Shown here: one piece after another, positions 1 through 64,000 of the stretch
Layout of the letters: the number at the start of each line of letters is the position of its first letter
How positions within the stretch are numbered: position 1 is the stretch's first letter
Source of the DNA: an uncultured Gammaproteobacteria bacterium
GTDB lineage: Bacteria; Pseudomonadota; Gammaproteobacteria; Ga0077536
Length of the DNA stretch: 64,000 nt
Direction of reading: 5' to 3'
Assembly: GCA_942490995.1 (NCBI GenBank)
Contig: CALOBG010000021.1
Coordinates: 91,388 to 155,387 of the forward strand
Notes under the pieces: generated by a model
Told to the model about the DNA's origin: nothing
Databases searched by the model: none
What the model saw: only the letters and a program-made list of their open reading frames with translations
Program-made: the position numbers and the translations under genes

Positions 1-896
1 AACTCAATCACTGCGGATCGGCGATTGCACCCGATCCGTTTGCCGCCAACTCGACCGAATACTGGCATGCCATCGGACGCACCCGCCTCGATCCCATGAA
101 AGCGCTGCGGGTTGCGATCGACGAGTGGCCGGCGACGCAATGGGCGACGCGTCAGATCTTCGGCTTCGGTCAGGAGTTCAACGTTGCCGACGCCCTGCGC
201 ACCATGGAAACCTTTCACAGCTACCTCGGTGGCTTTCGTCCGTGGGCGACGCGCGAATTCAAACGCGAGCATATTTTTGCCATCGGCGCGAACTACATTA
301 CCGAGGCCGACGACCCCGGCTCGTTCTGGGATTCGGTGATTATCCGCGGTGAACTCGCGATCACGCCGAACAAGAAGTTTACCGATCTGGGTCTGAGCGC
401 GGACTTTATCGAGGAGACGGAAATCGTATCCGCCCTGATCATCGAAAAATTCCACCGATTCTCCGACGCTTTCCCGGCCACCTATATGGTCTGGCAGTGG
501 ATGCACCGCGAAGCGTCGGACCTGTTCGGCCGCCACCTGAGCGGTACCGAATCGGTCCCGTTCTCGACTTTCGTCGATCCCGACAGTGGCGATTTTACTG
601 CCGCTGCATTCGTCGACGGGGCGGCGGCGCCACGCGGATCAAGCGCCGCCGATTACGTCGTATTCGCATTCCAGCAGCCCTCGCGCAGCCTGCTGTGGCG
701 ACTGGACCTGGCACTGCTGATCGACGTCGAGGGCGGTTACCTGATCCAACCCGGCGTGCGCTACCGACCCAGCGACCGCTGGCAGTGGGATGTCTATGCC
801 AACGTTATCGAGGGTGGCGGTGACGACAACGACGACATCATGGAAAGCCTCGATTTCGCCGACGAACTGTTTGTGCGCGTGACTTACTTCTTTTAA
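1..896 (+). CDS. DUF1302-family (outer-membrane beta-barrel-like) protein, 3' portion; the frame is open from the window edge, so the 5' end is outside the window.
   Basis: Frame 0 is open from nt 3 to the stop at 894-896. The C-terminus ends in aromatic residues (…RVTYFF). It lies immediately upstream of a DUF1329 gene, the usual DUF1302 -> DUF1329 order. Confidence 0.5.
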   Translation, partial: LNHCGSAIAPDPFAANSTEYWHAIGRTRLDPMKALRVAIDEWPATQWATRQIFGFGQEFNVADALRTMETFHSYLGGFRPWATREFKREHIFAIGANYITEADDPGSFWDSVIIRGELAITPNKKFTDLGLSADFIEETEIVSALIIEKFHRFSDAFPATYMVWQWMHREASDLFGRHLSGTESVPFSTFVDPDSGDFTAAAFVDGAAAPRGSSAADYVVFAFQQPSRSLLWRLDLALLIDVEGGYLIQPGVRYRPSDRWQWDVYANVIEGGGDDNDDIMESLDFADELFVRVTYFF

Positions 897-922
897 CCGC
901 CGTCCCGCGCGCGCTTACCGCC

Positions 923-2305
923 ATGCACATCCGCCGCTTCGATTTCGACTACAGCCGCAGGCATTTCCTCACCCGGGTTGCCAGCGCCGGCGCCGCCGGG
1001 GTCCTCGGCAGTGCGTGGGCGGCGGCCTGTCAGTCCGGCGACTTCGCGGGTGCCTATCCGCAGGAGCTGACCGACATCGAGGCCTTCACGGCCGGGCGCG
1101 TCAAGGTCGGGGACATCATCGACCGCGACAATATCGAACTCGTACAGGACGTGGTCGATCCGCTTGTCTACCAGGAGGTCAAGCAGGACGGTCGCCGGTT
1201 TTTTATCCAGGCCGCGGACAATCACGTCGAAGCGATGTTTCCGCCCTACTTCCTCGATGCCACGCTGCGTAATCAGGGCGCGGCGGTGTTCGACGCTATC
1301 GGCAACGTCTATACCCGCGACGGTCAGCCCTGGATCGGTGGCCTGCCTTTTCCGGACGCGCGCACCGGCAGCGAGGTCATCGCCAATATGACCCTGAGCT
1401 GGGGTCGGCACGATAAGGCCATCTACGCTTTCCCGGCGGTGGTGATCGGCGCCGAGGGTGAAACCCAGTACGAATACGATTTTGTCTGGGCCGAGCAGCA
1501 ATGCACCGGTCTGGTCCATCCTCGCGCCACGGCTCCGTACCTGGCCGGCTTCGCCGACAAAACACGCCTGCAGACAGTCTGGTTTACCCATACCAACGAC
1601 GTCAAAGGCTCGGCGTTTCTCAGCATCTGGCACTACGACCAGCGCGAAATACCGGAACTGTTCGGCTACCTGCCAAACCTCAAGCGGGTCCGGCGCTTCC
1701 CGGCCAATCAGCGCTTCGAACCCTACATGCCGGGCCTGAACCTGTACCTGTCCGACGCCTGGGCGGCCGGCGATCCGATGCTGACCTGGGGCAACTACCG
1801 CATCATCCATCGCGGCCCCTACCTCGGTTCGGTACACCGCCAGTGGCGCCCGGAGCGCGACAACTGGAACCACCCGCTGGTCGGCGGCGCGGCGGACGAA
1901 AGCTACTTTTACGTGGGCAAATCCCTGATCCCGGAAGTGATCGTATTCGAGGCCGAGCCGACTGCTTATCCGCGCGCCCCGGTCAGCAAGCGGCGGGTGT
2001 TTGTCGACGCCCGCAACATGAGCGTCATCCAGGCACTGACTTACGATCGCTACGGCGAACTGTGGAAAGGGTTTGAATCCGGCGCCGGCCAAAGGCTGGC
2101 CGAGGGATACCAGGAGCTGAGCAGCGATGGCCGGCCGGAATGGAGTTTCAACTGGCTGATCAGCCACGACGTGCAGAGCAACCGGGTTACGCGCGTGCTG
2201 CAGGCGCAAACGTGCCGCGGGAACTGGCGCACCGAACTCGACCCGGACCTTGACCTGGTCAACAAGTATATGACCGAACAGGCGCTGCGACGTCTCGGCA
2301 GCTGA
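923..2305 (+). CDS. DUF1329-family secreted protein with a twin-arginine signal.
   Basis: The N-terminus has a Tat motif (SRRHFLTRVASAGAAGVLG). The 460-aa size and conserved Gly/Pro/aromatic pattern fit DUF1329 proteins, which partner with DUF1302 and RND exporters. A 27-nt gap separates it from the upstream ORF. Confidence 0.6.
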   Translation: MHIRRFDFDYSRRHFLTRVASAGAAGVLGSAWAAACQSGDFAGAYPQELTDIEAFTAGRVKVGDIIDRDNIELVQDVVDPLVYQEVKQDGRRFFIQAADNHVEAMFPPYFLDATLRNQGAAVFDAIGNVYTRDGQPWIGGLPFPDARTGSEVIANMTLSWGRHDKAIYAFPAVVIGAEGETQYEYDFVWAEQQCTGLVHPRATAPYLAGFADKTRLQTVWFTHTNDVKGSAFLSIWHYDQREIPELFGYLPNLKRVRRFPANQRFEPYMPGLNLYLSDAWAAGDPMLTWGNYRIIHRGPYLGSVHRQWRPERDNWNHPLVGGAADESYFYVGKSLIPEVIVFEAEPTAYPRAPVSKRRVFVDARNMSVIQALTYDRYGELWKGFESGAGQRLAEGYQELSSDGRPEWSFNWLISHDVQSNRVTRVLQAQTCRGNWRTELDPDLDLVNKYMTEQALRRLGS

Positions 2306-3148
2306 ATGACGGTCACCCCGCCAACCCGCACAGGTGGTCTCATCGCAGCCCGGCGCGGGGCGCGGGTCATGATCATGCTTGCGCTGGCGACACCGTGCCT
2401 GCCGGCCGTGGTACTCGCCGGTGCGCTGGAGGCGCTCGATGCCGATGTGCGGGCCTGCGCGGAACGCGCCCTGCCGCGCCTGAGCATGGTGCAAAAGCAG
2501 GCGGTCAAGGTGATCAGCGACGACGGCTGGGTGCGGTCGTCGTCGCGCACCATGTACTGGAAACGCTTTGCCGACGAAACCGTCAAGATGCTGTTCGTGG
2601 TCGACAAGCCGCTCGCCGAAGCCGGCCTGAAAGTGCTCATCAGCAAGCACCGCGACCATGACCCGGTGATCCACGTCTACACGCCCGACACCCGTCGCGC
2701 TCGGCGCCTGGTCGGCAGCGGCGCGTCAAATTCCGTGCTCGGCACCGATCTGACCTACGAAGACGCGCTGCATTTCGACACCGTCTTCAGCGCGGCCACG
2801 ACCCGGCGTCTCGACGATACCCTGCTCGACGGCCACCCGGCCATGCTGCTCGAAACCAGGCCCGGCGACGAAAGCCCGGCCTACTCGGTGATCCGGACGT
2901 TCATCGACCGCGCCACCTGCGTGCCGCTGAAGGCCGAATTTTTTGGACCCAATGGCTCGCTCGACAAGACCCTGAGCACGACGCGCGCCTCGATCCGCAT
3001 GGTCAACGGCCATGCGATCCCGACTGAGAGCGTGATGGTCAATCACAAGCACCGCTCGCGCAGCGAATTCACGGTGTCCGCGATCGAGGTCGATGTCGAA
3101 CTGCGTGACCAGATGTTTACCCTGGCCGAAATCAGGAAAGGTCACTAG
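2306..3148 (+). CDS. LolA-like outer-membrane lipoprotein-sorting/carrier protein (alternative start M22 at 2369, which gives a signal peptide MIMLALATPCLPAVVLAGA).
   Basis: It starts 1 nt after the DUF1329 stop. The size (~260-280 aa) and its position between DUF1329 and an RND/MMPL exporter match the conserved four-gene module. Assignment is by context and composition only. Confidence 0.45.
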   Translation: MTVTPPTRTGGLIAARRGARVMIMLALATPCLPAVVLAGALEALDADVRACAERALPRLSMVQKQAVKVISDDGWVRSSSRTMYWKRFADETVKMLFVVDKPLAEAGLKVLISKHRDHDPVIHVYTPDTRRARRLVGSGASNSVLGTDLTYEDALHFDTVFSAATTRRLDDTLLDGHPAMLLETRPGDESPAYSVIRTFIDRATCVPLKAEFFGPNGSLDKTLSTTRASIRMVNGHAIPTESVMVNHKHRSRSEFTVSAIEVDVELRDQMFTLAEIRKGH

Positions 3149-3156
3149 CCGCCGTC

Positions 3157-5448
3157 GTGCCGGGTCATTTCACGGATATCGTCGTCAGGCACCCGCGACT
3201 CGTGATCGCCTGCGTAGTGGCGCTGTGCCTGGCCGCGAGTGCGCGCCTGATCGATTTTCGCGCATTCGAACCGCGTTTCGATGTCGACCCGTCGATGGCG
3301 TCATTGTTGCCACGCAGCGGCCCTGCGCTCGAGACCTACCTGCGCACCCAGCACCAGTTCAACGATGACGACCTGCTGTTGGTCGCCTGGATCGACGACG
3401 ACCTGTTCACCAGCGCACGGCTCGCCGCACTGAAGGCGTTGACCCAGGCGCTCGAACGCCTGCCCGACGTGGTGGCGGTCGAAAGCCTGGCCCGGATCAG
3501 CGATATTCGCATCAGCACAGAACAGACCCGTATCGATCCGTTCCTGCGTCACGTTCCCGACACTGCCGATGAACTGGCGGCGCTGCGCAGCCGCGCGCTC
3601 GCCAACCCGCTGGTGCGAGGGCGCTTGCTGAGCGATGACGGGCGTGCCGCGCTGCTGGCCGTCCATTTCACCCCCGGTCTCTCCAGCGCCGAATTGACCG
3701 AACGGGTAGATGCCGTGCGCCGCGCGTCGCGTGCCGGCGCCGGCGGCATCGAGCAGTTCGTCTCCGGTCCGTTACTGGTGCGTCTCGAAATCAGTCGTAT
3801 CCTGCTCCGCGATTTGTACCGTGTCATGCCGCTGGCGGTGTGCGCCACCCTGCTGGTCGCGTTAATCGGCTTTGGTTCGCTGCGCGGCGTGGTGCTGCCG
3901 ATGTTCGGCAACCTCGCCGCCGCCCTGGTCACCCTGGCGGTATTCGTCAGCGCCGGCCATGGTCTCAATTTCGTGACCGTGATCCTGCCACCGGTGATTT
4001 ACGTGGTCGGCTTCGCTTACGCGATCCACGTGGTCAGCGAATTCGATCGCCACTTTGACCGCAGCACCTCGCGTGCCGCGGCGACCCGCACCGCGCTCAG
4101 GGAAGTGTGGCTGCCGCTGACCCTGACCGCGGCGACAACTGCCATCGCATTCGCCGCGCTCGGCTTCAGCGCGATCGATTCGATCCGCACCTTCGGGCGG
4201 TACGCGGCGCTCGGCGTGGTGCTCGCCTGGATCGGCGCTTTGAGCGTAGTACCGGCCGGGCTGGTACTGTTGCGGGGTGCGCCGTGCCGGCCACCGCGGT
4301 TACTGCGCGTCGCCAGCTGCGCCGCGACACTGGCGCGCGTCGCGCTCGCTTACCGGCGCACGATCCTGCTTGCCGCCACCGTGGTTGCGATCGGCGCCGC
4401 GCTGGCCTCGCTCGCCATCCGTGTCGATACCCAGGTGCTGCGCAATTTCGGTCCGCACACGACCGTGCAGCAACACTTTCAGCGCGTCGCCGAAATTTTT
4501 GCCGGGCCAGTACCCATGCGCATCGTCATCGATGGCGAGCCCGACGCGTTCAAAGACCCGCGCAATCTGCGCGCGGTGGCGGCGCTCGCGCGGTGGCTGA
4601 AAGCAGATCCCGAAATTGGCGGCGTCTACGCACTGAGCGATTATGTCGCGCTGCTGAACCAGGCCATTGCGCCGGAATCGGCGGCCTTGGATCCCTTGCC
4701 GGACGCCGCCCGTATGGTCAACCACCTGCTGCTCGTCGGCGGCAGTCACGACGCCGGCACTTTCGTCAACCCGGCTTATTCCTCGACCCTGCTCCACCTG
4801 CGCACCAGCGCCCTGTCGACCGCGGCGGTCAACGACCTCGCGCGTCGCATTACCGTACGACTCGCCGAGTTGCCGGGGTCGCTGCGCGCCGAGGTCACGG
4901 GCACGTCCTACCTCATCGCCCGCACGGTCGACGACATCACTCGCGGCCAGGTTGCGAGTCTCGGTTTCGCGCTGCTGGTGGTGTTCGCGTTCCTGTCGTT
5001 GCTGTTCGGCTCGTTACGGATCGGATTACTCGCGCTGGTTCCGAACGCGCTGCCGGTAGTGGTGTATTTCGGCCTGCTCGGTATCAGCGGCATCCCGCTC
5101 AACCTGACGACCAGCCTGGTCGCCTGTGCAGTGTTCGGCATCGCGATCGACGACAGCGTGCACTTCCTCTCGCGCTTCGCCATCGAATCGCACCGCCACG
5201 ACGACCCGCAGCGCGCAATGACCGTAACGATGGCGACCATCCTGCGACCGGTGACGCTGACCACCGCCGCCCTGTGCGCGGGCTTCGTTGCGCTCTGTGC
5301 CGGCGAACTGCGGGCTCAGGCGGAGTTCGGCATGCTTGCCGCGGCAACCCTGGGTTGTGCCTGGCTGGTCGATATCACGTTTACGCCGGCACTGTGCTGC
5401 CGCCTGCGCGTACGTCCGATCTGGGCGCGCCGCTCGCTGCCAGGCTGA
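3157..5448 (+). CDS. RND-superfamily exporter, MMPL/HpnN-like (two 6-TM bundles with sterol-sensing-domain-like segments).
   Basis: 763 aa with two hydrophobic clusters (…LAVCATLLVALIGFGSL…, …LALVPNALPVVVYFGLLGISGIPLNL…) separated by large soluble loops. This is the typical MMPL topology. It starts 9 nt after the LolA-like gene. Confidence 0.7.
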   Translation: MPGHFTDIVVRHPRLVIACVVALCLAASARLIDFRAFEPRFDVDPSMASLLPRSGPALETYLRTQHQFNDDDLLLVAWIDDDLFTSARLAALKALTQALERLPDVVAVESLARISDIRISTEQTRIDPFLRHVPDTADELAALRSRALANPLVRGRLLSDDGRAALLAVHFTPGLSSAELTERVDAVRRASRAGAGGIEQFVSGPLLVRLEISRILLRDLYRVMPLAVCATLLVALIGFGSLRGVVLPMFGNLAAALVTLAVFVSAGHGLNFVTVILPPVIYVVGFAYAIHVVSEFDRHFDRSTSRAAATRTALREVWLPLTLTAATTAIAFAALGFSAIDSIRTFGRYAALGVVLAWIGALSVVPAGLVLLRGAPCRPPRLLRVASCAATLARVALAYRRTILLAATVVAIGAALASLAIRVDTQVLRNFGPHTTVQQHFQRVAEIFAGPVPMRIVIDGEPDAFKDPRNLRAVAALARWLKADPEIGGVYALSDYVALLNQAIAPESAALDPLPDAARMVNHLLLVGGSHDAGTFVNPAYSSTLLHLRTSALSTAAVNDLARRITVRLAELPGSLRAEVTGTSYLIARTVDDITRGQVASLGFALLVVFAFLSLLFGSLRIGLLALVPNALPVVVYFGLLGISGIPLNLTTSLVACAVFGIAIDDSVHFLSRFAIESHRHDDPQRAMTVTMATILRPVTLTTAALCAGFVALCAGELRAQAEFGMLAAATLGCAWLVDITFTPALCCRLRVRPIWARRSLPG

Positions 5449-5464
5449 GCGGCGCGCAAGTCGC

Positions 5465-5731
5465 TCAGCCGACCACCGCTCGGGCCGGCACGCGGTAGGC
5501 GGTGTCCACATCAAGGGTCTCGAATTGCCCTTCTCCAATGCAGGTCGGACGCCAGTGGTGCAGGGCGCGCTCGACGGTTTCGATATAACGGCTGTCGACC
5601 GCCGCGCCGCGCATGGCGCCGGCCATGACCTGGCGCAGGGCGAAACGTTCGATGGTTTCATAGCCGTCGATATTGGCCAGGGCGGCACGGACCTGGCGGT
5701 GCAGTTGCGGGCTGATGAGGCGCTTGGCCAT
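5465..5731 (-). CDS. Small hypothetical protein (88 aa).
   Basis: Balanced amino-acid composition with no low-complexity run. It lies in the otherwise empty gap between the RND exporter and ggt. No family was recognised. Confidence 0.3.
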   Translation of the reverse strand: MAKRLISPQLHRQVRAALANIDGYETIERFALRQVMAGAMRGAAVDSRYIETVERALHHWRPTCIGEGQFETLDVDTAYRVPARAVVG

Positions 5732-5895
5732 GGCTGGATCTCCGTTTCCGGCCCAGCATAGGCCGTGCCCGGGGTCGAATTTTGACCAGGGTCAACCGAC
5801 GTGCAGGACGCTCGCGCCGGCTATTTCGGTGGCGCTGGTTATACTGCGCCACGGCCCTGCCTCCGCGGGGCGCGAATGTGCTCGCCGAGGACGCG

Positions 5896-7461
5896 ATGAT
5901 CGACCCCAAGCTGCCCTACCACTCTCAACGCGCGCCGGTATGCGCCGATAACCTTGTCGCGACGTCCCAGCCGCTGGCCACGCAGGCCGGCCTCGAAGCC
6001 CTGCGACGCGGTGGCAACGCGGTGGACGCGGCGCTCTGCGCCGCGATTACCCTGACCATTGTCGAGCCCAGCGGCAACGGCATCGGCGGTGACGCTTTCG
6101 CTCTCCTGTGGGACGGCAGCGAAGTGGTCGGCCTGAACGGCTCCGGACGCGCGCCGGCGGCGTGGACGCCGGCGTACTTCGCCGGCACCGCATCGCTACC
6201 GCTCTACGGCTGGGACGCGGTGACGGTGCCGGGCGCCGTCAGCACCTGGGTTGCGCTGTCCGAACGCTACGGCAAGCTGCCGTTTGAAAGCCTGTTCGAA
6301 CGCGCCATTCATTACGCCGAAAACGGTTTCCAGGTCGGACCGCGCACCGCCTGGTTGTGGCAACACCACCCGGCCGAATACCTGGACTACCCCGATTTCG
6401 CCGCCCATTTCCTGCCCGCGCCGGCCGCCGGCCAGCGCGTTCGGCGGCCGCACGCGGCGGAAACCCTGCGCCTGATCGCGGCGACCCGTGGCGAGGCGTT
6501 TTACCGTGGTGTCCTGGCCGAGCGTATCGAGCAGGCGGCGCGCGCCGGCGGTGGCGCGCTGCGCGCAAGCGATCTGGATGCGCATCGCTGTGACTGGGTC
6601 GAGCCGATCACCCAGCGCTACCGCGATGTCCTGGCCCACGAAATCCCGCCCAACGGACAGGGCCTGGCAGCGCTGATCGCGCTCGGCATCCTCGCCTGTT
6701 TCGATCCGCCGCCGCTGGACAGCACCGATGCCGTTCACCTTCAGATCGAAGCCATGAAAATCGCCCTGCGCGCCGCCGCCGACCACATCGCCGACAGCGC
6801 CGCCATGCAGACCCCGGTGGCCGCGCTGCTTGACCCGACCTCGCTGGCGCGCGCCGCGGCCGGCATCGGTCGAAACGCCAGCACCGGTGTGCCTACCGCA
6901 CTGCCGAGCAATCCCGATACCGTCTACCTGAGTTGCGCCGACAGCGCCGGTATGATGGTGTCGTTCATCCAGTCGAACTTTCATACCTTCGGGTCCGGCA
7001 TCGTCATTCCGGACAGCGGCATCGCCATGCACAATCGCGGCTGCGGTTTCTCCCTGCTCTCCGGCCACCCCAACCAGGTCGGGCCCGGCAAACGACCGTT
7101 TCACACCATCATCCCGGCTTTTATTACCGCCGACGGTGAGCCGCTGGCCAGCTTTGGCGTGATGGGCGGGCCGATGCAGGCGCAGGGGCATGTACAGATG
7201 ATCACGCGACTCGTCGACTACGGACAAAACCCGCAGGCCGCCAGCGATGCGCCACGCTGGCAGGTCAAAGACGACCTGAGCGTGCTCCTTGAACCGGGCT
7301 TCTCCGAGTCGGTGGCCAGCGAGCTCGCCGCACGCGGGCACCGCGTTGAACGCGCCAAATCCGATCGCGCCTTTGGCGGCGCGCAGCTGATCGTAAAAAC
7401 CGCGGACGGCTACGTGGGCGGCTCGGACCACCGCAAGGACGGCCAGGCGGCGGGCTACTGA
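5896..7461 (+). CDS. ggt: Gamma-glutamyltransferase (Ntn-hydrolase); the likely start is the internal ATG at 5896, not the ORF-track start at 5782.
   Basis: Motifs GNGIGGDAF and the autoprocessing/nucleophile region …DTVYLSCADSAGMMVSFIQSNFHTFGSGIVIPDSGIAMHNRG, with the C-terminal GG…SD signature of the GGT family. Confidence 0.85.
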   Translation: MIDPKLPYHSQRAPVCADNLVATSQPLATQAGLEALRRGGNAVDAALCAAITLTIVEPSGNGIGGDAFALLWDGSEVVGLNGSGRAPAAWTPAYFAGTASLPLYGWDAVTVPGAVSTWVALSERYGKLPFESLFERAIHYAENGFQVGPRTAWLWQHHPAEYLDYPDFAAHFLPAPAAGQRVRRPHAAETLRLIAATRGEAFYRGVLAERIEQAARAGGGALRASDLDAHRCDWVEPITQRYRDVLAHEIPPNGQGLAALIALGILACFDPPPLDSTDAVHLQIEAMKIALRAAADHIADSAAMQTPVAALLDPTSLARAAAGIGRNASTGVPTALPSNPDTVYLSCADSAGMMVSFIQSNFHTFGSGIVIPDSGIAMHNRGCGFSLLSGHPNQVGPGKRPFHTIIPAFITADGEPLASFGVMGGPMQAQGHVQMITRLVDYGQNPQAASDAPRWQVKDDLSVLLEPGFSESVASELAARGHRVERAKSDRAFGGAQLIVKTADGYVGGSDHRKDGQAAGY

Positions 7462-7559
7462 TCCGCGTCAACGGCGATCGCGGCTGGCTCGTAGTCACGT
7501 CCACGGCGGGCTAAAATAGCCGGCCCAGCAAGATCATCCGCCATCGAGATCGAATCGCC

Positions 7560-8411
7560 ATGGCCACAAAAACCCTGCCCGAAATCAATCGCAATCCGTT
7601 TTCCCCGGCCGCCCAGGCGATTGAAACGACCAAGCGTTTCTCGAGCGCAAGCGAGCGCGCGGCCATGGCGCCGGCGCTGGAACAACTGCGGCGCAATGGC
7701 TACGTCATCCTCGAGCGACACCTCGACCCATCCCGGCTCGAATCGATACGCGCGGAGTTTGCCCGTCTGCACGCCGGGCTGCCGACCGGTACTTCGCAGT
7801 TCGGCGGTTATGCCACACAGCGCTTGTATAACCTGGTAGCGCGCACCCGGGTACTCGACGATCTCTACCTCGACCCGTCGCTGCTGGCCCTGATCGAAGC
7901 CCACCTCGACGATCAGATCCAGCTCTCCGTCGCCAGCACCGTGAACCTGCTGCCTGGTCAGAGCGCGCAGGATTTTCATCGTGATGACGGCTACTATCCG
8001 CTGCCCCGTCCGCACCAGCCGTTGAGCGTCAACAGCATGTGGGCGATCGACGATTTCACCGCCGCCAACGGCGCCACGCTGCTGATCCCGCGCTCGCATC
8101 TCAACGCCGACCTCGAGCCGGCGGCGGATGCCGAAATCGTCCACGCCGAAATGCCGGCCGGTTCGGTCATGGTCTGGGATGGCTCGCTGTTCCATGCCGG
8201 CGGCGCCAATACCACCGCGGCGGCGCGGCTCGGGATCACGGTCATCTACTGCCGCGCCTGGCTGCGTCAGCAGGAAAACCAGTTTCTCGGCGTGCCGCCA
8301 GCGCTGGCAAAAACTTTGTCGCGACCCCTGCAGAAACTGATCGGCTACTGGGTCGCCAACAACTTCCTGGGCTACGTCAACGAAGCCAGCCCCAGCGAGT
8401 TCCTGCGCTGA
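7560..8411 (+). CDS. Phytanoyl-CoA dioxygenase (PhyH) family Fe(II)/2-oxoglutarate-dependent oxygenase.
   Basis: The H-x-D…H facial triad context (DFHRDDGYYP … GSLFHAGGAN) and overall PhyH-like layout. 283 aa. Confidence 0.75.
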   Translation: MATKTLPEINRNPFSPAAQAIETTKRFSSASERAAMAPALEQLRRNGYVILERHLDPSRLESIRAEFARLHAGLPTGTSQFGGYATQRLYNLVARTRVLDDLYLDPSLLALIEAHLDDQIQLSVASTVNLLPGQSAQDFHRDDGYYPLPRPHQPLSVNSMWAIDDFTAANGATLLIPRSHLNADLEPAADAEIVHAEMPAGSVMVWDGSLFHAGGANTTAAARLGITVIYCRAWLRQQENQFLGVPPALAKTLSRPLQKLIGYWVANNFLGYVNEASPSEFLR

Positions 8412-8464
8412 CGCGCGCGCCAGACACCGCCTGGCAGCAGCCATATGCAACCGAAAATTCAATT

Positions 8465-10069
8465 ATGACGACCATCGATTACGACGCGATCATCATCGGC
8501 GCCGGGGTTTCCGGCATGTACCAGTTGCACACGCTGCGCGAACTCGGGCTGAGCGTGCGCGTGCTCGAAGCCGGCACCGGCGTGGGCGGCACCTGGTATT
8601 GGAATCGCTACCCGGGCGCGCGTTTCGACTCGGAGTCATACAGCTACGGCTACTCGTTCAATCAGGAAATTCTCGACGAGTGGGACTGGAGCGAACATTT
8701 CGCCGCGCAGCCGGAGATCCTGCGCTACCTGGAGTTTGTTGCCGACAAGCTCGACCTGCGCCGCGACATCCAGTTCAATACGCGCGTCGACGCCGCTGCC
8801 TGGCAGGCCGGAGAGGATTGCTGGTCAGTCACCTGCGCTGACGGCAGCGAACTGCGCGCGCGATTTCTGATCACCGCCATCGGCCCGCTGTCCGCAACAC
8901 AGATGCCAAACATCCCTGGCATCGATGACTTTGCCGGACCGTGGTGCCACACCTCGAAATGGCCGCACGAGGGCATCGACCTGGCCGGCAAACGCGTCGC
9001 GGTGATCGGCACCGGCGCGACCGGCGTTCAGGTGATCCAGACCATCGCCAGCGAAGTCGGTCACCTGACCGTATTCCAGCGTCACCCCAACTACTGCGCG
9101 CCGCTGGGTAACCGTCCCATCGACGCCGCCGAGATGGCGCAGATCCGCGCCCGCTACTCAGAAATTTTCCAGGCCTGCCGTGAGTCTTTCGGGTCGTTCA
9201 TACACCGTATGGACCGGCGCTCCGCCTTCGATCTCTCCGACCAGGAGCGCGAAGCGTTTTTCGAAGAACTTTATGCCTCGCCCGGCTTCCGCATCTGGCT
9301 CGGCAATTTCGCCGATACCCTTACCGATCAGAAAGCCAACGATACGATCACGGCCTTCATGCGCCGCAAGATCCGCGAGCGTATCGACGATCCCGCCATC
9401 GCCGAGAAACTCGTGCCGCAAGACCACGGCTTCGGTCTGCGCCGGGTGCCGATGGAGACGGGCTATTACGAGGTTTTCAACCGCGACAACGTCCTCCTCG
9501 TCGATTGCCTGGCTGCGCCTATCGAGCAAATCACACCGACCGGGATCAAAACCAGCGATGCCGAGTACCCGTTCGACGTGATCATTTACGCGACTGGCTT
9601 CTACGCCGTGATGGGCGGCTTTGAGCGGATCGCGATCGAGGGACTCGATGGCCGCAGGTTGCAAGACAAATGGGCCGACGGGCCACGCACCTATCTTGGC
9701 CTGCAGACGGCCGGGTTTCCCAACCTGTTTACTCTGGTCGGGCCGCATAACGGTGCGTCGTTCTGCAATATCCCGCGCTGTATCGAACAGAACGTAGAGT
9801 GGGTAACGGACGCCATCGCCTACCTGCGCGCGCACGACTATCGCTCAATGACCGCCAGCGTCGAGGCCGAAGACGAATGGACCCGGCACGTCTATGAAAC
9901 CGCATCGAGAACCTTGTTCCCGAATGTCGATTCCTGGTTCACGAACATCAACCGCAACCGTCCCGAAAACAAGCGCACGTTTCTGCTCTACACCGGCGGG
10001 AGTCCGGTCTACCGGGACAAGTGCGACGCCGTGGCGGCGAATGACTACGAGGGCTTCGTGCTGACCTGA
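8465..10069 (+). CDS. Type I Baeyer-Villiger / flavin-containing monooxygenase (cyclohexanone-monooxygenase-like).
   Basis: N-terminal FAD fold DAIIIGAGVSGM, GG(T)WYWNRYPG, BVMO fingerprint FAGPWCHTSKWPHE, and a second Rossmann fold GKRVAVIGTGATGVQ. The start is at ATG 8465; the ORF-track extension from 8039 is an upstream read-through. Confidence 0.85.
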   Translation: MTTIDYDAIIIGAGVSGMYQLHTLRELGLSVRVLEAGTGVGGTWYWNRYPGARFDSESYSYGYSFNQEILDEWDWSEHFAAQPEILRYLEFVADKLDLRRDIQFNTRVDAAAWQAGEDCWSVTCADGSELRARFLITAIGPLSATQMPNIPGIDDFAGPWCHTSKWPHEGIDLAGKRVAVIGTGATGVQVIQTIASEVGHLTVFQRHPNYCAPLGNRPIDAAEMAQIRARYSEIFQACRESFGSFIHRMDRRSAFDLSDQEREAFFEELYASPGFRIWLGNFADTLTDQKANDTITAFMRRKIRERIDDPAIAEKLVPQDHGFGLRRVPMETGYYEVFNRDNVLLVDCLAAPIEQITPTGIKTSDAEYPFDVIIYATGFYAVMGGFERIAIEGLDGRRLQDKWADGPRTYLGLQTAGFPNLFTLVGPHNGASFCNIPRCIEQNVEWVTDAIAYLRAHDYRSMTASVEAEDEWTRHVYETASRTLFPNVDSWFTNINRNRPENKRTFLLYTGGSPVYRDKCDAVAANDYEGFVLT

Positions 10070-10082
10070 ACCGGGTTGCAGC

Positions 10083-12011
10083 TCAGCCGGTTACCGCCTG
10101 CGCGTCAGCGCCGCTCGCCGCTTCGAGCGCCTCGCTGGCTTTCAGCCACTGCTGTTCGGCGCGGTCCAATTCCTGCTTGCATCGCCGTTGTTCGAGCAGC
10201 AGGCGGTTTAACTCATCCTTGCGCTCGGCGTCGTACAGGGCATTGTCGGCGAGAGTCGCAACCAGTGCGGTGAGACGGCTTTCGGCGCTGGCGATGGTCT
10301 GTTCGTGGCGTTTGATCTCGGCGCGCAGCCGGCTGCTGAGATTTCGTTGCTCGGCTTCGCGGCGTTTACGTTCGCGCTTGTTGCGCGCCGAGTTGTCACC
10401 CTCTGCGGCGCCGGCCGGCTTCGCGGCCTGACGCGTATCGGCGCGTGATTGCAGCAGCCAGCGCGCGTAATCGTCGAGGTCACCGTCAAAATCATCGACC
10501 GTCGCGTCGTGCACGAATTTGAGGGTATCGCTGACGGACTGCAGCAGGTAGCGGTCGTGAGAGACCACCACCAGCGCACCTTCGTAAGCCTGCAGCGCCA
10601 CACCCAGAGCGTGGCGCATTTCCAGGTCGAGGTGGTTGGTCGGCTCGTCGAGAAGCAGGAGATTGGGTTTCTGGCGGATGATCGCGGCCAGCACCAGGCG
10701 CGCTTTTTCACCGCCGGATAATGGCGCGATCGGGCCCAGGGCGGCATTGCCGGAGAAGGCGAAACCGCCGAGATGTTTGCGCAGCGTACTCTCCGCGGCG
10801 CGCGGCTCGAGCCGCTGCAGAAACGACAGCGGGGTCTCGTCACCACGCAGCTGTTCGACCTGGTGCTGGGCGAAATAAGCGGCGCGCAGATCGCGTGCGC
10901 GCTCGACTTCGCCATTCTGGGCGGCCAGTTCGCCGACCAGGGCCTTGATCAAGGTCGACTTACCCGCGCCGTTCGCGCCCAGCAGACCGATGCGGTCGCC
11001 CGGCATGATCGTCATCGTCACGCGGTTGAGCACGGTCGTGTCGCCATAACCGAAATCGGCGGCCTGCACCGAAACCAGCTGGTTGGGTATCTTGTCCGGC
11101 GCTTCGAAGGCGAAAGAAAACGGCGAATCGACGTGGGCCGGGGCGATCAGTTCGAGACGCGCGAGCGCTTTCAGGCGACTTTGCGCCTGGCGCGCCTTGG
11201 TCGCCTTGGCGCGAAACCGCTCGACGAACTTCTGCATGTGCTGGATGTCACGCTGCTGTTTGACGTAGGCCGCCTGCTGGCCGGCCAGGCGCGCGGCCCG
11301 CTGCTGCTCGAAGTCGGAATAGTTACCGGTGTAAAGCGCGACTTTCTGATTTTCGATATGCACGATGTGGGTACATACCGCGTCGAGAAAATCCCTGTCA
11401 TGAGAAATCAACAGCAACATGCCCTGGTATTCGCGCAACCAGCTCTCGAGCCAGATGATGGCGTCGAGATCGAGGTGGTTGGTGGGTTCGTCGAGCAGCA
11501 GCAGGTCCGAGCGGCACATCAGCGCGCGGGCAAGGTTCAGGCGCATGCGCCAGCCGCCGGAAAACTCGCTGAACAGGCGGATCTGTTCCTGTTCGCCGAA
11601 ACCGAGACCAGCCAGCAGCTTCGCGGCGCGGGTATCGGCGTGGTAGCCGCCGACGTGGTCGATAGCCTCGTGGGCCAGGGCCAGGCGATGGCCGTCATCG
11701 CCCGCTTCGGCCGCCGCCAGCTCCTCCCGCGCCGCGACCAGGGCGCGATCGCCGGCGATAACGTAATCGAGCGCTCTGACCGCGAGCGCTTCGACTTCCT
11801 GCGAAACGCTGGCGATTTCAAGCCCGCTCGGGACCGAGACCTCGCCGCTGTCGGCCTGCAGCTGCCCTTCGAGCATGGCGAACAGGCTGGTTTTGCCAAC
11901 GCCATTGGCGCCCGTGACGCCGGTGCGCTGGCCTTGATGGACGCTCAGGTCCGCGCCGTCGAACAACACCCTCGGACCGCGCCGCAGGGAAACCTGGCTG
12001 AGTTTGATCAT
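10083..12011 (-). CDS. ABC-F family ATPase (two ABC cassettes plus a C-terminal coiled coil; Uup/YheS/EttA-like).
   Basis: Two Walker A motifs (GANGVGKTS; GANGAGKST) and two ABC signatures (LSGGWRMRLNLA; LSGGEKARLVLA) with D-loops. The C-terminus is K/E/R-rich and helical. The start was set at MIKLSQVSL (12011) in place of the upstream ORF-track Met. Confidence 0.85.
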   Translation of the reverse strand: MIKLSQVSLRRGPRVLFDGADLSVHQGQRTGVTGANGVGKTSLFAMLEGQLQADSGEVSVPSGLEIASVSQEVEALAVRALDYVIAGDRALVAAREELAAAEAGDDGHRLALAHEAIDHVGGYHADTRAAKLLAGLGFGEQEQIRLFSEFSGGWRMRLNLARALMCRSDLLLLDEPTNHLDLDAIIWLESWLREYQGMLLLISHDRDFLDAVCTHIVHIENQKVALYTGNYSDFEQQRAARLAGQQAAYVKQQRDIQHMQKFVERFRAKATKARQAQSRLKALARLELIAPAHVDSPFSFAFEAPDKIPNQLVSVQAADFGYGDTTVLNRVTMTIMPGDRIGLLGANGAGKSTLIKALVGELAAQNGEVERARDLRAAYFAQHQVEQLRGDETPLSFLQRLEPRAAESTLRKHLGGFAFSGNAALGPIAPLSGGEKARLVLAAIIRQKPNLLLLDEPTNHLDLEMRHALGVALQAYEGALVVVSHDRYLLQSVSDTLKFVHDATVDDFDGDLDDYARWLLQSRADTRQAAKPAGAAEGDNSARNKRERKRREAEQRNLSSRLRAEIKRHEQTIASAESRLTALVATLADNALYDAERKDELNRLLLEQRRCKQELDRAEQQWLKASEALEAASGADAQAVTG

Positions 12012-12055
12012 GGGCGCGCAGTGTAGCCGGAACACGGCCGCGCCGCAGCCCACAG

Positions 12056-12343
12056 GCTGGTGAAAAACTACTGCGGATGCCGTGGGCGGCGTTGTGCACT
12101 CGGCAGCCAGCCTCATTTACACCAGTAAACTCCGGTCCTCGTCTCGCGCACGCCTTGCCCACGGCATTCCCGGCTCACGTTTTTGACCAGCCTGTCCGTG
12201 CTGGTGAAAAACTACTGCGGATGCCGTGGACGGCGTTGTGCACTCGGCAGCCAGCCTCATTTACACCAGTAAACTCCGGTCCTCGTCTCGCGCACGCCCT
12301 GCCCACGGCGTTCCCGGCTCACGTTTTTGACCAGCCTGTTGCG
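12056..12343. repeat. Two tandem copies of a ~144-bp intergenic repeat unit (copy starts at 12056 and 12200).
   Basis: Near-identical direct repeats beginning gctggtgaaaaactactgcggatgccgtgg… and ending …cccggctcacgtttttgaccagcctgt. Each unit has an internal 12-bp inverted repeat (gatgccgtgggc / gcccacggcatt). Confidence 0.85.
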
Positions 12344-12345
12344 AT

Positions 12346-12768
12346 TCAGCGCTGCTGCTGGGCGGCCGGCAGGCTGTCGATGTGGTCGACCCAATCGAGG
12401 GCTGAGCGTCGCCATACCTGGCGGCTCGGCCTGAGTTCGCGCAACTGGTTGAGAACGCCGGCGCGCAGACCGTACACCTTTGGCCCATCGCCAACGCTGG
12501 TTGCGTAAATGTGGGAACCGCAGTCAGCGCAGAAACCCTGCGCGCGCGGGTTGCCACTGGCAGCCGTCTTGACGTAAATCCTCGGCTCACCACTGACCAG
12601 TCGCAGCGCGTCCGGGTGCGTGAAAGCCACGACGCGATAAGCTGTGCCGGACAGTTTCTGGCAGTCGGTGCAATGGCAGATCACGACATTTTCGCTGTCG
12701 ATTTCGGCTTCGAAACGGATCGCTCCGCAGTGACATTCGCCATCAACTTTCATGATTTCCGCCTCCAC
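12346..12768 (-). CDS. GFA-family (glutathione-dependent formaldehyde-activating / CENP-V-like) zinc protein.
   Basis: Cys ladder CHCGAIRF…CHCTDCQK…CADCGSHI, characteristic of the GFA fold. 140 aa (alternative start M6). Confidence 0.75.
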   Translation of the reverse strand: MEAEIMKVDGECHCGAIRFEAEIDSENVVICHCTDCQKLSGTAYRVVAFTHPDALRLVSGEPRIYVKTAASGNPRAQGFCADCGSHIYATSVGDGPKVYGLRAGVLNQLRELRPSRQVWRRSALDWVDHIDSLPAAQQQR

Positions 12769-12854
12769 GTGGTCTGTTCGAAGCAGACATCATATCCACA
12801 ATGTCGGGATCGCTGGCGTGAACAGAGCCAGGCTCGCAGGTAGAATCAGTCGTT

Positions 12855-13484
12855 ATGGAGAGTCAGGGCCACCACCGCAGCGTCGATCGCTATCCGAACT
12901 ACGCGGCGCTGGCCGCGAATGAAATCGAGGGTACCGACTATCGGGTTACGGTCAGCACGCGGACCCACTCGCCGGTCGCGATCCTGGCCCCGCACGGCGG
13001 CAGCATCGAGCGCCGGACCTCAGCGATCGCGACCGCGCTGGCCGCGGACGACTTCAACCTCTACCTGTTCGAAGGTCTCGACGACGCCGGTACTTTCGAC
13101 ACGCTGCATATCACCAGCCATCGCTTCGACGAGCCGCGGGCGCTCGAGCTTGTTGCCGCCGCCGACCACGTCATCGCCGTGCACGGCTGCAGTGGTGCGG
13201 CCGCACAGGTCATGCTCGGCGGCCGCGACGAAGCCCTGATCGAACGCCTGGCCGGCGCCCTCGATCCCCTGGCGGTCGACGTCCGCACCGATGATCACCC
13301 CTACCCGGGCACCCACGCGCGCAATATCTGCAACCGCGGGCGACTTGCGCGTGGCGTGCAGCTCGAACTCAGCGACGGCCTGCGCGGCGATCGTCTGGAG
13401 GCCGAGGTGATCGCCGCGATCCGCGAAGTGCTGTGCGTGACACAGCGCGAACCGCGCAGATCCGCTGCGGCGCTGTGTATGTGA
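12855..13484 (+). CDS. Poly-gamma-glutamate hydrolase (PghP/YjqB) family protein.
   Basis: The motif DRYPNYAALAANEIEGTDYRV…VAILAPHGGSIERRTSAIA…YLFEG matches the family N-terminal signature. ~209 aa. Confidence 0.7.
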   Translation: MESQGHHRSVDRYPNYAALAANEIEGTDYRVTVSTRTHSPVAILAPHGGSIERRTSAIATALAADDFNLYLFEGLDDAGTFDTLHITSHRFDEPRALELVAAADHVIAVHGCSGAAAQVMLGGRDEALIERLAGALDPLAVDVRTDDHPYPGTHARNICNRGRLARGVQLELSDGLRGDRLEAEVIAAIREVLCVTQREPRRSAAALCM

Positions 13485-13550
13485 ACACCAACCCGGCCGC
13501 TACCAGCGGCGGCGAAACGGGTGCAGGCTATACTTTTCTAATACTGACCA

Positions 13551-14147
13551 GTGGGGACCCTCGCAATGCGCACGATCACCATATCCAGCGATGAAATGCA
13601 CCGGCGTGTCGCGCGTTTCCGGGATCTCGAGCCGCTACAGGCCGCCGCCACGCTCGACATCCCGCAAGCCGCCAAGGACGTGATCTACTCGCGTCAACTG
13701 CTATCGGTGATCGGCCTTGCCGGGGGAGCCGCGACGCCGATCAACCAGGGCGCCCCGATCCGCGGCGCCGGCGGCATCACCATGACGCACGCGGTATGTC
13801 CGCCCGGCACCGGTCCCTCCCTGCACGCTCACGTGCAGACCTACGAAACGTTTACCGTGCTGCGCGGGCGCTTTGAAGTGCGCTGGAACGACAATGGTGA
13901 CTGCGCCGTCGAGCTCGAGGAATTCGACACGATTTCGATTCCACCCGGCGTGTGCCGAGGATTCCGCAATATCGGCGAAAACGACGGCATCCTGCAGGTC
14001 ATCATCAGCGGCGGGATACACGATATGAGCGATATCGATTTTCCGGCCTCGACCGCACGGGAACTGGCGGACTACGGCGACACGGTTGTTGATCAGTTCA
14101 AGGCCCGCGGCCTGACGTTTACCGCCGGCCTCGACGCCGAAAGCTGA
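13551..14147 (+). CDS. Cupin-domain protein (alternative start at 13566).
   Basis: Cupin motif pair HAHVQTYETFTVLRGRFEV … PPGVCRGFRNIG. ~195 aa. Confidence 0.55.
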   Translation: MGTLAMRTITISSDEMHRRVARFRDLEPLQAAATLDIPQAAKDVIYSRQLLSVIGLAGGAATPINQGAPIRGAGGITMTHAVCPPGTGPSLHAHVQTYETFTVLRGRFEVRWNDNGDCAVELEEFDTISIPPGVCRGFRNIGENDGILQVIISGGIHDMSDIDFPASTARELADYGDTVVDQFKARGLTFTAGLDAES

Positions 14148-14402
14148 GCAGACGTACAGCTGCTGAACATTTCGGCGCGCGGCGCAATGCGAGCTGAAAT
14201 CGATTTCCCCTGATCCGGTTCGCGGCGCGGTTCGTCGCAGGACTTCAGATAGCACTCGCTGGAAGCGGCATCCTGATAGACCGGCATTTCCTCGAAGGCC
14301 CCGCCGAATTGACGCGATATGCGCTACATGATGAAGGCATCCGCTGACCCGAGCGTCACGATGCGACAGTCGATGAGCGATCCCCTGGACCTGGCTCGTC
14401 CG

Positions 14403-15188
14403 TTACTTGCGAGGACCGACGAAGGCAAACATCGCGCCCTGCGGGTCGACCGCGTTGACGCTGAACTCGCCGCCCGGAATCTCAACAGGATCGACGATGA
14501 TCTGGCCCCCACCGGCCTGCGTACGTCGGACCGCGTCGTCAACGTCTGCGACGCGGAAGTAATAACTCCAGAGAGATACGGGCATCTCCTTCGTCTTGGT
14601 CATGACGCCGGCGAACATACCTTCAACATTTGCTCGACGCAGGAATGCGTAGGGACCCATCGGGCCCATATCCATCTCGCCATCCTTTTTCCAGCCGAAC
14701 AGATCCCCATAGAACCTCATTGCACCCGGTCGATCGGAAGTCGCCAGTTCATTCCAGGCGCAATGGCCCAGTCGTGGCCGGTCGTAGGCGAAGGCATGGC
14801 TTTCTTCGTCGCTGGCGCCGCGCATCAAGTAGAACGGCGCCCCTTGTGGGTCCGCCACCACGGCGAGGCGGCCGACGTTGGGAATGTCCCACGCCGGCCT
14901 GTGAATAGCTCCGCCGGCCTTGACGATCGCCGCCACGGTCTCGTCAACATCATCGACGCCGATGTAGCCGAGCCATACGGGGCGGGCGCCGCCAGACTTC
15001 ATGCCGTCGGTGAGCTGCATGAGCCCGCCGATCTCGCCCTCCGTGGCACCAATGATGCGGTAGTCCATATCCTGCTGGCCAGAATCGTTCAACGTCCAGC
15101 CGAAGATCCCTGCGTAAAATTCTTTAGCGGCATCTGCATCGTGCGTCAGTAGCTCGTACCAGATAAAGTCGCCATGTCTGTTAGTCAT
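14403..15188 (-). CDS. VOC (glyoxalase / bleomycin-resistance / dioxygenase) family protein with two VOC modules.
   Basis: Repeated beta-alpha-beta-beta-beta modules with FYxxxFGW-type motifs (FYAGIFGWTL; FYGDLFGWKK). 261 aa. Confidence 0.7.
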   Translation of the reverse strand: MTNRHGDFIWYELLTHDADAAKEFYAGIFGWTLNDSGQQDMDYRIIGATEGEIGGLMQLTDGMKSGGARPVWLGYIGVDDVDETVAAIVKAGGAIHRPAWDIPNVGRLAVVADPQGAPFYLMRGASDEESHAFAYDRPRLGHCAWNELATSDRPGAMRFYGDLFGWKKDGEMDMGPMGPYAFLRRANVEGMFAGVMTKTKEMPVSLWSYYFRVADVDDAVRRTQAGGGQIIVDPVEIPGGEFSVNAVDPQGAMFAFVGPRK

Positions 15189-15380
15189 TGTCGTTCACTC
15201 GCTGAGTGTTGAGCTCAATCCGGGCGCCCGGAGTTATGGCAAGGGTCCCGAGAACTCTTGATGATGATGTGGTCGATTCCGATCGCGTGTTGCGGTCCGC
15301 TGCTGCTAAACGCACCGTTGACCAGCCAGCGCCGTGGCGTTACCGCGTTCTGTCTATGCTCGGGCACGCCGTCTTCTTGC

Positions 15381-15764
15381 CTACTTCGCCAAGGTCACGA
15401 CTGGTGTGAAGCCGCCGAAGATCAGCCGTTTGCCGTCGAATGGCATTGGGTTTTTCTGCGGATCCATGCGGGGGTCCACTTTCGACGGGTCGTTCATCAT
15501 CTCCATCATTCGCGCCATTCCAGCGTCGCGCGTCGCCTTGTCGGGCCACTCGATCCAGGAGAATACGACCGTTTCGTCGTCTTTAGCCTGAACCGCTTTC
15601 CTGAAATCCGTCAGCGTACCGTCCTGCACGTCGTCGCCCCAGCACTCGAGGATGCGAAGGGCCCCAAGATCCATGAAGACGCCGTCGCCGCTCTTCGCAT
15701 GGTCGATGAACTTTTGCTTGTTCACCGTTGGTACGGCGATAACGAATCCGTCGATGTAGCTCAA
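15381..15764 (-). CDS. DUF1428 (YbaA-like) protein.
   Basis: Close match over the full length to the E. coli YbaA pattern: MSYIDGFVIAVP…ALRILECWGDDV…VVFSWIEWPDKATRDA…MPFDGKRLIFGGF. Confidence 0.8.
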   Translation of the reverse strand: MSYIDGFVIAVPTVNKQKFIDHAKSGDGVFMDLGALRILECWGDDVQDGTLTDFRKAVQAKDDETVVFSWIEWPDKATRDAGMARMMEMMNDPSKVDPRMDPQKNPMPFDGKRLIFGGFTPVVTLAK

Positions 15765-15819
15765 GATCGTTCTCCTTCAGTTGGTATTGTCCGTTTGAGT
15801 CCGCTCATTTGATTGTCCC

Positions 15820-16224
15820 TCACGCTTCGACGTGGCGCTTGAAGTTGTCGAGGATGGCTTGCCAGCCGTCGCGTTGCATATCGACCGAGTTCTCCGTCTC
15901 TGCGTCGAACACGGTTATCACTCGGGTGGACGTCCCTGCGGGTTCGAAGGTCGTGCGCGCTTTGCGGCCGTCACTCATGGCGAGCGTGATTGCGCGGTGC
16001 CGGATGACCTCCTCATAGGTACCCTCGAAGTCAAAGCCGAAACTACCGTCTTTCGCTTCCATGCGAGCCTTGTGGGCGCCGCCAACGCGTAGGTCGACTT
16101 CTGCACTCGGACAGCACCAGTCATTAGATGCGAAGTTCCATTGCACGATATCGATTGGCGTCGTAAATGCCGCCCAGACCCGTGCGACGGGTGCGGTTAC
16201 TGTGGTCTCTATGCTGATTTTCAT
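15820..16224 (-). CDS. SRPBCC / AHSA1-like (activator of Hsp90 ATPase homolog 1-like) protein.
   Basis: 134 aa with the typical AHSA1-family opening (…TVTAPVARVWAAFTTP…) and a beta-rich SRPBCC pattern. Confidence 0.65.
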   Translation of the reverse strand: MKISIETTVTAPVARVWAAFTTPIDIVQWNFASNDWCCPSAEVDLRVGGAHKARMEAKDGSFGFDFEGTYEEVIRHRAITLAMSDGRKARTTFEPAGTSTRVITVFDAETENSVDMQRDGWQAILDNFKRHVEA

Positions 16225-16268
16225 CGTCGTTGTTCTGCCAGCATGTTCGTTGAGGTACAGCCTGACTC

Positions 16269-16811
16269 TCAGTTCGCGTTGACAGCGGTTTCGAGCGTGG
16301 CGATGTCGATCTTTTGCATGGTCATCATCGCGTCGAAAGCGCGCTTTGCCTTATTCCGGTCGGAGCTCGTCGTTAGGTCGAGTAGAAGCCTTGGCGTTAT
16401 CTGCCAGGAGAAGCCCCAGCGGTCCTTGCACCAGCCGCAGGCGCTCTCGGTCCCGCCATTGCCAACGATTGCTTCCCAATAGCTGTCGGTCTGCGCCTGG
16501 TCGTCGGTAACGACCATGAAACTGACCGCTTCGTTCGGCGTGAAGTTCGGCCCGCCATTCAGGCCGACGAACTTGCGCCCGAGCACGGTGAACTCGACGG
16601 TCAGTTCGTGACCTTCTTCGCCACCGGGAAAATCGCCGGGGGCGGTGTTGACCCGCTCGACACGGCTATCGGGAAACGTCGCGGCGTAGAATGCGGCCGC
16701 CTTGCTTGCTTCGCCGTGGTCGTACCACAGGCAGGTCACGAGATCAGTCATGGTCGAGTCACTCCCTTGGGCTGTTACCTGATCGTCGATCGAAATCGCT
16801 TGACCTGGCAT
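16269..16811 (-). CDS. PhnB-like VOC-superfamily protein (3-demethylubiquinone-9 3-methyltransferase-domain type); likely start M21 at 16751.
   Basis: [18 protein letters not shown]…[18 protein letters not shown]…[14 protein letters not shown] matches the PhnB/YecM-type glyoxalase-fold family. Confidence 0.65.
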
Positions 16812-16857
16812 TGAGATTTGCCAACTGCGCTCACGTCACGCCTCTGTTCAGTTCGCA

Positions 16858-17322
16858 TCAATTCCTAACTTCAGCAGCGACGTTCCAGGCAACGTTTGCG
16901 CCTGGCGCCAAGTCGACTGCCGCGCGGAACGTACCGTCCATATAGAACGGAGTGGATGAATGGTCGTGGACGATTTGCCATTCACTACCCCGCCGTCGGA
17001 AACACATTGTCGTGCGGAACCACAGATCCACTTCCTCCCCGTCCGTCTTGACCCCGCGCATGCGACTGAGCGCTGCGGCCCAGGCGATGTCGCCGTCGAC
17101 GACAACATCGACGTCTGCGGCGTCGATCGTGACGGGCCCGTCCCAGGTGGCGAGCCAGGCGCGCGTGTCATCTCGAGAGAGACCGCGTGACGATAGTGGC
17201 GGTGCAAGGCTGTAGATCAGTGCGTCATCCGTGTAGCAGCCGACGATGGCGTCCGCGTCTTTGTCGCGGTGGGCCTGTCTCAGTCGCTGGCACAAGGCAA
17301 TGATGTTGTTGCGTTCGGTCAT
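16858..17322 (-). CDS. SnoaL-like / NTF2-like (DUF4440-type) protein.
   Basis: ~150 aa alpha+beta cone pattern (…DADAIVGCYTDDALIYSL…WQIVHDH). It overlaps the TetR gene by 4 nt and is co-oriented. Confidence 0.6.
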   Translation of the reverse strand: MTERNNIIALCQRLRQAHRDKDADAIVGCYTDDALIYSLAPPLSSRGLSRDDTRAWLATWDGPVTIDAADVDVVVDGDIAWAAALSRMRGVKTDGEEVDLWFRTTMCFRRRGSEWQIVHDHSSTPFYMDGTFRAAVDLAPGANVAWNVAAEVRN

Positions 17323-17960
17323 GAGGATTCTCCGTGAAACGGCTTGGTCTGAAACAGCAGTTCGACATAGCGCCGCAGGTGATCGACGCTCTCGCGGGCG
17401 AGGTCGGGATCGCCGCTGGCCTTGGCGAGAATAAACGCGCCCTGCAGGACCGCCTGGGCGTGGCGGGCAAGGCTCGCCGGCGTCCAGTTCGCCTGGATAC
17501 CGCGATTCGTCATCGCCGCCCCGATATCCGCTTCGAGGGTAGCGGCGTGGCCGAGGATACTGGCGGCGCAGGCATCGCGGATCTCGGGTGATGTGTCGTA
17601 CACCTCCTGAGTCATGGTGCCCACGAGGCAGGTGAACTCGGCAAGGTCGCCGTCAATGATCGTTTTGCGAAAGTCGATGTAGCCGAGCACGCGTTCCAGA
17701 GGGTCTTGATGAGCGTGGTAGGGCGCGGTGCGGAAGAACTCGCCGGTCGTCTCAGCCCAGTACTCGGCCGCGGCGACGCCAAGGGCCTCCTTGCTCTTGA
17801 AGTTGTGAAAAAACGCGCCTGATGTCACGCCCGCCGCCTGGCAGAGGTCGCTCACCGTGGTGTTTGTAAAGCCCTTCTGGCGGATTAGGTCCCTGGCGGC
17901 TTCAAGCAGCCGGGTACGGGCATCGCCGCGCTCGGGTTCCTGTTTGGTAGGTCTGGGCAT
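17319..17960 (-). CDS. TetR/AcrR-family transcriptional regulator (start set at M13; ORF-track start 17996).
   Basis: N-terminal HTH RTRLLEAARDLIRQKGFTNTTVSDLCQAAGVTSGAFFHNFKSKEAL. Confidence 0.8.
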   Translation of the reverse strand: MPRPTKQEPERGDARTRLLEAARDLIRQKGFTNTTVSDLCQAAGVTSGAFFHNFKSKEALGVAAAEYWAETTGEFFRTAPYHAHQDPLERVLGYIDFRKTIIDGDLAEFTCLVGTMTQEVYDTSPEIRDACAASILGHAATLEADIGAAMTNRGIQANWTPASLARHAQAVLQGAFILAKASGDPDLARESVDHLRRYVELLFQTKPFHGESS

Positions 17961-18369
17961 GGCTGAAAGATACAGATTAATTGGTATGTATGTCAACCAT
18001 TGGTTTGACCGAGCTGCCGCCTGGGGCCCGATAGTCAGATTCTCTGCTGCGGCGAGCGATATAGCGCGTCAGCGACGAGGATAGCTGCCCCGGGCAAGCC
18101 GAAGATAAAGATCCGGCTGTCGACGCGGCGCAACCTGGGGGTATTTCGATTGCGGCATGAAAGCGCCCGCAAAAATACCCCCAGACGGGGTTGGTGGGGA
18201 ATGTCAGGAACAGATATTGGCGGTTGAGGGAATGCCTCGATTCGGACTAAAAGACGCACCCGATCCCGTATGACTCAGCCCGAATCACTGCCGGATCGAA
18301 AATCGAACTCAGCCTATTCTCTATGAATCAGCATGTTACGTTCAAAATTTTGTGAAGACGGGGTTTTCT

Positions 18370-19884
18370 TCAGGCCGCCGATTTCCTTTCTGCGGTAGCT
18401 GCGGCGACTGCGGTCTCGGCAGGTGCCGGGTTCGTGAATTCCAGCGCGCCGTCCGCAATCGGCTGGTGACGGATGGTCTGTTTGTCGAGCGCGTAATTCT
18501 GCGTATTACGCCACGGATCGCGATCGCCCTGCTTGGGAAACAGGTGCATGCCGCGGCGCATGTAGCCGGGTGAAAAATTTTCGATCATCAGGTGCGTGCC
18601 CATGCCTCGGTCTTCCGCGCGCAGGCGCGGCGTGCACTGGCTGACCCCGTGTTCGTCCATGTGATTGATCAACCGGCACACGTATTCGGCGACAAGTTCA
18701 GAGCGCAGCGTCCAGGAAGCATTGATGTAGCCGATGGTGTAAACAAGATTGGGCACATCGGAAAACATCATGCCTTTGTAGGAATACGTCTCCGGGAACT
18801 GAACCACCTCGCCGTCAACGCTGAATTCGGCGCCGCCGAGTACCTTCAGCTCGAGCCCGGTAGCGGAAACGATAATGTCCGCCTCCAGGGTCGCGCCCGA
18901 CTTGAGCGCGATACCCTCGGCCGTGAACCGTTCGATTTCGTCGGTGACGACGTCGGCCTTGCCGGCCTTGATCGCTTCGAACAGGTCGGCATCCGGTACC
19001 AGGCACAGGCGCTGGTCCCAGGGGTTGTAGCGCGGCGTGAAGTGCTTTTCGACGTCGTAGTCGGGCCCGAGATGTTTGCGCAACAGGCCGAGTAACTGGC
19101 GTTTGACCTTGTCCGGATTAACTCGCGTCTGTTTGTACACGTAGCGCTGGAATTCGACGTTTTTCCAGCGGATCAATCGATAAGCAAGTTTCTCGGGCAA
19201 CAGCTTGCGCAGGATGCCGGCGACCTTGTCTTCGGCCGGCATCGACACCACCCAGGTCGGTGACCGCTGCAGCATGGTGACTTTGGCCGCGCTCGCTGCC
19301 ATTGCCGGCACCAGCGTCATGGCGGTCGCGCCGCTACCGATGATAACCACCCGCTTGCCGCTGTAATCGAGATCTTCGGGCCATTGCTGAGGATGGACCA
19401 CGCGGCCGGCGAACGCGTCGCGATCGGCAAACTCCGGCTCATACCCGTGGCTGTAATTGTAGTACCCGCTGCACACGAACAGCATGGTGCAGCTGACCTG
19501 GCCGCGCTCACCGCCAGTCGCGGCGGCGGTAGTTATGGTCCAGCGGCTGTCGGCGCTCGACCATGCCGCGGATTCCATGCGCTGCCCGAAGCGGATGTGC
19601 TCGAGCAGGCCGCGCTCAGCGGCCGCCTCCCTGACATAGGCGAGGATCGACGGACCATCGGCAATCGCCTTCGGATCGAGCCACGGCTTGGAGTCGTAGC
19701 CCATGGTGTACATATCACTGTCGGAACGGATGCCGGGATAGCGAAACAGATCCCAGGTTCCGCCGATGCTGTCGCGCGCTTCGAGGATGGCAAATGATTT
19801 GCCCGGGCACTTGTCCTGCAGTTGGCGAGCCGCTCCGATACCGGACAAACCGGCCCCAACAATGATGACGTCAAAATGGTCCAT
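18370..19884 (-). CDS. Baeyer-Villiger-type flavin monooxygenase (EthA-like).
   Basis: DVIIVGAGLSGIGAA, GGTWDLFRYPGIRSD, BVMO fingerprint FAGRVVHPQQWPED, and a second Rossmann fold GKRVVIIGSGATA. The start is at M14 (19884). Confidence 0.8.
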   Translation of the reverse strand: MDHFDVIIVGAGLSGIGAARQLQDKCPGKSFAILEARDSIGGTWDLFRYPGIRSDSDMYTMGYDSKPWLDPKAIADGPSILAYVREAAAERGLLEHIRFGQRMESAAWSSADSRWTITTAAATGGERGQVSCTMLFVCSGYYNYSHGYEPEFADRDAFAGRVVHPQQWPEDLDYSGKRVVIIGSGATAMTLVPAMAASAAKVTMLQRSPTWVVSMPAEDKVAGILRKLLPEKLAYRLIRWKNVEFQRYVYKQTRVNPDKVKRQLLGLLRKHLGPDYDVEKHFTPRYNPWDQRLCLVPDADLFEAIKAGKADVVTDEIERFTAEGIALKSGATLEADIIVSATGLELKVLGGAEFSVDGEVVQFPETYSYKGMMFSDVPNLVYTIGYINASWTLRSELVAEYVCRLINHMDEHGVSQCTPRLRAEDRGMGTHLMIENFSPGYMRRGMHLFPKQGDRDPWRNTQNYALDKQTIRHQPIADGALEFTNPAPAETAVAAATAERKSAA

Positions 19885-19953
19885 TAAGCTGCTCCGAATC
19901 GAATTCCACGCCGGTCGCAACATGATAACCCGACCCGGCCGGTACGGGCCCTG

Positions 19954-21159
19954 CTAGAACGGATTATTTGACTCCAGGCCCAGCGATATCCGCCCCAGTT
20001 GTTCGGAAATGCGATCGACGTGCCCGTTGATATGCAGCGGCATGGCCTGAAAATCGCGATAGCGCCGCTCGAAATCGGTGCCCTCGCGCAAGCCATTGCC
20101 ACCGAGCACGCGCAGGATCAACCCCATCGCTTCGTCACACAACATCACCGCCTGCATGCCGGCCGCGGTCTGGCGGAAATAGTCTGCTTCCACCGGCATG
20201 GCGGTAGCGGCAATGCGCGCATCGGTTTCAACCAGGGCGGCGTAGACGGTATCGGTGGCGGCGTTGATCAACGCGCCGGCGCGACCGAGATTGACGTGGA
20301 TGGTCGGTCGTTCAACCATTCTGGTTCCGAAAATCGCAATCCGATCGCGAATGCCGGCTGCGGTTTCCAGCAGCGAAATCTCCGCTACCCCGGTAGCCAT
20401 CGCGCCCAGCCACAACACCGATAATGCAACCCAGTCCTCACGGTAGCGCTGATTGATCATCGGGTGTTGCGGATCGCGGAACGGTACCCGGTACTTCGGC
20501 GGCCACGGTACAACCCGCGCGCTCGGCACCGCCAACTGGTCGTAATAAATGTGATCGGTGGCGCTGGCGCGGACACTCATCGCGTCCCAGGTCGGATCGA
20601 TACGCACGCGCGGATCACGCAGGTCGGCAAGCGTGAACTGCGGTGTCGCGGCGCTGTCTTCGTTGAATACAACGCCGGCCCATTCGGCATAGCGCGCGCC
20701 GGAGCCAAACGCCGCGACGCCGCTCAGCAGGGTTTCGTCCTCGACTACCGTAGCGGCAACTTTCGACGCTGCCCCGGCCGGGAAACACACCCACTCATGG
20801 CGGGAAACCAGCTGACCGAGAAAATCGCTATGCCGGGGTCCCAGCAACCCGGCGAAATGGTGAAAGGTGCACAAATGATTCCACAGACACCAGGCGGTCG
20901 AGGTACAGGCCTGCGCGAGAGCGCGCAGCTCGTTTGCTATCGCAACCATGCTGCCGTCGAGTCCCGCGATCTCGGCACTGGCGGACAGGCGCATGATGTC
21001 ATTGGCCTTGAGGGCGTCGATCACCCCGGCGTCGACCGAGCGGCTGGCATCGGCGGCCGCTGCCTGTGCCGCTATCTGCTCCAGCAACGGGGCCAGGTAC
21101 CGCGCATCGTCCCACAGGCGACCTCGAGGTGATGGACGCCCATCGCTGGCCTGGTTCAT
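19954..21159 (-). CDS. Acyl-CoA-dehydrogenase-fold flavin monooxygenase (DszC/SfnB-like, Acyl-CoA_dh_2 type).
   Basis: ACAD-like three-domain layout with no catalytic Glu context typical of true ACADs. The start was set at MNQASDG (21159), because the longer ORF-track N-terminus runs into the intergenic repeat. Confidence 0.55.
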   Translation of the reverse strand: MNQASDGRPSPRGRLWDDARYLAPLLEQIAAQAAAADASRSVDAGVIDALKANDIMRLSASAEIAGLDGSMVAIANELRALAQACTSTAWCLWNHLCTFHHFAGLLGPRHSDFLGQLVSRHEWVCFPAGAASKVAATVVEDETLLSGVAAFGSGARYAEWAGVVFNEDSAATPQFTLADLRDPRVRIDPTWDAMSVRASATDHIYYDQLAVPSARVVPWPPKYRVPFRDPQHPMINQRYREDWVALSVLWLGAMATGVAEISLLETAAGIRDRIAIFGTRMVERPTIHVNLGRAGALINAATDTVYAALVETDARIAATAMPVEADYFRQTAAGMQAVMLCDEAMGLILRVLGGNGLREGTDFERRYRDFQAMPLHINGHVDRISEQLGRISLGLESNNPF

Positions 21160-21240
21160 GGATATTCCCTCGTTGACGTCGTGGACGACGGATCCTACCA
21201 GCCGTTGAATGGCCAGCGGCAGGAGATGGGTTAGCCCGGT

Positions 21241-21476
21241 GGTTAAAACCGTGAGCCGGGAAAGCCACGCGCAAGGCGCAGGCGAACCCGCAACGCCGCG
21301 CACGACCTCCGCAGTAGTTTTTCACCAGCCTGGGCAGGCTGGTCAAAAGCGTAGCGAGGGAAGGTCGGGCGCAAGGCGCGGGCGAGACGAGGACCGGAGT
21401 TTATGCGGATAAATGAGGACCGCAGGCGAGTCCGCAACGCCGCGCACGACCTCCGCAGTAGTTTTTCACCAGCCTG
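21241..21476. repeat. Second locus of the ~144-bp repeat family: one full unit (21333-21476) plus one shortened unit (21241-21332), inverted relative to locus 1.
   Basis: …ccgcagtagtttttcaccagcc… is the reverse complement of gctggtgaaaaactactgcgg at 12056 and 12200. ~75-80% identity to the locus-1 units. The shortened copy lacks the central ~50 nt. Confidence 0.8.
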
Positions 21477-21517
21477 ATAGACTCACACTCAGATCCCAAG
21501 CCGCTCGGAGACAGGAT

Positions 21518-22522
21518 ATGAAAGCCGATGCCGTTATCAGTACGGACCTCGAACGGTGCGCGGCCGAGGCCCAAGAGCTCGAAGCACTCGGCTTTGCCGG
21601 CGTCAAATCGATCGAAACCGCGCACGATCCGTTTCTACCCCTGCTGCTGGCCGCGCAGCGCACCCGGTCGGTCGATCTCATCACCGGCATAGCCGTGGCC
21701 TTTGCCCGCTCGCCGATGATCATGGCGAACCTCGGGCACGACCTCAACGCTGCTGCACACGGCCGCTTCGTGCTCGGCCTCGGTTCACAGATCCGGCCGC
21801 ACATCACACGGCGCTTTTCCATGCCGTGGTCGGCGCCGGCGGCGCGTATGCGCGAATTCATCCTCGCCATGCGCGCGATCTGGAACTGCTGGTACCACGG
21901 CGAGCCGCTGAACTTCAGCGGCGAGTTCTATACCCATACCTTGATGACGCCGTTTTTTACCCCGACCAACACCGAGTTTGGTCCGCCACGGGTCCATCTC
22001 GCCGCGGTCGGACCGCTGATGACCGAGGTCGCGGGCGAGGTTGCCGATGGCCTGCTGGTGCATGGCTTTACCACCGAGACCTATCTGCGTGAGGTAACGT
22101 TGCCGGCACTCGACCGCGGGCTCGCACGCTCGCAGCGATCGCGCGCCGATGTCGAAATCTCCTATCCGGTTTTTACGGTTAGCGGTCGCGACGAACAGGA
22201 ATTACGCCGGGCGAGGAGCAAAATGCGCGAACAGATCGCGTTCTACGGGTCGACCCCGGCCTACAAACCGGTCCTTGACTCGATTGGTGCGGGCGAGCTG
22301 CAGCCGCAGTTGAACGCGCTGTCCAAGCAGGGACGCTGGCAGGCGATGGGTGAATTGATCGACGACGCCTTGCTTGAACAATTCGCGGTCTGCGGGGAGC
22401 CCGGCCAGGTGGCGCGGGACATTCGCCGACGCTTCGGCGATATCGTCGATCGTACCGCCGCCGCCTATGCGGAACTCGATCGAGCACAGCGTATCGAATT
22501 CCTCGAAGCGTTGTCCGCATAA
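21518..22522 (+). CDS. LLM-class (luciferase-like) flavin-dependent oxidoreductase.
   Basis: TIM-barrel LLM pattern (…GRFVLGLGSQIRPHI…) with GGAG 8 nt upstream of ATG 21518. The ORF-track N-terminal extension is read-through of the repeat. Confidence 0.7.
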   Translation: MKADAVISTDLERCAAEAQELEALGFAGVKSIETAHDPFLPLLLAAQRTRSVDLITGIAVAFARSPMIMANLGHDLNAAAHGRFVLGLGSQIRPHITRRFSMPWSAPAARMREFILAMRAIWNCWYHGEPLNFSGEFYTHTLMTPFFTPTNTEFGPPRVHLAAVGPLMTEVAGEVADGLLVHGFTTETYLREVTLPALDRGLARSQRSRADVEISYPVFTVSGRDEQELRRARSKMREQIAFYGSTPAYKPVLDSIGAGELQPQLNALSKQGRWQAMGELIDDALLEQFAVCGEPGQVARDIRRRFGDIVDRTAAAYAELDRAQRIEFLEALSA

Positions 22523-22571
22523 CCTACCCACTATCCGACCGACGATTTTTCAGAACGGGATCCGAATTATC

Positions 22572-23357
22572 ATGTTGCCACGATCGTTTTCCGCGCTGCT
22601 GGTTCTTCTGATCCTGGTCGGCTGCGCAACCAGCCCGACCGGGCGCACGCAGCTGCTGGTGGTGTCGGAACAAAGCGCAATTGCCGCGTCCGGGCAGGCC
22701 TACACCGAAATGCTGGCGCCGCTGCGTGAAGAAAACCGCATCGACACCGACCCTGCGCTAAACCAACGCGCCCAGGGCATCGTCAAGCGGCTCATCCCGC
22801 AGGCCGTCGCGATGCGCCCGGACACGCAGAACTGGGGATGGGATCTGAAAATCATCGACGATCCGAAAAACGTTAATGCCTGGGCCATGGCGGGCGGCAA
22901 AATGGCGCTCTATGGCGGTCTGGTCAAAATTCTTGCGCCCAGTGACGATGAACTGGCCCAGGTACTCGCTCATGAAATCGCCCATGCGCTGGCCAAACAT
23001 TCAGCGGAGAAAATGTCGGTCTCGGCGGCAACCAACGTTGGCATGCAAAGCATCGCCGTGGCGACCGGTGGCTCGCCGATCGCCATGCAGGGCAGCGCGC
23101 TGCTCGCGGCCTTGGCGCTGTCGTTACCGAACAGTCGCGCGATGGAAACCGAAGCCGATCGCATCGGCATCGAACTTGCGGCCCGGGCCGGCTTCGACCC
23201 GCGCGCGGCGGTCACGCTATGGGACAAGATGGCCGCGGCCGGCGGCGGCGCGCCACCACAATTTCTGAGTACGCACCCCAACGCCGCGACGCGTAAAACT
23301 ACCCTGCAGGCGCTGGTGCCCTCGATGCTGCCACTCTACGAACAGGCGCGACGCTGA
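22572..23357 (+). CDS. M48-family zinc metallopeptidase lipoprotein.
   Basis: Lipobox LLILVGC, HExxH (HEIAHALAKH) and a downstream E…D (ETEADRIG). The start is at ATG 22572. Confidence 0.8.
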   Translation: MLPRSFSALLVLLILVGCATSPTGRTQLLVVSEQSAIAASGQAYTEMLAPLREENRIDTDPALNQRAQGIVKRLIPQAVAMRPDTQNWGWDLKIIDDPKNVNAWAMAGGKMALYGGLVKILAPSDDELAQVLAHEIAHALAKHSAEKMSVSAATNVGMQSIAVATGGSPIAMQGSALLAALALSLPNSRAMETEADRIGIELAARAGFDPRAAVTLWDKMAAAGGGAPPQFLSTHPNAATRKTTLQALVPSMLPLYEQARR

Positions 23358-23359
23358 GG

Positions 23360-25004
23360 GTGGTGATGGTGCTCGGCGCACCCGATCGCGCAGCACTGCG
23401 CGAATCCTATTGGCCGGCGACGCACGAGGTCGCATTGCTTGATACGACCTGTGGCGGGGTCCTGCGACAGGCCGCGGCGGCGACCCCGAACCAGATCGCA
23501 CTGATCGACGCCGACGCACCACCCGGGAGCACGGCGTCGCTGGACTTACAGCGCCTTGCTCGCCGATGCCGAAGCCACGGCTCGCGCGCTGCTGACCCGC
23601 TTCGAACCCGGTACGCATATCGCGCTATGGGCCGCCAACTGCCCCGACTGGATCATCCTCCAGTACGGACTGGCGCTCGCCGGTATGGTGCTGGTGACCG
23701 TCAATCCCGCCTACCGTGCCGCGGAACTCGCCTATGTACTACGCCAGTCGCGGGCACGCGCAATCATCCACCAGGCTGCCTACCGCGGCCTCGACATGCG
23801 CGCCGCGGTCGCCGAGGCCAGCCGCGCAGAGGGTGTCGAACTCGCGCTAACGCTGTGTCTCGATGAGCTGCCGGACTTCCTTGCCGCCGCCGCTCAGGGC
23901 GCGGCGCTACCGAGCGTCGACCCGCGCAGCGCCGCAATGATCCAATACACCTCCGGCACCACCGGCCAGCCCAAGGGTGCCCAGCTCAACCACTACTCTA
24001 TAACCAACAATGCCCGCTTCATGGCACTGTTAAAAAACCTCGACAGCCGCACCGTTAACCTCGCCGTCGCGCCGCTGTTTCATACTGCCGGTTGCGTCGG
24101 CGGCGTGCTCGGCGCGGTACAGACCGGCAGCACATTGTTGCTGCCCTCAAGCTTTGATGCCGATTCCATGCTCGACCTGATCGAAAGCGAAGGCGTGACC
24201 TACACCTTCGCGGTACCGACCATGCTGATCGCGATGCTCGCCGCGCAGGCGGCCAGGCCGCGCGACCTGTCGAGTCTCGAAACAGTGTTCTCGGGCGGGG
24301 CAATCGTACCGATCGAGGTCGTACGGCGGGTGGAAAAGGAGTTCGACGTACGCCTCATCATCGGTTACGGACAGACCGAAACCTCACCGGCAATTACCCA
24401 CACCCGGCTCGACGACAGTGCCCGCGACAAAAGCGAAACGATCGGTTACGCGATCCCGCAGACCGAAATAAAAATCATCGACCCGGAAAGCGGCGCGACC
24501 CTGCCTGTCGATACCCCCGGCGAACTCTGTACGCGCGGTTTCCTGGTCATGATGGGCTATTACGCTATGCCCGAAGCAACCGCGCAGACCATCGACCGTG
24601 AAGGCTGGCTGCATACCGGCGACTTATGCACTATGGATGCACGCGGTTATTGCCGTATTACCGGTCGACTGAAGGACATGATCATCCGCGGCGGTGAAAA
24701 CATTTATCCGCGCGAAATCGAGGAACTGCTCTACACCCATCCCGCCGTCGCCGAAGTGGCGGTGATTGCGATCCGCGACGACTACTGGGGCGAGGAAGTC
24801 GGCGCAGTGCTCAGTTTCGAGTCCGGACAGACCGCCGACAGCGACAGTCTGCGCCAGTTTACTGCCGCTGCGCTGGCTCGCCACAAGGTGCCGAAACACT
24901 GGTTCGCGATGCCGTCGATACCGACCACCGCCTCGGGTAAGCTGCAGAAATTCCGACTCGTAGAAATGTTCGAGAGCGGTGCGCTGGAAACTTATCGCTT
25001 GTAG
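23360..25004 (+). CDS. AMP-binding acyl-CoA synthetase / fatty-acid-CoA ligase with an apparent +1 frameshift near 23537 (N-terminal 58 aa in frame 2, the rest in frame 0).
   Basis: Frame 2 gives …PNQIALIDADAPPGSTA…; frame 0 continues …RWTYSALLADAEATARALL… Motifs: A3 YTSGTTGQPKG, A5 GYGQTE, A7 WLHTGD, A8 GRLKDMIIRGGENIYPREIE, A10 SGKLQK. The two frames overlap at 23502-23560. Confidence 0.6.
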
Positions 25005-25032
25005 GCGGCGGGTGCGTCGCGACCCGATCAAC

Positions 25033-27477
25033 TCAAACGGAATCCAGCAGCTGGGCCAGGCGGCGCGCCAGGGCCGGCGCGTTTTCGCTGCTGATGGCAT
25101 CGCCGCTGTCATGGCCCGGCGCGGCCAGGATTTCAACGTCACTGCCCAGTACCGCAGGATCGCGCATTATCGGCGCGCCACCGGCCTCCTCGGCTGCGTC
25201 GCGCGCCGTATGCAGAACCACGATACGCCGCGCATAGGGGCGTGGCTGGTAATTCCTGGTCGCCGCGAGGTTGGATGCCGTCACGATGTTCAGTCGCAGC
25301 TCGGTGCGGGCGCCGTAGAACGGGTCACGATGGCGAATTTTTTCACGCGCGAGAGCGATTTTTCCGGCCAGCCAGGCACGCCTGCCAGGGCCGTCAAGGC
25401 GGCGTAACTCGGCCATGTAAAGACGTATCCGCCCAAGTACGAAGCGCACGCGAATGCCGAGACCGGTCGGCGCACTGCTCACCGTGTGCGCGGCCGGACG
25501 AGCAAAAAACGGGTCCATCAGGATCAGCAGCTGTGGCGCCCGCCCGGCCTTGTCGAGTCGATGCGCCATCTCGAACGCGGCCGCAGCTCCCCAACAGATA
25601 CCCAACAGCGCAAATGGTCGTCCATCGAGGTCGGGCATCGCGGCGATGAATTCGTCGGCGATCGACTCGATCCGCGTCAAGGCCTGACCCTGACCATCCA
25701 GTCCTTTGCTTTGCAGCCCGAAAAACGGCTGCCCGGGACCGAGTGCGCGGGCCAGTGCCTCCAGGCTGACGACATTTCCACCTACCCCCGGCACCACGAA
25801 CAGAGGCGGCCGCGAACCGCGCGGCTGAATCGCGACCAGCACCGAAGACGGCAACTCCGGTTGTTCCAGCAGGCGCAGCAATTTACGGATGCTGCCCGCT
25901 TCAAACAGGATCGACAGCGGCAGACTGCGGCCGATGACCGTTTCCATCTCGCCGAACACCAGCGCGGCCTGCACGGAGCTGCCGCCGAGGGCAAAAAAGT
26001 CGTCGTCGATACCGATCCGTTCGAGGCCCAGCGCGGCACGCCAGATTTCGCATAGCCTTGTCGCCAGGTCAGACAGATCCGCGGCGGCCGGCACCGCTAT
26101 CTCGGGCTGAGCCGCCGACGGCGGCGTCAGCAGGGTGCGCGCGTGGCGCAGCACCGGTTCGGCTTCGAGTTTGGCCAGCAGCGTAGCGAGCGTGGCGTCG
26201 CCGACTTCGACCAGCACGGCGAAAACCCGCTCGAGCAGATCGACACAGGCCTCGGCCAGCGCCGCACCGACCACGGCTGTGTCGTACACCGCGCTGATTT
26301 GTAGCGCCCCATGTGATTCCGCGATAAACAAAGAGAGCGGGAACGCATTGTCACTCGGGCTTGCGATCTGCTCGATCACGAGATCGTCGCTGCGGCGGGT
26401 CTCCGTACCCGGCGCGTGCAGCACCAGCAGGACATCGAATAGCGGCGTATCCAGCGGTACCCCGCTGGCGCGCTGAACGTCGGCCAATGACAGGTATTCG
26501 TATGGCTGACGCGCGCTGGCAGCGGCGTGCAGGTCCCGCAGCCAGGCGCCAAAATCTACATCTTGGTCGAGGGTGAAAAACACCGGCACGTTGTTGATGA
26601 ACGAGCCCATCGTCCGCTCGATATTGCGCACCCCTGGCGGCCGCCCCGATACGGTGAGCCCGAAGCAGGTCTCACTGCTATTGGCGAGCTTTGCGAGGGC
26701 GATAGCGAGCGCCGCCTGGATCACTACTGCAAAGGTCGTGCGCTGGCTGCGGGCGATCGCGGCCAGCGCCGCCGTGGCCGCTGCCGGCAGCCGGCGGCTG
26801 AGCGAAGGCTGGCCGTCACGGGCATCGCCGTCACGCCGCTCGGCTCGCCAGAACAACAACTGCGGGCGTCGTAAACCTCTCCCCACCGAGACCCAATAGC
26901 GCTCGGCAGCCGCGCGATCCTGATTCTTCAGCCACGCTATGTAGTCGCGATAGCGCCCGGGTGGCGGCAGCGCCGCACCGCGCTGCGCGTAACATGCGAA
27001 CAACTCCTCGAACAGGATGTCCACGCACCAACGGTCGAGGATCAGGTGGTGGCGGGTCCAGATCAGGAGCCAGTCATCCGCGCCGGTCCGCAGCAGCGTC
27101 AGGCGCATCAACGGCGCTCGGCGCAGATCAAATAGCTGCCGCCGTTCACCTTCGTAGTGCGTCGCCAGCGCCCGTTCGCGCTCGGCGTCGGCGAGGACGC
27201 TGAGATCTTCGTACTCAAATGGCACGGTGACCTTATTGCGGATCACCTGCACCGGTTGCTGGACCCCTTCCCAGACGAAGCCCGCGCGCAGGATCTCGTG
27301 TCGCGCGAGGAGCTGCTGCCACGCGTCGTGAAAGCGCTTTACATCGAGTTCGCCGTGGATGCGGTAGCGGAATTGATTGACCAGCACGTGCGAGTCGGTG
27401 GCCGCGAGCGTATGCGTCAGCATCAAATGCTGCATGGGCGACAGCGGGTATATGTCGTCGATATTTTTTTGGGGCAT
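25033..27477 (-). CDS. NRPS termination protein: condensation domain - PCP - thioesterase, with a Cys in the TE nucleophile position (GICWG) and no A domain.
   Basis: C motif HHLILDRWC (aa ~143), PCP FFALGGSSVQA (aa ~495), TE GxCxG LLGICWGAAAAFEMA (Cys628, codon at 25594-25596). 814 aa. Confidence 0.85.
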   Translation of the reverse strand: MPQKNIDDIYPLSPMQHLMLTHTLAATDSHVLVNQFRYRIHGELDVKRFHDAWQQLLARHEILRAGFVWEGVQQPVQVIRNKVTVPFEYEDLSVLADAERERALATHYEGERRQLFDLRRAPLMRLTLLRTGADDWLLIWTRHHLILDRWCVDILFEELFACYAQRGAALPPPGRYRDYIAWLKNQDRAAAERYWVSVGRGLRRPQLLFWRAERRDGDARDGQPSLSRRLPAAATAALAAIARSQRTTFAVVIQAALAIALAKLANSSETCFGLTVSGRPPGVRNIERTMGSFINNVPVFFTLDQDVDFGAWLRDLHAAASARQPYEYLSLADVQRASGVPLDTPLFDVLLVLHAPGTETRRSDDLVIEQIASPSDNAFPLSLFIAESHGALQISAVYDTAVVGAALAEACVDLLERVFAVLVEVGDATLATLLAKLEAEPVLRHARTLLTPPSAAQPEIAVPAAADLSDLATRLCEIWRAALGLERIGIDDDFFALGGSSVQAALVFGEMETVIGRSLPLSILFEAGSIRKLLRLLEQPELPSSVLVAIQPRGSRPPLFVVPGVGGNVVSLEALARALGPGQPFFGLQSKGLDGQGQALTRIESIADEFIAAMPDLDGRPFALLGICWGAAAAFEMAHRLDKAGRAPQLLILMDPFFARPAAHTVSSAPTGLGIRVRFVLGRIRLYMAELRRLDGPGRRAWLAGKIALAREKIRHRDPFYGARTELRLNIVTASNLAATRNYQPRPYARRIVVLHTARDAAEEAGGAPIMRDPAVLGSDVEILAAPGHDSGDAISSENAPALARRLAQLLDSV

Positions 27478-27606
27478 ACTTGTTGTCGCCTTACCGAGCC
27501 ACGTGACCGAGATCCCACCGATGCGTCGTTCGCTGGTTAATGCTGCTGAATTCCGTTATCGAAAGCCAGCCTGGCCGAGGGCGCCGCGAGCGCTGGGGTC
27601 GATGGC

Positions 27607-29208
27607 TTGAATCTCAGCATCCAACACGGCTTCGCAAGCTTGCGCCGGCACCCGTTCGTCGTACTCAGCGGCGAAGTGGCGTTGCTGTTGATCAGTTTTG
27701 TCGCTATCGAACGGATAATTTTCTACTTCGCGCGCCTGCCGCCAAGCGCCTACGGTGAAGCGCATCTGACCCTGGCCGTCCTTCGCCACGCCGACCCGCT
27801 GTTCGGCGCCGCGCTGATGCTCGCCTTCCTCGGCTGGATGCGCTACGGCGGCGCGCCGCGGCGCTGGACGACGATCGTCGGCGGCGCTCCGATCCGTGCC
27901 TGCGTCGTACTTATATGTGCGCTGTTGGCGTGGTCGCTGAGCACTTATGGGCATAACTATTTTTATGATCAGGCCTACGCCATCGATCGCGTATTGCTGC
28001 TCGCACTGGCGGCACTGGTAGCCTGGCGTCCAGGGTTTGTATTCCCGTTTCTGCTGCTGAGCGTTGCCATGCATTGGCAAATCATGCAGCCATCGCTGGG
28101 CAGCGGTTCGTATCTCAACCACACCCTGCAACTGGTGCACGTCGTTGCACTGTTTGGCGCCAGCCTGTTGATCTACCCGCTGCTCGAACGGCGCTACGCG
28201 GATCGGTTCTGGCTGTTTGTCTGTTGCCTGGTCGCGGCGGTTTACTGGGAACCCGGCATCAGCAAGGTGGGCATTGGCTGGCTCGACTATGCAGGCCTGC
28301 ACTTCATGCCGCTGGCGGCCTATGCGCATGGTTGGCGCAGCGCGCTGGCGCCCGAGGCGATCGTTGAATTCGCGAATCTGTTGACGGCGTTCGACACCCC
28401 CATGCGCATATTTGTCCTCGCCATCGAACTCGGCTGCATCGCCTTTCTTGCCCACCGTTTGTGGTCGATCGCACTGCTGGGCCTGGTCATGGTTTTCCAT
28501 CTCGGCGTTTTTGTCCTGTACGGCTACTTGTTCTGGACCTGGATCGCGCTCGACGCCATCCTCATCAGCGTACTCATAGCCGATCTAAGGGTCGCGCGCA
28601 TCGCCATCTACAGCCGAGGCCACCTGCTGCTGTCGATGCTCCTGATCGGCACTGCGGGGTATTGGTGTCAGCCGTCCAGTCTGGCCTGGTTCGATTCGCC
28701 ACTGAGCTATACCTTTCGCTATTTTGGGGTCGGCGACAGCGGTGTTGAATATGAAGTCCCGCCGCGCTTCTTCGCGCCCTACGGCGATGCCTTTACGATG
28801 GCGAACTTCTCCTACCTCATTAATGAGCACAAGGTTCTGGTCAGCCCTTACGGGATCGCCAACCGCGCGCGCATCGGCGGCCTGCTCGCGGCACGCGACG
28901 CCGCCGATATTTTCCGACTCGAGAACGAACTCGGCGCGAACCGCTATGATGCCGCACGCGCCGAACAATACTACGATTTCCTGACCCGCTACCTCGAGCA
29001 TTACAACCGTCGACAGCGGCACTTCGATGCGCAGCGTTACGCGCCGCCACCGCAGTTCTGGAACCACCCACGCGGCCGGGTCTACACCGGACAGGAGGCG
29101 CTGCGCGAGCTACAGGTGGTGGCGTACACCACCTTCTTTGACGGTCAGACCCTGAGCGTTATCCGGCGTTCGCCGCTGCGAACGCTGCAGCTTTCGCGCG
29201 CCCCGTAA
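27607..29208 (+). CDS. Polytopic integral membrane protein of unknown function (≥9 predicted TM segments plus a ~160-aa C-terminal soluble domain).
   Basis: Many hydrophobic helices (…FVFPFLLLSVAMHWQIM…, …LGLVMVFHLGVFVLYGYLFWTWIALDAILISVLIA…). Divergent from the C-T-TE gene, inside the NRPS island. No confident family match. Confidence 0.5.
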   Translation: MNLSIQHGFASLRRHPFVVLSGEVALLLISFVAIERIIFYFARLPPSAYGEAHLTLAVLRHADPLFGAALMLAFLGWMRYGGAPRRWTTIVGGAPIRACVVLICALLAWSLSTYGHNYFYDQAYAIDRVLLLALAALVAWRPGFVFPFLLLSVAMHWQIMQPSLGSGSYLNHTLQLVHVVALFGASLLIYPLLERRYADRFWLFVCCLVAAVYWEPGISKVGIGWLDYAGLHFMPLAAYAHGWRSALAPEAIVEFANLLTAFDTPMRIFVLAIELGCIAFLAHRLWSIALLGLVMVFHLGVFVLYGYLFWTWIALDAILISVLIADLRVARIAIYSRGHLLLSMLLIGTAGYWCQPSSLAWFDSPLSYTFRYFGVGDSGVEYEVPPRFFAPYGDAFTMANFSYLINEHKVLVSPYGIANRARIGGLLAARDAADIFRLENELGANRYDAARAEQYYDFLTRYLEHYNRRQRHFDAQRYAPPPQFWNHPRGRVYTGQEALRELQVVAYTTFFDGQTLSVIRRSPLRTLQLSRAP

Positions 29209-29247
29209 CGGCAGCGCTGGCGCTCCACACTTCGATCACCGCTGCAC

Positions 29248-29925
29248 TCACGCACCGGGATCGCTTTCGAGACCGTCGAGCATTGCGGCGATCTCGCTGA
29301 TCTGGGATTCGTCGAGGTCGATCAGGGGTTCGTCGGCAGCAACGCTGTCGGGGCCCGCCTCGCTGGTGGCGGCGGCCTGTGCGGCGATAGTGGGGTGGTC
29401 AAAAAACTGCTCCGGCGACAATTTCAGGCCCTGCGACTGCGCGCGCGACAGGATACGAATGCTCAGCAGCGAGTCGCCGCCGAGTTCGAAAAAATTATCG
29501 TCGACACTGACCTCGTCGATGCCGAGCACATCGCACCAGATCTGTGCCAGCAGGCGTTCGGCGCGGGTGGTCGGCGCCGTACCTGTTTCGCTCACGTTCA
29601 CTTCAAGTGCGCCGGCCAGAGCCACTGCGGCGCGACGGTCGAGTTTACCGTTGGCCAGACGCGGCAGGGCGGTAACCGCGAGAAACTGGCGCGGCACCAT
29701 GTACTCGGGCAACCGCTCGGTGAGATGCGCGGTGAGTTCGCTCGCCTGCGGATGCCGCTCGGCGCGCGCGACGAAACACGCCACCAGCCGTGCGCTGTCC
29801 GGCGCCTGCGCAAGGGTGTGCTGCGTGATCAGTGCGCCGAGCAGACGCCTGCGTTCCGGCGCCAGCTGTCGCAGCCGCTCCGCCACACTTCGAGCAGAGC
29901 CCTTGCCGCTTGAGGTAACGCTCAT
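29248..29925 (-). CDS. NRPS fragment: C-terminal A-domain subdomain (motifs A9-A10) plus PCP.
   Basis: …LVACFVA…LPEYMVPRQFLAVTALPRLANGKLDR (A9/A10), then PCP FFELGGDSLLSI. Its ATG overlaps the stop of the upstream methyltransferase ORF (ATGA). Confidence 0.75.
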   Translation of the reverse strand: MSVTSSGKGSARSVAERLRQLAPERRRLLGALITQHTLAQAPDSARLVACFVARAERHPQASELTAHLTERLPEYMVPRQFLAVTALPRLANGKLDRRAAVALAGALEVNVSETGTAPTTRAERLLAQIWCDVLGIDEVSVDDNFFELGGDSLLSIRILSRAQSQGLKLSPEQFFDHPTIAAQAAATSEAGPDSVAADEPLIDLDESQISEIAAMLDGLESDPGA

Positions 29926-30713
29926 TTAATCGCCCTGACCACAACCATTGACCGCGCCCACCAGGCGTCCTGCACGTCCTGCGGAATATCCAGCGCGTCT
30001 ACCCGCGACAGGTGGATGGCGCTGAAATGTTCGAACAGCCGGCGCTGGTGACCGCGACTCAGCGAATCGATTTCGTTGGACAGATAGGTGAAGCTGCCGC
30101 CAGGATGCAGGTGGGCCGCGGCGTGGGCAAAAAAATGCTCGGCGAAAGTTGTACTGGCAGCGATCTGTTCGATGAACTCGTCTTCGTTCAAGGGGTAGGT
30201 GTGAAAAAAAATCCCATCGAATGCTCCCAATTGCGGCAGAACGTCCTGCCACATGCCGCCGAGCATCTCGATTGCTCGGTCAGGATAGCTATCGCGCCAG
30301 CGCTGAAATCGCCCGATGATATGCTCATTGCATTCGATAATCGTGTGGGTACTAACGCCGCAATCCTGGATCAGGGCCGAGGCAATCCCACGGCCGAAAC
30401 CGATTTCCAGGATATCGCCGTGACTGACCGTCACCGCGTCGGCCATCGCGCGCATCAACGGGATCTGCCAGTCTTCCATGATCTGCTCGTCGCTCAGTTC
30501 AGCCTGCGCGCGGTCCGCGGTGACCAGCTTATCGCTGCCGGCCACGAGCTCGCCCGCCGTGCGGTCCAGCGCGAGCAGGTTATCGGCCAATTCGCTGACC
30601 GCCCGGTTGAGCAGCCAGTTGCGCTGCGCGTCGCGTGGCGGACGGATAAAATCCTCGCGTTTGATCTCGAGGCTGATCGCAAAATCCCGCGTCTTTTTGT
30701 AGCGTCTGGTCAT
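29922..30713 (-). CDS. SAM-dependent methyltransferase of the guanidinoacetate N-methyltransferase (GAMT/RMT2-like) fold.
   Basis: QIPLMRAMADAVTVSHGDILEIGFGRGIAS…THTIIECNEHIIGRFQRW…MWQDVLPQLGAFDGIFFHTYPLNEDEF aligns closely with mammalian GAMT (…RVLEVGFGMAIAAS…HWIIECNDGVFQRL…[29 protein letters not shown]). ATGA overlaps at both ends. Confidence 0.8.
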   Translation of the reverse strand: MTRRYKKTRDFAISLEIKREDFIRPPRDAQRNWLLNRAVSELADNLLALDRTAGELVAGSDKLVTADRAQAELSDEQIMEDWQIPLMRAMADAVTVSHGDILEIGFGRGIASALIQDCGVSTHTIIECNEHIIGRFQRWRDSYPDRAIEMLGGMWQDVLPQLGAFDGIFFHTYPLNEDEFIEQIAASTTFAEHFFAHAAAHLHPGGSFTYLSNEIDSLSRGHQRRLFEHFSAIHLSRVDALDIPQDVQDAWWARSMVVVRAIK

Positions 30714-33577
30714 GTTTGCGCCCGGCTCGTCGAAGTCTGCTCGAATGCGCCAAGGTCACTGAGTGCGGCAGCCACTTCTATTTCGGTGAGTCCCTCAACC
30801 CGCTCCAGCAAGGCGGATACGATTTCATCTGGCAGCGCTGTCAGCGCGGTCTCCAGCTTTTCCATGTCGCCGTCCGTAATCGGGGCCAGACTTGCACGAT
30901 CGGCCACGAACACCATCGCTTCCGCGACGTCCGCGTGCTGCTGCAGCGCCGCTTCGACTTCTTCCGGTTCGATACGAAAGCCACGTACCTTGACCTGGTG
31001 GTCGATACGCCCAAGAAACTCGAAGCGGCCGTCGCGCAGTTGGCGAACCCGGTCGCCGGTCCGGTAGAGGCGCGGATCCGGCTCGGCTCGGAACGGATTG
31101 TCGATGAAGTTCTCAACATTGCGCGGGTCGTCGCCGACATAGCCGGCGGCGATGCACACGCCTCCTATCAGTAACTCGCCCTCGGCGCCGAGGGGCACCG
31201 GCCGTAGCTGCGCGTCGACGACGTAGGTGGAGACGTGGGGCAGCGGCCTGCCGATGGTGACGCGGGTAGCAGCGCCGTCGGCGGTGAGCTCCGCCATCGT
31301 TGCCCACACCGTCGCTTCGGTTGGCCCGTACTCGTTGTACAAAGCGGTGTTCGGCAGTTGCCGGCAGTGCTCGAGCTGCAGCCGCGCCGGACATGCCTCG
31401 CCCGCAACGATAACGCTACGCAGGTCCGGCAGCGCGACGCCGCCGAGCTGCTCGACAATGAGCGCGTGCAGGCTTGGCAGGCACAGCACATGGGTGATCC
31501 CCTCACTGGCGATGCGTGCAACCAGGCCGGCCATGTCCTGCTCGGCCCGCGCGCGCGGCAACACCAGGGTGCCACCGGTGGTCAGCGTCCAGAACAGACC
31601 GGCCACCGAGCTGTCCGTCGCCAATGACGACAAAAGTAGAAACCTGGCCGGATCATGACCATAAACCTGGCTACGCGCCGCTGTCGCAACCTGTAGCTGG
31701 CGGTGAGAAATCATCACCCCTTTGGCAGCGCCGGTGCTGCCCGAAGTGAACATCACGTAGGCCAGGGTGTCGGCGTCACTGGCCACCACGGCCGCCGCCG
31801 CGGCCGGCGAAGCAGGCGCTGTATCGGTGCACAGCGCCTGCCACGGTGGCGGTACATGCGCGGCTGCGACGGAGGTCGTCACGACCACGCCGGCCTGACC
31901 ATCCGCAGCGGCGAGCGTCGCCAGCAGGGCCGCGATGCGCGCTGGTGGGTGCGACGTATCCAGCGGTACGTAGGCGCCTCCGGCAAACAGGATCGCAAGG
32001 ATCGCAACAATCGCCTCGCTATCGCGCGCCATCAGCACCGGCACGCTGTTGCCTGCGGCGACGCCACGCTCGGCAAGCGTAGTGGCCAGCACCGCAGCGC
32101 GTTCGACAAGTTCCGCGTAGCTGAGCTCGCCGCGTTCGTCGCGCACGGCAATCGCCTGCGGTGTGCGCAAGGCTACCTCGACAATCCGCTCATGGATCCC
32201 GCCGCGAACCGAAGTCGATGCCGCGGGCGGCAACGCGGGCGCAAGCAGCCGCGCCTGTTCGTTGGGACTACACGGCGGCGCCTGCTTGAGTGGTTGCGCC
32301 ATGCCGGCGTTCATGAATGCCAACGTAGCGATGACGTGCTGCAGCAGCGACTCGACGAACTCGTCGCCGAACTTCGCGCGATCGTAGACCGCGATGAGTT
32401 CCAGTTCGGCCCCGGGCACGGCAAGCAGGGCAAAAGGATAGTGGCTGAATTCGCGGTAGTTTTCCTCGCTCGGCGCCAGTGCCGCCCCCCCGCCGTCGCC
32501 GGCGGCGGCAAAATTCTCGACCACCAGGATGGTGTCAAACAACGGTGTCCCCGGCGCCACCGCACTCCATTTCTGGATCTCGGCAAGCGGCGTCTGTTCA
32601 AATTGACGCGCCGCCAGGTGTGCTGCCTGGATCGCATGCAGGTAGTCACCCAGACTGGCCTGCGACGAGATGGCGATCCGTTGCGGCAAGGTGTTGATGA
32701 ACAGGCCGACGATCGATTCCGCGCCGTGCAGGTCGGCGGGGCGGCCGTGACTGGTCGTGCCGAAGACGACGTCGTCACTGCCGGCGTGGCGAGCGAGTAC
32801 CCACGCGTAGGCGCCGGCGAGCATGGTGTAAAAAGTCAGCCGTTGTTCGCGCGCCAGCCTCTGCAGGGCTTGCCATCGCTCGCCGTCGAGCACCTCGCAG
32901 CGTGTCGCCCCGGCGCCTGCCGGGCCCGCGCTCGTGGCCTCGGATCCGGCATCGACGAGCCGCGTAGGTGCTGCGAAACCATCCAGTGCCGAGCGCCAGT
33001 AGCTGTGCGCGGCCGTGTGATCCCGCTGCTCCAGCCAGCGCACGAATGTTTCAAAGGCCGGCGCCGCCGGCGCGCGCGCTGACGATCCATAAGCCGCGGC
33101 GAGCTCGTTCAGGACCAGGCGAGCCGACCAGCCGTCAACCACGAGGTGGTGGAAGCTCCATAGCATGCGCCACGAGTCCGCGCCGAGACGGAACAACGCA
33201 ACGCGCAGCAGCGGTGCCTGTTCGAGTACGAAACCGCGCGCCCGGTCAGCGTCGAGGAAAGCCGCGAAACGAGCGCTCTGGTCCGCGGCCGGCAGGTCGC
33301 TCCAGTCCTCATCGTGCCACGGCAGGTCGACCTGCCGGCGAACCAGCTGCAGGGGTTTTTGCCGTCCCTCCCAGCTGAACAGGGTACGCAGGGCATCGTG
33401 GCGCTGAACGATCCCGCACCAGGCTTCGCGCAGACGTTGCGGGTCGATAGCCTGCTCGTAACGACAACTGTACTGGTCGAAGTAGACGCGCTCATCGGGC
33501 CGGCGCAGGGTGTGGTAGAGGATCCCTTCCTGCATCGGGGTCAGGCGATAAATCGCCTTGATGTTGCTGTCTGCCAT
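30710..33577 (-). CDS. NRPS fragment: condensation domain + A-domain core (motifs A1-A8), ending just after A8.
   Basis: C: HHLVVDGWS. A: LAYVMFTSGSTGAAKG (A3), YNEYGPTEATV (A5), YRTGDRV (A7), GRIDHQVKVRGFRIEPEEVE (A8), then HADVAEAMVFV. The probable start is MADSNIK at 33577 (ORF-track Met at 33628). Confidence 0.8.
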   Translation of the reverse strand: MADSNIKAIYRLTPMQEGILYHTLRRPDERVYFDQYSCRYEQAIDPQRLREAWCGIVQRHDALRTLFSWEGRQKPLQLVRRQVDLPWHDEDWSDLPAADQSARFAAFLDADRARGFVLEQAPLLRVALFRLGADSWRMLWSFHHLVVDGWSARLVLNELAAAYGSSARAPAAPAFETFVRWLEQRDHTAAHSYWRSALDGFAAPTRLVDAGSEATSAGPAGAGATRCEVLDGERWQALQRLAREQRLTFYTMLAGAYAWVLARHAGSDDVVFGTTSHGRPADLHGAESIVGLFINTLPQRIAISSQASLGDYLHAIQAAHLAARQFEQTPLAEIQKWSAVAPGTPLFDTILVVENFAAAGDGGGAALAPSEENYREFSHYPFALLAVPGAELELIAVYDRAKFGDEFVESLLQHVIATLAFMNAGMAQPLKQAPPCSPNEQARLLAPALPPAASTSVRGGIHERIVEVALRTPQAIAVRDERGELSYAELVERAAVLATTLAERGVAAGNSVPVLMARDSEAIVAILAILFAGGAYVPLDTSHPPARIAALLATLAAADGQAGVVVTTSVAAAHVPPPWQALCTDTAPASPAAAAAVVASDADTLAYVMFTSGSTGAAKGVMISHRQLQVATAARSQVYGHDPARFLLLSSLATDSSVAGLFWTLTTGGTLVLPRARAEQDMAGLVARIASEGITHVLCLPSLHALIVEQLGGVALPDLRSVIVAGEACPARLQLEHCRQLPNTALYNEYGPTEATVWATMAELTADGAATRVTIGRPLPHVSTYVVDAQLRPVPLGAEGELLIGGVCIAAGYVGDDPRNVENFIDNPFRAEPDPRLYRTGDRVRQLRDGRFEFLGRIDHQVKVRGFRIEPEEVEAALQQHADVAEAMVFVADRASLAPITDGDMEKLETALTALPDEIVSALLERVEGLTEIEVAAALSDLGAFEQTSTSRAQT

Positions 33578-33590
33578 ATGCCCGGCGTCC

Positions 33591-36500
33591 CTACTCGCCA
33601 AACTCTGCGAGCACGCGGTCGAGTTCACCCTGGTCGACGTCGGCGGCAGGGAAATCCGAGGGCGTCAGGGCCGCGACGGCGCCGCTCGCGGCAAGCTCGA
33701 TGATGGCGCCCAGTTCGCCAATGACAGCGCCCGCGAGGTGCTGGATGGTCGAAGGCCGATAACAATCAGCAGCATAGGACCAGTCCAGCCGTAGTCGACC
33801 GTCAAAAATGTACGCATTGATTTCGAGCAGGTAGGGACGCGGTCCGGTAGCAGCCGTTACCGCGCGCAGCGGCCCCGACAGGCGCACACGCGCGTCACCG
33901 CGCGTAGCCCTGTCCCATTGGCCGAGATAATTGAACAATACCGGCGCAGAACCGGCACGCGAGACGCGCTCAGCGCCGTAATGAAGCAGGTTGTATCCGG
34001 CGCCGTGGGCGGGCACCGCACGCAGCTTTTCCTTGACCTGCCTGACGGTTTCAATCAGCGTCTCGCCGCTGCGACACTCAAACAACACCGGGTAGATGCT
34101 CGTGAACCAACCCACGGTGCGGGTCAGATCCATACCTTCGACCAGGGCTTCGCGGCCATGGCCTTCGAGGTCGAATTTCAGCAGCGACCCGCCGTGCCAG
34201 CGCGCCAGCACGCGAACCACGCCGGCAAGCAGGACTTCTGGCACCTGGACACGCCAGCTCGCCGGCACCTGATGGACCAATGCCGCGGTCTGTTCGCGAT
34301 CGAGCCTGCTCGTCAAGCGTGTACTGCTGGCATAGTCGTTCACGCTTTCGGGGTAATCGCAGCGCAGGGTCATGACACTGGCATCAATCTGTGCCCAGTA
34401 CTCCGCCTCGGCTGGCCCGGCGCTGCCCGCGTGCTGCGCCGCCAGCGCCAGCGCCCAATCCGCCACCGCGGTGGTTTTGCGCGGTAGCGTCACCGCCGCG
34501 TGGGCTGCCAGCTGCTGGCACGCTCGCTCGAGGTCATCAAGCAGTATCCACCATGACACGCCATCGATGAGCAGGTGGTGCACGGCAATTACCAGCAGAG
34601 AAGCCGGTTGATCGGCGCCGCGTGGCAGCCAGCGCAACTGCACCAGCGGACCGCGTTCGATATCCATCGTGCCGTTCATTGCGTCGATCAGGGCATCGAG
34701 ATCGCTGGCGCTTTCTTCTCCCGGTGCCGGGCCGGGTATCGGCGTCGCCGCGACGCTCGGCGGGTCTATACACTGCCGCCAACCGTTGGCCCTGCGCTCG
34801 AAACGACTGCGCAGGACATCATGATGGGCCACGACCTGCGCCCACGCCTGGGTCAGCACCGTAACCTCCAGACCCGCGTCGACTTCGACCACGGCAACCT
34901 GACTCAGCGCTGGCGGCGGGTCCTCAGCGAGTTCGAAAAAGCGCCGTTGCATCGGCAGCAGCTCAACCTCACCTTCGACAGGTCCCTGTGTTGCGGACGT
35001 CGTGGGAACGTCGCGGCATACCGCGGCCGCCGCGGCCACGGTCGGAAAGTCAAACAGATCCTGCGGCGTCAGTTCGAGGCCCGCGGCCCGGGCTCGCGCG
35101 ACAATCTGAATATTGAGAATCGAGTCGCCGCCGAGGTCAAAAAAATTGTCATTGATGCCGATGCGGGCAAGACCGAAAACTTCACACCAGATGCCGGCGA
35201 GCAGGTGTTCGTTACGGCTGACCGGCGCGACAAATTCTGTATCCAGACCGGTGCGGGCATACTGCGGCGCCGGCAGGCGTGCGCGATCGAGTTTGCCATT
35301 CCCGGTCAACGGCACGGCCTCCAGCCGTACGAAATGGCGCGGCAGGTATTCCGACGGCAATCGCGCGCCGAGGTGCTCCAGCAGGCGGCCGCGATCCAGC
35401 TCGTCATCGGCGACGTAATAAGCGATCAGCTCGATGTGCCGACGGGTCGCTGCGGACGCTTCTTGATGGTGGTAGCCGATAGACGCGAGTATGCGTCTGA
35501 CGTTTTCGATGTTGATATCGTCATCGAGTTCGGCGAGGGCGGCGTTGCGCTCCTTGTGGCCGAGCCTCACATCCCAGCTATAAGGCAAGGCGTAGTTGTG
35601 ATGCCGGCGCTCGGTTTTGTGTACGTGGATGCCGGCCTCATTGATCAGACAATTTGTCGAACGCCCGGTGTCCGCCGGACGGACCCAGGGCGCGCCGTGC
35701 TGCAGATAATCGAGCATGTCACCCAGGGTCGCGTCGCAGTAGCGGTAGAAATCGACAAACTTGATTTCCTCGAACACGCGATCGGATCGGAACAGCGAGA
35801 CGTCGAGCGCCGCGGATACCGCGTCGTGCATGCGATGATAAATCTTGCGTGCTTCGATGATATTGCGATCGATTTCAGCAGGATCGTAAATTTTCTGCCG
35901 AAACTGATCGGCGACCCGGGTCTCGAAGATCTGTCCGCGCGAAAGTCCGGTAAAGATGTGGCGTATGCCGCGTTCGTGAGCGAGATTCATCGACAGCGTG
36001 TATATGGTCTTGAAGCAGCCATTGCAGACATTGCTGTGACGCTTGAGGCTGTCGACGAAGATAGCGTCCATCGCGGGCGTGGTGGCACTGACCAGTTCGA
36101 GTCCGAGTTTATCGACCACCCGGCGGATGTTGTCTTTCGCCCCATCGGAGATGTAGCCGTTGTCGAGGGTAAAGACCAGCGGCGTCAGACCGAGATCGAC
36201 AAGCTGGCACAGCGCGTAGGTACTGTCCTTGCCGCCGCTCAACAGCATCATGCAGTCCGGCGTGCGCGGTGTCGCTGCCCGCACTTCGGCAACGATGTTC
36301 TCGAGGTCCTGCTGGTCGCCGAAATAGCGCATCGCCTGTTCGCGCTCGCGGGCGAAACGGCGGCAGATGCCACACACCCCGGCGCCGTCGAGATCGGCAT
36401 CGGGATGATTGGAGGCGAGACCGCAATGCACGCAGTACTCGATTTCCTGCGCCCGTGCTTCGCGGTCGTCGGCAATCACCACCGCTTCACGCAGCCCCGG

Positions 36501-39134
36501 ATAAGCGGCGAGGACGCTTTCGATTTCGCCCAGCTCGATCCTGATCCCGTTGACCTTGACCTGTTGATCGATGCGTCCAAGATATTCGAGCCGGCCGTCG
36601 GCGTTCCATCGAGCCAGGTCGCCGCTGAGATACATACGCCCACCACGATTGAACGGATCGTCAACGAAGCGGGCCGCGGTTTCCTCATCGCGGCCGAGAT
36701 AACCCAACGCGACCCCGGCGCCGCCTATCGCGATTTCGCCAGCGACACCGCGCGGCTGCAGACCAAGCCTGCTGTCCAGAACGTAGATTGTCGCGCCGTC
36801 AATCGGGCGGCCTATCGGTACCGAGATATCCGTATCGGCATGCGGGTCGAAACGATGGATCATGCATCCGACGGTCGCCTCGGTCGGCCCGTACTCGTTG
36901 TAGATCTCAATCTCGTCGTTGAAATATTTCGAAACCGTACGCGCAACATCGGTTTTCAGGTCGTCGCCGCCGAGGATCATGACCCGCAGCCGCGAATGAG
37001 TCAGATCCATCGCTTGCAACAGCGCCAGGTGCGCGGGCGTAAGCTTGATGATATCGGCGCGGTTGTCCTCGATCACCCGTCGTAAGACGATGTCGCGGCC
37101 GCCCTCGAGTTCCGGGTAGACCAGTACCCGCCCGCCGCTCAGCAACGGCAGGAAACACGTCGTTACCGTCAGATCGAAAGCCATGGCCGTGAACAGGGGA
37201 AAGGTCAGCTGCGCGCCGCGCACATACTGACGCTCCGCCCAGTCGAGATAATTGACAACATTGGCGTGGGTCACGGCAACGCCTTTCGGAGCACCGCTCG
37301 ACCCCGAAGTGTAGATGACGTAGACACGATCGTTGGCCGTTACTACAGGCGCCGGATTGCTATCGGGACGCCCCGCCGCGGCGCGCGCGAAATCCGCGTA
37401 GACCTCGGTCGCCCAGCGTTCGTCACGCGGCTGGCCCGCGGCGGAATCGACCAGCCACAGTCGCGCGCCGGCGTCCGCAACGCAGTGCGCGCGACGCGCG
37501 CCGGGATCGTTCGTGGACAGCGGCAGGTACGCCGCACCGCATTTGATCACCGCTAGCATTGCGATCACTGCCTCGGCAGAGCGGCGCATGCCAAGCGCAA
37601 CCACGTCGCCCGCGCCGATGCCGCGCGCACGCAATTCGTGCGCGAGACGGTTGGCGTCGCTGTTCAAGCTGCCGTAGTTCCATACCACGCCGTCACATTC
37701 GAGCGCCGGCAAATCACGATGGCGCGCTGCACAGTGCTCGAAACGCGCGCCCAGGGTCAGCGTCCGATCTGCGGAGGTCTGGATCCGCCCTCGCGCGACG
37801 GAGAGCAGGGCGCGGCGGGCCGCGGCGTCAAGGAGATTTACGGCGGTTATCGAACCTTCAGGTTGGTCAACAAATGCGTCAATGATGGCGAGCAGGTGCC
37901 GCCGCGCGGCATCCGCGTCATCGACACTGAAGCTGTCCTCGTTGAGATCGAGAAACAGCCCGAAAACGTCGGCCTGGTCGAAATCGTGCACCTGCAGACG
38001 CAACACGTGGTTGCGATCGCCATAGCCCGCATGCACCCACTCGGCGGTGGTCGGATGCGCATCGAACTCGCCGAACTCGGCGGTGATGTAATTCAGTACC
38101 ACGTTAATGCCGCGGACCTGGTCAAAACCGCTTGCGCCGGGCTGCGCGTTGAGCAGGAATGCCCGTGCCTCGCGCGCGACCTGCTGGTACACGCTCGCGA
38201 ATGTGTCGTCGGCGCTGAGGGTGAGCGTCAACGGGAAGATTTCGATGAACAGGCCAGCGGTCTGCTTGAACGACTTGCTCGATCGATTGTGCGCCGGCGT
38301 GCCGATCACCACCTCACCAACGCCGGTGATCCGGTACAGGTAGACCGCGAGCGCGGTAAAAAAAATCTGAAAGCGCGCCAGGTCGCTGTTGAAGGCGCGA
38401 AACGCCGGCGCTTCGGCGAGCGCTCGAATCGCTCGCGAGCGGTCTGCACCAAGCGCTACCGCGTAGCGCCGGGTACGGCCGCTGCGGGTCGGCGCCGGGC
38501 GCCGATAAAACTGCGGCACCGGACCGCTCAGATCGCCCTTGGCGCGCCAGTATTCGCGCGCGCGCCGGCACGCCCGCGAGTCCTGGTGACGTCGTTCGTA
38601 CTCGACATAGTCGCGGTAGGGAGGCAGCGCAGGCGTCGGCGTTTCGAGGCCGGACCTGGCGGCCTGATACAGCGCGCTCATATGGCGGAAAATCACCGAT
38701 ACCGACCAGGCATCGGTGACGACGTGGTGTTGGTTGAAATACCACACCGATTCCTGCGCGGAAAGGTACAACAGTGCGGTATCGAACAGGCGACGCGCGT
38801 AGTCGAACGGGCGCCGCGCGCGGGCCTCCAGCCATGCGGCCAGGGCCTCGCGCGGATCACGGCGGCTGGAGAAGTCGACGGTTTCGAGGGCGAAATCCAT
38901 CGTTTCGAGGACGCGCTGGCGCGACTCCCCGGCGTCTTCGTCGATGACCGTACGCATCGCACCGCAGCCCTGCAGCAGGGCGCGAAACGCCCGCTCGAAG
39001 GCATCGGCGTCAAGCGCCGTACCGATATGAAAGGCAAGCACCATGTTGTACAGCGGGTCGTCAGGCTGCAGTCGCTGCCCGGTCCAGATCAGTTCCTGCG
39101 CTCGAGTCAGCCGCATGGACGCTTGATCTTCCAT
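33591..39134 (-). CDS. NRPS: C - A - PCP - C, with the A domain interrupted between A8 and A9 by a ~340-aa TtcA/TtuA-like PP-loop domain.
   Basis: C1 HHVVTDAWS; A3 YTSGSSGAPKG; A4 FDLT; A5 YNEYGPTEATV; A8 GRIDQQVKVNGIRIELGEIE; insertion aa ~899-1237; A9/A10 LPSEYLP…NGKLDR; PCP FFDLGGDSIL; C2 HHLLIDGVSW. 1847 aa. Confidence 0.9.
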   Translation of the reverse strand: MEDQASMRLTRAQELIWTGQRLQPDDPLYNMVLAFHIGTALDADAFERAFRALLQGCGAMRTVIDEDAGESRQRVLETMDFALETVDFSSRRDPREALAAWLEARARRPFDYARRLFDTALLYLSAQESVWYFNQHHVVTDAWSVSVIFRHMSALYQAARSGLETPTPALPPYRDYVEYERRHQDSRACRRAREYWRAKGDLSGPVPQFYRRPAPTRSGRTRRYAVALGADRSRAIRALAEAPAFRAFNSDLARFQIFFTALAVYLYRITGVGEVVIGTPAHNRSSKSFKQTAGLFIEIFPLTLTLSADDTFASVYQQVAREARAFLLNAQPGASGFDQVRGINVVLNYITAEFGEFDAHPTTAEWVHAGYGDRNHVLRLQVHDFDQADVFGLFLDLNEDSFSVDDADAARRHLLAIIDAFVDQPEGSITAVNLLDAAARRALLSVARGRIQTSADRTLTLGARFEHCAARHRDLPALECDGVVWNYGSLNSDANRLAHELRARGIGAGDVVALGMRRSAEAVIAMLAVIKCGAAYLPLSTNDPGARRAHCVADAGARLWLVDSAAGQPRDERWATEVYADFARAAAGRPDSNPAPVVTANDRVYVIYTSGSSGAPKGVAVTHANVVNYLDWAERQYVRGAQLTFPLFTAMAFDLTVTTCFLPLLSGGRVLVYPELEGGRDIVLRRVIEDNRADIIKLTPAHLALLQAMDLTHSRLRVMILGGDDLKTDVARTVSKYFNDEIEIYNEYGPTEATVGCMIHRFDPHADTDISVPIGRPIDGATIYVLDSRLGLQPRGVAGEIAIGGAGVALGYLGRDEETAARFVDDPFNRGGRMYLSGDLARWNADGRLEYLGRIDQQVKVNGIRIELGEIESVLAAYPGLREAVVIADDREARAQEIEYCVHCGLASNHPDADLDGAGVCGICRRFAREREQAMRYFGDQQDLENIVAEVRAATPRTPDCMMLLSGGKDSTYALCQLVDLGLTPLVFTLDNGYISDGAKDNIRRVVDKLGLELVSATTPAMDAIFVDSLKRHSNVCNGCFKTIYTLSMNLAHERGIRHIFTGLSRGQIFETRVADQFRQKIYDPAEIDRNIIEARKIYHRMHDAVSAALDVSLFRSDRVFEEIKFVDFYRYCDATLGDMLDYLQHGAPWVRPADTGRSTNCLINEAGIHVHKTERRHHNYALPYSWDVRLGHKERNAALAELDDDINIENVRRILASIGYHHQEASAATRRHIELIAYYVADDELDRGRLLEHLGARLPSEYLPRHFVRLEAVPLTGNGKLDRARLPAPQYARTGLDTEFVAPVSRNEHLLAGIWCEVFGLARIGINDNFFDLGGDSILNIQIVARARAAGLELTPQDLFDFPTVAAAAAVCRDVPTTSATQGPVEGEVELLPMQRRFFELAEDPPPALSQVAVVEVDAGLEVTVLTQAWAQVVAHHDVLRSRFERRANGWRQCIDPPSVAATPIPGPAPGEESASDLDALIDAMNGTMDIERGPLVQLRWLPRGADQPASLLVIAVHHLLIDGVSWWILLDDLERACQQLAAHAAVTLPRKTTAVADWALALAAQHAGSAGPAEAEYWAQIDASVMTLRCDYPESVNDYASSTRLTSRLDREQTAALVHQVPASWRVQVPEVLLAGVVRVLARWHGGSLLKFDLEGHGREALVEGMDLTRTVGWFTSIYPVLFECRSGETLIETVRQVKEKLRAVPAHGAGYNLLHYGAERVSRAGSAPVLFNYLGQWDRATRGDARVRLSGPLRAVTAATGPRPYLLEINAYIFDGRLRLDWSYAADCYRPSTIQHLAGAVIGELGAIIELAASGAVAALTPSDFPAADVDQGELDRVLAEFGE
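35430..36440 (-). other. Embedded PP-loop ATP pyrophosphatase (adenine-nucleotide alpha-hydrolase) domain of the TtcA/TtuA/Ncs6 type inside the NRPS A domain.
   Basis: CxxC-x16-CxxC (CVHCG…CGIC, aa 901-924), P-loop SGGKDS (aa 966-971; nt 36222-36239 verified), CNGC (aa 1037/1040) and a distal Cys1133 at TtuA-like spacings. Confidence 0.6.
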
Positions 39135-39140
39135 GTCCGT

Positions 39141-39383
39141 CTAGTCGTGGCTGCGCTGCGCGACGTAGGCGGCGATGGTGTTGATCGAACGGAAGTACTC
39201 GATACTGAAATCCTGTGGCGGGATCTCGAACCCGTAGGTCTCCTCGAGGTAACCGACCAGGCGCACCATACCGAGCGAATCGACCACCCCGTCATTGAGC
39301 AGCATATCGTCGTCGCCGACCACGTGCGGACCTTCGAGCAGCTCGTCGTGGATAAAAGCAGCGATGGTGTCCCTGATATTCAC
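39141..39383 (-). CDS. Stand-alone peptidyl/acyl carrier protein.
   Basis: 80 aa, phosphopantetheine-attachment serine in …DGVVDSLGMVRLV…. Sits 13 nt downstream of the stand-alone A domain. Confidence 0.75.
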   Translation of the reverse strand: MNIRDTIAAFIHDELLEGPHVVGDDDMLLNDGVVDSLGMVRLVGYLEETYGFEIPPQDFSIEYFRSINTIAAYVAQRSHD

Positions 39384-39396
39384 GCTCGCTCCTCGC

Positions 39397-40980
39397 TCAG
39401 ACGCGGTTGGTGGTTGTGGACGAATACGCTTCGCGCAGCGCGCGGCGGTCGATTTTACCGCTGGAGGTGCGCGGAAACACCTTGCGCAGCTCGATGGAAC
39501 TCGGCACGGAATACCACGGCAGCGCGCGTTTCAGTTCGCTGGTCAGATCGCCGCTATCGACCCCGGCGTCGCCTTTGAGCGTTACGGCGGCGTGGATCTC
39601 ACCGCCGCCATCGGCGTCGCTTACGACAAAAACGCCAGCCTCTTCGACCACCGCGATGGCGCTCAAGGCGGCCTCGATTTCGTCAAGTTCCACTCGATAA
39701 CCACGCACCTTGACCTGGCGATCCTTGCGCCCGAGAAACCATAGCAGACCGCTGTGATCCTCACGCACCACATCACCGGTGCGATAAAACACTTCCTCGT
39801 GCCCGGCAATGCGCTCGCGACGATAAAACGCGCGTTCATTGAGTTCGGGTCGGCCCCAGTAGCCGCGCATCATGGTCGGTGAACGCACCAGCAGTTCGCC
39901 GTCGACCCCCGGCGGTACCTCGCGGTCCTGCTCATCGACGATCAGGGCCTCAGCGGTGTCGGCAATCGGGCCAATCGGGATGCTGTCCGCGTCCATGGCC
40001 AGATCACGAACCGTGTAATGGGTCACGCCATTGACTTCCGCCGGGCCGTAGATGTTGTCAAAGCTGACCCACGGCAGAACCTCACGTAATGCGCGCAGGT
40101 GTTTGAGCGGCATCGGTTCGCCACCGAATATCGCCCAGCGCAGCGCGCTCAGATCACGTTGTTCCAGCGCACCGCGCAGGAGCAACTGGATCAGCGCGAA
40201 CGGCACGGTATACAGCACCGTAATGCCCTGATCCTGGATCAGCTGTGAATAGCTCGCCGGCAAACGCGTGTAAGCCTCGGGAACAATCGCCGTCGCGCAG
40301 CCTGCCAGTGCGGCCGAAAAAAAATCCATGATCGAGAGATCGAAATGCAGCGGCGCGTGGTTGCTGAGCACGTCCTCGGCGTGGAACCGATACTCGTGCG
40401 CAGCCCAGCGTGCGAAACTCAGGCCGCTGGCATGGGTGTGCATCATACCCTTGGGCGCACCGGTCGAACCGGAGGTATACATGATGTAAGCGAGGTCCTG
40501 CTCGATAATTTTGCGCCGTGGCGGCGCGGCAGTCAGCGCGCCGCGAACTTCGCTCGGCGTGTAGTTACGCAAACCCTCGCCCGTCGCAGCGGCCAATCCG
40601 ACGGTCGCCTCGAGTGCGCATCCTTGAGCGATCTGGGCCAGCCTGCTTGCTTTGTGTTCCCCTGTAACGACGCAACGCATGCCACAGCTGCGCGCGATTT
40701 CGGCGCTGCGGGCCGGCGGCGCGGCCGGGTCGAGTGGCACGTATGCTGCGCCCGCCTTCATGATCCCGTACAGGGCGACCGCCGTGTCGATGCATTTGTC
40801 CATGTAAATGCCGACCGGTTCGCCGCGCGTCACACCGGCATCGACGAGGATATGGGCGAGCGCATTGGATCGCGCGGCCAGGTCACCGTAGCTCAGGGAT
40901 TGCTCGAGAAACTTGATCGCCGGTCGTTCGGGGGTGCGTTCCGCGACGTAATCTGGGGCATGGTAAATAAGCGTTATCAT
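39397..40980 (-). CDS. Stand-alone NRPS-type adenylation enzyme (amino-acid-AMP ligase) that loads the adjacent carrier protein.
   Basis: A1 LSYGDL, A2 LKAGAAYVPLD, A3 YIMYTSGSTGAPKG, A4 FDLS (Asp235 present), A5 NIYGPAE, A7 YRTGDV, A8 GRKDRQVKVRGYRVELDEIE, A10 SSGKIDR. Confidence 0.85.
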   Translation of the reverse strand: MITLIYHAPDYVAERTPERPAIKFLEQSLSYGDLAARSNALAHILVDAGVTRGEPVGIYMDKCIDTAVALYGIMKAGAAYVPLDPAAPPARSAEIARSCGMRCVVTGEHKASRLAQIAQGCALEATVGLAAATGEGLRNYTPSEVRGALTAAPPRRKIIEQDLAYIMYTSGSTGAPKGMMHTHASGLSFARWAAHEYRFHAEDVLSNHAPLHFDLSIMDFFSAALAGCATAIVPEAYTRLPASYSQLIQDQGITVLYTVPFALIQLLLRGALEQRDLSALRWAIFGGEPMPLKHLRALREVLPWVSFDNIYGPAEVNGVTHYTVRDLAMDADSIPIGPIADTAEALIVDEQDREVPPGVDGELLVRSPTMMRGYWGRPELNERAFYRRERIAGHEEVFYRTGDVVREDHSGLLWFLGRKDRQVKVRGYRVELDEIEAALSAIAVVEEAGVFVVSDADGGGEIHAAVTLKGDAGVDSGDLTSELKRALPWYSVPSSIELRKVFPRTSSGKIDRRALREAYSSTTTNRV

Positions 40981-41006
40981 GATCGTCGTCTGTCCGCCGC
41001 CGGTTT

Positions 41007-42155
41007 CTACAACCCGAGCATGCGGGCGACGATATTGCGCTGGATATCGGAGGTTCCGGCGTAGATCAAGCCGCCAACCGCGTCGCGCAAATCGCGTTCG
41101 ATGCCGGCCTCGCTGACATAACCCTCGCCGCCGTGGACGCGGATTGCATCGAGACTCGACTGGGTAAAACTTTCGCTGATATGCAGCTTGAGCAGGGCCG
41201 CCTCCGCGATCGCGCTGCGCCCGGACATTTTGAGCCAGGCGACTTTGTACAACAGCAGCCTAGCGGTTTCGAGGCGCAACTTCATATCAACGATACGGTT
41301 GGATACGGACTGAAATTTACCGATGGCCTGACCAAACTGGTGGCGCTTGCGTGCGTACGCGATAGTTTCGTCGAGCTGTCTGGCCATCGCGCCCAGTTGG
41401 CTGGCAAGGATGCTGCATCGCTCCCATTCCAGGAACCCGTTCGAAAGGCTGACACCGGCCCCCTCCGCCCCGAGCCGTTGCGCGACCGGCACCAGGCAGT
41501 CTTCGAATATCAATTCGCCGAACGGCACACTACGCAGGCCCATCTTCTCGCGATTGACGCCGACCCGGCAGCCGGCGGACGCAGTTTCGACCAGGAACGC
41601 ACTGATCCCCCATTTGCCAACCGACGGATCGGTACTCGCGAAAACCAACGCGACGTCTGCCACCGGGCCAAGTGAGACATAGCGCTTTTTGCCGTTCAGG
41701 ACATAGCCGCCGTCACATGCTGTCGCGCGGGTCGCCAGGCTGAACACGTCGGAGCCGGTGTCATCTTCGGTAATGGCATGGCAACCGATCATGTCACCGG
41801 CGGCGAGTGGCGGAAGAAAGCGCGCTTTCAACGCTTCGCTGCCGGCCTGCACGATGGGCAGTTGTACCGTCCACATCTGCGCATTAAGGGCAAACGCCAG
41901 ACCGTTGTCACGGCAGCCATAGCCGAAACCTTCCATGGCCAGGATTGCGGTTAGAAAATCGGTGTCCGGAAATCCACTATAGGCTGTCGGTAACGACATG
42001 GCCTGGATGCCGAACTCGGCGCAGGCGCGCCATTTTTCCTGCGGAAAGCGACTCAGGTGATCGTCGACGTCGACTTCGTGCGTGAGCCTGGTCGCGGCGA
42101 ATTGTTGCACCGCCGCCTGGCGCGCGAGTTGGGCTTCGGTCCAGTTGAAATCCAT
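41007..42155 (-). CDS. Acyl-CoA dehydrogenase-family FAD enzyme (PltE/RedW-like acyl- or aminoacyl-S-carrier-protein dehydrogenase).
   Basis: 382 aa with the ACAD three-domain fold (…GKKRYVSLGPVADVALVFA…; C-terminal …IYAGTSDIQRNIVARMLGL). Directly upstream of the stand-alone A and PCP genes. Confidence 0.8.
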   Translation of the reverse strand: MDFNWTEAQLARQAAVQQFAATRLTHEVDVDDHLSRFPQEKWRACAEFGIQAMSLPTAYSGFPDTDFLTAILAMEGFGYGCRDNGLAFALNAQMWTVQLPIVQAGSEALKARFLPPLAAGDMIGCHAITEDDTGSDVFSLATRATACDGGYVLNGKKRYVSLGPVADVALVFASTDPSVGKWGISAFLVETASAGCRVGVNREKMGLRSVPFGELIFEDCLVPVAQRLGAEGAGVSLSNGFLEWERCSILASQLGAMARQLDETIAYARKRHQFGQAIGKFQSVSNRIVDMKLRLETARLLLYKVAWLKMSGRSAIAEAALLKLHISESFTQSSLDAIRVHGGEGYVSEAGIERDLRDAVGGLIYAGTSDIQRNIVARMLGL

Positions 42156-42164
42156 GGCGGCGCG

Positions 42165-43472
42165 CTAGCCGAACAGCACAAGCAGGCGTTGCAGCAGCGC
42201 GCCAGCCGGCAGGTTGATTTCGAATGCGCGTTCTACGAACCAATAGACGGCAATGACGATCAGGACAACAGCGCCGCCCGGCACCACGACCTTCAGGTAC
42301 AGATCGCTGGCCCGGATCAAGTAAATCACAGGAAAGACGGCCGCAACGATGGCCAGCTGGCCGAGCTCGACGCCGAGATTGAATCCCAGCAGGGAGTGTA
42401 CGAGGTAGCCGGCCGGAATGCCGATCTCGGACAACACGCTGGCGAAACCGAAGCCGTGGAACAACCCGAACACGAATACTACCCAGCCGATGCGGCCATG
42501 GAAGATGGGCACCAGCAGGTCGAACGCCGCGATGGCGATCGACGCCGCGATCACCGATTCGACGAATCGCGATGATAGTTCGACCGTGCCCAGGGTGGCG
42601 TAGCTGAGCGTGATGGTATGCGCGACGGTAAACAGGGTCACGATTTTGATCAGGTAGATCAGCGCCGGCCGCGCCGATGGCAGCGCTCGCCAATGACTCG
42701 AGGATCGCTGCAGTACGCCGGGCAACAGCAGCGCGACGAGGAAAAGAATGTGATCGATCCCGATCCAGATGTGGTGCGTGCCAAGCGAAACCATGGCCAC
42801 GAAACCGCGCCACGTCGACCCCTGGGATAAATCCAGCGTCTGCGTGGTCGCGTTCGGTGCGAAAACCAGCGCGATATTGGTTTCATTGTCAAACGTACCG
42901 GTCTGCCAATTGCGCTCAATCACCAGCAGACCGCGATGCTGCGGTTGTTCGTCAAACAGCACTTCGTAGCGCACATCGATCGCAGCAGGCGGCCGTGGCT
43001 GGTTGGGAAGTGCGAATTCGAGCACGACGTACTGCGCTTCGGTGGTCGGGAGGAACCGAATCGGCCCGAATTCAAGTGTTGCCGTGCGTCCTTCAAGCGC
43101 AAACGCAACGCGCTCACGATAGTAGGCATGAATGGCGGCAGTATGCGCTGCAAGATTATCGCCCGTGGCGCTGCCGTCAGTGGGCAGTCCAAGATCCAGC
43201 GCGAGGTTCAGATCGGCCGTGGTGATTTCCAGGCGGCCGCCGACGCGTTCGCCATCGAGCTGCAGGAACAGGTAACTCTGGCCGAGCTTATGGGCGTGGG
43301 CGACACCGATGCTGCCGAACAGCACAGCGGTCACGATCAATAACCACGGCGCGCGCAGCGGGTTGGGCCTCGGCGGTCGGGAAACTGGACGCGGGTTCAA
43401 GATAATTTCAGCGTACCTTGTGAGTTGCGGGTAAGACCGCCCGCCGCCGGCAGGTTCCGGTGTAGACGACAT
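42165..43472 (-). CDS. HupE/UreJ_2-family membrane protein (putative Ni/Co-type metal permease) with an N-terminal periplasmic domain; the start is uncertain.
   Basis: Motif LGTHHIWIGIDHILFLVALLLPG and the downstream His/Gly-rich TM helix FGLFHGFGFASVL. First gene of the co-oriented NRPS operon. Start set at ATG 43472. Confidence 0.55.
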   Translation of the reverse strand: MSSTPEPAGGGRSYPQLTRYAEIILNPRPVSRPPRPNPLRAPWLLIVTAVLFGSIGVAHAHKLGQSYLFLQLDGERVGGRLEITTADLNLALDLGLPTDGSATGDNLAAHTAAIHAYYRERVAFALEGRTATLEFGPIRFLPTTEAQYVVLEFALPNQPRPPAAIDVRYEVLFDEQPQHRGLLVIERNWQTGTFDNETNIALVFAPNATTQTLDLSQGSTWRGFVAMVSLGTHHIWIGIDHILFLVALLLPGVLQRSSSHWRALPSARPALIYLIKIVTLFTVAHTITLSYATLGTVELSSRFVESVIAASIAIAAFDLLVPIFHGRIGWVVFVFGLFHGFGFASVLSEIGIPAGYLVHSLLGFNLGVELGQLAIVAAVFPVIYLIRASDLYLKVVVPGGAVVLIVIAVYWFVERAFEINLPAGALLQRLLVLFG

Positions 43473-43681
43473 ACTAGTGTAGCAGCGGCTTTCCGTGCGC
43501 GACCGGTGCTGCCACGGTAAATTTGTGTGAACTTTCCCATAATTACCCGTCAGACATTGCGATCGCGGCGCAACGATGACATCGTGACGCGTGCGCTGGC
43601 AGCCGGGATCGACGACAACGGCGAACCACATACGGGCGCGCGGACACTCAACACAATGTATCCACGAAATCCGGCATCGTC

Positions 43682-44779
43682 ATGCAGTCTCTGATCCTGA
43701 GCGCGAAGGACCTCGCGACGCTCGTGCGTCGGGTCGGACTCGATACCTTGTTCGACGACGTTGTAAGTGCCCTGCACGACGCGTGTAGTTCATTTACGCC
43801 GGAACGATACACGGTAGCGGTGCGCGAAGGGTTTTATTACCGCGAACCGGAAGTCGGGTTACTCGAATGGATGCCGACCCTGGAAGCCGGGCGCAGCGCG
43901 ACGCTCAAGGTCGTCAGTTACCACCCGCACAACGCGCAAAGCCATGGCCTGCCGACTATCCTTTCGACCTTGCTTGCGTTTGACCCACGCAGTGGACACC
44001 TGTGTGGACTGGTTGACGGCACCTTCGCCACGGCGTTGCGTACGGCGGCAGCGTCGGTGGTGGCAAGCCGGATCCTCGCCCCGCCGGACGCGCGCAGCAT
44101 CGGGTTCATTGGCTGCGGTGCACAGGCGCTTGCCCATCTGCATGGCCTGCGGCGCAGCTTCGACCTCGACACCGTGTACCTGTTCGATACCGAGCCGACC
44201 ACCAGCGCCAGTTTCGCCGCCCGTGCTCGCGGTCTGGGTCTCGATGGACTCAGCTTTGTGCCGGTCAGTGCGGCACAGGTACTGGCGGCGGCGGACATTC
44301 TTGTCACCGCTACCTCTGTCGCAATCGATGCCGAGCCCGTGGTCAGCGATGGCGTGCATCGCGGATCCCTGCATATCAATGCCGTGGGGTCTGATTTTCC
44401 GGGTAAGTGCGAGCTGCCATTGAGCCTGCTGAAGCGCGCGTTGGTGTGTCCGGACGTAGTTGAGCAGGCGCAAAAAGAAGGCGAATGCCAGCGACTGACG
44501 AACGCCGAAATCGGCCCCGACCTGGTGCAGTTGGTGCAGTCGGCCGACCGTTACCGCGATGCCCGCAGCCGCTTGACGGTATTCGACTCCACCGGTTGGG
44601 GCCTGGAAGACCACGTTACGCTCAAGATACTGCTCGCGTATGCCGGCGAACTCGGCATCGGCACACCGACCACGATCGAAACAAGCGCTGCCGATCCGCG
44701 CAACCCGTATTGCTTTGTCCACGACGCCAACGCAGCGATCATCCCGGACGCCCGCCTGCGGGCCATCGACGCCGGCTAG
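43682..44779 (+). CDS. Ornithine cyclodeaminase / mu-crystallin-family protein.
   Basis: 365 aa with an OCD-like Rossmann region (…IGFIGCGAQALAHL…) and family-typical N-terminus. Divergent from the NRPS operon. Confidence 0.75.
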   Translation: MQSLILSAKDLATLVRRVGLDTLFDDVVSALHDACSSFTPERYTVAVREGFYYREPEVGLLEWMPTLEAGRSATLKVVSYHPHNAQSHGLPTILSTLLAFDPRSGHLCGLVDGTFATALRTAAASVVASRILAPPDARSIGFIGCGAQALAHLHGLRRSFDLDTVYLFDTEPTTSASFAARARGLGLDGLSFVPVSAAQVLAAADILVTATSVAIDAEPVVSDGVHRGSLHINAVGSDFPGKCELPLSLLKRALVCPDVVEQAQKEGECQRLTNAEIGPDLVQLVQSADRYRDARSRLTVFDSTGWGLEDHVTLKILLAYAGELGIGTPTTIETSAADPRNPYCFVHDANAAIIPDARLRAIDAG

Positions 44780-44815
44780 CCGGACACGCTGGCGCGGGAC
44801 ACGGCGGCGGCCATA

Positions 44816-45577
44816 TTGACCGGCAAAAACAGCGATCACGCCTGGCTTATCGGCTTGCACGCGGACGCCGAGGGCCTGGCGCGCGCCCGCGCCGTACTCA
44901 GTGACGCCGAACTGGAGCGCGCCGCGCGGTTCGCCTTCGCGACCGTCGCCGAACGCTGGATCCTCGCCCACGCCGCCTGTCGAAGGATCCTGGCGCGCTA
45001 CCTCGACAAGGATCCGCGCGCGCTGATATTTGCAGAAAATGACAACGGCAAACCCTGTCTGGCCGGCACGCCCGGCAGGTCACGCCTGTATTTCAACTTT
45101 TCGCGCTCTCACCAATACGCCCTGCTGGCGATCAGCTACCACAGCGAAATCGGCGCGGATATCGAACATTGCGCGGCAATCGACGATCTCGAAAGCGTCG
45201 CCCGGCGCTTTTTCTGTCCCGCCGAGCGTCGCACTATCCTTGCGCTCAGCGGCGCACAACGAGTGCAGGCGTTCTACCGGTGCTGGACGCGCAAGGAAGC
45301 TATTCTCAAGGCCAGCGGCAAAGGTTTGCGGGTCGCGCTCAACAGTTTCGAGGTGTCGCTGCAGGACCGGCCGCGTCCGCGCCTGATCAGCGTCGCCGAC
45401 GACGAAGCTGAGGCCGTACGCTGGAGTCTGCACCACTACGCAAGCGACGCGTACATCGCCGCGGTCGCCTACCGCGACGCGCCGCGCAACCTGCGCTGGT
45501 TCATCGAACCCTCGAAAGAGCCGTCACCGGCGTTCGCATCGATCAGTCGATCCGCGGAGAAATGCCCAGGCATTTGA
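44816..45577 (+). CDS. Sfp-type 4'-phosphopantetheinyl transferase.
   Basis: Motifs …FNFSRSHQYALLAI… and WTRKEAILKASGKGL (the W/FxxKEAxxK signature). Confidence 0.8.
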   Translation: MTGKNSDHAWLIGLHADAEGLARARAVLSDAELERAARFAFATVAERWILAHAACRRILARYLDKDPRALIFAENDNGKPCLAGTPGRSRLYFNFSRSHQYALLAISYHSEIGADIEHCAAIDDLESVARRFFCPAERRTILALSGAQRVQAFYRCWTRKEAILKASGKGLRVALNSFEVSLQDRPRPRLISVADDEAEAVRWSLHHYASDAYIAAVAYRDAPRNLRWFIEPSKEPSPAFASISRSAEKCPGI

Positions 45578-45914
45578 GCAGCACGCGCCGCCCGAATTTC
45601 AGCGCCGGGTAGACCGCCGCACCGAAGCGTCGCGACACGAACGGCAGCATCAGCACCGATTTCGGCAAGCCGCGCTCGGCCGCGGCGATATAGGCCATCG
45701 CCTCGGCGCCGAAATGGACCCGGCCATTGTGCTCGTCGATGATGAACCCGTCGTTGATTTCGAAACCGCGGCGGCGGTAGTCGGCAACCAGCCCTGGCGC
45801 CGATCGCGCGTCGACGAGTTCGACGCGATCGAAACGCCGGTGGAGGTGCTGCATCGCTGCAACACGGCTGCACACCGGGCAATCGCCGTCATAGAGGATG
45901 GTTACTTCGCTCAT
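45543..45914 (-). CDS. DCC-family thiol-disulfide oxidoreductase (DUF393).
   Basis: N-terminal YDGDCPVC motif. 123 aa. 35-nt convergent overlap with the PPTase 3' end. Confidence 0.65.
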   Translation of the reverse strand: MSEVTILYDGDCPVCSRVAAMQHLHRRFDRVELVDARSAPGLVADYRRRGFEINDGFIIDEHNGRVHFGAEAMAYIAAAERGLPKSVLMLPFVSRRFGAAVYPALKFGRRVLLKCLGISPRID

Positions 45915-46160
45915 CGCCTCGTTGCGTGCCGGGTTCCTGTGTTTATGATAGCCCGCGAGCGGAATAATTCCCGCATTCGTACACGGACGTGCTGACGCGG
46001 CGCGGCGCCGGTGCGGTTATGATCGAGGGTAACGAGAGCGACGGACCAAACACCGCTCTCGACAGGTACCCGAGTCTGGCGCCGAAGTGCCATGCATGGG
46101 CAGGATGTAGATGGCGACATCGCGAAATGAAAAAGAACTACTGGCGCACCCGCAGCGGAC

Positions 46161-47036
46161 ATGCATGAGCTGACCTTAAACCCGCTCGAGCAGCTCCTGC
46201 AGGGAGCCTGGCGCGCGAGCGATTGCGCAACCGAAGGTGATTACTACACCCTGTGGCGGTCGCACGGTCTGGATGAGCTCGAGCCGGTCGCGATGGCGGT
46301 CGCCGGTGCGGCGCTGGCTGATCGGTTGGCATGGGTTTTCTGCGCCGGCTATCAGGCCTGCCTGCGCAACGCCTTTGACAGGCTGCCGGCCGGCGGGTGG
46401 GCGGCGTTCGCCGCCACCGAAGACGTCCACAACCCGCAGGCCCACCCCGGCACGACACTCAGCGAACACGCCGGTCAGCTGTGTCTCGACGGCCACAAGT
46501 CGTGGGTGGCGCATTCGCGTCTCGTCGACCATCTGATCATCACGGTCAATGACCCGGGCGGCGACAAGCGTCGCGCGCGCGGCGTGGTCGTCGACCCACG
46601 CGCGGATGGCGTGCATCTGCGGCACCGCGAAAGGCCCGCGTTTCTTGCCGCTATCAGCCAGGGTTACGCACGCTTCGAATATACCCCGATTGCCCGCGAC
46701 GCGGTGTTCGAATTCGAACCCATACGCCAGTTCGGGCGCACCGAGGCAAAGTTTGTCATGCTCGCCAGCGCCGTATTCATCTACACGCGCAGCGCCGATG
46801 ACCTCGCCAGTCGTGCGCTGGCCTGCGCGGCCGCACTGACGGCGCTGCTGGCCGAGCGCGACACATCGCGACGCGTGTACGCCCGCATCGAGCAGGATTT
46901 TCAGCGTTGCGCCGAATTGTTCGAGCGCGAAAGCGACCTCACGTCAATTCCCGATTACGCCGATGACCGCCGCCTGCTACAGATGTACAGCGCAAGGATC
47001 CAGCGCCGCGCGCGCTACGCCGACGAAGAAAACTAA
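46161..47036 (+). CDS. Hypothetical protein with a possible truncated acyl-CoA-dehydrogenase-like fold.
   Basis: 291 aa. Weak resemblance to the ACAD middle and C-terminal domains (…LDGHKSWVAHS…); no FAD-binding N-terminal domain. Confidence 0.3.
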   Translation: MHELTLNPLEQLLQGAWRASDCATEGDYYTLWRSHGLDELEPVAMAVAGAALADRLAWVFCAGYQACLRNAFDRLPAGGWAAFAATEDVHNPQAHPGTTLSEHAGQLCLDGHKSWVAHSRLVDHLIITVNDPGGDKRRARGVVVDPRADGVHLRHRERPAFLAAISQGYARFEYTPIARDAVFEFEPIRQFGRTEAKFVMLASAVFIYTRSADDLASRALACAAALTALLAERDTSRRVYARIEQDFQRCAELFERESDLTSIPDYADDRRLLQMYSARIQRRARYADEEN

Positions 47037-47133
47037 ACAGGCGTGCGAAAACTTCGGACACGATTCGTGGCGTGCGTGTCTTGTTATTCCGCACACCTAA
47101 TTTAGTCGCGCGGGAGAACTCGGCGGCCGCGGC

Positions 47134-48663
47134 TCAGGCCGCGGCTTCCAGCGGTGATGCGCGTTTCACCTTGTGCATGAGGCGGTATTCGGAAAAATCG
47201 GGCTGCTGCATGTCATCAAGGTAGCGCCGCGGTTTGAACGGGTAGAGGTTGGGCATGCCGGTTTTGTCCATGTACCAGCTCGTGCAGCCACCGGTGATCC
47301 ACACCGTGTTGGGCATCTGCTTGCGCATCGCGTCGTTGTAAGCCGTAAACGCGGATTCCTCGACCGCGATGGCCTCCAGCCCGTCACGCTTCATCTTGTC
47401 GAGCATCGAGATCACGTAATCAATTTGATTTTCGCTGATCGTGATCAGGGACAGGTTACCGACCGGCCCGGTCGGTCCCTCGAGCATCCAGAAATTCGGG
47501 AAGTTGGGCATTGCCAGCGCACGGTGAGCGCGCGGCACGCCGTCCCAGAAATCGGCCAGGTCGCGCCCGCCCTCACCGGTCACCTTCGTCGGCAGGATAA
47601 ACGAACCGGGGTCGAAACCGGTCGCCAGTACCAGCACGTCGAGTTCGTGTAATTTGCCATCGCTGGTGCGCACACCCTCGTCGGTAATGCACTCGATACT
47701 TTCGGTGATCAGGTGGGCGTTGTCGCGGCTGATCGCAGGGTAGAATTCGGAACAGAAAATCAGCCGCTTGCAGGCCGCCTGGTAGGCGGGCGTGAGTTTC
47801 TTGCGCAACACCGGATCAGCGACATTCTTTTCGAGATTCTTCAGGCAGATCCAGCTCAGCAGGCGCTGCATGGGTTTGTTGCCGACGGTAGCTGCCGCGA
47901 AGGTGCGCAGCATCAGCTGATAGTAGTAGTGATAGCCGAGTTTCTGCAGAAACGGCATCGCCTTCAGCGCGCGCTGCCAAAGTTTGGAATACTTTTTCTG
48001 CGGCAACGGCGCCATCCATTGCGGCGTACGTTGAAAAACGTGCATTTCGCCGACTTTGTCGGTGATCGCGCCGACAATCTGCGCCGCGGTCGAGCCGGTG
48101 CCGATGATACCGACCCGTTTGCCGCGCAGTTCAACCGTGTGATCCCATTGTGCGGAATGAAATTTTTCTCCGGCGAACGTTTCGAGGCCGGGAATGTCAG
48201 GAAAGGCCGGGTGATGCAGAACGCCGGTAGCGGAGATCACGATATCAAAATAACGTTGCTGGCCGTCGGCGGTAGTCAGCCGCCAGCGCGGCGCTTCGTA
48301 CACCAGGTCGGAAACCGGCGTGTTGAATTGCACCACGCTGTTGACGTCGAACTTGTCCGCTACCTCCTCCATATAGGCCTGGATCTCGGGGCCATAGGAA
48401 AAGCGATGGCTCCAGTCAGGTTTCATGGCGAAACTGAACGAATACCAGCGCGACGGCACGTCACAGGACAACCCGGGGTAGGTGTTTTCGCGCCACGTGC
48501 CGCCGACTCGATCGGCTTTCTCATAAACCGTCAAATCGGTATAGCCGGCTTTGCGCAATTTCACCACCGCGGCGATACCGGACATGCCTGCACCGATGAT
48601 CGCGATCGCGGGTTGCGCGCCGCGCTGTGACCAGCCTGGTTGGATCTGGGCCTGCATCGTCAT
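47134..48663 (-). CDS. Baeyer-Villiger-type flavin monooxygenase (EthA-like).
   Basis: IAIIGAGMSGIAA, GGTWRENTYPG, BVMO fingerprint FAGEKFHSAQWDHT, and a second Rossmann fold GKRVGIIGTGSTAAQ. Confidence 0.85.
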   Translation of the reverse strand: MTMQAQIQPGWSQRGAQPAIAIIGAGMSGIAAVVKLRKAGYTDLTVYEKADRVGGTWRENTYPGLSCDVPSRWYSFSFAMKPDWSHRFSYGPEIQAYMEEVADKFDVNSVVQFNTPVSDLVYEAPRWRLTTADGQQRYFDIVISATGVLHHPAFPDIPGLETFAGEKFHSAQWDHTVELRGKRVGIIGTGSTAAQIVGAITDKVGEMHVFQRTPQWMAPLPQKKYSKLWQRALKAMPFLQKLGYHYYYQLMLRTFAAATVGNKPMQRLLSWICLKNLEKNVADPVLRKKLTPAYQAACKRLIFCSEFYPAISRDNAHLITESIECITDEGVRTSDGKLHELDVLVLATGFDPGSFILPTKVTGEGGRDLADFWDGVPRAHRALAMPNFPNFWMLEGPTGPVGNLSLITISENQIDYVISMLDKMKRDGLEAIAVEESAFTAYNDAMRKQMPNTVWITGGCTSWYMDKTGMPNLYPFKPRRYLDDMQQPDFSEYRLMHKVKRASPLEAAA

Positions 48664-48685
48664 AATCGAAACTCCCCGAGAATAT

Positions 48686-48734
48686 TATTGACGTAGTGTC
48701 AATAAGCTAAATCCTTATTGACGTACTGTCAATA
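48686..48734. promoter_or_regulatory. Tandem pair of 19-bp palindromic operator-like sites between the BVMO gene and a divergent TetR gene.
   Basis: TATTGACGTAGTGTCAATA (48686-48704) and TATTGACGTACTGTCAATA (48716-48734). Both are perfect inverted repeats of TATTGAC/GTCAATA, 30 bp start-to-start, in an AT-rich patch. Confidence 0.5.
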
Positions 48735-48807
48735 GAGGCCACCGGCAGCTATACTGACAGGTCCCGGCGTCGGTGCCGCATGGCGCCACCAGAGAGACAC
48801 TATCCTT

Positions 48808-49428
48808 TTGAAAAATCAGAGAATACGTCGTACCCCCGCAGAGGCTCGCGGGCAAATTGTAGCGGCCGTTGCGGCCGCCCTGGACGACATGGATTTTGCC
48901 GCGCTAACCGTTGAGGAAGTCACCCGTCGAGCCGGCATGACGCGCTCTGCGTTCTATCACTACTTTTCCTCGCTCGACGAACTGGCGCTCGATCTACTCC
49001 TGCACTTCGAAGGCGAGGTCAGGGCTGCGGTCGATCCCCTGCTCGAAGGTCACTACGATGCCGAGGAAGACTACCGCGCTACTTTGCTCAAGCACCTGAC
49101 GACGATGTTCGAAGTGTTCCATCTCCACCACAAGAGCGTCGGTGCAATCGCTCAGGCCGCGAGCGGCAACCGCCGGGTTTTCGATCAGTGGCAGAACAGC
49201 GTGGTGAACTATTACATCGACAAAACCGCGGAGTTCATCCGCCGCCAGGTTGCCCTCGGCCGCTCCAGCATCGATGACCCGCAGCGGGTGGCGAGCGCCC
49301 TGATCCTGATGAACAACGCGGTCGGCACGGCCAACATCCTGCGTCCCGATCCCGACGATCCGCAGAAAGTCGCCGAAGTCATCGCCGCGATCTGGAACGC
49401 CACCATTTACCAACCGCAGCTGCATTGA
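48808..49428 (+). CDS. TetR/AcrR-family transcriptional regulator.
   Basis: HTH LTVEEVTRRAGMTRSAFYHYFSSLDEL. Confidence 0.8.
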   Translation: MKNQRIRRTPAEARGQIVAAVAAALDDMDFAALTVEEVTRRAGMTRSAFYHYFSSLDELALDLLLHFEGEVRAAVDPLLEGHYDAEEDYRATLLKHLTTMFEVFHLHHKSVGAIAQAASGNRRVFDQWQNSVVNYYIDKTAEFIRRQVALGRSSIDDPQRVASALILMNNAVGTANILRPDPDDPQKVAEVIAAIWNATIYQPQLH

Positions 49429-49464
49429 AACCAGCCGGGGCGGTGCTTGTAGAGCGATGCGTTT

Positions 49465-50814
49465 ATGAAACCGAACCGACCACTGGTATTCAACGCGTTC
49501 TCGATGAACTGCGTTTCCCACCTTCATCACGGCCTGTGGCGCCGCACCGACACGCGCGCACTCGAATACGCGTCGCTCGCACCCTGGATCGAACTCGCGG
49601 AAATCCTTGAGCAGGCCTGTTTCGACGCCCTGTTTCTGGCCGACGTGGTCGGCGCCTATGATCTCTACAAGGGCGGGCCGGAAACCGCCATTCGAGAAGC
49701 CATGCAGATCCCGGTCAACGATCCGACCCTGCTCATTCCGGCCATGGCCCACGCCACTGAGAACCTCGGCTTCGCATTCACCGGTTCGATACTTGCGGAA
49801 CACCCGTTCAATTTCGCGCGCCGCGCTTCAACCCTCGATCACCTGACCAACGGCCGTGTGGCCTGGAATATCGTTACCTCTTACCTGCCCAGCGCCGCGC
49901 GCAACCTCGGTTTTACCGATCTGCCGCGCCACGACGACCGCTACGAACGTGGCGATGACTATCTCGACGTGCTGTACAAACTGTGGGAAGCGAGCTGGGA
50001 GGACGATGCCGTGGTTCGCGATCGGGAGCGCGGTATCTACGCGGACGCGGACAAAGTCCATCGTATCGACCACGTCGGTCCGTATTACCAGGTCCCGGGG
50101 CCGCACCTGTGCGAGCCCTCGCCGCAGCGCACGCCGCTGCTGTACCAGGCCGGCGTCTCGGCGCGCGGCCGTGAATTCGCCGCTCGTCATGCCGAATGTG
50201 CCTTCGTACTCGGTAACGACAGCGCCGCGGTCGCGGCCGATATCCGTGCCCGCGCCGAACGTTACGGCCGCCGCAAGGACGACATCAGGATCATCCTGCC
50301 GCTGTCGATCATCGTCGGCGGTAGTGAAACCGAAGCGCAGGCCAAGGCCGACGATTTTCGTCACACCTTGTCACTGGAAGGTGGCCTGGCGCACATGAGC
50401 GGCCACCTTGGTGTCGACCTTGCGACGATCGATCTCGAACGGCCGATTAAGGACTTCGACTTCAACGCTGTCGCCGGCACCGTCAAAACCTTGCTCGACA
50501 GCGCACCGGATCGGAACTGGACGTTCGGCGATCTGGCCCGGCGTCAGTTCAGCGGGCAATGGTTGGTTGGTGCGCCGGAACAGATCGCCGACCGGTTGCA
50601 GGCTCTGGCGGACAAGGGCGCGGACGGATTCAACCTGATTTACGCCACCACGCCCGGTACGTTCGTCGACTTCATCGACGCAATCGCTCCGATCCTCAAG
50701 GCACGCGGGTTGATGCAGTGCGAGTACCGCCCCGGTCCACTGCGCGAGAAACTGTTCGGCGACGCGCGCCTGCCCGCCAGGCACCCCGGCGGCGCATACC
50801 GCAAGCAGGCCTGA
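49465..50814 (+). CDS. LLM-class FMNH2-dependent monooxygenase (NtaA/SnaA/DszA/SsuD-like).
   Basis: 449 aa. N-terminus …VFNAFSMNCVSHLHHGLWR… and overall TIM-barrel LLM pattern typical of the NtaA/DszA family. Confidence 0.8.
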   Translation: MKPNRPLVFNAFSMNCVSHLHHGLWRRTDTRALEYASLAPWIELAEILEQACFDALFLADVVGAYDLYKGGPETAIREAMQIPVNDPTLLIPAMAHATENLGFAFTGSILAEHPFNFARRASTLDHLTNGRVAWNIVTSYLPSAARNLGFTDLPRHDDRYERGDDYLDVLYKLWEASWEDDAVVRDRERGIYADADKVHRIDHVGPYYQVPGPHLCEPSPQRTPLLYQAGVSARGREFAARHAECAFVLGNDSAAVAADIRARAERYGRRKDDIRIILPLSIIVGGSETEAQAKADDFRHTLSLEGGLAHMSGHLGVDLATIDLERPIKDFDFNAVAGTVKTLLDSAPDRNWTFGDLARRQFSGQWLVGAPEQIADRLQALADKGADGFNLIYATTPGTFVDFIDAIAPILKARGLMQCEYRPGPLREKLFGDARLPARHPGGAYRKQA

Positions 50815-50824
50815 TCGACCGCTT

Positions 50825-51829
50825 TTACTTGACGCGCGAGCGCGGACCGCGCTCCGGGTCAACGACAAGGTCGACGATTTTTCTCGCTTCGGTAGCGGAC
50901 ACCGGCGATGCCTGCGCGGGTGTGTTTTCGCCGGTTGGTTTTTCGACTTCAGCGGCAGCGACCTGCGGCCGGCGCGGCTTGCGCAACGAGCGGGCGTCGT
51001 AAACTTCAGTGCCATACAAACCGGTATCGATGCGATCCCGGGCGATATCCGCAATCATGACCGCGTCGATAACTTTTTTGCCGTCGGCGAAACCATACAC
51101 CAGGGCCAGTTCGCAAAGCGTGTTGATGACCCGCGGAATACCGCCGCTGTTCGAGTAGATCAGTCGCAAGGCGTTTTTGTGGAACAGTTGCGGATCGCCA
51201 CCCGCCACCTGTACGCGGTGGCGAACATAGGCCGCGGTTTCCTTTTCGTCGAGCGGTTCGAGCCTGGCCATGACGTTGATGCGTTGCGCAAGTTGTCGCA
51301 ACTCGTGGCGCTTGAGCACGTCATGCAGTTCCGGCTGTCCGACCAGCAGCAGCTGCATCAGGGTGTGGTCATCGGCGTTGACGTTGGTCAGCAGGCGCAG
51401 CTCTTCCAGCGTTTGCGGATCCAGGTTCTGCGCCTCATCGACAATCAGGATCACGCGCCGGCCGGCGCCGTACTCCGCCACCAGGAACTCGACAAAATCG
51501 TGGTACAGCTCGATCTTGTCCTTGTCTTTGAAGGGCAGGTCGAACGCCAGCGCCACCCACTGCATGAGGTTTCCGAACCCGCTGTGGGTGTTCGAGATCA
51601 GGCCGACCGTGACGCTGTCGCCAAGCTGATTCAACAACTGGCGGACCAGGGTGGTTTTACCTGATCCCACCTCGCCGGTAACCACCGACAGGGTGAGCTG
51701 GTTACTCACCGCGTAATCCAGGATCGACAACGCGAGCTGGTGCTTGCGGCTCTCGAACAGGTAGGCCGGATCGGGCAGCAGGCTGAACGGTTTGGCCTTC
51801 AGACCGTAGAATTCTTCGTACACGGGCAT
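50825..51829 (-). CDS. ExeA/GspA-like AAA ATPase.
   Basis: FYGLKAKPF opening, Walker A GEVGSGKTT, Walker B ILIVDEAQNL. Confidence 0.75.
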   Translation of the reverse strand: MPVYEEFYGLKAKPFSLLPDPAYLFESRKHQLALSILDYAVSNQLTLSVVTGEVGSGKTTLVRQLLNQLGDSVTVGLISNTHSGFGNLMQWVALAFDLPFKDKDKIELYHDFVEFLVAEYGAGRRVILIVDEAQNLDPQTLEELRLLTNVNADDHTLMQLLLVGQPELHDVLKRHELRQLAQRINVMARLEPLDEKETAAYVRHRVQVAGGDPQLFHKNALRLIYSNSGGIPRVINTLCELALVYGFADGKKVIDAVMIADIARDRIDTGLYGTEVYDARSLRKPRRPQVAAAEVEKPTGENTPAQASPVSATEARKIVDLVVDPERGPRSRVK

Positions 51830-51976
51830 AATCTTTTTTTATACGGGCGTTTCAATCCTAACCCCGTTGTGCTGCTTGTCCAGTGACTCAGCGCGGTAAT
51901 TGCGGATTGATTCACACGCGTTACAGGGTGGCGGCCACGTCTATCCGGCCCCACGCGGCATGATTTAACATGGGGT

Positions 51977-52657
51977 ATGCCCAATCAACCTGCACCGGCG
52001 AGGCCTTCGGCTTCGGTCCTCATCGTTCGCGACGGCGCCGAGTCACTTGAAGTACTGCTCCTGCGCCGCAATGAAAAAGTCGTGTTCCACGGCGGCGCCT
52101 GGGTATTCCCCGGCGGCCGCGTCGATAAGGCCGACGGCAGTACCGAGCCCGACGCTGAACTGACCACCGCCAGGCGCGCGGCGGCACGTGAAACAATGGA
52201 AGAAGCCGGCCTGCATATCGACGACGGCGCCCTGCTGCCGTTTGCGCACTGGACCACCCCGCTGGAGCTGCCGAAGCGCTTTGCCACCTGGTTCTTCGCG
52301 GCCGCAATCGAAGCCGAGGCGCAAGTCCGCATCGACGCCTCGGAAATTGTTGACCACCGCTGGATGTCCGCACCAGACGCGCTTCGGCAACACCTGTCCG
52401 GCGAGCTGAGCTTGCCCGGCCCGACGTTCGTGACCCTGCTGCGCTTCAAGGCGTTCAGGACCAGCCAGGAACTGCGCGAGCACGTCGGCGCGACCGACAT
52501 TCAGCGCTTTGTGCCACGCCTCGCGAAATTGCCCGACGGCCGCTGTGCGCTGTACAGCGAAGATGCCGGCTATGACACCCTCGACCTGGACGCGCCGGGC
52601 CCGCGCCACCGCCTGGTCATGCGCGGCACGGACTGGCAATACCTCAATGATTTCTGA
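51977..52657 (+). CDS. NUDIX hydrolase.
   Basis: Nudix box GG…RETMEEAGL within a ~226-aa protein. Confidence 0.75.
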   Translation: MPNQPAPARPSASVLIVRDGAESLEVLLLRRNEKVVFHGGAWVFPGGRVDKADGSTEPDAELTTARRAAARETMEEAGLHIDDGALLPFAHWTTPLELPKRFATWFFAAAIEAEAQVRIDASEIVDHRWMSAPDALRQHLSGELSLPGPTFVTLLRFKAFRTSQELREHVGATDIQRFVPRLAKLPDGRCALYSEDAGYDTLDLDAPGPRHRLVMRGTDWQYLNDF

Positions 52658-52760
52658 ATGGCGCCGCCGGCTGCGGCGCGACCCTGCAAAATCCCGGCGG
52701 TAGTCCAATTTCGGCCCGTTTTGCGCCACAATAGCCCTGTCGCCTGCGGCGGAGGAGAAC

Positions 52761-53963
52761 TTGACCATGTGGAAGTATCTGCGTTTTGCCTACATACACT
52801 GGATCTGGATCCCACTGACCATGGCCGGCATCCTGCTCGGCGGCTGGTGGACCTGGAGCGGAGTGGTGTTCCTGTTCGCGGTCGGGGTCGGCGGCGAGGT
52901 GCTGAGCAAAAACTGGCGCGATGAATCCAACCCCGACTACGGCTACCCGATCATTCACGACTTGATCCTCTATTCCGCCGTCGTTGGCCACGTACTGGCG
53001 GTGTTCGTAGCGGCCTGGGCGTGCAGCAACAGCGACCCCTTGGGTTTCGGCGCCTGGCTCAACAGCGCCGCGGCAGCCAGCGGCGTACCGATCGACGTCT
53101 TTGCCGCGCGCGCCGGCAACGTCTGGCACGACTACGTCGGCATGGGCCTGTCGCTCGGCGGTGTACTCGGAGTCAGTGGCATTTCAGCGGCTCACGAACT
53201 TACCCATCGCACCGCCCATCCGCTCGATATGTGGTTCGGGCGCTGGGATTTCGCCCTGAGTTTCGGCACCAACTTTGCCACCGAACATGTTTTTGGCCAT
53301 CACCGTAACCTCGGCTACGCGGGTATCGACTCGGTATCGCCCAAACGCGGCACCGGGTTCTACGAATTCCTGACCCGCGGCGGCTGGGACCAGTGGCGCG
53401 GTGGCTACGACATCGAACGCCAGCGCCTGAAACAAGCTGGTAAAGCGTGGCTGTCGCCAGGCAACCGGGTCGTGCACGCCTGGCTGCGCGGCGCGCTGGT
53501 GGTCACGGCGGTGGGCCTGATCGGCGGCTGGCTGGCGCTCGCGGTGTGGCTGCTGGCGGCGGCGTTTTCGAAATACATCCTCGAAGGCCTGAATTTTTTC
53601 TCACATTACGGATTGATCCGCCTCGAGGGCGAAAAGATCACAACCCGCAATACGTTTTCGAGCTTCAATCCGCTGAGCAATCACTTCACATTCAACCTCG
53701 GCCGGCACGGTTCGCACCACGAGTACGACCGCCCCTATTGCCAGCATCAATACAAGCCGATGCCGGAATCGCCGTACGGCTACCTGACCATGACCCTGGT
53801 GTCATGGATACCGCCGCTGTTCTGGAAGCTCATGATCCCGATGCTGAAAGAGTGGGACGAGAAATGGGCGACGCCGGCCGAACTCGAAGTGATCGCCAGG
53901 CACAACCGCGAATCCGGGATCCGAGCGCTGGAATCGGTCGGCAACGACGCGCTGCCAGCCTGA
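52761..53963 (+). CDS. alkB: Alkane 1-monooxygenase (AlkB) / membrane fatty-acid-desaturase-family di-iron hydroxylase.
   Basis: Histidine boxes HELTHR, EHVFGHHRN, FFSHYGL, LGRHGSHHE with an N-terminal multi-TM region. Confidence 0.8.
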   Translation: MTMWKYLRFAYIHWIWIPLTMAGILLGGWWTWSGVVFLFAVGVGGEVLSKNWRDESNPDYGYPIIHDLILYSAVVGHVLAVFVAAWACSNSDPLGFGAWLNSAAAASGVPIDVFAARAGNVWHDYVGMGLSLGGVLGVSGISAAHELTHRTAHPLDMWFGRWDFALSFGTNFATEHVFGHHRNLGYAGIDSVSPKRGTGFYEFLTRGGWDQWRGGYDIERQRLKQAGKAWLSPGNRVVHAWLRGALVVTAVGLIGGWLALAVWLLAAAFSKYILEGLNFFSHYGLIRLEGEKITTRNTFSSFNPLSNHFTFNLGRHGSHHEYDRPYCQHQYKPMPESPYGYLTMTLVSWIPPLFWKLMIPMLKEWDEKWATPAELEVIARHNRESGIRALESVGNDALPA

Positions 53964-53971
53964 CCACGCCG

Positions 53972-55078
53972 TCAGTCGCGCTCCGCTTGCGTTAGCACCT
54001 GGCGCAAGGTATCGGTGATTGCGTATTCGGGTGAGATGGCGCCGTGCGGGCAGGCGCTGACGCAGGCGTAACAACGGATACATTCGCGCTCGTTGATGAA
54101 CAGGGTGTTGTAGTACAGGCCTGAGGAGTGCGCCGGGCGCAAGGCCTGGATACCTTTGACCCGGCCGCCGGCATCGAGCGCCAGGCCGGCGGTCTCGACG
54201 ATACAGTTTTCGACCGGCTTGACCAGCAGACACTCGTCACACAGCACGCAGCGGCGATTATCGATCACCGGCGCGGGCGAGCGGGCATCCTCGAACACGT
54301 CGCGATAGATCGCATCGGCCGCCATGCCGGCCGCCGTCAACAACGCACAACCGGCATCGATCATAGGCGGCGGGCCACACAGGAACGCCGCCGCGTCGGT
54401 ACAATCCAGGCGCCCGCTGTCGAGCCCCGCGCGTTTGATGTATTCGGTCACCAGGCCGCGCGCGCCGCGCCAGTCGGAATCCTCGGCTTCGTCAGACAGC
54501 ACCTGCACGAATTCAAACACGTGGCGCTGGTGCCACTGCCGCGCCAGCGCGGCCAGCTCTTCCTCGGCGTAAAGGTCGGCCGGGGTGCGAGCGCCGTAGA
54601 AAAAATAACAATCACGGGCCTGCTGTTCTCTGCAGGCCTGCTGCAGCAGCGCCATAATCGCACTCATGCCGCTACCGCCGGCGATACAGATCATGGTGTT
54701 CGATGCGGCGTTGAGGCCGAAGCTGCCGAGCGGACCGGCAATTTCGATGGCGGCGCCGCTGCGGTCGCCCGCCGCCAGCCATTGCGACACCTCACCACCC
54801 GGCACCACCCGTATATAAAAAGTGTGTTCGCCAGGCTGCTCGGCGCGTGGATCGCGTGCGAACGAGTATGGCCGCGGCCGTGCGATGCCGGGAAACCCTA
54901 ACGCCGCGAACTGACCTGCTTGGGCGTACAGCGGCGGGCTGCCGGCGGCGCAGCGCACCACCACTTCGAAGGTGTCGTGGGTGAGGTCGCGCTGCGACAC
55001 GATGGTCGCCCGGTTGCGGACCACGCGAGGCGTGCGGATAGCCGCGCGCGGTTGCGGCGGCCTCAGCGGATCACGCAC
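53972..55078 (-). CDS. FNR-type FAD/NAD(P)-binding oxidoreductase fused to a C-terminal 2x[4Fe-4S] ferredoxin domain.
   Basis: RPYSFA FAD motif, an NAD fold (MICIAGGSGMSA), then CVLCDECLLVKP … CIRCYACVSACP. Confidence 0.75.
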   Translation of the reverse strand: MRDPLRPPQPRAAIRTPRVVRNRATIVSQRDLTHDTFEVVVRCAAGSPPLYAQAGQFAALGFPGIARPRPYSFARDPRAEQPGEHTFYIRVVPGGEVSQWLAAGDRSGAAIEIAGPLGSFGLNAASNTMICIAGGSGMSAIMALLQQACREQQARDCYFFYGARTPADLYAEEELAALARQWHQRHVFEFVQVLSDEAEDSDWRGARGLVTEYIKRAGLDSGRLDCTDAAAFLCGPPPMIDAGCALLTAAGMAADAIYRDVFEDARSPAPVIDNRRCVLCDECLLVKPVENCIVETAGLALDAGGRVKGIQALRPAHSSGLYYNTLFINERECIRCYACVSACPHGAISPEYAITDTLRQVLTQAERD

Positions 55079-57371
55079 GCTCAGCGAAAATCCCTGGATA
55101 TTGTTTTTCAGCGAGCGCCAGCACCTCGGTGTCGCTCAGCGTGCTGTCGCGATTACGCGTGCGCCACATGCGCAGATAACCGGCCTGCCCACCCCATTCC
55201 TTGAGCAGCGCCTGACGACACATCGCCTCGCTGGCCGGCTCGATTTCCGCGAGCACCGAGTAGAACGACGGCGCGAAACCGAAATCGGACAACACCTCGG
55301 TATTCAGGGCATTGACGTTGACGCCGCCCGGCGTGTTGCTGCCCTTGAACTGTTTCTGCGTCCCAACCATGCCCGGTAGCAGGCCCTCGACAATCACGGC
55401 GTAGCCGTAGGTTTCGCCGCGGTCGTTGTAGAGCCGGCACAAATCGCCGTCGACGATGCCACGCGCGGCCGCTTCTGCGGGACAGATTTCGATGGTTGGC
55501 CGCGACTGCATCGCCTGCAGACGCTCGACCGACTGGAACGAGTCGCCGATAAAATAATGTGAGGCGTTGCTGAATACCTGCAGCGGAAATTGTGCGCGTT
55601 TGGGATCTTCCTGGCCTTCCATTTCCGGTACATAGGTCGGCATGGGGTCCTGGCCGAGCGCTTTCAGTTCATCGCTGTAGAGCTGGATTTTGCCGTCCTT
55701 GGTTGGCCAGCCGACGGTCAGGTAATCGCGCCGCGGCGAGTCGAACTTGCCCATCGCCCAGCCGTTGGCCTTGAACTGCTCGTACTCGATGCCTTCGATC
55801 AGCGGGTTGGTTTCGTTTTTCAACAAAACGTCGCGGATGATCTCTTCATCGGTCTGGGTAAAGGCGTTGTCGCTCGATTCCACGTAGCCCATGTGCCGGG
55901 CCAGGCGGCGGAACAGCTCGGAATTGGACACGCTTTCACCAAGCGGTTCGATCACCGGCAGGTTCATCGCGTAATGGTAATAGCCGTACGAGCCGTGCAT
56001 GTCGGTGCGTTCGAGCTGGGTATCGGCGGGCAGGACGATGTCGGCGTAATCACAGGAGTCGGTCCAAAAGGTATCGTGAACGACCGTAAAGACATCCTCG
56101 CGCATCAGCCCTTTGCGCATATTGTTCGAGTTCGGCACACAGTTCGCGGGGTCGGCGTTGTATACGAACAGACACTTGATCGGTGGATCGAGCTGCTGCT
56201 CATCGACGCCGATGTTGTCGGCCAGCGCGCGCCCCATCTGCACCATGTTCACGATCCGCTTGCTGTTGCGGTCACCGAGGTCAAAGCGCTGGAAAGCATC
56301 AAAAAAGAACGGATCCCAGTTTTCCTCGATACGGCCGAAACCGGCGCCACCGCAACGTTCGCGCCAGGCGCCGGTAATGCTCGGCAGGATCAGCACCGAG
56401 CGACACATCTGGCCGGAATTCTGGTGACGATTGAGGCCGTGGCCGGCGCGGATATTGGTCTTTTTGGTCGATCCGTACAGCAGCGCGAGTTTTTCGATGT
56501 CACTCTCCGGGAGTCCGGTAATACGGGCGACTCGATCGAGCGGGTATTCGGGCAGGCGTTGTTCGAGCAGTTCCTGCCAGCCGCGGGTGTGGCGCTCGAG
56601 AAAATCCTGGTCATGCAGGTGGTTGTCGACAATGACCTTCATCATACCCAGCGCCAGCGCACCATCGGTGCCTGGCTTCGGCTGGATGTGCCAGTCCGCG
56701 GTCCAGGTAGTACGGGTCTGGCGCGGGTCGATGGCGATCACTCGGCAGCCACGCGCCTGCGCTTCGCGCAGAAATGGCATGGCGTGGACGCCGGTACTGA
56801 CCGGGTTGTAACCCCACAGAATGATCACCTCGGCGTCCTCCGAGGCGATCGCGATATCGGCGCCATTGGCCGACCCATAGGTATGATGGTTGGCCCAGTA
56901 GGCGGCGTGCACGCAGATCGACATTTCCAGACGCGCCGCTTCCATCTTGTTCCAGAAGCGGTTGTCCATGCCCCAGTAGCCGATGTGGCCAAGGGTCCCG
57001 GAAAAATTGAACGGCTGGATCGCCTCGGAGCCGTAAGTCTCGATAATGCGTTTGAAATTGCCGGTAACCGTCTCCAGCGCTTCGTCCCAACCGATGCGTT
57101 CGAACTGCGCGCCGGGTCCGCGTGGGCCTAGCCGTTTGTGCGGATAAAGCACCCGGTTTTCGTTATAAACCAGATCAAGATAGTGATTGACCTTGTTGCA
57201 CAGGTAACCGCGCGTGATGGGGTGGCTGGGGTCACCCTGGACCTTGACCGCACGCATGGTGCGATCGTCGCGGGTGACGAGCATCGAGCAGGTATCCGGG
57301 CAATCGTGCGGGCAGACCACGTGGTGCAGAGAATGTCCTTCGGGAACTTCAAGCCGGGTGCTGCGGGTCAT
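55071..57371 (-). CDS. Molybdopterin-dependent oxidoreductase (DMSO-reductase / MopB superfamily) with an N-terminal Fe-S motif.
   Basis: CPHDCPDTCS cluster motif and MopB architecture over 766 aa. Overlaps the downstream FNR-Fd gene by 8 nt. Confidence 0.8.
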   Translation of the reverse strand: MTRSTRLEVPEGHSLHHVVCPHDCPDTCSMLVTRDDRTMRAVKVQGDPSHPITRGYLCNKVNHYLDLVYNENRVLYPHKRLGPRGPGAQFERIGWDEALETVTGNFKRIIETYGSEAIQPFNFSGTLGHIGYWGMDNRFWNKMEAARLEMSICVHAAYWANHHTYGSANGADIAIASEDAEVIILWGYNPVSTGVHAMPFLREAQARGCRVIAIDPRQTRTTWTADWHIQPKPGTDGALALGMMKVIVDNHLHDQDFLERHTRGWQELLEQRLPEYPLDRVARITGLPESDIEKLALLYGSTKKTNIRAGHGLNRHQNSGQMCRSVLILPSITGAWRERCGGAGFGRIEENWDPFFFDAFQRFDLGDRNSKRIVNMVQMGRALADNIGVDEQQLDPPIKCLFVYNADPANCVPNSNNMRKGLMREDVFTVVHDTFWTDSCDYADIVLPADTQLERTDMHGSYGYYHYAMNLPVIEPLGESVSNSELFRRLARHMGYVESSDNAFTQTDEEIIRDVLLKNETNPLIEGIEYEQFKANGWAMGKFDSPRRDYLTVGWPTKDGKIQLYSDELKALGQDPMPTYVPEMEGQEDPKRAQFPLQVFSNASHYFIGDSFQSVERLQAMQSRPTIEICPAEAAARGIVDGDLCRLYNDRGETYGYAVIVEGLLPGMVGTQKQFKGSNTPGGVNVNALNTEVLSDFGFAPSFYSVLAEIEPASEAMCRQALLKEWGGQAGYLRMWRTRNRDSTLSDTEVLALAEKQYPGIFAERA

Positions 57372-57504
57372 GGGTCATCCCTGAACGTTTGGGCGTGCTG
57401 CCAAGTATAACGCCGGCACCCAACCTTGCCCGCCGTCCCGGCCCTGGCAGCCGGGATCGCGGGCCTTATGGTAGGGTAGCGCCGCCGGATCCCAGGAAAA
57501 CACC

Positions 57505-59544
57505 ATGAATCGACTCCAAAACTCGACCAGTCCGTATCTGTTGCAGCACGCCGACAACCCCGTCGAGTGGCACCCCTGGGACGACGAAGCACTGGCGCTG
57601 GCCAAACGCGAAAACAAACCGATCCTGCTGTCGATTGGCTATTCCGCCTGTCACTGGTGCCATGTAATGGCCCACGAATCGTTCGAAAGCGTGCAGGTCG
57701 CCAAGCTCATGAACGAGAACTTCATCAACATCAAGGTCGACCGCGAAGAACGTCCCGATCTCGATCGCATCTACCAGACCGCCCACCAGATCCTGACGCG
57801 CAAGCGCGGCGGCTGGCCGTTGACCATGTTCCTCGACCCCGAGGACCACCTGCCGTTTTTCGGCGGTACTTATTTCCCGCCGCAGGCGCGCCGCGACGTG
57901 CCCGGATTTCGTGATGTGCTGCGTGGCATCTCGAAATCCTACGGCAGCAAAAACGACAATATCGACGAGTTCAAGTCACAGTTGCGCGGGGCGCTCGGTC
58001 AGGCGCTCGGCGGCGGCGCGCCGGGCGAACCCGACACCACCATGGTCGACCGCGCCTGCGGCCAGATCGATGCAAGTTTCGACGCCGAGCGCGGCGGTTT
58101 CAGCGAGGCGCCGAAGTTTCCACATCCGGCCGGACTCGAACTCCTGCTCGATGCGGCGGCGACTACCGACGAAACACAGAAATCGGAACGTGCCCTGCAC
58201 ATGCTCGACCTGACCTTGAGCGGGATGGCCTGCGGCGGGCTCTACGATCATCTCGGCGGCGGTTTTTTCCGCTATTCCGTCGACGCCGAATGGACCGTCC
58301 CGCATTTCGAAAAAATGCTCTACGACAATGGTCCGCTGCTGTCGCTGTACGCGCGCCGCGCGGCAACCACGAATTCGGCGTTCTACCGCGCCGTCGCCAA
58401 CGACACCGCGGATTGGATCATGCGCGAAATGCAGCTCGACAACGGCGGTATCTGTTCCAGCCTCGACGCGGACTCGGAAGGCAAGGAAGGGCAATTTTAT
58501 GTGTGGACCTATGACGAGGTGCGCGACATTCTCGGCGAGCGCTACGACAGCTTCGCGGCCGCCTACGGACTCGAAGGCAAGGCCAATTTCGAGAAACTCT
58601 GGCACCTGCGGCTGACCGCGCCGGCGGCGACCACGCCACGCCTGGACAATGACCCGGGCGACGAATTCCGTGCCGATCGCGCGCGCCTGCTCGAAGTACG
58701 CGACGCCCGCACGCGTCCCGGGCGGGACGACAAGGTCCTGTGCGCGTGGAATGCCCTGACTATCCGCGGATTGGCCGACATCGGCCAGGCGCTCGGTCGC
58801 GAGGATTGTATCGACGCCGCCTGCCGGGCCGTCGACTACCTGCGGGACAAGCACTGGCGCGACGGTCGACTGCTGGCCAGCAGTCGTGACGGCCAGGCCC
58901 ATCTGAGCGCCTACCTCGACGACTACGCGTTTCTGATCGACGCGCTGCTTGTGTTGTTATCGGCGCGCTGGCGCGACACCGATCTGAACTTCGCCATCGC
59001 GCTGGCCGACGCGCTGCTCGAGCATTTCGAAGATCGTGAACAGGGCGGGTTCTTTTTCACCGCCGGCGATCACGAGGATCTGATCCAGCGCGCGCGTTCG
59101 TTCAGCGATGACTCACTGCCATCCGGCAACGGCATGGCGATACGCGCCCTGCTCGAACTCGGGCATCTGGTCGGCGATCCTCGTTACCTGGAAACGGCCG
59201 AACGCGCCCTGCGCGCCGGCATGACCGATGCCGAGCGCTGGCCGTCGGCACACGCCACCCTGATGCGCGCCCTGCTCGACTTCAGTCAGCCCCCGGAACG
59301 GCTGGTGCTGCGTGGCACCGAGGACGCCGCTGCGCCGTGGCTGGCTTTGGCGCGGAACAAACTCTCTGAACGGATGCGCGCCTATGTGATCCCGACCACG
59401 GCCACCGCTCTGCCGGGCCTGCTGGCGAGCCGCGATGCGCAGGACGCCAGCGTGACCGCCTACTACTGCAGCGGTCAGGCCTGCAGTGCACCGGCGACGA
59501 CCCTGGACGCATTAGCGGCAAACCTGGAGCAGCGACCCGTCTAG
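57505..59544 (+). CDS. Thioredoxin-domain protein YyaL (DUF255) with a C-terminal six-hairpin glycosidase-like domain.
   Basis: N-terminus [60 protein letters not shown] is the DUF255/YyaL signature. Confidence 0.8.
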
Positions 59545-59575
59545 CTGCTGTCCCAGGCCGCGACCTCGACGCGTA

Positions 59576-60493
59576 TCAGGGTCGCTGTGGAAACAGTGAT
59601 TCGGCGAGCAGGCGCATGCGGGGATAATTTTCTTCCATCTGCGCGTATACAGCCTCGAGCGCGGCGGCCTCGATTTCAAGGCCGGCAAAGGCCGGATGGG
59701 CAGGGCTTGCGGCACCTTCGAACAGCATTGCGACCAGGCCCGCGGATACCGCGATCAGGCGCGTCATGGTCGCCTGCTTGTCGTCGACCGCCGGCACGCT
59801 GTGATAACGCATGGCCGCGCGCATCAACTCGGGCAGGTACCAGGCCTCGGCCAGGACCAGGCTGGCGTCATTGTGGCCGAAGCCGCATTCGGCGGTCAGG
59901 GCTTCGTTGACGCTCAGCACATCGTCCGCGGCAGCCGCCGCGAGCGCGCGGTCGGTCGGCGCCGGCAGGCAATCCGCCAGCCACAGCAAGCCGAGATTAT
60001 GTAACAGCCCGGCCGCACGCGCGGTTGCCTGGCTGATGTCCGCGGCCGCCGGCAGTAACCGCGACACGCGCGCAGCCGCATCGGCCACCAGCAGCGTTGC
60101 GCACCAGTAGCGACTGGCATCGAAATGCATGCAGCGCATGGGATTGAACGGCGCGGCCACGGTGACCGCGATGCTGATGCTGCGCACCGTTTCAAAGCCA
60201 AGCCGCGCGCAGGCGACGTCCAGCGACGTGACCGGTACACGCGGCGCCGACCACGGCGAATTGGCGATCGATAACAAGCGCGTGGCGACGGTGGGGAACC
60301 GCTCCAGCAAGGTGGCCAGTTCGTCAAACGGCATGTCTTCGTCGGCCAGCCTGGCGAGCAATTCAGTCACGCCTGCCGGCAACACCGGCACGTTGGCGCG
60401 CCTGGCCAGAGTGTCGAGATCAGGTCCGCTCGGCGCCGGGTCAGCCAACTTTGATACGCGGAAGCTCGTCGCTGTCGTCGTCGCTGTTGTCAT
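59576..60493 (-). CDS. HDOD-domain signalling protein (alternative TTG start at 60448, 2 nt after the sensor stop).
   Basis: HDOD pattern …LLSIANSPW…[12 protein letters not shown]…. The ORF-track N-terminus (low-complexity W/S/R-rich) is read-through of the sensor gene's 3' end in another frame. Confidence 0.6.
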
Positions 60494-63400
60494 CGGGTAA
60501 AAACCGCTTATTGATGAGTTTCGTGATCGTCTCAACGTTGACCGGGCGCGAAAAGTAATAGCCTTGCGCCACATCGCAATCGATCCCGGCCAGGACCCTG
60601 ACCTGCTCGAAATCCTCCACGCCCTCGGCGACCACGATATAGCCCAGCGCGTGGGCGAGGCCCACGATCGCGCCCAGCATGACGCAATCGTCCGGCTCGC
60701 TGAGCATGTCACGTACGAACAGGCGGTCGATCTTCAGACAATGGATCGGCAGATGCTTGAGTGAACCCAGTGACGAGTAGCCGGTGCCGAAGTCGTCGAT
60801 CGCGATCTTGACGCCGGTCTTTTCGAGCGCCTCCAGAACCAGCATGGAATTGGCGTCGGACTGAACCACTGTTTCGGTGATCTCGAGCTCCAGTGTCGAA
60901 GCGTCGAGTCGATGTTCTTCCAGCAGCTGATGCACGGTATCGATGATGCTGTGATCACGAAAATGCAGCGGCGAAATATTGACCGCCACGCGTGGCAACT
61001 CGAGGCCCGCCTCGCGCCAGACGCAAAGCTGCCTGCAGGCTTCGCGAAGGACCAGTTCGCCAAGTTCGCAGACCAGGCCGATGCGCTCCACAACCGGAAT
61101 AAAATCGGCCGGCATGACCAGGCCGCGTTCGGGATGGTTCCAGCGCAACAGCGCTTCGAGACCGACCACGGCACCCGAGATCAGTGACACCTGCGGCTGG
61201 TAGTAGAGTTCGAACTCGTGCTTCTCGAAGGCACTGCGCAGGTCGTTCTCCAGGGCCAGGCGCGCCTCTGCTTCAACCGTGAGTTGCGGGCTGTAGAACG
61301 CGTAGCAGTGTTTGCCGGAATGTTTGGCGGCATACATGGCACTGTCGGCGGCCTTGACCAGGATCTGGGCGGACTGTCCGTCGGCGGGAAAATGCGCAAT
61401 GCCGATGCTGGCATGCGGGCGGATACACTGGGCCTGTAACTCGACCGGCTCGCTGATCGCCGCCAGGCAGCGGCGGGCGATTTCAGCAGCAATAAATTCG
61501 TCGCTGGTATTGTTCACGATCATGCAGAACTCGTCGCCGCCGAGTCGCGCGATGAAATCAATATCACGCATGACCCCTTGCAGACGCCGCGCAACGATGT
61601 TCAGCAGACGGTCACCAATGTCGTGCCCGAGACTGTCATTGACGTCTTTGAAACCATCGAGGTCAAAAAACAGCAGCGCGAAGCGTTCGACGCTGCGATT
61701 CGCCGACTTGATCGTATCGCTCAGGCGTTGCATGAAGTAGCTGCGGCTGGCGAGGCCGGTGAGGGTATCGAAATAGGCCAGTTTGCGGATCTGCTCTTCC
61801 GCTTCGCGTTGTCGAGTGACGTCCTGGATGGTGCCGAGCACGAAACCGGCGCCGTTGTTATTGGTCCGCACTTCGAGGTCCTGGCGGACGTTGATGATGT
61901 CACCATTTGCGCAGTGGAGGCGATAATCGACTGCCGGCGCTTCGCCTTCGCGCAGCGCGGTTTCGATATTGTTGCGCACCCGCATGCGGTCATCGACGTG
62001 TACCAGCGCCAGGATCGCGTCGAGACCATCGGCCAGGGTCGCGGTGCTGATGTCCAGTCGTGTCGCCATGAGATCGGAAACTTCGAGCCGCCCGGCGGCG
62101 ATGTCCCAGCGCCAGTAGCCGAGCCTGGCCAGGCGTTGCGCGGCCTGTAGCTGGGCCTGGTTCTCGCGCAATTGCTTCTCTACTTCACTGGCCCGCAATA
62201 CGAAGCGCAGACGCTGGATCAGGATCGGATAGTTGACCGGTTTGGTCGTGAAACCGCTGGCGCCGACCTCAAAGGCACGGTTGACGGAATCGACGTCGTC
62301 GAGGCCGGTGACCATCAACACCGGCACATCGGCTACCCCGGGGCTCTTTTTCATCCGCCGGCAGATCTCGAAGCCATCGATGCCGGCCATGACCGCGTCG
62401 AGCAGGATCAGATCGGGACAATGGCGCTGCACACACTCCATGGCCTCGACGCCGTTGGCGGCCTGCGATACCACGAAGCCTTCGTTACCCAGCATTTCAC
62501 TGCAGGTGAGGAGGAACCCGGGATCGTCGTCGATGACCAGGATATGCGCACCGCCGGGTAGTGTCGTCACACCACTGCCCGGACCGGCCCCACCGTCTGC
62601 GACCTGAACGAGCGCCGCGATCACGACCGGCAGTTCGTCCTCGAGTTCCGCCAGCAAGGCCGGCAGATCGGCGACCGCCCCGCTCGCCGCGGCGGTCTCG
62701 AGGCGAGCCGAAAGCTCGGCAAGTCGGCGCGCGCCGACGTTGGCGGCATTCGATTTGAGGGTATGTGCGGCGCGGCGCGCGGCGTCGGCGTCGGCGGCGC
62801 CAACCGCCTTGCGAGCGTCCGCGAGGAGTTCCGGCGCATGGGTCTGGAACAGCGCGATGACGCGCTCGAGCAGGCTGACTTCCGCACCGCTGCCGTGCAC
62901 CGTGCGCAACCTGTCCAGCGCAGATTCGTCGAGCACGGTGCTGCTGCCCGTACCCGGCACAGTCGCGATCGCGCGCGGCTGTCGACACGAGTCCGGCAGC
63001 CATTCGCACAACAGCAGCTCGAGGCGACGCATGTCAAACGGTTTACTCAGGTAGGCGTTCATACCGGCCGCCGTGCAGCGTTGCTGCGTACCCTTCTGGA
63101 CATCCGCGGTCAGCGCAATGATCGGCACCGCGACCAGGCCGTGGGCGGCTTCGTATTCTCGGATCGTGCGCGCCGCGACGAACCCATCGCGCTCCGGCAT
63201 GTGGCAGTCCATCAGGATCAAATCGTAGCGGTGCCGTTCCGCGGCGGCGCATGCGAGCATACCGTTCTCGACGACGTCGACCCGGCACCCGAATTCCTCG
63301 AGGATACCGACCGCAACCTCCTGGTTAACCAGGTTGTCTTCGGCCAGCAGGATACGGGCGTCGAGCGCAGTCGAGGATCTGCCACCAACAGCACCACTGG

Positions 63401-64000
63401 CGCGTGGTTCGCCGCCGAACAGCATGGCCAGGGTTTCAGCCAGGCGTGAACGGCGCACCGGTTTGCTCAGGTAGCAGTCGATGCCGGCATCACGCGCGGC
63501 CTGCGATTGCGTGTCGAGTCCTGCCGAGCTGAGCATGATCAGGCGCAGCGGCGGGATCAGCGGGTCGATCTGGATGGCGCGACCGAGCATCAGGCCGTCC
63601 ATCTCCGGCATATGCCAGTCAAGCAGGGCGACCTCGAACGGATCACCGTCGGCGGCCGCCTTGCGCAGGGCCTCGATCGCCGTGGCGCCGCTGTCGGTTG
63701 CGGTGCTGCGCATCTTCCAGGTCGCAACCTGATCACTCAGGATGTCGCGGTTGGTCAGGTGGTCGTCGACGATCAGCACGCGCACGCCATTCAGCAGACC
63801 GAGGCTGGGACTGACGCCGTCGTGACGACCGCGCGCCCGCGCCAGGCGCAGTGTGAAGTGAAACCGAGAACCGTGACCAGGTTCGCTGTCGAGTTCGATC
63901 GTGCCGCCCATCAACTCGACCAGTTGGCGGGAGATGGCCAGACCCAGCCCGGTACCGCCGTGGCGCCGCGTGGTCGAACCGTCGGCCTGGGCGAACGCGT
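60441..64000 (-). CDS. Hybrid sensor histidine kinase / response regulator fused to GGDEF-EAL (HATPase_c - REC - REC - Hpt - REC - PAS - GGDEF - EAL); the 5' end is outside the window.
   Basis: The frame is open to the window edge (…[45 protein letters not shown] = HATPase G-boxes). Three REC Asp pockets, Hpt [17 protein letters not shown] (RLGGDEF), EAL (EALLRW, ELEITET). Confidence 0.85.

Follow-up and report, generated by a model that had tools for sequence, protein, structure and literature searches.

The 64,000-nucleotide stretch of DNA analysed in this study (hereafter, the window) comes from an uncultured Gammaproteobacteria bacterium (assembly GCA_942490995.1, contig CALOBG010000021.1) and holds a pair of repeat units in a divergent intergenic spacer. 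This spacer is bordered by a gene for an acyl-CoA dehydrogenase-type (DszC-like) flavoenzyme (19954..21159, minus strand; Pfam Acyl-CoA_dh_2, E 5e-15) and by a luciferase-like monooxygenase gene (21518..22522, plus strand; Pfam Bac_luciferase, E 7e-58), whose homologues are named TIGR03617 or F420-dependent by the sources. The 358 nt between the two start codons consist mostly of the two repeat units, and this array, referred to here as locus 2, lies 75 nt from the start codon of the acyl-CoA-dehydrogenase-like gene and 41 nt from that of the luciferase-like gene. Unit A (21335..21476, minus strand) is a full-length copy of 142 nt, scored by the covariance model R1 at 147.8 bits in the sense and 29.8 bits in the antisense direction. 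Unit B (21235..21332, minus strand), delimited by repeat comparison, is a 98-nt copy without about 50 central bases, namely the hairpin tip. The two units run head-to-tail, both on the minus strand. The original prediction, namely a full and a centrally deleted unit between these two genes and inverted relative to another locus of the same family, was therefore confirmed, with one correction at the boundary: the 3′ terminal repeat of unit B is degenerate (ACGGTTTTAACCACCGGG), and, when it is counted in, the unit reaches 21235 and not 21241. The 5′ 56 nt of unit B are 96% identical to unit A, and its 3′ part carries the motif CCCGGCTCACG of locus 1; judged from these segments, unit B looks like a chimera of the two window types.

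Locus 1 consists of two full-length units on the plus strand. Unit 1 (12053..12194; R1 157.5 bits) is followed by unit 2 (12197..12338), which was recognized by repeat comparison as a tandem duplicate of unit 1, with 98% identity and a period of 144; the 5′ terminal repeat of unit 2 has decayed to CGTG.... On one side of this array lies an ABC-F ATPase gene (10083..12011, minus strand; Pfam ABC_tran twice plus ABC_tran_Xtn; P0144, 100% identical), whose start codon is 41 nt away, and on the other a gene for a GFA-family protein (12346..12768, minus strand; Pfam GFA, E 2e-31), whose stop codon is 7 nt away. Loci 1 and 2 are mutually inverted and 79–80% complementary over 139–199 nt. The window contains exactly four copies of the block GCTGGTGAAAAACTACTGCGG, at 12056 and 12200 on the plus strand and at 21309 and 21453 on the minus strand, when none is expected by chance, and the block AAACTCCGGTCCTCGTCTCGC occurs three times, being absent from the deleted unit B. 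Within the window, the conserved blocks are confined to these two loci, and the open reading frames that cross the units are mechanical run-ons of neighbouring frames.

Other features of the window were also recorded. A flavin-containing (Baeyer-Villiger-type) monooxygenase gene (18370-19923) adjoins the acyl-CoA-dehydrogenase-like gene in an oxygenase-rich region, and non-ribosomal peptide synthetase genes with Condensation, AMP-binding, and PP-binding domains occupy 30710-40980. The repeated modules of these synthetases account for families D2, D5, and D13 among the direct repeats that the scan reported.

Every full copy of the repeat starts with the 16-bp sequence CAGGCTGGTGAAAAAC and ends with its inverted complement. 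At the 5′ end of unit A this terminal inverted repeat (21461..21476, minus strand) is identical to an insertion-sequence end found at L009, one of the loci collected from other genomes. A motif scan located the other copies at 21317-21332(-) and 21335-21350(+) in locus 2 and at 12053-12068(+), 12179-12194(-), 12197-12212(+), and 12323-12338(-) in locus 1, giving seven matches at the two loci, when chance alone predicts 0.25 over the entire window. The locus-2 array is bordered at its 5′ end by CTAT (21477..21480, minus strand; element orientation), one half of a decayed 4-bp target duplication, and at its 3′ end by CTAA (21231..21234, minus strand; element orientation), which has three of four bases in common with the CTAT flank. 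At locus 1, no target duplication is left.

The family outside the window was searched for with the exact 20-mer CTGGTGAAAAACTACTGCGG in species-representative genomes and in metagenome and viral collections. The species-representative genomes yielded 14 loci with the 20-mer, 12 of which carry the element: five in the Gammaproteobacteria MAG C2-GNP5-20, three in the Gammaproteobacteria MAG HK-STAS-PROT-138, one in a third Gammaproteobacteria MAG, one in an Alphaproteobacteria MAG with a tandem array, and two in Geobacteraceae MAGs; L001 holds only the first ~40 nt of the element, cut at the end of the locus. At L003:1987 and L012:1467, the 20-mer lies in or at the end of long open reading frames and the rest of the unit is absent, so these were set aside as chance matches or remnants. 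The metagenome collection added eight further loci, including a 52-nt copy, a 212-nt copy with an insertion, and one truncated copy. The 52-nt mini-copy (L017:536-587) is reduced to its two terminal repeats, which only a few bases separate. The model R1 also detects more distant members at L027:11078-11226 and L003:3488-3618. In the viral collection no copy was found, as its four 18-mer matches are due to chance and do not fit R1; likewise, a blastn search of one unit against 72,556 plasmids gave no match, and a full-text literature search for the terminal sequences returned no relevant paper. The family appears to be undescribed. A TPP riboswitch (RF00059, 71.6 bits) found near an element copy on a metagenome contig (L016:1-98) is unrelated to the repeat.

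The GC content of the family is 58–64%. At least six copies occur in five contigs of C2-GNP5-20, and five of them, at unrelated loci, are 95–98.6% identical. The closest relatives of the window copies are found in other genomes, at 91.5% and 89.4% identity. Subfamilies are mixed: the ATGCCGTGGGC type and the AGGYCGTGCGC type occur together in the L011 array and likewise in the window. Two other kinds of repeat were considered and dropped. An integron attC site is contradicted by the ends GAAAAAC ... GTTTTTC, which have purines where RYYYAAC ... GTTRRRY needs pyrimidines, and by inspection there are no cassettes between the units; a CRISPR-like array was likewise rejected.

The flanks of the copies provided evidence on how the element inserts. 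The 4-bp flanks have the consensus YTAR, and, compared as direct repeats across 21 copies or arrays, they match at 50 of 84 positions versus 39.9 in shuffles (P≈0.007), while compared as inverted repeats they show no match (P 0.34). Examples are TTAC/TTAC (L002), TTAA/TTAA, and CTAG/CTAG. Copies lie between convergent, divergent, and tandem genes, and relative to the upstream gene about five are in sense and about six in antisense orientation. At L014:1393-1395, L017:533-535, and L020:9361-9363, and also at L004, the stop codon of a gene is the TAG or TAA of the flank, and the open reading frames L004:45-1655 and L007:1649-2323 end, at L004:1645-1655 and L007:1649-1659, in a TGA inside the terminal repeat. 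An empty orthologous site was not recovered among the relatives compared, since synteny broke at every site: the closest luciferase-like homologue (78% identity) has another gene context, the synteny of L007 with the window at 16.3-17.8 kb stops before the L007 copy, and neither of the two closest ABC-F homologues adjoins a GFA gene.

The junctions inside tandem arrays comprise 2–3 nt without TA: TC at locus 1 (12194-12197) and CC at locus 2 (21332-21335) in the window, CCC at L020 (9215-9222), and CTG three times at L011 (1080-1375). They thus differ from the 4-bp YTAR expected from adjacent insertion or from duplication through target repeats, and may hint at abutted-end intermediates or at the targeting of a resident end.

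The ends of the repeat were traced to insertion sequences. In C2-GNP5-20, the locus L009:1-292 reads ctaa|CAGGCTGGTGAAAAAC, followed by unrelated DNA and then by the last 53 codons of a DDE transposase. This insertion-sequence end matches the MITE end at 16/16 positions, and the coding fragment, which comprises 53 residues only and lies at an apparent contig end, hits Pfam DDE_Tnp_1_6 (PF13751) with NF033581, IS5 family, as its best NCBIfam match. Homologous elements of 1318 and 1319 bp with DUF772 and DDE open reading frames occur at L031 and L033; both have the ends CAGGCTGNNGAAAAAC and CTAG on both sides, and the N-terminal open reading frame of L031 scores 150.6 bits with NF033581 (cut-off 140). 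An intact element of 1305 bp, annotated by PGAP as IS5 family, is present on the Azospirillum sp. TSH58 plasmid NZ_CP022365.1. It encodes a 358-aa transposase that reaches 269 bits with NF033581 (cut-off 140), has CAGGCCGCGGAAAAAG and CAGGGTGCGGAAAAAC as its ends, and sits within a direct duplication, CTAT/CTAT, that is not a palindrome. The transposases behind these ends combine DUF772 with DDE_Tnp_1 and have NF033581 as best match, and neither a transposase nor a full-length partner was found in the 64-kb window. A second, different IS5-family fragment (DUF772 open reading frame, best match NF033578) was observed at L032:3588-7580, about 2.4 kb from an element with a matching end at 4579, suggesting that insertion sequences are nested or decayed in this area.

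Apart from the 16-bp ends, the repeat bears no similarity to these insertion sequences, so it represents the type of MITE that shares just its terminal repeats with the parent. Such MITEs with IS5-family parents are known from Porphyromonas and Neisseria (PMC4596501), and IS5 is reported to duplicate 5′-YTAR-3′ (PMC5009759). The units are 142 nt long (variants 52–212), within the range of about 50–1000 bp for prokaryotic MITEs, have no coding capacity, bear terminal repeats with target duplications, and lie dispersed in several similar copies within one genome, as is characteristic of MITEs. Based on this evidence, we consider the repeat to be a non-coding MITE with IS5-family terminal inverted repeats, with a probability of roughly 0.85. 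Of the REP/MITE-like nature originally proposed, the MITE part is thus upheld by the ends, duplications, and dispersed copies, while the REP part is contradicted by the target duplications and the DDE partner. The original prediction had also set against itself the case of a known IS-derived terminal repeat, and in spirit this is what was found, the termini being IS5-family terminal inverted repeats.

The second property of the family is its fold. Full units form long imperfect end-to-end hairpins, with −57 to −72 kcal/mol (z −2.8 to −6.5) as RNA on either strand and −33 to −39 kcal/mol (z −3.9 to −6.2) as DNA. In the window, the hairpin of unit 1 of locus 1 reaches −72.1 kcal/mol (z −6.5) and that of unit A −63.3 kcal/mol (z −5.3), while the deleted unit B folds no better than its shuffles (z −0.4 to −0.7). 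In the stem arms, the comparison of GATGCCGTGGGC/GCCCACGGCATT with GAGGTCGTGCGC/GCGCCCGACCTT gives the changes T-A to G-C, C-G to T-A, and G-C to C-G, together with a single T·C mismatch. These three compensatory pairs and the mismatch agree fully with the earlier reading of the window. R1, which was built from 23 copies, scores them at 88–166 bits on the sense strand and never above 46 bits on the antisense strand, a difference indicating that the element is not a simple symmetric palindrome.

Covariation was counted in an alignment of 23 copies from several genomes, with the hairpin of the first window unit as the structure. Standard pairs fill 83.6% of the observed cells compared with 78.1% after shuffling and 31–42% in controls with a slid structure, a comparison in which a structure taken from one member favours the true hairpin over its slid versions. 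The numbers of pairs with double changes are the robust measures. Twenty-two pairs are changed on both sides compared with 12.9±1.9 in shuffles (0/500 reach 22) and 7–16 in slid controls, and 69 cells show a two-sided change compared with 28.5 in shuffles and 10–29 in slid controls. As these counts clearly exceed the controls, the compensatory changes are real and statistically upheld, and the covariation proposed from two loci was thereby sustained on a larger set of copies.

RNAalifold, applied to an alignment of 18 copies, gave independent evidence of two-sided changes in that stem. The nine most variable pairs occur in 18 distinct arm combinations, and in this variable stem the arms of one copy form 7.1/9 pairs on average compared with 5.0/9 for arms taken from different copies; the pairing is imperfect in many copies, at five to seven of nine. 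The apical stem switches from TTTAC...GTAAA to TTTAT...ATAAA, and two neighbouring units of the array at L011:1085-1515, L011a and L011c, differ in the variable stem by a clean G-C to A-T double change (ATACCGTGG/CCACGGTAT versus ATGCCGTGG/CCACGGCAT). Also conserved throughout the family are mismatches and asymmetric internal loops, for example CTACTGCGG facing CCTCGCKACG. Departures from pairing are G·T at 20 pair positions and A·C at 22; these similar counts do not single out either strand as the one that folds, and the excess of G·T cells (88 versus 47 for A·C) is due to three wobbles fixed in the family.

Several other explanations were weighed against the MITE. Strong hairpins with real compensatory changes, and interior blocks conserved across distant hosts, would also be expected of a structured non-coding RNA, whether a small RNA or a cis-regulatory leader, with the hairpin under selection at the RNA level; both window loci lie 41 nt upstream of a start codon and are probably transcribed in leader or intercistronic RNA, and, in our interpretation, unit B owes its pairing entirely to G·T wobbles of the sense strand. 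However, no Rfam family matched at the gathering or a permissive threshold: the window gave no hit, the two loci gave only noise (E above 0.09), and in 15 other loci no hit lay over the copies. The promoter scan of both loci revealed no promoter-like site, and the terminator scan revealed two weak terminator-like sites inside unit A and none at the unit ends. The copies take both orientations relative to the upstream gene in nearly equal numbers, there is no strand asymmetry beyond the three fixed wobbles, and target duplications, insertion-sequence-type ends, deletion variants, arrays, and recent bursts are features of transposons. We therefore regard an RNA as very improbable, and the small RNA that the original prediction had offered as one possibility was not supported. 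Even less credit is given to a REP/REPIN-type element, which would be moved by a RAYT (an IS200/IS605-like tyrosine transposase) acting on single-stranded hairpins. The long hairpin, the CTAC/GTAG tetranucleotides just inside each terminal repeat, the clustering of copies, and, as we interpret it, the GTAG-plus-hairpin shape of the array junction recall such elements, but the flanks act as 4-bp direct duplications, and to our knowledge Y1 transposases (IS200/IS605, REP/RAYT) make no target duplications. Furthermore, in one genome (C2-GNP5-20) the ends match those of a resident DDE element of the IS5 family exactly, neither half of the unit forms a short palindrome such as the 20–40 nt units of REP elements, and no RAYT gene was seen in the window. 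An IS630/Tc1-mariner-type MITE, which would insert at the TA within CTAG and duplicate TA only, deserves equally little weight. CTAG is the classic IS630 target and is included in the flank consensus YTAR, the ends begin with CAGG beside TA, and the terminal repeat appears to resemble the Tc1 terminal repeat, CAGTGCTGGCCAAAAAG; nevertheless, the outer flank positions are also direct repeats, as in TTAC/TTAC (L002) and in CTAT/CTAT of the Azospirillum element, and the partner transposases are of the DUF772 plus DDE_Tnp_1 type with NF033581, IS5 family, as best match.

A different question is what caused the covariation. The original prediction had ascribed it to selection on secondary structure; the covariation itself stands, but selection is not its sole reading, since template switching during replication turns imperfect inverted repeats into better ones with no need for selection (PMC7202029). 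The compensatory changes of the same MITE could therefore be without functional meaning, having arisen by template switching or by copying between the arms rather than by selection on folding, and this account, which concerns only the cause of the covariation and is compatible with the MITE explanation, is one that we hold at somewhat below even odds. Besides the established mechanism at imperfect inverted repeats, it is favoured by the missing strand asymmetry, by the double change between the array neighbours L011a and L011c, and by the imperfect pairing of the variable stem in many copies. Against it, the mismatches and asymmetric loops are conserved and not corrected away, which argues that one arm is not freely corrected against the other. 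Both the absence of strand bias and the L011a/L011c double change are compatible with either selection or template switching. It is rather doubtful, in our estimation, that the interior hairpin is needed for the spread or use of the element, with the fold-back of the whole unit under selection. If it is, single-stranded or cruciform DNA may join the two IS5-type ends, or an RNA signal for processing or stability may work in either orientation, and the variable yet paired stem segment would mark lineages of active master copies. Similarly doubtful is the idea that the head-to-tail arrays are relics of transposition intermediates with abutted ends (circles or dimers), which are not known to be documented for this IS5 clade.

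Based on the MITE interpretation, the following mechanism is proposed. A DDE transposase supplied by a full-length element elsewhere in the genome would bind the 16-bp ends and mobilise the MITE in trans, and insertion would take place at YTAR sites, duplicating those 4 bp. As YTAR should be scarce in GC-rich genomes, the tolerated sites would mostly be stop codons and intergenic DNA, so copies would often come to abut gene ends; the inserted DNA could then supply the stop codon, as TAG or TAA from the flank or TGA from the terminal repeat. The interior, which is unrelated to the insertion sequence, forms an imperfect palindrome over its full length whose pairing is kept by changes in both arms, either because the fold-back aids the spread of the element or because template switching corrects one arm against the other.

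In the window, the copies were reshaped locally, by tandem duplication at locus 1 and by loss of the hairpin tip from one unit at locus 2. We infer that the window copies are old and no longer mobile, since the two loci are about 80% alike, the closest relatives are found in other genomes, the duplications have decayed, and the 64 kb contain no transposase. In all likelihood they are passive passengers. Conservation of the interior across phyla exceeds what a pure passenger would need, and this leaves room for a function.

These data can be compared with known systems. With the IS5 group, including E. coli IS5 and the Azospirillum sp. TSH58 element, the repeat shares 16-bp terminal inverted repeats of the form CAGG...GAAAAAC and 4-bp direct target duplications at YTAR-like sites (PMC5009759), whereas it lacks a transposase and has no sequence in common outside those ends. 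The type II MITEs with IS5-family terminal repeats, namely BrickBuilt and MITE293/700 of Porphyromonas gingivalis and ATR of Neisseria meningitidis (ISNme1), are similarly short and non-coding and have only terminal repeats in common with IS5-family elements of the same genome (PMC4596501). They differ from the window family in sequence, hosts, and GC content, and the window family has a hairpin spanning its entire interior and lacks an internal minisatellite. Another resemblance is to bacterial repeats that are palindromic from end to end, such as bcr1 of the Bacillus cereus group, ERIC, and the Correia element, which are about 125–155 bp long, intergenic, often co-transcribed, and folded end to end. 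Compensatory base changes that keep the structure were reported for bcr1 (PMC3184786), so the phenomenon itself has a precedent among bacterial intergenic repeats. Unlike the window family, however, the parent transposase is known for few of these families; their target duplications also differ (5 bp for bcr1, TA for Correia), and they have no sequence similarity to the repeat described here.

Concerning the local consequences, about 240–290 bp of hairpin DNA lie within 41–75 nt of three start codons, so the promoters of these genes must lie inside or beyond the repeats. The leaders of the neighbouring genes may therefore be strongly structured, and the units of locus 1 are almost certainly transcribed in antisense between the GFA and ABC-F genes. 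The most that the window copies would do is add long hairpins to the leaders or intercistronic transcripts of their neighbours.

Assigning the family to the IS5-type MITEs strikes off one candidate "novel structured RNA". The consensus, the 16-bp ends, the YTAR duplication, and the covariance model provide masking tools for this family in MAGs of GC-rich proteobacteria. The family is also a clear-cut example of a DNA transposon that shows paired changes and for which the type of transposase is known, and may be used to ask whether the fold-back of a MITE is selected or is produced by template switching.

What the first reader, a model, noticed from the sequence alone, without database searches (positions are those of the whole stretch)
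25033..25836. Thioesterase domain with cysteine in place of the nucleophile serine (GICWG) in an A-less C-T-TE protein
The terminal protein (814 aa) is C-PCP-TE. Its TE has LLGICWG where GxSxG is expected (Cys628; codon 25594-25596 confirmed as TGT). Cys-TEs are rare and have been linked to unusual release chemistry (e.g. beta-lactone formation in obafluorin ObiF). The protein also lacks an A domain, so its PCP must be loaded in trans.
Basis: partly seen in the sequence, partly recalled or inferred. Interest (0 to 1): 0.55.

Follow-up and report, generated by a model that had tools for sequence, protein, structure and literature searches.

The report
Cysteine thioesterase lacking its catalytic histidine
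The last enzyme of a peptide-antibiotic-type assembly line ends in a release domain that uses cysteine instead of serine and, like about 130 uncultured-bacterial relatives, has also lost the usual catalytic histidine, so it probably releases its product by chemistry not yet described for this enzyme class.

Summary

The ObiF-like interpretation is only partly right. The Cys is not a one-off: 138 of 144 full-length TE relatives have it. Those relatives form one clade, known only from MAGs and metagenomes. In that clade the canonical catalytic His is replaced, giving the consensus PG-x-D-[ST]-G-[DE]. All six Ser-containing relatives keep the His.

The acid residue, Asp655, sits at the EntF/AB3403 position, not the ObiF/SulM position. 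The query has His789 one or two residues before the canonical site, an arrangement shared by only 5 of 138 relatives.

The A-less C-T-TE architecture is conserved (at least 50 relatives). However, the same TE type also ends A-containing modules, which argues for a release role rather than a loading role.

The protein belongs to a conserved, uncharacterised gene cluster with these parts:
- a Pro-to-pyrrolyl starter cassette;
- an AMDH-type insert in the first adenylation domain (A1);
- a second adenylation domain (A2) split around a GAMT-like methyltransferase;
- a novel membrane protein.

Best reading: an S-acyl-Cys628 intermediate resolved without hydrolysis, probably by an amine. This is a new variant of a known kind, and the mechanism is inferred, not shown.

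The parts
25033..27477 (-). Gene for the 814-aa stand-alone C-PCP-TE protein, the A-less termination module
   Evidence: ORF list and translation; Pfam domains; about 60 orthologues/paralogues with the same architecture
26185..27456 (-). Condensation domain (aa 8-431), with the HHLILD active-site motif at aa 143-148 (27034-27051)
   Evidence: Pfam PF00668, E 1e-71; motif found; coordinates
25867..26058 (-). PCP domain (aa 474-537); the phosphopantetheine-carrying Ser501 is the codon at 25975-25977
   Evidence: Pfam PF00550, E 1.5e-10; GGSS motif, S501 invariant in 57 of 57 family members
25036..25836 (-). Thioesterase-fold domain (aa 548-814) with a lid of three long helices (about aa 672-741)
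25588..25602 (-). Nucleophile elbow G626-I-C628-W-G630; the Cys628 codon TGT is at 25594-25596
   Evidence: Cys in 138 of 144 relatives, both Gly residues invariant; aligned to the Cys of AB3403 GWCFG
25513..25515 (-). Asp655 (LILMD), the acid residue at the EntF/AB3403-type 'position I'
   Evidence: Asp or Glu in nearly all clade members; aligned to the IVMID Asp of AB3403
25099..25119 (-). Loop after the last strand, P787-G-H789-D790-S791-G-D793. The canonical catalytic-His column is occupied by D790 (register of AB3403 and the Ser members) or by S791 (register of the GMC-type sister group)
   Evidence: HMM alignment to 4zxh; hhalign of A1 against A2; column counts D103/N19/T12/H9 and S85/T42; only 9 of 138 Cys members have any His in this loop
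27607..29208 (+). 533-aa polytopic membrane protein of unknown fold, transcribed divergently from the C-T-TE gene; a conserved neighbour of C-T-TE genes
   Evidence: 46% identity to L081:12556-14175; adjacent homologues in L080, L082 and L084; only 17 homologues in 5.8e9 proteins; AF2 pLDDT 88.7 with no significant PDB fold match
29248..29925 (-). A-subdomain (A_C) plus PCP of module 2, the upstream donor carrier for the C-T-TE protein
   Evidence: Pfam AMP-binding_C and PP-binding
29922..30713 (-). 263-aa GAMT-like methyltransferase gene lying between the A-core and A-sub genes (ATGA overlaps on both sides)
   Evidence: PDB guanidinoacetate N-methyltransferase 1xcj/3orh, E 6e-24; 58% identity to L081:7142-7930; PF27704 in orthologous loci
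30710..33628 (-). Module 2 C domain plus A-core
   Evidence: Pfam Condensation and AMP-binding
33591..39134 (-). Module 1: C(starter)-A[SGGKDS insert]-PCP-C/E (1847 aa)
   Evidence: Pfam; insert sequence; weak QueC and N-acetyl-sugar-amidotransferase matches; AMDH domain of CysH/AlbIV described in PMC7966384
39141..39383 (-). 80-aa free-standing carrier protein
   Evidence: ORF with a DSLG motif; 84-aa PP-binding genes in the same position in L082 and L083
39397..40980 (-). Free-standing amino-acid adenylation enzyme
   Evidence: TIGR01733, 367 bits against a cutoff of 317
41007..42155 (-). PigA/RedW-like prolyl-carrier-protein dehydrogenase (pyrrole-2-carboxyl starter)
   Evidence: NCBIfam PigA E 6e-117 and RedW-type E 7.5e-106, both below the curated cutoffs

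Best explanation
The domain is a genuine type-I NRPS thioesterase-fold off-loading domain. It belongs to a previously undescribed clade whose active site has changed in two linked ways. Cys replaces the Ser nucleophile, and Asp (followed by Ser/Thr-Gly-Asp/Glu) replaces the catalytic His. The position-I acid (Asp655) is retained.

Proposed mechanism, with each step marked as shown or inferred:
1. Inferred: the C domain joins the upstream pyrrolyl-peptidyl chain (donor PCP at 29248-29925) to an aminoacyl group on its own PCP (Ser501). That PCP is loaded in trans, most likely by one of the cluster's own A domains, as in CmnI/CmnA-A1.
2. Inferred: the chain moves by thiol-thioester exchange onto Cys628. 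This step needs no His-type general base.
3. Inferred: because no His is present to activate water or a hydroxyl group, the S-acyl enzyme is protected from hydrolysis. It is resolved by a good nucleophile that needs little activation, most likely an amine. The amine could be intramolecular (lactam or amidine-type cyclisation) or a free amine. The acidic D790/D793 loop would position or deprotonate the cationic nucleophile.

Shown here: the architecture, the fold, the Cys, the loss of the canonical His, their clade-wide conservation, and the gene-cluster context.
For: - Architecture and Cys codon.
- Cys occurs in 138 of 144 relatives. All 6 Ser relatives have PGxH, and only 9 of 138 Cys relatives have any His in the loop. 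No other column is His-rich apart from a general N/H column at 799.
- Two independent profile alignments place the canonical His on D790 (against AB3403) or on S791 (against the Cys+His sister families).
- In an NJ tree the His-less members form one contiguous block flanked by Ser+His and Cys+His groups.
- The same TE type terminates A-T and C-A-T modules (at least 43) as well as C-T modules (at least 51). This fits a release function rather than a loading function.
- The family shows strong purifying conservation of G626/C628/G630, D655, E636 and the lid residues R683 and Y743.
- Known Cys-TEs work through an S-acyl-Cys intermediate (PMC6668435, PMC11298585).
Against: - No biochemical data exist for any clade member; all those looked up are from MAGs or metagenomes.
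- I could not read model coordinates, so I cannot exclude that H789 reaches Cys628 in this particular protein and restores a conventional triad.
- The query has lost the clade's near-invariant Trp (D773 in place of W, 139 of 144), and the model is less confident there. This hints at some relaxation of constraint.
- The off-loading nucleophile and the product are unknown.
- The trans-loading partner of Ser501 has not been identified.
Confidence: 0.5

Rival explanations
1. A conventional Cys-His-Asp thioesterase in this particular protein. His789, one or two residues before the canonical position in a flexible loop, swings in to complete a triad with Cys628 and Asp655. Release is then ordinary hydrolysis or macrocyclisation, as presumed for AB3403.
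For: - H789 lies in the correct loop, directly after the last beta strand.
- The closest solved relative by profile is AB3403, which has Cys, a position-I Asp and His.
- Loop registers differ by one residue between canonical families (G+2 versus G+3), so some positional plasticity exists.
Against: - His at G+1 occurs in only 5 of 138 Cys members (3.6%), about what chance gives at a variable position. The orthologues in the same cluster type have K/A/R/S/T/D there.
- The query keeps the clade motif D790-S791-G-D793, which replaces the His.
- Function is expected to be shared with His-less orthologues at 40-47% identity.
Confidence: 0.2
2. An in-cis acyl/aminoacyl shuttle rather than a release catalyst. 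Like the free-standing SyrC, CmaE, CysB and LgnA enzymes, the Cys domain picks up an aminoacyl group from another carrier protein by transthioesterification and deposits it on the adjacent A-less PCP. Both half-reactions are thiol-thioester exchanges and need no His.
For: - The module is A-less, and the cluster has one more carrier domain than A domains (window, L082, L083).
- Alpha/beta-hydrolase shuttles that load A-less C-T units are established (PMC8748450, PMC7966384). SyrC and CmaE use a Cys nucleophile; this point rests on my own knowledge of Singh 2007 and Strieter 2007.
- The missing His fits a non-hydrolytic transferase.
Against: - The same His-less Cys-TE type also ends at least 43 modules that have their own A domain (A-T-TE, C-A-T-TE). 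A shuttle would be pointless there.
- The nearest structures are type-I terminal TEs.
- No alternative release enzyme is evident in the window's cluster.
- Homology to SyrC/CmaE could not be tested.
Confidence: 0.15
3. A catalytically dead or purely structural TE remnant (TE0, as proposed for PacP). The product would be released by another enzyme or spontaneously.
For: - The canonical His is missing.
- The query has additionally lost the conserved Trp773.
- PacP has a TE0 lacking the triad (PMC8748450).
Against: - Cys628, both elbow glycines, D655 and the replacement motif D-[ST]-G-[DE] are conserved across about 135 sequences down to about 30% identity. Lid residues are also conserved. This is the pattern of a selected active site, not of decay.
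Confidence: 0.08

Closest known systems
AB3403 (ABBFA_003403) terminal TE domain, Acinetobacter baumannii, PDB 4zxh/4zxi
   Different: AB3403 keeps the catalytic His (PGDHS), whereas this clade has Asp in that column. AB3403 is a complete C-A-T-TE module, whereas this protein lacks the A domain. The product and release chemistry of AB3403 are also unknown.
ObiF1 TE (obafluorin beta-lactone synthetase), PDB 6n8e
   Same: It has a Cys nucleophile in a type-I TE fold, forms an S-acyl-Cys intermediate and releases its product without hydrolysis (PMC6668435).
SulM TE (sulfazecin beta-lactam-forming), PDB 8w2c/8w2d
   Same: It has a Cys nucleophile and a cyclising release in which a base may not be needed for the attacking nitrogen (PMC11298585).
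SyrC / CmaE / CysB / LgnA aminoacyl-shuttling alpha/beta-hydrolases
   Same: They are alpha/beta-hydrolase-fold enzymes that form a covalent aminoacyl-enzyme and hand it to A-less C-T units without hydrolysing it. SyrC and CmaE use Cys.
   Different: They are free-standing proteins, not fused terminal domains. LgnA has a canonical Ser-Asp-His triad (PMC8748450). Sequence relatedness to this clade was not tested. This TE type also follows A-containing modules.
A-less NRPS modules loaded by a trans-iterative A domain (CmnI/VioI; HMWP1 of yersiniabactin)
   Same: The module has C and T but no A. The carrier is aminoacylated by an A domain of another module (PMC12400406).
   Different: CmnI is an internal C-T unit without a TE. 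The partner A domain in this cluster is unidentified.
PacP A-T-TE0 (pacidamycin)
   Same: It has a TE-like domain without a complete catalytic triad in an NRPS (cited in PMC8748450).
   Different: The PacP TE0 is regarded as inactive. In this clade the nucleophile and a defined replacement motif are strongly conserved.

Membership tests
Type I NRPS/PKS thioesterase domain (PF00975, alpha/beta-hydrolase) | Alpha/beta-hydrolase core with a helical lid, closest to solved TE domains | tested here: met
Type I NRPS/PKS thioesterase domain (PF00975, alpha/beta-hydrolase) | Fused directly C-terminal to the last carrier domain | tested here: met
   PCP 474-537 followed by TE from about 548
Type I NRPS/PKS thioesterase domain (PF00975, alpha/beta-hydrolase) | Nucleophile elbow G-x-S/C-x-G | tested here: met
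   G626-I-C628-W-G630, aligned to the nucleophiles of 4zxh, 7crn and 9f7b
Type I NRPS/PKS thioesterase domain (PF00975, alpha/beta-hydrolase) | Acid residue of the triad | tested here: met
   D655 aligned to the position-I Asp of AB3403; Asp or Glu throughout the clade
Type I NRPS/PKS thioesterase domain (PF00975, alpha/beta-hydrolase) | Catalytic His in the loop after the last strand (PGxH / PGxxH) | tested here: not met
   The canonical column holds D790 (against AB3403 and the Ser members) or S791 (against the Cys+His sister group). The query's H789 is at G+1 and is shared by 5 of 138 members. Whether H789 can substitute in 3D could not be measured.
ObiF1/SulM-type Cys-TE (beta-lactone / beta-lactam forming) | Cys nucleophile | tested here: met
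   Cys628
ObiF1/SulM-type Cys-TE (beta-lactone / beta-lactam forming) | Acid residue at position II (RifR-like), with a small residue at position I | tested here: not met
   Position I is occupied by D655. ObiF1 has Gly1173 there, and a G1173D variant is detrimental (PMC6668435).
ObiF1/SulM-type Cys-TE (beta-lactone / beta-lactam forming) | Catalytic His required for activity | tested here: not met
   As above. H1284A cripples ObiF1 (PMC6668435).
ObiF1/SulM-type Cys-TE (beta-lactone / beta-lactam forming) | SulM Gln-Cys-Asn motif, or substrate-supply genes (threonine transaldolase, Dap synthesis) | tested here: not met
   The motif here is Ile-Cys-Trp. Pfam and NCBIfam scans of neighbouring genes show no such enzymes.
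AB3403-type Cys / position-I Asp / His TE | Cys plus position-I Asp plus canonical His | tested here: not met
   Two of the three are met; the His is replaced. In the NJ tree, Cys+His groups lie outside the His-less block.
SyrC/CmaE/CysB/LgnA aminoacyl shuttles | Free-standing alpha/beta-hydrolase acting between two carrier proteins | tested here: not met
   The domain is fused to C-PCP. The same TE type follows A-containing modules.
SyrC/CmaE/CysB/LgnA aminoacyl shuttles | Sequence homology to SyrC/CmaE | not tested
   No SyrC or CmaE sequence or structure was available through the tools.
SyrC/CmaE/CysB/LgnA aminoacyl shuttles | Stable aminoacyl-enzyme and transfer to an A-less carrier | not testable with these tools
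   Requires intact-protein MS.
A-less NRPS module loaded in trans | C and T domains present, no A domain between them | tested here: met
   Pfam; at least 51 relatives have a C-T-TE architecture.
A-less NRPS module loaded in trans | An identified A domain that aminoacylates the carrier | not testable with these tools
   The adjacent 23556-25004 gene is a fatty-acid-CoA-ligase family member, not an NRPS A domain, and is not conserved in orthologous loci. The cluster has three A domains for four carriers.

The most novel reading that the evidence does not exclude
This clade may be a distinct mechanistic class of NRPS off-loading domain: a 'Cys-Asp-Asp' thioesterase fold that has given up general-base catalysis. 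It would hold the finished chain as a hydrolysis-resistant thioester on Cys. It would then release the chain only to a cationic nitrogen nucleophile (amine, amidine or guanidine) docked on the acidic D-[ST]-G-[DE] loop. The products would be lactam-, amidine- or amide-terminated peptides made by uncultured bacteria. The clade is coupled to a conserved A-less C-T unit and to a novel membrane protein.
Probability: 0.3. Interest if true: 0.75.

Novelty: new variant of a known kind. Interest (0 to 1): 0.6.

Why it matters
Thioesterase domains decide the final shape of nonribosomal peptides, and they are prime engineering targets. The Cys-TEs characterised so far (ObiF1, SulM), and the solved but functionally uncharacterised AB3403, all keep a His-containing triad. 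A coherent clade of about 135 sequence clusters has Cys and has replaced the His with Asp. If it is active, general-base catalysis is dispensable in this fold, and a release chemistry exists that has not been described. The prediction can be tested directly with C628, D790 and H789 variants and intact-protein MS. The clade also marks a family of gene clusters from uncultured bacteria whose products are unknown. These clusters combine a pyrrolyl starter, an AMDH-modified Asn and a GAMT-like methyltransferase.

Tried and rejected
- Looked up the exact protein in the assembly collection to get its native contig: not on record.
- A genome-contig scan with the single protein found only distant NRPS relatives (at most 35% identity) and did not identify the source organism.
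- The neighbouring 23556-25004 gene was considered as the trans-acting A domain. It was rejected because it is a fatty-acid-CoA-ligase family member, lies outside the conserved cluster and is absent from the orthologous loci.
- The minus-strand ORF 27556-28500 was rejected as spurious. The conserved gene there is 27607-29208 on the plus strand.
- A frameshift was considered as the reason for the divergent TE C-terminus and the missing Trp773. It was rejected because the other frames contain stops and no consensus peptide.
- I tried to identify the conserved 533-aa membrane partner by structure. The model is good (pLDDT 88.7), but there is no significant PDB fold match. The best hit is a weak one to vitamin-K gamma-carboxylase (probability 0.51, TM 0.29).
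- The afdb50 fold library was unavailable.
- Literature searches for GxCxG thioesterases and for His-less or Cys TEs returned only ObiF and SulM work and nothing on a His-less clade. The library is incomplete, so this is not proof of absence.
- Model coordinates are not exposed by the tools, so the H789-Cys628 distance could not be measured.
Full report
**Observation**

The minus-strand ORF 25033-27477 encodes 814 aa. Pfam finds a condensation domain (aa 8-431, E 1e-71), a carrier domain (474-537) and the N-terminal half of a thioesterase domain (558-658). No adenylation domain is present. The C-domain HHLILD motif and the carrier Ser501 are intact. The stated interval 25033-25836 is the TE domain, aa 548-814.

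**Is it a TE fold, and is the Cys the nucleophile?**

An AlphaFold2 model of aa 540-814, built on 19 homologues, is confident (pLDDT 89.5, pTM 0.86). It shows an alpha/beta-hydrolase core with a lid of three long helices.

- In sequence and profile alignments, Cys628 lines up with the nucleophile of these structures. It lines up with the Cys of AB3403, whose elbow is GWCFG.

**The Cys is a clade character, not a one-off**

A search of 5.8e9 proteins found about 60 stand-alone C-T-TE proteins of about 800 aa, at 30-47% identity. All have GxCxG. An exhaustive HMMER search of 1.84e9 cluster representatives with the TE alone gave 19,187 hits at E <= 0.001. Of the 144 best that cover the whole TE, 138 have Cys and 6 have Ser. 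Every member I looked up comes from a MAG or metagenome and carries only a generic name.

**The catalytic His is missing**

- Asp is present. D655 (LILMD) aligns with the position-I Asp of AB3403 and EntF and is Asp or Glu across the clade.
- The His is not present at its canonical place.
  - In the profile-to-AB3403 alignment, the His of PGDHS falls on D790.
  - In a profile-profile alignment to the Cys+His sister families, the invariant His falls on S791.
  - The two registers differ by one residue because canonical families are either PG-x-H or PG-x-x-H.
- Column counts are D103/N19/T12/H9 at position 790 and S85/T42 at position 791. The clade consensus is PG-x-D-[ST]-G-[DE].
- All six Ser-containing relatives have the canonical His. 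Only 9 of 138 Cys-containing relatives have any His in this loop. No other His-rich column exists apart from a general N/H position at 799.
- In a neighbour-joining tree of 165 TE domains, the His-less Cys sequences form one contiguous block of about 135. The block is flanked by Ser+His and Cys+His groups. This suggests the order Ser/His, then Cys/His, then Cys/Asp.
- The query itself reads P-G-H789-D790-S791-G-D793. It has a His, but at G+1. That arrangement is shared by 5 of 138 members and is absent from its cluster-type orthologues.
- I could not access model coordinates, so I cannot say whether H789 can reach Cys628. I treat that as a rival explanation with probability about 0.2.

**Comparison with known Cys-TEs**

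- ObiF1 uses Cys1146-His1284-Asp1254, with the Asp at the RifR-like position and a Gly at position I. Putting an Asp at position I is detrimental, and H1284A cripples the enzyme (PMC6668435).
- SulM uses Cys2818-Asp2926-His2956 and a Gln-Cys-Asn motif (PMC11298585).
- The present domain has Asp at position I, Ile-Cys-Trp, and no canonical His.
- The neighbouring genes include no beta-hydroxy- or diamino-acid supply enzymes.
- The beta-lactone analogy therefore has no specific support. The nearest solved relative is AB3403, from which this clade differs by the loss of the His.

**A-less architecture and loading**

The missing A domain is real and conserved: at least 51 relatives are C-T-TE. The convergent neighbour 23556-25004 is a fatty-acid-CoA-ligase family enzyme, not an NRPS A domain, and is not found in the orthologous loci.

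The window cluster and loci L082 and L083 each have three A domains for four carriers. One A domain must therefore act twice, or a shuttle must operate. Both solutions have precedents: CmnI loaded by CmnA-A1 (PMC12400406), and the SyrC/CmaE/CysB/LgnA shuttles (PMC8748450 and PMC7966384).

A fused SyrC-like shuttle would neatly explain the Cys, the missing His and the missing A domain together. However, the same His-less Cys-TE also terminates at least 43 A-T or C-A-T modules that need no shuttle. I therefore rank release above loading.

**Gene-cluster context**

The C-T-TE gene belongs to a conserved, uncharacterised cluster of about 25.0-45.6 kb. Related loci L080-L084 share most of its genes. 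Its parts are:

- a free-standing amino-acid adenylation enzyme (TIGR01733), an 80-aa carrier and a PigA/RedW-like prolyl-carrier dehydrogenase, with an ornithine cyclodeaminase nearby; together these imply a pyrrole-2-carboxyl starter;
- module 1, whose A domain carries a CxxC/SGGKDS insert of the AMDH type described for CysH and AlbIV;
- module 2, whose A domain is split over three translationally coupled genes around a genuine GAMT homologue (E 6e-24 to 1xcj);
- a HupE/UreJ-type protein and a PPTase;
- a 533-aa membrane protein next to the C-T-TE gene, which has only 17 homologues in the database and no recognisable fold.

**Mechanism proposed**

The following are shown: the fold, Cys628, D655, the replaced His, the conservation pattern and the cluster context.

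The following are inferred:

1. The chain is transferred from Ser501-pantetheine to Cys628 by thiol-thioester exchange, which needs no general base.
2. The thioester intermediate is shielded from hydrolysis because no His activates water.
3. It is resolved by an amine-type nucleophile positioned by the acidic D790/D793 loop, giving a cyclised or amide-terminated product.

Confidence is about 0.5. The rivals are:

- a conventional triad through H789 (0.2);
- an in-cis shuttle (0.15);
- a dead TE0 (0.08). This last rival is disfavoured by the strong conservation of the elbow, D655 and the replacement motif.

One caveat applies to the query specifically. It has lost the clade's near-invariant Trp (D773), and the model is weaker around aa 760-780.

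**Verdict**

The Cys alone would make this a new member of a known kind. The clade-wide, correlated loss of the catalytic His makes it a new variant of a known kind. The variant is not mentioned in the papers I could search, and it can be tested directly.

Noticed in passing
window 33591-39134 (-), about aa 905-1240 of the 1847-aa protein: The A domain of module 1 is interrupted, between the core and the A_C subdomain, by an insert of about 340 aa with CxxC...CxxC and an LLSGGKDS PP-loop. It matches QueC and an N-acetyl-sugar amidotransferase only weakly. It fits the AMDH domain (SGGKD motif, inserted in Asn-specific A domains) of CysH/AlbIV, which makes beta-cyano-Ala or isoasparagine.
   Followed up: partly
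window 29248-33628 (-); also L080:12493-14606, L081:6326-9923, L084:4487-10001: The module-2 adenylation domain is split over three translationally coupled genes with ATGA overlaps: C-Acore, a 263-aa stand-alone GAMT-like methyltransferase (E 6e-24 to guanidinoacetate N-methyltransferase structures), and Asub-PCP. The same three-gene split recurs in at least four other loci, so it is not an assembly artefact. Interrupted A domains are known, but I know of no precedent for one divided into separate polypeptides around a GAMT homologue.
   Followed up: partly
window 27607-29208 (+): A 533-aa polytopic membrane protein with a C-terminal beta-rich domain is transcribed divergently from the C-T-TE gene. 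It has no Pfam or NCBIfam hit. Only 17 homologues exist in 5.8e9 proteins, several on the same contigs as C-T-TE genes. The AF2 model is confident (pLDDT 88.7) but has no significant PDB fold match; the weakest hint is to vitamin-K gamma-carboxylase/HTTM.
   Followed up: partly
window 39141-44779: A pyrrole-2-carboxyl starter cassette: an amino-acid adenylation enzyme (39397-40980), an 80-aa carrier (39141-39383), a PigA/RedW-like prolyl-carrier dehydrogenase (41007-42155) and an ornithine cyclodeaminase (43682-44779). A HupE/UreJ_2 protein (42165-43631) lies within the operon, which hints at a metal-related product.
   Followed up: partly
window 27556-28500 (-): A 314-aa ORF on the NRPS strand overlaps the conserved plus-strand membrane-protein gene and has no family hit. 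It is probably a spurious high-GC ORF.
   Followed up: yes
window 25159-25161 (aa D773 of the C-T-TE protein): The query has Asp where 139 of 144 TE relatives, and also the Cys+His sister families, have an invariant Trp (DPRxxW). The surrounding approximately 20 residues are the least confident part of the model. No frameshift explains it.
   Followed up: partly
proteins P0042, P0047-P0067 (sister C-T-TE family, 'GMC[ST]G'): A second family of A-less C-T-TE proteins has the Cys nucleophile and keeps the catalytic His, but has Asn in place of the position-I Asp. This is another non-canonical triad variant. At least one member may share a contig with a homologue of the 533-aa membrane protein; that is inferred only from equal contig lengths.
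   Followed up: no
window 18370-23357 and 46161-50814: The cluster is flanked on both sides by TetR regulators, FMO/Baeyer-Villiger-type monooxygenases, luciferase-like monooxygenases and ACAD-like proteins. Whether any of them tailor the NRPS product is unknown.
   Followed up: no

Follow-up and report, generated by a model that had tools for sequence, protein, structure and literature searches.

An NRPS gene cluster with a PP-loop ATP pyrophosphatase domain embedded in an asparagine-type adenylation domain

Gene content and starter cassette

The window, a 64,000-nucleotide stretch of DNA from an uncultured gammaproteobacterium, contained a single NRPS island with embedded membrane proteins, as the first-pass annotation had proposed and as the Pfam domain map and hydropathy bore out. 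The genes and domains described in that annotation were found at their positions, with one domain label corrected (the last condensation domain of the first NRPS being an epimerization domain). Its three adenylation (A) domains (one stand-alone, two interrupted) and four carrier domains were recovered, the latter all possessing the Ser motif. Domain E-values ranged from 1e-16 to 1e-120, which excludes chance. The genes from the HupE-like gene to the A9-T ORF were closely spaced, and ATGA start/stop overlaps linked the C-A(1-8), methyltransferase and A(9-10)-T ORFs, a layout consistent with a single operon.

The stand-alone adenylation enzyme (39397-40980, minus strand; AMP-binding and AMP-binding_C) had as top single-domain PDB match PltF, the L-proline--[L-prolyl-carrier protein] ligase (6o6e; 245 bits). 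Its specificity residues (A1; DLMYIGIGV) form an atypical code, and the enzyme probably selects proline. It was accompanied by an 80-aa stand-alone PCP with a DSL serine motif (39141-39383, minus strand; PP-binding, 1e-7) and by an acyl-CoA-dehydrogenase-family (ACAD) enzyme of the L-prolyl-S-PCP dehydrogenase type, as in PigA, RedW and PltE (41007-42155, minus strand; Pfam ACAD N, M and C domains), which was 50-64% identical in relatives. On the plus strand lay genes for an ornithine cyclodeaminase family enzyme (43682-44779; Pfam OCD_Mu_crystall, 1.1e-54; NCBIfam ornithine cyclodeaminase, 8.7e-52), kept in five relatives and the likely source of L-proline, and for an Sfp/HetI-type 4'-phosphopantetheinyl transferase (44816-45577; Pfam ACPS, 4.5e-22; NCBIfam HetI, 2.6e-47). 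The pyrrole-type starter suggested at first pass is thus supported by the resemblance of the ACAD to PigA and RedW, that of the A enzyme to PltF, and the neighbouring ornithine cyclodeaminase. PltF/PltL/PltE, RedM/RedO/RedW and PigI/PigG/PigA combine the same three components: a stand-alone A enzyme, a small PCP and a dehydrogenase of the ACAD family. In contrast to those cassettes, the pyrrolyl-S-PCP would here be delivered to an NRPS C domain and not to a PKS or halogenase, the best NCBIfam matches of the ACAD (PigA, 391 bits; RedW, 354 bits) fall under their equivalog cut-offs, and the ornithine cyclodeaminase and HupE-like genes belong to the conserved set.

The HupE/UreJ-like membrane protein (42165-43631, minus strand; Pfam PF13795 HupE_UreJ_2, 9.7e-42; hydropathy) possessed an N-terminal extracytoplasmic extension. 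Its gene stood beside NRPS genes in 12 relatives (36-45% identity), the Roseovarius copy being annotated 'HupE/UreJ family protein'. Alignment with the relatives begins only near residue 97, so translation probably starts downstream of 43631. A second polytopic membrane protein of 533 aa, with no family assigned (27607-29208, plus strand; hydropathy), was encoded divergently from the gene for the terminal module.

A PP-loop domain within the asparagine-type adenylation domain

NRPS1 (1847 aa; 33591-39134, minus strand) began with a condensation domain, C1 (37785-39134; Pfam Condensation; motif HHVVTD), that aligned in NCBIfam with the N-terminal C-A of MxcG and EntF. The following A domain, A2, was interrupted: motif A8 was located at residue 853 and A10 at residue 1279, leaving about 320 extra residues. 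Its core (motifs A1-A8; 36465-37742; AMP-binding, 3.7e-73) had the specificity residues DLTKIGEVG, a Stachelhaus code that presumably denotes Asn, and the C-terminal subdomain (A9/A10, NGKLDR at residue 1279) was followed by a T domain (LGGDS at 1334; 35022-35468; AMP-binding_C and PP-binding). Between A8 and A9 lay a PP-loop ATP pyrophosphatase domain (35469-36449, minus strand) recognized by its TIGR03573 match and its motifs. This position, upstream of the cognate T domain, means that the insert can act on a T-tethered substrate.

The insert possessed a tetracysteine motif (C901, C904, C921, C924; putative Zn site), the PP-loop SGGKDS at residues 966-971, and a CxxC...C triad (C1037, C1040, C1162) invariant in 120 homologues. 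Its nearest family was the N-acetyl-sugar amidotransferases (NASAT; TIGR03573, 4e-27), as was its nearest whole-domain fold, and it carried both NASAT signature motifs (PMC10607449); the score was 95.5 bits against a cut-off of 203, with 203 of 344 profile positions covered. When the profile of the insert family was searched, the top PDB sequence match was mmLarE-[4Fe-4S] (8cnz), with the CxxC aligned. The triad lies 66 and 122 residues from the PP-loop, compared with 76 and 127 in CtaC by its published description, and the Cys residues of the CtaC triad bind the Fe-S cluster and are required for PCP-dependent thioamidation (PMC6772006). The first-pass label 'TtuA-like' therefore stands for a PP-loop domain with a TtuA/CtaC-like Cys triad and fails for the nearest family and fold, which are those of NASAT; a tailoring domain within the A domain was indeed present, thio chemistry being one of its three possible outcomes.

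The insert was about 55-66% identical across phyla, and its family comprised 706 clusters at 50% identity (E ≤ 1e-30) from many phyla, cultured Roseovarius among them. Every insert-bearing relative possessed the Asn code DLTK[IV]GEVG (the same or nearly the same in 11 of 11, and in L028 and L034), whereas relatives without the insert had a different, Ser-like code. No account of a PP-loop domain inside an NRPS A domain was found in the literature, and the type is missing from the insert types of interrupted A domains in a 2020 survey and a 2024 review (PMC8341866, PMC11355689). Known interruptions (M, KR, Ox and MOx inserts; TioS, KtzH, PchF) likewise place the tailoring domain between A8 and A9, upstream of the cognate T domain.

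Epimerization domain, split adenylation domain and terminal module

The last domain of NRPS1 (residues 1385-1847; 33594-34982, minus strand) had been read as a C domain, making four in total and a tandem C-C junction with NRPS2. It was rejected as such: all ten PDB matches were E domains (PvdL E, BacC E, GrsA E, TycA/B E), the TIGR01720 score of 105.5 bits exceeded the cut-off (74.2), and the E motifs HHLLIDGVSW, EGHGRE, RTVGWFTSIYP and FNYLGQ were present. The true count is thus three C domains and one E domain. In the sub-typing of the C domains that the annotation had called for, C2 of NRPS2 was nearest to post-E C domains (McyB, PvdL, BacC, SrfA-C, TycB; 198-307 bits, compared with about 80-100 for LCL domains), so the supposed C-C junction is a canonical E followed by a DCL-type C. 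C3, in the terminal module, was also DCL-like, though no E domain precedes it in the window.

NRPS2 (30710-33628, minus strand; likely starting at the ATG at 33577) encoded the DCL-type C domain and the A3 core (motifs A1-A8; Pfam Condensation and AMP-binding), with specificity residues DSALIAEVW that are conserved in relatives. The A3 C-terminal subdomain (A9/A10, NGKLDR at residue 92) and a T domain (LGGDS at 148) formed an ORF of their own (29248-29925, minus strand; AMP-binding_C and PP-binding). Between the two halves, a discrete 263-aa SAM methyltransferase of GAMT fold was encoded (29922-30713, minus strand), as noted at first pass, with PDB 1xcj (guanidinoacetate N-methyltransferase; 6e-24) as its match. 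The resemblance to GAMT covers the SAM-binding core, and the family is PF27704 GuanidinoAc_N-MeTrfase. In contrast to GAMT, the enzyme has an extra N-terminus of 70 residues, a gene placed between NRPS A halves, and Q83 and H171, both invariant in 120 homologues, where GAMT has E45 and D134, which we take to be the guanidino binders and base. The best 120 of 1220 homologues were all stand-alone proteins of 257-279 aa, mostly 263. The same split into C-A(1-8), methyltransferase and A(9-10)-T was found in L004 (Aridibacter), L034 (a Rhodocyclaceae MAG), L036 and L037, and is therefore conserved in distant phyla, including Acidobacteriota.

The terminal module (25033-27477, minus strand; Pfam Condensation, PP-binding, Thioesterase) consisted of a DCL-type C, a T and a thioesterase (TE) domain without an A domain, and its homologue in L037 was 46% identical. 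The TE nucleophile position was occupied by Cys (GICWG at residue 626), in agreement with the first reading of the module; Cys was also found in L004, L006, L007, L012 and L013, and Ser in the others. Neither a shuttling acyltransferase nor a dedicated A-T loader for the last T domain was identified. A-less terminal modules loaded in trans, presumably as in SyrE, whose C-T-TE is served by SyrB1/SyrC, and the Cys-thioesterases ObiF and SulM, which we take to form the strained rings of obafluorin and sulfazecin, offer the nearest comparisons. The lack of an A domain and the GxCxG in the TE are shared features, but here a DCL-type C domain occurs with no E domain before it.

Proposed biosynthesis and alternative readings

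In the route suggested by these genes, L-proline from the ornithine cyclodeaminase would be loaded by the stand-alone A enzyme onto the 80-aa PCP, and the PigA/RedW-like flavoenzyme would oxidize prolyl-S-PCP to pyrrole-2-carboxyl-S-PCP. C1 would accept this acyl/aryl-S-PCP starter and join it to Asn on the NRPS1 T domain. On the tethered Asn, or pyrrolyl-Asn, the PP-loop domain may adenylate a carboxamide oxygen (the side-chain one being likeliest), which would then be exchanged for sulfur through a putative [4Fe-4S] cluster on the CxxC...C triad, giving a thioamide as in CtaC and TtuA; the main alternative at this step would be replacement by ammonia to give an amidine, as in NASAT. The E domain would convert the modified residue to the D form, and C2 would append a third residue, putatively polar aromatic and His/Tyr-like, whose activating A domain would be built from two polypeptides. 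The discrete methyltransferase would methylate this residue or the chain. The A-less module would finally append a trans-loaded residue before release by the Cys thioesterase, transport being assigned to the HupE-like and conserved 533-aa membrane proteins. On the best reading the product would be a pyrrolyl-capped, methylated short peptide with a modified D-Asn (thioamide favoured; amidine or nitrile possible), and it may be a metallophore or metal-binding peptide. The reading as a whole, a working NRPS gene cluster belonging to a widespread family so far uncharacterized as judged from the literature, is tentative, a little short of an even chance.

Thioamide, amidine and nitrile are all chemically plausible outcomes, and the thioamide appears preferable, although the nearest family by sequence and by whole-domain fold makes amidines. 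An amidotransferase like WbpG, WbuX and LpNASAT, in which ammonia or an intramolecular amine/amide nitrogen displaces AMP from the adenylated carboxamide oxygen of Asn or acyl-Asn to yield an amidine or a cyclic amidine (e.g. a dihydropyrimidinone), is somewhat unlikely. It would account for the top family match and for the conserved, NASAT-specific tetracysteine (CxxC..GxCxxC). Moreover, one annotated NASAT with hisH/hisF neighbours retains the Cys triad, so that its presence does not identify sulfur chemistry; the triad could hold a second zinc. However, the TIGR03573 score is below its cut-off over a partial alignment, and no HisH/HisF-type ammonia supplier, which adjoins a classical NASAT, or other glutaminase partner was found among the scanned window ORFs or in the neighbourhoods of the examined relatives. 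The triad, invariant in the NRPS family, is missing in two NASATs, and CtaC, alone among PP-loop enzymes in its demonstrated activity on carrier-bound peptides, is a thioamide synthetase. Against the thioamide, no gene for a sulfur carrier or a cysteine desulfurase was seen in the cluster. That the cluster encodes no outside donor of N or S would suit dehydration of the carboxamide to a nitrile, leaving beta-cyanoalanine, by the chemistry of the second half-reaction in nitrile synthetases of the QueC/ToyM/ArtA type, or another intramolecular ring closure from the activated carboxamide. Weak Pfam and NCBIfam matches to QueC and the QueC annotation of stand-alone relatives in their sources point the same way, but this chemistry is improbable, as the likeness to QueC/ArtA is confined to the PP-loop core, is weaker than that to NASAT or TtuA, and leaves the invariant triad unexplained.

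Quite improbable is an insert that acts on a backbone amide, such as the pyrrolyl-Asn peptide bond, or that persists as a non-catalytic structural relic. CtaC thioamidates backbone amides of PCP-bound chains and NASAT substrates are secondary amides, yet the insert and an Asn-specific pocket go strictly together in every relative examined, which favours the side chain, and the invariant PP-loop, Zn and Cys-triad residues, at such identity across phyla, argue against a relic. It is highly doubtful that the cluster is defunct and that frameshift artefacts or decay produced the three-ORF A domain and the last module without an A domain. The three successive ORFs do lie in three frames and the long-read relative L037 is broken by frameshifts in NRPS1; against this, the ORF boundaries recur in all four relatives with the split, the 263-aa methyltransferase has its own ATG with a short overlap or gap, its best homologues are stand-alone, all catalytic motifs are intact, and L004 and L037 also have a C-T-TE without an A domain.

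Compared with the free NASAT enzymes (WbpG, WbuX, LpNASAT 8WEX), which act on nucleotide sugars, the thioamide-forming domain favoured here sits in an NRPS, leaves the C-terminal third of the profile unmatched and has the triad that varies among NASATs; it shares with them the tetracysteine Zn motif, the SGGxDS PP-loop and the presumed amide-oxygen adenylation. With CtaC and TtcA/TtuA/Ncs6/[4Fe-4S]-LarE it shares the PP-loop fold and the three-Cys CxxC...C, at CtaC-like spacing. CtaC acts only on carrier-protein-bound peptides, as proposed here, but this closthioamide thioamide synthetase is a stand-alone enzyme of an NRPS-independent pathway from anaerobes, and Fe-S binding by the insert is putative. 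An ATP-using domain embedded in an Asn-loading A domain, a type for which no description within such enzymes was found, probably rewrites the Asn side chain, exchanging O for S or N. The M-type interruption of module 2, broken into three polypeptides, is a split that is likewise not described in the survey and review of interrupted A domains (PMC8341866, PMC11355689).

Conservation of the cluster

No characterized cluster family matching the gene set was found, as the first-pass annotation had anticipated; the architecture is nonetheless not peculiar to the window and belongs to a large family conserved in many phyla. Also conserved are the HupE-like gene and the terminal C-T-TE(Cys) that lacks an A domain, together with the membrane protein paired with it, and a TonB-dependent receptor adjoins the cluster of one relative.

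Gene content and core machinery of the NRPS cluster

ORF calls and scans against Pfam and NCBIfam recovered the genes delimited in the first-pass annotation. On the minus strand, they encoded a HupE_UreJ_2 membrane protein (42165-43631), an acyl-CoA-dehydrogenase-family enzyme (ACAD; 41007-42155), a stand-alone adenylation enzyme (A1; 39397-40980), an 80-aa PCP (39141-39383), the 1847-aa protein NRPS1 (33591-39134), a 972-aa C-A protein (30710-33628), a 263-aa methyltransferase (MT; 29922-30713) with faint methyltransferase matches only in these two databases, a 225-aa AMP-binding_C and PP-binding protein (29248-29925), and an 814-aa Condensation/PP-binding/Thioesterase protein (25033-27477). 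The plus strand carried the gene of a 533-aa membrane protein without family match (27607-29208) and, just upstream of the NRPS genes, those encoding an ornithine cyclodeaminase (OCD; 43682-44779) and a HetI/Sfp-type PPTase (44816-45577).

Based on the Pfam and NCBIfam annotations, the locus possessed the C, A, T and TE domains of an NRPS cluster with intact core motifs, together with the HetI-type PPTase. HHxxxD was found in every C or epimerisation (E) domain, core motifs A3, A7, A8 and A10 in the adenylation domains, GxCxG in the TE domain, and GGxS or DSL in all four of the carrier domains previously claimed. A scan for promoters and terminators found nothing promoter-like and no excess of terminator-like sites over background, in a genome whose 63% GC content limits the power of such a scan.

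A NASAT-like PP-loop domain within an asparagine-type adenylation domain

The adenylation domain of NRPS1 (A2) was interrupted between motifs A8 and A9, within one polypeptide, by a foreign catalytic domain of about 320 residues (hereafter the insert): A8 (GRIDQQVKVNGIRIELGE) lay at residue 853 and A10 (NGKLDR) at residue 1279, compared with residues 417 and 507, i.e. 90 residues apart, in the uninterrupted A1. An AlphaFold model based on 16 homologues predicted an independent domain (pLDDT 92.9), and the overall fold was that of the N-acetyl sugar amidotransferases (NASATs). The insert matched TIGR03573 (WbuX, NASAT) at 4e-27 and 95.5 bits, below the cut-off of 203.2 and over profile positions 2-203 of 344 only. 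It possessed both signatures of this family, defined in the LpNASAT structure paper as the tetracysteine CxxC-Xn-[GN]xCxxC and SGGxDS (PMC10607449), in the form of YCVHC...GVCGIC and the PP-loop SGGKDS, both kept in 120 homologues. Neither Pfam nor NCBIfam held an insert-specific model, and public annotations were generic. The initial description of the insert as TtuA-like therefore holds at the superfamily level but not for the closest family, NASAT being nearer by both TIGR03573 and fold, and the closest sequence and fold kin lying outside the TtcA/TtuA/Ncs6/CtaC/LarE-FeS group. On this basis, membership of the TtuA family was rejected, while the cysteine triad described in the next Section led us to keep TtuA as a mechanistic analogy.

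Stachelhaus positions were mapped by motif and carried over to the relatives' loci (L001-L037) through tblastn and blastp alignments. In the window, the A2 code was DLTKIGEVG; all insert-bearing relatives (L001-L009, L023, L025, L028, L034) had DLTK[IV]GEVG. We take DLTK[IV]GEVG to be the classical Asn code (Stachelhaus et al. 1999). Relatives with an insert-free module 1 mostly had another, Ser-like code (e.g. DVWHLSL), with the exception of L020, whose insert-free module 1 carried the Asn-like code DLTKVGEVA. The strict association of the insert with an Asn code is our main argument for proposing that its target is the Asn side-chain carboxamide.

Predicted chemistry of the insert

Besides the zinc tetracysteine and the PP-loop, three cysteines of the insert (C1037, C1040 and C1162) were 100% invariant across the 120-homologue alignment, spaced from the PP-loop by 66 residues, then 122. 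In sequence, the insert combines a PP-loop with the CxxC...C triad of [4Fe-4S] sulfur transferases, and the best PDB sequence match of the insert family profile was 8cnz, the [4Fe-4S] LarE of M. maripaludis, whose CxxC aligned to VCNGC. The spacing of the triad was similar in CtaC (C154/C157/C284). There, D77/S78 form the ATP site, and C154/C157 and C284, which ligate the [4Fe-4S] cluster, are required for PCP-bound peptides to be thioamidated (PMC6772006).

In PP-loop enzymes, a carbonyl oxygen is adenylated and AMP is then displaced by a nucleophile (PMC6772006). As the insert occupies the position of M domains, which act on the T-tethered aminoacyl group, and is tied to Asn, we propose that it would O-adenylate the carboxamide of Asn on the carrier, whose oxygen would then be replaced. 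Replacement by sulfur, giving thio-Asn, is the favoured outcome, given the invariant triad, the alignment with LarE-FeS, CtaC as a precedent for action on carrier-bound substrates, and the absence of a partner that would deliver ammonia: a classical NASAT had HisH/HisF adjacent, whereas no HisH/HisF-like gene occurred among the window ORFs scanned. Conversion of the carboxamide into an amidine is a serious rival, as the insert has a NASAT-like fold, and the triad does not settle the matter. In an alignment with three annotated NASATs (L031 3022-4227, L030 2857-4134 and L032 2908-4161), a stand-alone Bacillus thuringiensis homologue and the Roseovarius NRPS insert, the triad was present in the latter two and absent from two of the three NASATs, but the remaining NASAT, from Rhodobacteraceae SC52, retained it with hisH/hisF adjoining. 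The triad was consequently rejected as a discriminator between sulfur and nitrogen chemistry and is suggestive rather than decisive; NASATs may be split into triad-bearing and triad-less subfamilies. Dehydration of the carboxamide to a nitrile, or ring closure, is also possible.

A DCC1-like thiol-disulfide oxidoreductase was encoded directly after the PPTase gene (45543-45914, minus strand), and could matter should the pathway involve sulfur.

An adenylation domain distributed over three polypeptides

The adenylation domain of module 2 (A3) was split. The C-A protein ended 82 residues past motif A8, the MT and A9/A10-T ORFs each began at an ATGA overlap, and the three ORFs lay in three different frames, so that module 2 lacks the single-polypeptide continuity of an M-type interruption. 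Among the two interrupted A domains first described, the NRPS1 insert does lie within one polypeptide, but module 2 is formed by three ORFs. The same breakpoints were found in Aridibacter (L004; ORFs of 981, 262 and 655 aa), while the Rhodocyclaceae MAG (L034) had ORFs of 962, 263 and 1533 aa with a 4-bp overlap, and L036 and L037 showed the three-ORF arrangement of the window. The MT had 1220 homologues, and the best 120 of these were all stand-alone proteins of 257-279 aa, mostly 263 aa, belonging to PF27704 (GuanidinoAc_N-MeTrfase). A frameshift or assembly artefact was ruled out on these grounds, as the breakpoints are conserved across genomes and the best 120 MT homologues stand alone.

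The label of GAMT-type methyltransferase was borne out by this family assignment and by the match to PDB 1xcj (GAMT; 6e-24). However, E45 and D134 of rat GAMT aligned with Q83 and H171 of the MT, which were invariant in the 120 homologues. E45 and D134 are the guanidino-binding/catalytic acidic pair of GAMT, and judging from their replacement, the methyl acceptor of the MT is probably not a guanidinium.

Epimerisation, condensation and termination domains

The first-pass annotation counted four C domains, two of them in tandem at the boundary between NRPS1 and the C-A protein. Among PDB entries, residues 1385-1847 of NRPS1 matched epimerisation domains only (PvdL, BacC, GrsA, TycA, TycB); they also passed the TIGR01720 cut-off, and contained the E motifs HHLLIDGVSW, EGHGRE, RTVGWFTSIYP and FNYLGQ. 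The C domain opening the C-A protein reached 198-307 bits with C domains located behind an E domain (McyB N-terminus, PvdL 544-1005, BacC 476-893, SrfA-C and TycB) and just ~80-100 bits with LCL domains, and is therefore of the DCL type. The tandem C-C junction was accordingly discarded: sub-typing resolved it into a textbook succession of an E and a DCL domain, and the tally becomes three C domains and one E domain. The terminal C domain, in the 814-aa protein, was also DCL-like, and no E domain lay ahead of it in the window, module 2 (ending in 29248-29925) having none although the C domain behind it (25033-27477) is of the DCL type. The epimerisation site varied between otherwise syntenic clusters, the E domain following module 2 and not module 1 in L004 and L036.

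As first described, the 814-aa protein comprised C, T and TE domains without an A domain (Pfam), and its TE carried a Cys in GICWG. This A-less C-T-TE was also found in L004 and L037, whereas the Rhodocyclaceae version (L034) had a C-A-T-TE fused behind A9/A10-T; the TE nucleophile position was occupied by Cys in several relatives and by Ser in others. A FadD-like acyl-CoA ligase (23556-25004, plus strand; NCBIfam PRK12583, 469 bits), encoded by a gene convergent on that of the C-T-TE protein, is a candidate for loading the last T domain in trans; its gene was not found in the relatives' flanks.

Both membrane proteins reported within the island were present. The 533-aa protein was kept in L004 (31% identity) and L037 (45%), and in L037 its homologue and the C-T-TE protein again formed a divergent pair, the whole pair lying in the opposite orientation to that of the window. 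The HupE_UreJ_2 protein, a predicted permease, matched PF13795 over residues 281-441 (9.7e-42) and possessed an additional N-terminal domain of ~180 aa outside the Pfam model; its gene was syntenic in 12 relatives.

Putative starter cassette and product

The stand-alone A1, the discrete PCP and the ACAD formed the architecture of a pyrrole starter cassette. The best NCBIfam scores of the ACAD were obtained with PigA (391 bits, cut-off 500) and RedW (354 bits, cut-off 650), both under the equivalog cut-offs, the next-best family scoring 259 bits. PigA and RedW are prolyl-PCP dehydrogenases. The best single-domain PDB match of A1 was PltF, a prolyl-carrier-protein ligase, and its specificity code was atypical. 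The adjoining OCD gene, kept in five relatives, is consistent with proline supply, since this enzyme makes L-proline. Pyrrole-2-carboxyl-S-PCP is the best reading of the starter from these sequence matches, in agreement with the pyrrole cap guessed at the outset.

Concerning the residue activated by A3, the A3 code was DSALIAEVW in the window and DS[AV]L[IMV]AEVW in the relatives, and was conserved as well as the A2 code. The nearest textbook codes are those for His (DSELTAEVCK) and Tyr (DGTITAEVAK). That the product is a metallophore is suggested, speculatively and depending on the A3 code, by the conservation of the HupE-like protein along with the NRPS genes and by a donor set that may be of the pyrrolyl-X-His type. 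In the most complete scheme that we envisage, the NASAT/TtuA-hybrid PP-loop domain would represent a new, phylum-spanning class of NRPS tailoring domain, converting the side-chain carboxamide of carrier-bound Asn on-line into a thioamide (or amidine) in an ATP- and Fe-S-dependent reaction; the product would have a pyrrole-2-carbonyl-(thio)Asn-His-like core, an ATCUN-like four-donor chelator acting as a Ni/Co/Cu metallophore handled by the HupE-like protein, and the neighbouring A domain would function as a complex of three polypeptides (A-core, methyltransferase, A-sub-T). We consider it rather unlikely that this scheme is correct as a whole.

A MOP/Wzx-type flippase and an EryCIII-like glycosyltransferase recurred in the relatives' clusters, and in one of them a TonB-dependent receptor lay beside the NRPS genes (L009 2203-4248, 5462-6961 and 18830-20137; L005 17894-19237; L036 12835-14340; L028 20475-21977). 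These extra genes hint at export, possible glycosylation and receptor-mediated uptake.

Comparison with described systems

The interrupted A domains surveyed in 2020 contained M domains only (PMC8341866), and the inserts listed in a 2024 review were M, KR and Ox/MOx domains (PMC11355689); a PP-loop/AANH insert or a three-polypeptide A domain was mentioned in neither. Open-access searches combining NRPS or adenylation with PP-loop, thioamide or amidine retrieved the CtaC papers alone, whose authors describe thioamidated non-ribosomal peptides as extremely rare. CtaC, the only characterised thioamide synthetase for such peptides, is free-standing, whereas the PP-loop domain of the window is embedded in the NRPS. 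The open-access literature searched, which cannot prove novelty, held no description of a PP-loop/AANH domain inside an NRPS or of the present cluster family, and as far as we found, installation of a thioamide, amidine or nitrile by a synthetase-embedded domain is undescribed.

If the domain is active, genome-mining tools, which would read the module as plain Asn, are missing an entire class of modified peptides. The conserved three-polypeptide A domain would in turn be a natural split, trans-assembled adenylation domain of relevance to NRPS engineering. Two cultured carriers of the insert, Roseovarius pelagicus HL-MP18 (plasmid NZ_CP106737.1, 153.8-169.1 kb) and Pseudohalocynthiibacter aestuariivivens (plasmid NZ_CP049039.1), both with plasmid-borne copies, make these proposals directly testable; a Streptomyces is a more distant cultured carrier.

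Distribution of the family and surrounding genes

In a scan of GTDB representatives, 27 loci shared 25-45% identity with NRPS1; they came from Cyanobacteria, Gamma- and Alphaproteobacteria, Acidobacteriota, Saprospiraceae, Anaerolineae and other groups. Domain-level tblastn delineated a conserved core of HupE, ACAD, A, PCP, C-A(PP-loop)-T and C-A-T-(TE). At a threshold of E<=1e-30, an exhaustive search of 1.84 billion representatives with the insert profile retrieved 706 proteins. The top-scoring 150 all exceeded 519 bits, were mostly of ~1400 aa (C-A(PP)-T) or ~1850 aa (C-A(PP)-T-E), and had the PP-loop domain at about residues 900-1225. Overall, insert-bearing sequence clusters numbered in the hundreds and spanned many phyla, their bacteria coming from soil, marine and wastewater habitats. 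The cluster belongs to a large, apparently uncharacterised NRPS family, whose defining oddities are the NASAT/TtuA-hybrid PP-loop domain in an Asn-specific A domain and the conserved three-piece methylating A domain. The unusual architecture noted at first was in this sense largely correct, apart from the C-C junction, where an E domain is found instead.

The stand-alone homologue on the B. thuringiensis HD1002 plasmid NZ_CP009349.1 (L029 12013-12984; ~323 aa, 28% identical, annotated 'QueC') retained the zinc tetracysteine, SGGKDS and the CxxC...C triad. It is bordered by an ACP on one side and two adenylate-forming enzymes on the other, and two PCPs, a KS, FabZ, FabG, AsnB, a PPTase and an rSAM enzyme are encoded close by, a gene content that points to a second, type-II thiotemplated context for the insert domain.

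Concerning mobility, the Roseovarius plasmid copy was flanked by TniQ, TniB and Mu-transposase genes (L028 25310-28600), and the window encoded an AAA_22 (TniB-like) ATPase (50825-51829, minus strand) at a distance of ~5 kb from the cluster. Tn7-like elements or plasmids may spread this BGC family.

The NRPS genes were flanked on both sides (17319-22522 and 46161-50814) by similar gene sets encoding an FMO/BVMO-like monooxygenase, a luciferase-like monooxygenase, an ACAD-like protein and a TetR regulator. These sets may serve in tailoring or may reflect a catabolic duplication unrelated to the cluster; none of their genes adjoined the relatives examined. Further out, the left end of the window (96-5448) carried a DUF1302, DUF1329, LolA-like and MMPL/RND gene set unrelated to the NRPS cluster; such genes are typical of Gammaproteobacteria and weakly suggest a proteobacterial host. 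Towards the other end (53972-57371, minus strand), the gene of a molybdopterin oxidoreductase adjoined that of a flavin/NAD-binding protein containing a 4Fe-4S domain.

Follow-up and report, generated by a model that had tools for sequence, protein, structure and literature searches.

The system closest to the locus described here is the corallorazine synthetase Crz1/Crz2 of Corallococcus coralloides B035 (Dreckmann et al. 2024, PMC11342130). In corallorazine synthetase an adenylation (A) domain is interrupted after its A8 motif by a methyltransferase (A2 and the methyltransferase span 843 aa of Crz1), the polypeptide stops at the end of the methyltransferase, and A9 and A10 open the next ORF together with a carrier domain. 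Crz1 (C2-A2-MT) adenylated glycine in vitro only when Crz2 (A9-A10-T-TD) was added, i.e., adenylation requires both proteins (PMC11342130). Interrupted A domains are otherwise known as single polypeptides: TioS A4 and KtzH A4 carry their inserts in the A8/A9 loop (A8-M-A9; Labby 2015, Lundy 2020, PMC8341866), and the inserts of these families are SAM methyltransferases acting, where characterised, on the carrier-bound amino acid. TioN, which a preliminary description of the present locus had cited beside KtzH as an A8-M-A9 example, is of the A2-M-A3 type; the citation of KtzH was correct (PMC8341866). The six methyltransferase types of interrupted A domains are N-backbone, O- or S-methylating, and none is described as histidine-acting or as resembling guanidinoacetate N-methyltransferase, GAMT (PMC8341866). 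Two histidine modules with unusual methyltransferases have also been described. In module 3 of corramycin ComL (C-A-MT-T-E, L-His), described as contiguous, the methyltransferase does not group with any known NRPS methyltransferase, and the imidazole has been proposed as its target (PMC10099666). Module 5 of evybactin gives D-His(3-Me) and has an E domain, and its methyltransferase was detected only by BlastP (PMC11711294). Both products carry ring-N-methylated D-histidine.

In the window (the whole stretch of DNA analysed, 64,000 nucleotides), an A domain interrupted by a methyltransferase at the same A8/A9 loop as in TioS A4 and KtzH A4 was found to be encoded, unlike those, as three polypeptides, as the preliminary description had proposed on the strength of three ORFs in three frames with ATGA at both junctions. 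These were recovered when the sequence was re-read: the minus-strand ORFs a, b and c (Table 1) have stop coordinates of 2, 0 and 1 mod 3 and are joined by stop/start overlaps. The ATG of ORF a lies 13 nt past the stop codon that closes the NRPS gene upstream, and the NCBI annotation also calls ORF a and ORF c, as genes of 955 and 225 aa. ORF a contains the condensation motif HHLVVDG and runs through A8 (15 residues) and the strand VAEAMVFV into a 60-aa tail; it had been thought to end right after A8 and instead bears a structured helical tail of ~50 residues. ORF c does carry A9/A10 followed by the PCP, as described, but a 44-aa leader comes first (Pfam AMP-binding_C at residues 45–94, profile positions 27–76 of 76; PP-binding at 125–185). 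The small C-terminal subdomain of the A domain is divided exactly between the two ORFs. Alone, the end of ORF a matched PF13193 positions 1–23 at 16 bits (the first third of AMP-binding_C) and ORF c matched positions 27–76 at 30 bits; joined in silico, they gave a full 1–76 match at 54.3 bits. A1–A8 before the insert and A9–A10 after it thus constitute one A domain across ORFs a and c, and the insert is a SAM-dependent methyltransferase (GAMT fold, invariant SAM motifs), encoded by a gene of its own here and in 13 orthologous loci instead of lying inside one continuous polypeptide.

Table 1. Features of the split module and its upstream neighbour (window coordinates)
Feature	Coordinates	Strand	Evidence
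Upstream NRPS, 1847 aa, C-A-T-(E-like C)	33591..39134	-	Pfam
ORF a, 955 aa: condensation domain, adenylation core A1–A8, helical tail	30710..33577	-	Pfam
ORF a condensation domain, residues 8–445	32243..33556	-	Pfam Condensation, E 2e-80
ORF a adenylation core, residues 468–813	31139..32176	-	Pfam AMP-binding, E 1e-65
ORF a A8 motif, helix and first strand of small C-terminal subdomain (39 residues)	30896..31012	-	PF13193 positions 1–23
ORF a acidic three-helix tail, residues 902–949, candidate docking element	30731..30874	-	AF2, conserved motif
ATGA stop/start overlap, ORF a/ORF b	30710..30713	-	ATG 30713–30711 overlaps TGA 30712–30710
ORF b, 263 aa: free-standing GAMT-fold SAM methyltransferase	29922..30713	-	PDB sequence search, AF2, Foldseek
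ORF b N-terminal extension, absent from GAMT	30504..30713	-	Beta-hairpin 2–17, long helix 28–53
ATGA stop/start overlap, ORF b/ORF c	29922..29925	-	ATG 29925–29923 overlaps TGA 29924–29922
ORF c, 225 aa: basic leader helix, A9/A10, carrier (T) domain	29248..29925	-	Pfam
ORF c leader, residues 1–44, candidate docking helix	29794..29925	-	Conserved motif L(S/T)P.QR.LL
ORF c A9 (LPEYMVP) and A10 (NGKLDR, catalytic Lys)	29626..29793	-	Sequence, Pfam
ORF c carrier (PCP) domain, GGDSL serine	29371..29553	-	Pfam

The locus shares with Crz1/Crz2 the interruption after A8, a stop codon where the methyltransferase ends, the A9/A10-carrier ORF and the setting in a lipopeptide cluster with an acyl ligase, an ACP and an acyl-CoA dehydrogenase. 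It differs in being in three pieces, with a free methyltransferase, where Crz is in two; the Crz layout, in which one polypeptide carries both A core and methyltransferase, was found neither in the window nor in the 13 loci, and occurs in the relatives L016, L018 and L019. In Crz the methyltransferase is a backbone N-methyltransferase of canonical type I, ~420 aa long and aligned to the Lundy type I motifs; ORF b, with 263 aa and a GAMT fold, is not of that type. Crz A2 activates glycine, whereas the code in the window is His-type. The Crz split was reported as unique, whereas a split is the rule for the whole methyltransferase family to which ORF b belongs.

Orthologous clusters were compared for fusion of the three ORFs, a check suggested in the preliminary description. 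The three genes, each with its own start codon, recur in thirteen distinct loci from several phyla (Rhodocyclaceae, Woeseia, Granulosicoccaceae, the Flavobacteriaceae genus Kriegella, Gemmatimonadaceae and other metagenome-assembled genomes). The ORF a/ORF b junction is an overlap in 8 of the 13, with gaps of 10–65 nt in the other 5; the ORF b/ORF c junction ranges from overlap to a 58-nt gap across 11 loci, with relative frames 0, 1 and 2 all represented. Spacing overall runs from -4 to +65 nt, some genes abutting stop to start. The earlier argument had been that two precise ATGA overlaps are unlikely to arise from random indels. Its conclusion stands, because 13 orthologous loci retain three genes, but the overlaps themselves carry no special weight. 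ATGA overlaps are common operon punctuation (locus L006 has four 4-nt overlaps in a row in its ATP synthase operon) and those at the module junctions are not conserved among orthologues, so the significant signal is the conserved gene boundaries.

Assembly or sequencing frameshifts that make a single C-A(MT)-T gene look like three ORFs could account for both frame changes falling exactly on domain borders, and frame breaks from error-prone long-read assemblies do occur in related clusters (L009, L017, L018). These poor assemblies, however, show fusions made by errors, not splits; the 13 loci are independent, coming from different phyla and projects, with intergenic gaps of up to 65 nt; and among the 1220 homologues of the methyltransferase, each of the best 120 is a stand-alone 263-aa protein. 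By this comparison the orthologues already refute an assembly error, to which we attach next to no probability. Equally hard to credit is programmed recoding, raised in the preliminary description as an alternative, by which frameshifting at the ATGA sites would give one interrupted-A-domain polypeptide. The overlaps are placed exactly at the junctions in the window, as this would demand, but neither site has a slippery heptamer, and a TAA directly precedes the ORF c ATG in the ORF c frame. No conserved slippery site with a conserved frame relation was found at the junctions of the orthologous loci; the gaps there contain stop codons, and the gapped or abutting junctions with all three relative frames therefore make a common recoding mechanism impossible. 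Even relatives in which A core and methyltransferase are fused stop at the methyltransferase end. On comparative grounds the three-gene split is genuine, with no recoding needed.

We consider it probable that the three ORFs form a naturally split, interrupted A domain working as a non-covalent three-protein module. ORF a would contribute the condensation domain, the A core, the first strand and helix of the small subdomain and the acidic three-helix tail; ORF c would contribute the basic leader helix, the remainder of the small subdomain (A9 plus A10, where the catalytic Lys lies) and the carrier domain. ORF b is placed genetically, and probably physically, where embedded methyltransferases sit in interrupted A domains. 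After separate translation of the three genes, ATGA-coupled in this window, ORFs a and c would rebuild the subdomain needed for adenylation, and the module would activate L-histidine and load it onto the ORF c carrier. ORF b would then methylate the tethered histidine, most likely at an imidazole nitrogen, and the ORF a condensation domain would couple it to the acyl-(Asn-type) intermediate of the upstream module.

Candidate elements for holding ORFs a and c together were recognized at the end of ORF a and the start of ORF c. In the AF2 model the tail of ORF a forms helices at residues 902–913, 917–928 and 932–949 (mean pLDDT per 10-residue block 74, 91, 92, 83 and 57), and its motif L..AL..LP..EAE.LL.E.E is conserved in split and fused relatives; net charge is -2 to -13 in 10 loci, with one tail at only -2. 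The leader motif L(S/T)P.QR.LL was present in 13 of 13 downstream proteins, including those of the two-gene systems L016 and L018, and leader charge was positive in 10 of 13, the other three not being basic. From this conservation and the opposite charge we infer that tail and leader are a candidate docking pair.

The genes could also be real and the module inactive. In that case the A domain truncated in ORF a would be a non-functional remnant, ORF b would be an ordinary free tailoring enzyme, and the ORF c carrier would be charged by a different adenylating enzyme, such as the product of 23556–25004. A stand-alone AMP-binding gene does lie within the cluster, and no A domain is present in the last module (C-T-TE) either; therefore trans-loading takes place somewhere in the pathway. 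The stand-alone AMP-binding protein, however, lacks the NRPS A4/A5/A10 motifs, ORF a has lost none of the A-core motifs and holds its specificity code nearly constant across phyla, A9/A10 and the catalytic Lys persist in ORF c, the two halves restore the full AMP-binding_C profile, and the halves in Crz1/Crz2 work together (PMC11342130). Loss of adenylation is accordingly judged improbable, and the three-protein module is retained below.

That ORF b is a complete GAMT-fold methyltransferase was borne out by the profile search proposed at the outset. The local Pfam library gave no match, the precomputed Pfam family is PF27704, and a search of PDB sequences returned GAMT at E 6e-24. The AF2 model (pLDDT 85) gave GAMT for all of the top 5 Foldseek matches (E 8e-15, about 1e-14 for the five; TM-score 0.6–0.79), the next match being six orders of magnitude weaker; the solved TioS A-M-A structure was not in the top 50. 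ORF b has the fold and SAM-binding core of GAMT (EC 2.1.1.2; PDB 1XCJ, 3ORH, 1KHH), with 29–32% identity over ~205 residues and the common motifs MExW.P.M, LE.GFG, IIECN and FDGI..xTYPL. Its SAM motifs EIGFGRG, E127 and D166 are invariant. Unlike GAMT, it sits in an NRPS context, has a 70-aa N-terminal extension (motif F..PPR..QRNWLLN, conserved in fused relatives too) and differs in its C-terminal third (NEIDSLSR.HQR motif). GAMT residues E45 and D134 (rat numbering) are the guanidino-binding and catalytic pair in ternary-complex structures of that enzyme. ORF b lacks this pair and has Q83 and H171 at the equivalent positions, invariant in 46 orthologues. Context and residues argue against ORF b making creatine from guanidinoacetate.

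The specificity code, read from the A4/A5 motifs and alignment, is DSACIAEVW in ORF a with the tenth residue, K, from ORF c. The resulting DSACIAEVWK matches the published His signature DSALIAEVWK (PMC12283262) at 9 of 10 positions, the match on which the His assignment rests; DSALIAEVW is exact in loci L014 and L015. The A-domain code is on this evidence histidine-type. Methyltransferases were typed by the residues at the E45/D134 sites: in the 52 Q/H-type representatives with a readable A code, that code is of the DSAxIAEVW type in every case save one variant at position 239, and the 24 E/D-type enzymes follow different codes, of which 13 have E239 and/or D331. This co-variation of the methyltransferase pair with the A-domain code argues for side-chain recognition. 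ORF b likely methylates carrier-bound histidine on the imidazole ring; candidate sites are the two ring nitrogens, N-pi and N-tau, and the alpha-amine, and methylation might conceivably precede activation, acting on free histidine.

An assembly as proposed with a methyltransferase directed at the backbone alpha-amine, in the manner of canonical NRPS N-methyltransferases and of GAMT on the glycine nitrogen of guanidinoacetate, is unlikely. The A8/A9 site does house the backbone N-methyltransferases of family 1 interrupted A domains (PMC8341866), and the Crz1 enzyme yields N-methyl-Gly (PMC11342130). However, strict co-variation of the active-site pair with the A code would be unexpected for a backbone methyltransferase; ORF b has no sequence similarity to the solved TioS backbone methyltransferase (at E up to 1, the PDB sequence search returned GAMT entries only); and NRPS His modules with odd methyltransferases gave only ring-methylated products in the literature searched. 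The likeness to corramycin module 3 and evybactin module 5, compared by description, lies in a His-activating module with an unusual methyltransferase, then T and E; most ORF c orthologues are Asub-T-E-like, whereas ORF c of the window has no E-like domain, and corramycin module 3 is described as unsplit.

Methylation of a guanidino group, e.g., of an arginine-type residue, is very improbable. The preliminary description had taken the GAMT fold as a hint of a guanidino substrate; the identity to GAMT agrees with this, and a sister class of NRPS-fused methyltransferases retains E45/D134 behind acidic-pocket A domains. The hint is nevertheless set aside, given the replacement of both residues throughout the subfamily and the His-type code. 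Imidazole methylation remains the preferred reading.

The family was surveyed in the 150 best cluster representatives among relatives of the methyltransferase, in the best 120 of the 1220 ORF b homologues (all ~263 aa) and in the best 120 matches to a chimeric query, a scope beyond which more distant fused forms could exist. Adenylation core-methyltransferase fusions made up 103 of the 150; 101 of these run on for at most 17 aa past the methyltransferase, and 82 stop within 3 aa of it. In L016, L018 and L019 the gene after the fusion begins with AMP-binding_C and PP-binding. No genuine methyltransferase-A9 fusion was found among the 150, and no protein among the best 120 matches covered more than 51% of the chimera (C-terminal half of the methyltransferase plus ORF c N-terminus). 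Two apparent methyltransferase-A9 fusions, P0186 and P0344, were rejected as frameshift read-throughs. From these sequences the break after the methyltransferase appears to be the rule throughout the GAMT-like NRPS methyltransferase family; if the corramycin enzyme is GAMT-like, the break is not obligatory.

The split arrangement is conserved in many uncultured bacteria and has been experimentally described only once, in simpler two-piece form. The preliminary description had overlooked this published case, the family-wide break after the methyltransferase and the insert in the neighbouring module. Different here, as read from sequence, are the three pieces, the GAMT-like methyltransferase, the histidine-type code and the Q83/H171 pair co-varying with it. 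As a tentative generalization, more doubtful than not when taken whole, GAMT-fold methyltransferases might define a widespread class of A domains obligately assembled in trans. The chain would always break at the methyltransferase C-terminus, possibly because the GAMT fold finishes on a core strand, from which the chain could not be led back to the strand of A9. A dedicated docking pair, the acidic three-helix tail that follows A8 and the basic leader (L(S/T)P.QR.LL) that precedes A9, would hold the subdomain halves around the methyltransferase, which a second fission would have freed in the window's lineage. Such a class would perform side-chain N-methylation of amidine-type side chains, the Q/H type acting on histidine imidazole and the E/D type on guanidino groups. 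If this is true, the class offers natural, portable split points for NRPS engineering. The upstream NRPS offers a contrast from within the cluster: at this same A8/A9 loop, the A domain there (code DLTKIGEVGK) has a PP-loop-like insert of ~330 aa that is contiguous with it.

The adenylation (A) domain is distributed over ORFs a, b and c, which follow a large NRPS gene. The preliminary description placed the three ORFs in three different frames, with start codon and preceding TGA overlapping as ATGA at both junctions; frames and junctions were confirmed by sequence reading and the domain content by Pfam and a PDB match, and in the public annotation of the contig the ORFs are separate gene calls. 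The domain limits needed adjustment. A8 is present in ORF a, which had been said to end right after it, but about 60 further residues lie beyond the post-A8 strand; ORF c carries A9/A10 and then a PCP, but these are preceded by a 44-residue leader. Long antisense ORFs (351-836 aa), for which no domain support was found, overlap the NRPS genes; such ORFs are typical for GC-rich coding sequence and are best ignored as genes.

Features of the split module and the surrounding cluster
Feature	Position	Strand	Description
AMP-binding protein	23556-25004	plus	482 aa; stand-alone
Terminal module C-T-TE	25033-27477	minus	without A domain
533-aa protein	27607-29208	plus	533 aa; ~10 hydrophobic segments; between ORF c and C-T-TE gene
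ORF c	29248-29925	minus	225 aa; Pfam AMP-binding_C (profile positions 27-76 only) and PP-binding
ORF b	29922-30713	minus	263 aa; PDB match to rat and human GAMT, E 6e-24
ORF a	30710-33577	minus	955 aa; Pfam Condensation and AMP-binding
Antisense ORF	30012-31067	plus	
Antisense ORF	31703-33082	plus	
Antisense ORF	34575-37085	plus	
NRPS gene preceding ORFs a-c	33591-39134	minus	1847 aa
Insert in upstream NRPS A domain	~35460-36446	minus	inside gene 33591-39134; ~330 aa, contiguous, same A8/A9 loop
ACP	~39131-39400	minus	DSLG motif; lipo-initiation
Acyl-AMP/CoA ligase	39397-40980	minus	lipo-initiation
Acyl-CoA dehydrogenase	41007-42155	minus	lipo-initiation
HupE/UreJ_2 membrane protein	42165-43631	minus	

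Homologues of ORF b numbered 1220 at E <= 1e-5, and the best 120 of the 1220 are stand-alone proteins of ~263 aa with 59-69% identity. Thirteen distinct loci were fetched around such homologues, from Woeseia, Granulosicoccaceae, the Flavobacteriaceae genus Kriegella, Gemmatimonadaceae, Rhodocyclaceae and metagenome contigs. Where flanks were present, the common gene order was acyl ligase, ACP, C-A(insert)-T-C (~1860 aa), C-A core (941-977 aa), methyltransferase (MT; 263-267 aa) and a gene opening with AMP-binding_C plus PP-binding. The A core and MT genes were joined by an ATGA or GTGA overlap in eight loci and separated by 10-65 nt in five; MT and the ORF c counterpart overlapped in four and showed abutting stop-start codons or gaps of <=58 nt in seven, and ORF c occurred in all three frames with respect to the MT. 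This variation in junction geometry and frame excludes sequencing error, as well as any frameshift mechanism shared by the loci. A sequencing or assembly artefact, given the least weight of five rival explanations, is effectively refuted by 13 distinct loci with the same three genes and different junctions. Programmed recoding to join the three ORFs, an alternative raised in the preliminary description and fourth by weight, is effectively refuted as well, since spacing and frame are not shared. The ATGA overlaps, previously read as a telling signal, are real, but given the variation among orthologues they are ordinary operon punctuation in the form that the window's genome has; in one fetched contig (L006), ATP synthase genes are joined by the same 4-nt overlaps. 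ORF b had no tblastn match in 72,556 plasmids.

The end of ORF a matched Pfam AMP-binding_C at positions 1-23 (16 bits, below threshold) and ORF c at positions 27-76 (30 bits); joined, they matched the full profile (1-76, 54.3 bits), so the small C-terminal subdomain is cut internally, at the loop that connects two strands. This is the exact site of embedded domains in interrupted A domains; in the upstream module of the cluster, the corresponding loop holds a contiguous insert of ~330 residues. AlphaFold2 modelling of ORF a residues 660-955 gave a confident A core and a three-helix tail at 902-949 (pLDDT means of successive 10-residue blocks 74, 91, 92, 83 and 57); the post-A8 strand was modelled as coil, because its partner strand is missing from ORF a alone. 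The tail motif L..AL..LP..EAE.LL.E.E is kept in split and fused relatives, and a leader motif, L(S/T)P.QR.LL, stands at the start of 13 of 13 downstream proteins. By net charge, tails were acidic in 10 of 10 loci (-2 to -13) and leaders basic in 10 of 13, from which we infer that acidic tail and leader are a candidate docking pair. These natural examples of tolerance to a cut inside the small subdomain, together with the candidate docking helices, bear on split and fusion points in NRPSs.

An exhaustive search of the cluster representatives, run without a profile, returned 146 relatives at E <= 1e-30, and the window domains were mapped onto the best 150 representatives. An A core preceded the MT on one polypeptide in 103 of the 150 (A-MT, C-A-MT, C-A-T-C-A-MT and others, up to 3546 aa); 15 were full-length stand-alone MTs. 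The chain ended <=17 residues after the MT in 101 of the 103 fused representatives (within 3 residues in 82), the two exceptions being fragments. In three contexts (L016, L018 and L019, the last from the window's own cluster family) the gene after the fused form starts with AMP-binding_C and PP-binding. When MT-A9 fusions were sought with a chimeric query (C-terminal half of ORF b plus ORF c residues 1-110), coverage never exceeded 51% among the best 120 matches. With 101 of 103 chains ending at the MT and no real MT-A9 fusion among these representatives and the best 120 chimeric matches, the family as a rule breaks after the MT. In the window's lineage the break before the MT is a further fission; in an NJ tree rooted on GAMT (guanidinoacetate N-methyltransferase), built without support values, the window's stand-alone clade lies within a clade comprising 60 fused and 6 stand-alone members. 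The rule covers about 100 diverse protein clusters and >1000 stand-alone MT clusters in metagenomes (1220 homologues; stand-alone in the best 120), and the three-protein version is stable across phyla.

Error-prone long-read metagenome assemblies (L017 8001-10412, L009, L018) fragment these NRPS genes, and frameshift read-through yields false fusion proteins. Record P0186 (MT-Asub-T) was rejected as a true fusion, its last ~20 MT residues being out of frame before the Met of the downstream ORF, as was P0344 (A-MT-Asub-T), which derives from the fragmented assembly of L017 with the MT split between two frames. Such records need to be removed from any architecture survey of this GAMT-like family.

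ORF b had no significant match in local Pfam and NCBIfam scans; its family assignment rests on the PDB match, a fold search and precomputed PF27704. In a Foldseek comparison of the AlphaFold2 model (pLDDT 85) with the PDB, the top five matches were all GAMT (E 8e-15 to 2e-13; next match 1.6e-8). Neither the glycine-rich SAM motif nor E127 or D166 varies among orthologues. An N-terminal extension of 70 residues (hairpin 2-17, helix 28-53) is conserved, fused relatives included. In GAMT ternary complexes, E45 and D134 (rat numbering) hold and deprotonate the guanidino group; these residues align to Q83 and H171 of ORF b, both invariant across 46 orthologues. Domain-based tools miss this MT or mislabel it 'guanidinoacetate N-methyltransferase' or 'class I SAM-dependent methyltransferase', and domain-based annotation reads the split module as without some of its parts.

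The A4/A5 motifs and an alignment give DSACIAEVW as the specificity code of the ORF a core, with the tenth residue, K, coming from ORF c. Two orthologues have DSALIAEVW, and DSALIAEVWK is among the signatures listed for His-activating domains (PMC12283262). Among cluster representatives, 52 of 52 MTs of the Q/H type with a readable A code stood behind a DSAxIAEVW-type core (one with a 239 variant); the 24 MTs that keep E/D followed cores with other codes, with E239 and/or D331 in 13. The residue pair of the MT thus tracks the side-chain pocket, which is unexpected for an enzyme acting on the backbone amine only and favours side-chain methylation; judged from sequence, the imidazole of carrier-bound histidine is the favoured target of ORF b. 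Backbone rather than ring methylation carries the most weight of the five rivals and is still unlikely, given that the Q/H pair co-varies with the A code. The guanidino substrate hinted at in the preliminary description did not hold up, with E45/D134 changed to Q83/H171 and a His-type A code; third among the rivals, it has very little probability. The family is proposed as a source of ring-N-methyl-histidine in non-ribosomal peptides.

A sister class of NRPS-fused GAMT-like MTs outside the window (P0159, P0183, P0208 and others) keeps E45/D134, and its members likewise end at the MT C-terminus. The A domains before them have varied codes, over half with acidic pocket residues (e.g. DVELIGAIT, DPEFIGHID). 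These MTs may methylate guanidino or amine side chains and perhaps supply N-methyl-guanidino residues in non-ribosomal peptides.

Most ORF c orthologues combine Asub-T with a condensation-type domain bearing TIGR01720, which we take to be a marker of epimerisation domains. ORF c of the window (225 aa, as in L009) is without this E-like domain, most orthologues being 672-752 aa (compared: L011, L012, L013, L015). As the domain is present in most orthologues and absent here, residue stereochemistry may differ between cluster variants.

A literature search on GAMT-like NRPS MTs, methyl-histidine NRPS MTs and split A domains yielded relevant papers on corallorazine, corramycin and evybactin only. 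Corramycin module 3 (C-A-MT-T-E, L-His) has an MT that clusters with no known NRPS MT, and imidazole methylation was proposed for it (PMC10099666). Evybactin module 5 gives D-His(3-Me); its MT was found by BlastP only and an E domain follows (PMC11711294). By analogy, both make His methylation plausible, as does the E-like domain of most ORF c orthologues; they do not support identity of the MTs. A testable link to these unexplained MTs is proposed; if the contiguous corramycin module uses the same family, the break after the MT would be frequent, not obligatory.

The closest known system is the corallorazine synthetase, in which Crz1 (C-A-T-C-A-nMT) stops directly after the MT, Crz2 is A9-A10-T-TD, and Crz1.2 adenylated glycine only with Crz2 added (PMC11342130). 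By analogy, the window module would work in the same way. It differs in having three pieces instead of two, a His-type code instead of glycine, and a GAMT-like MT, whereas that of Crz1 is a canonical type I backbone N-methyltransferase (A+MT span of 843 aa, aligned to type I motifs; PMC11342130). It also belongs to a family where the split is general: in 2024 a functional A domain spread over two genes was described as a unique case, and the present data indicate a rule for one MT family. The interrupted A domains catalogued in PMC8341866 (seven families, six M types) are all contiguous; TioN, formerly cited as an A8-A9 example, is placed there at A2-A3.

Most likely, the three ORFs are separately translated and their products assemble. 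ORFs a and c would rebuild the subdomain, activate histidine and load the carrier, on which ORF b would methylate the residue; the ORF a condensation domain would extend the acyl-(Asn-type) chain from the upstream module, and the chain would then pass to the C-T-TE protein. For the whole cluster, at about 23.5-43.6 kb of the window, the predicted product is an acylated peptide that contains methyl-histidine and a residue derived from Asn. A dead A core, with the carrier trans-loaded by another enzyme, ranks second among the rivals and is improbable. The stand-alone AMP-binding protein is without the NRPS A4/A5/A10 motifs and so looks like an acyl ligase, not a missing A domain. A motif scan of the window found no MbtH-like gene.

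The A-domain code of the upstream NRPS is DLTKIGEVGK, presumably of Asn type. Its insert carries CxxC...CxxC and an SGGKDS PP-loop, and weakly matches PDB 8wex, an N-acetyl sugar amidotransferase (E 0.065), and GMP synthase. The Pfam match to QueC is weak too (E 0.0099); faint QueC matches were also seen on the orthologous genes of L017 and L018. None of the interrupted-A-domain families of PMC8341866 has an embedded PP-loop ATPase. The insert might serve side-chain amidation, or formation of a nitrile or amidine from the side chain of Asn/Asp. The 533-aa protein between ORF c and the C-T-TE gene had no Pfam or NCBIfam match; homologues (39-46% identity) adjoin the cluster in L009, L012 and L013, in L019 the corresponding position is taken by an unannotated gene of 534 aa, and the protein is probably part of the pathway, perhaps in export or membrane anchoring. 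Of the upstream lipo-initiation genes, among which the HupE/UreJ_2 gene is counted, those for HupE and the acyl-CoA dehydrogenase are again found next to the cluster in L013, L017 and L019.
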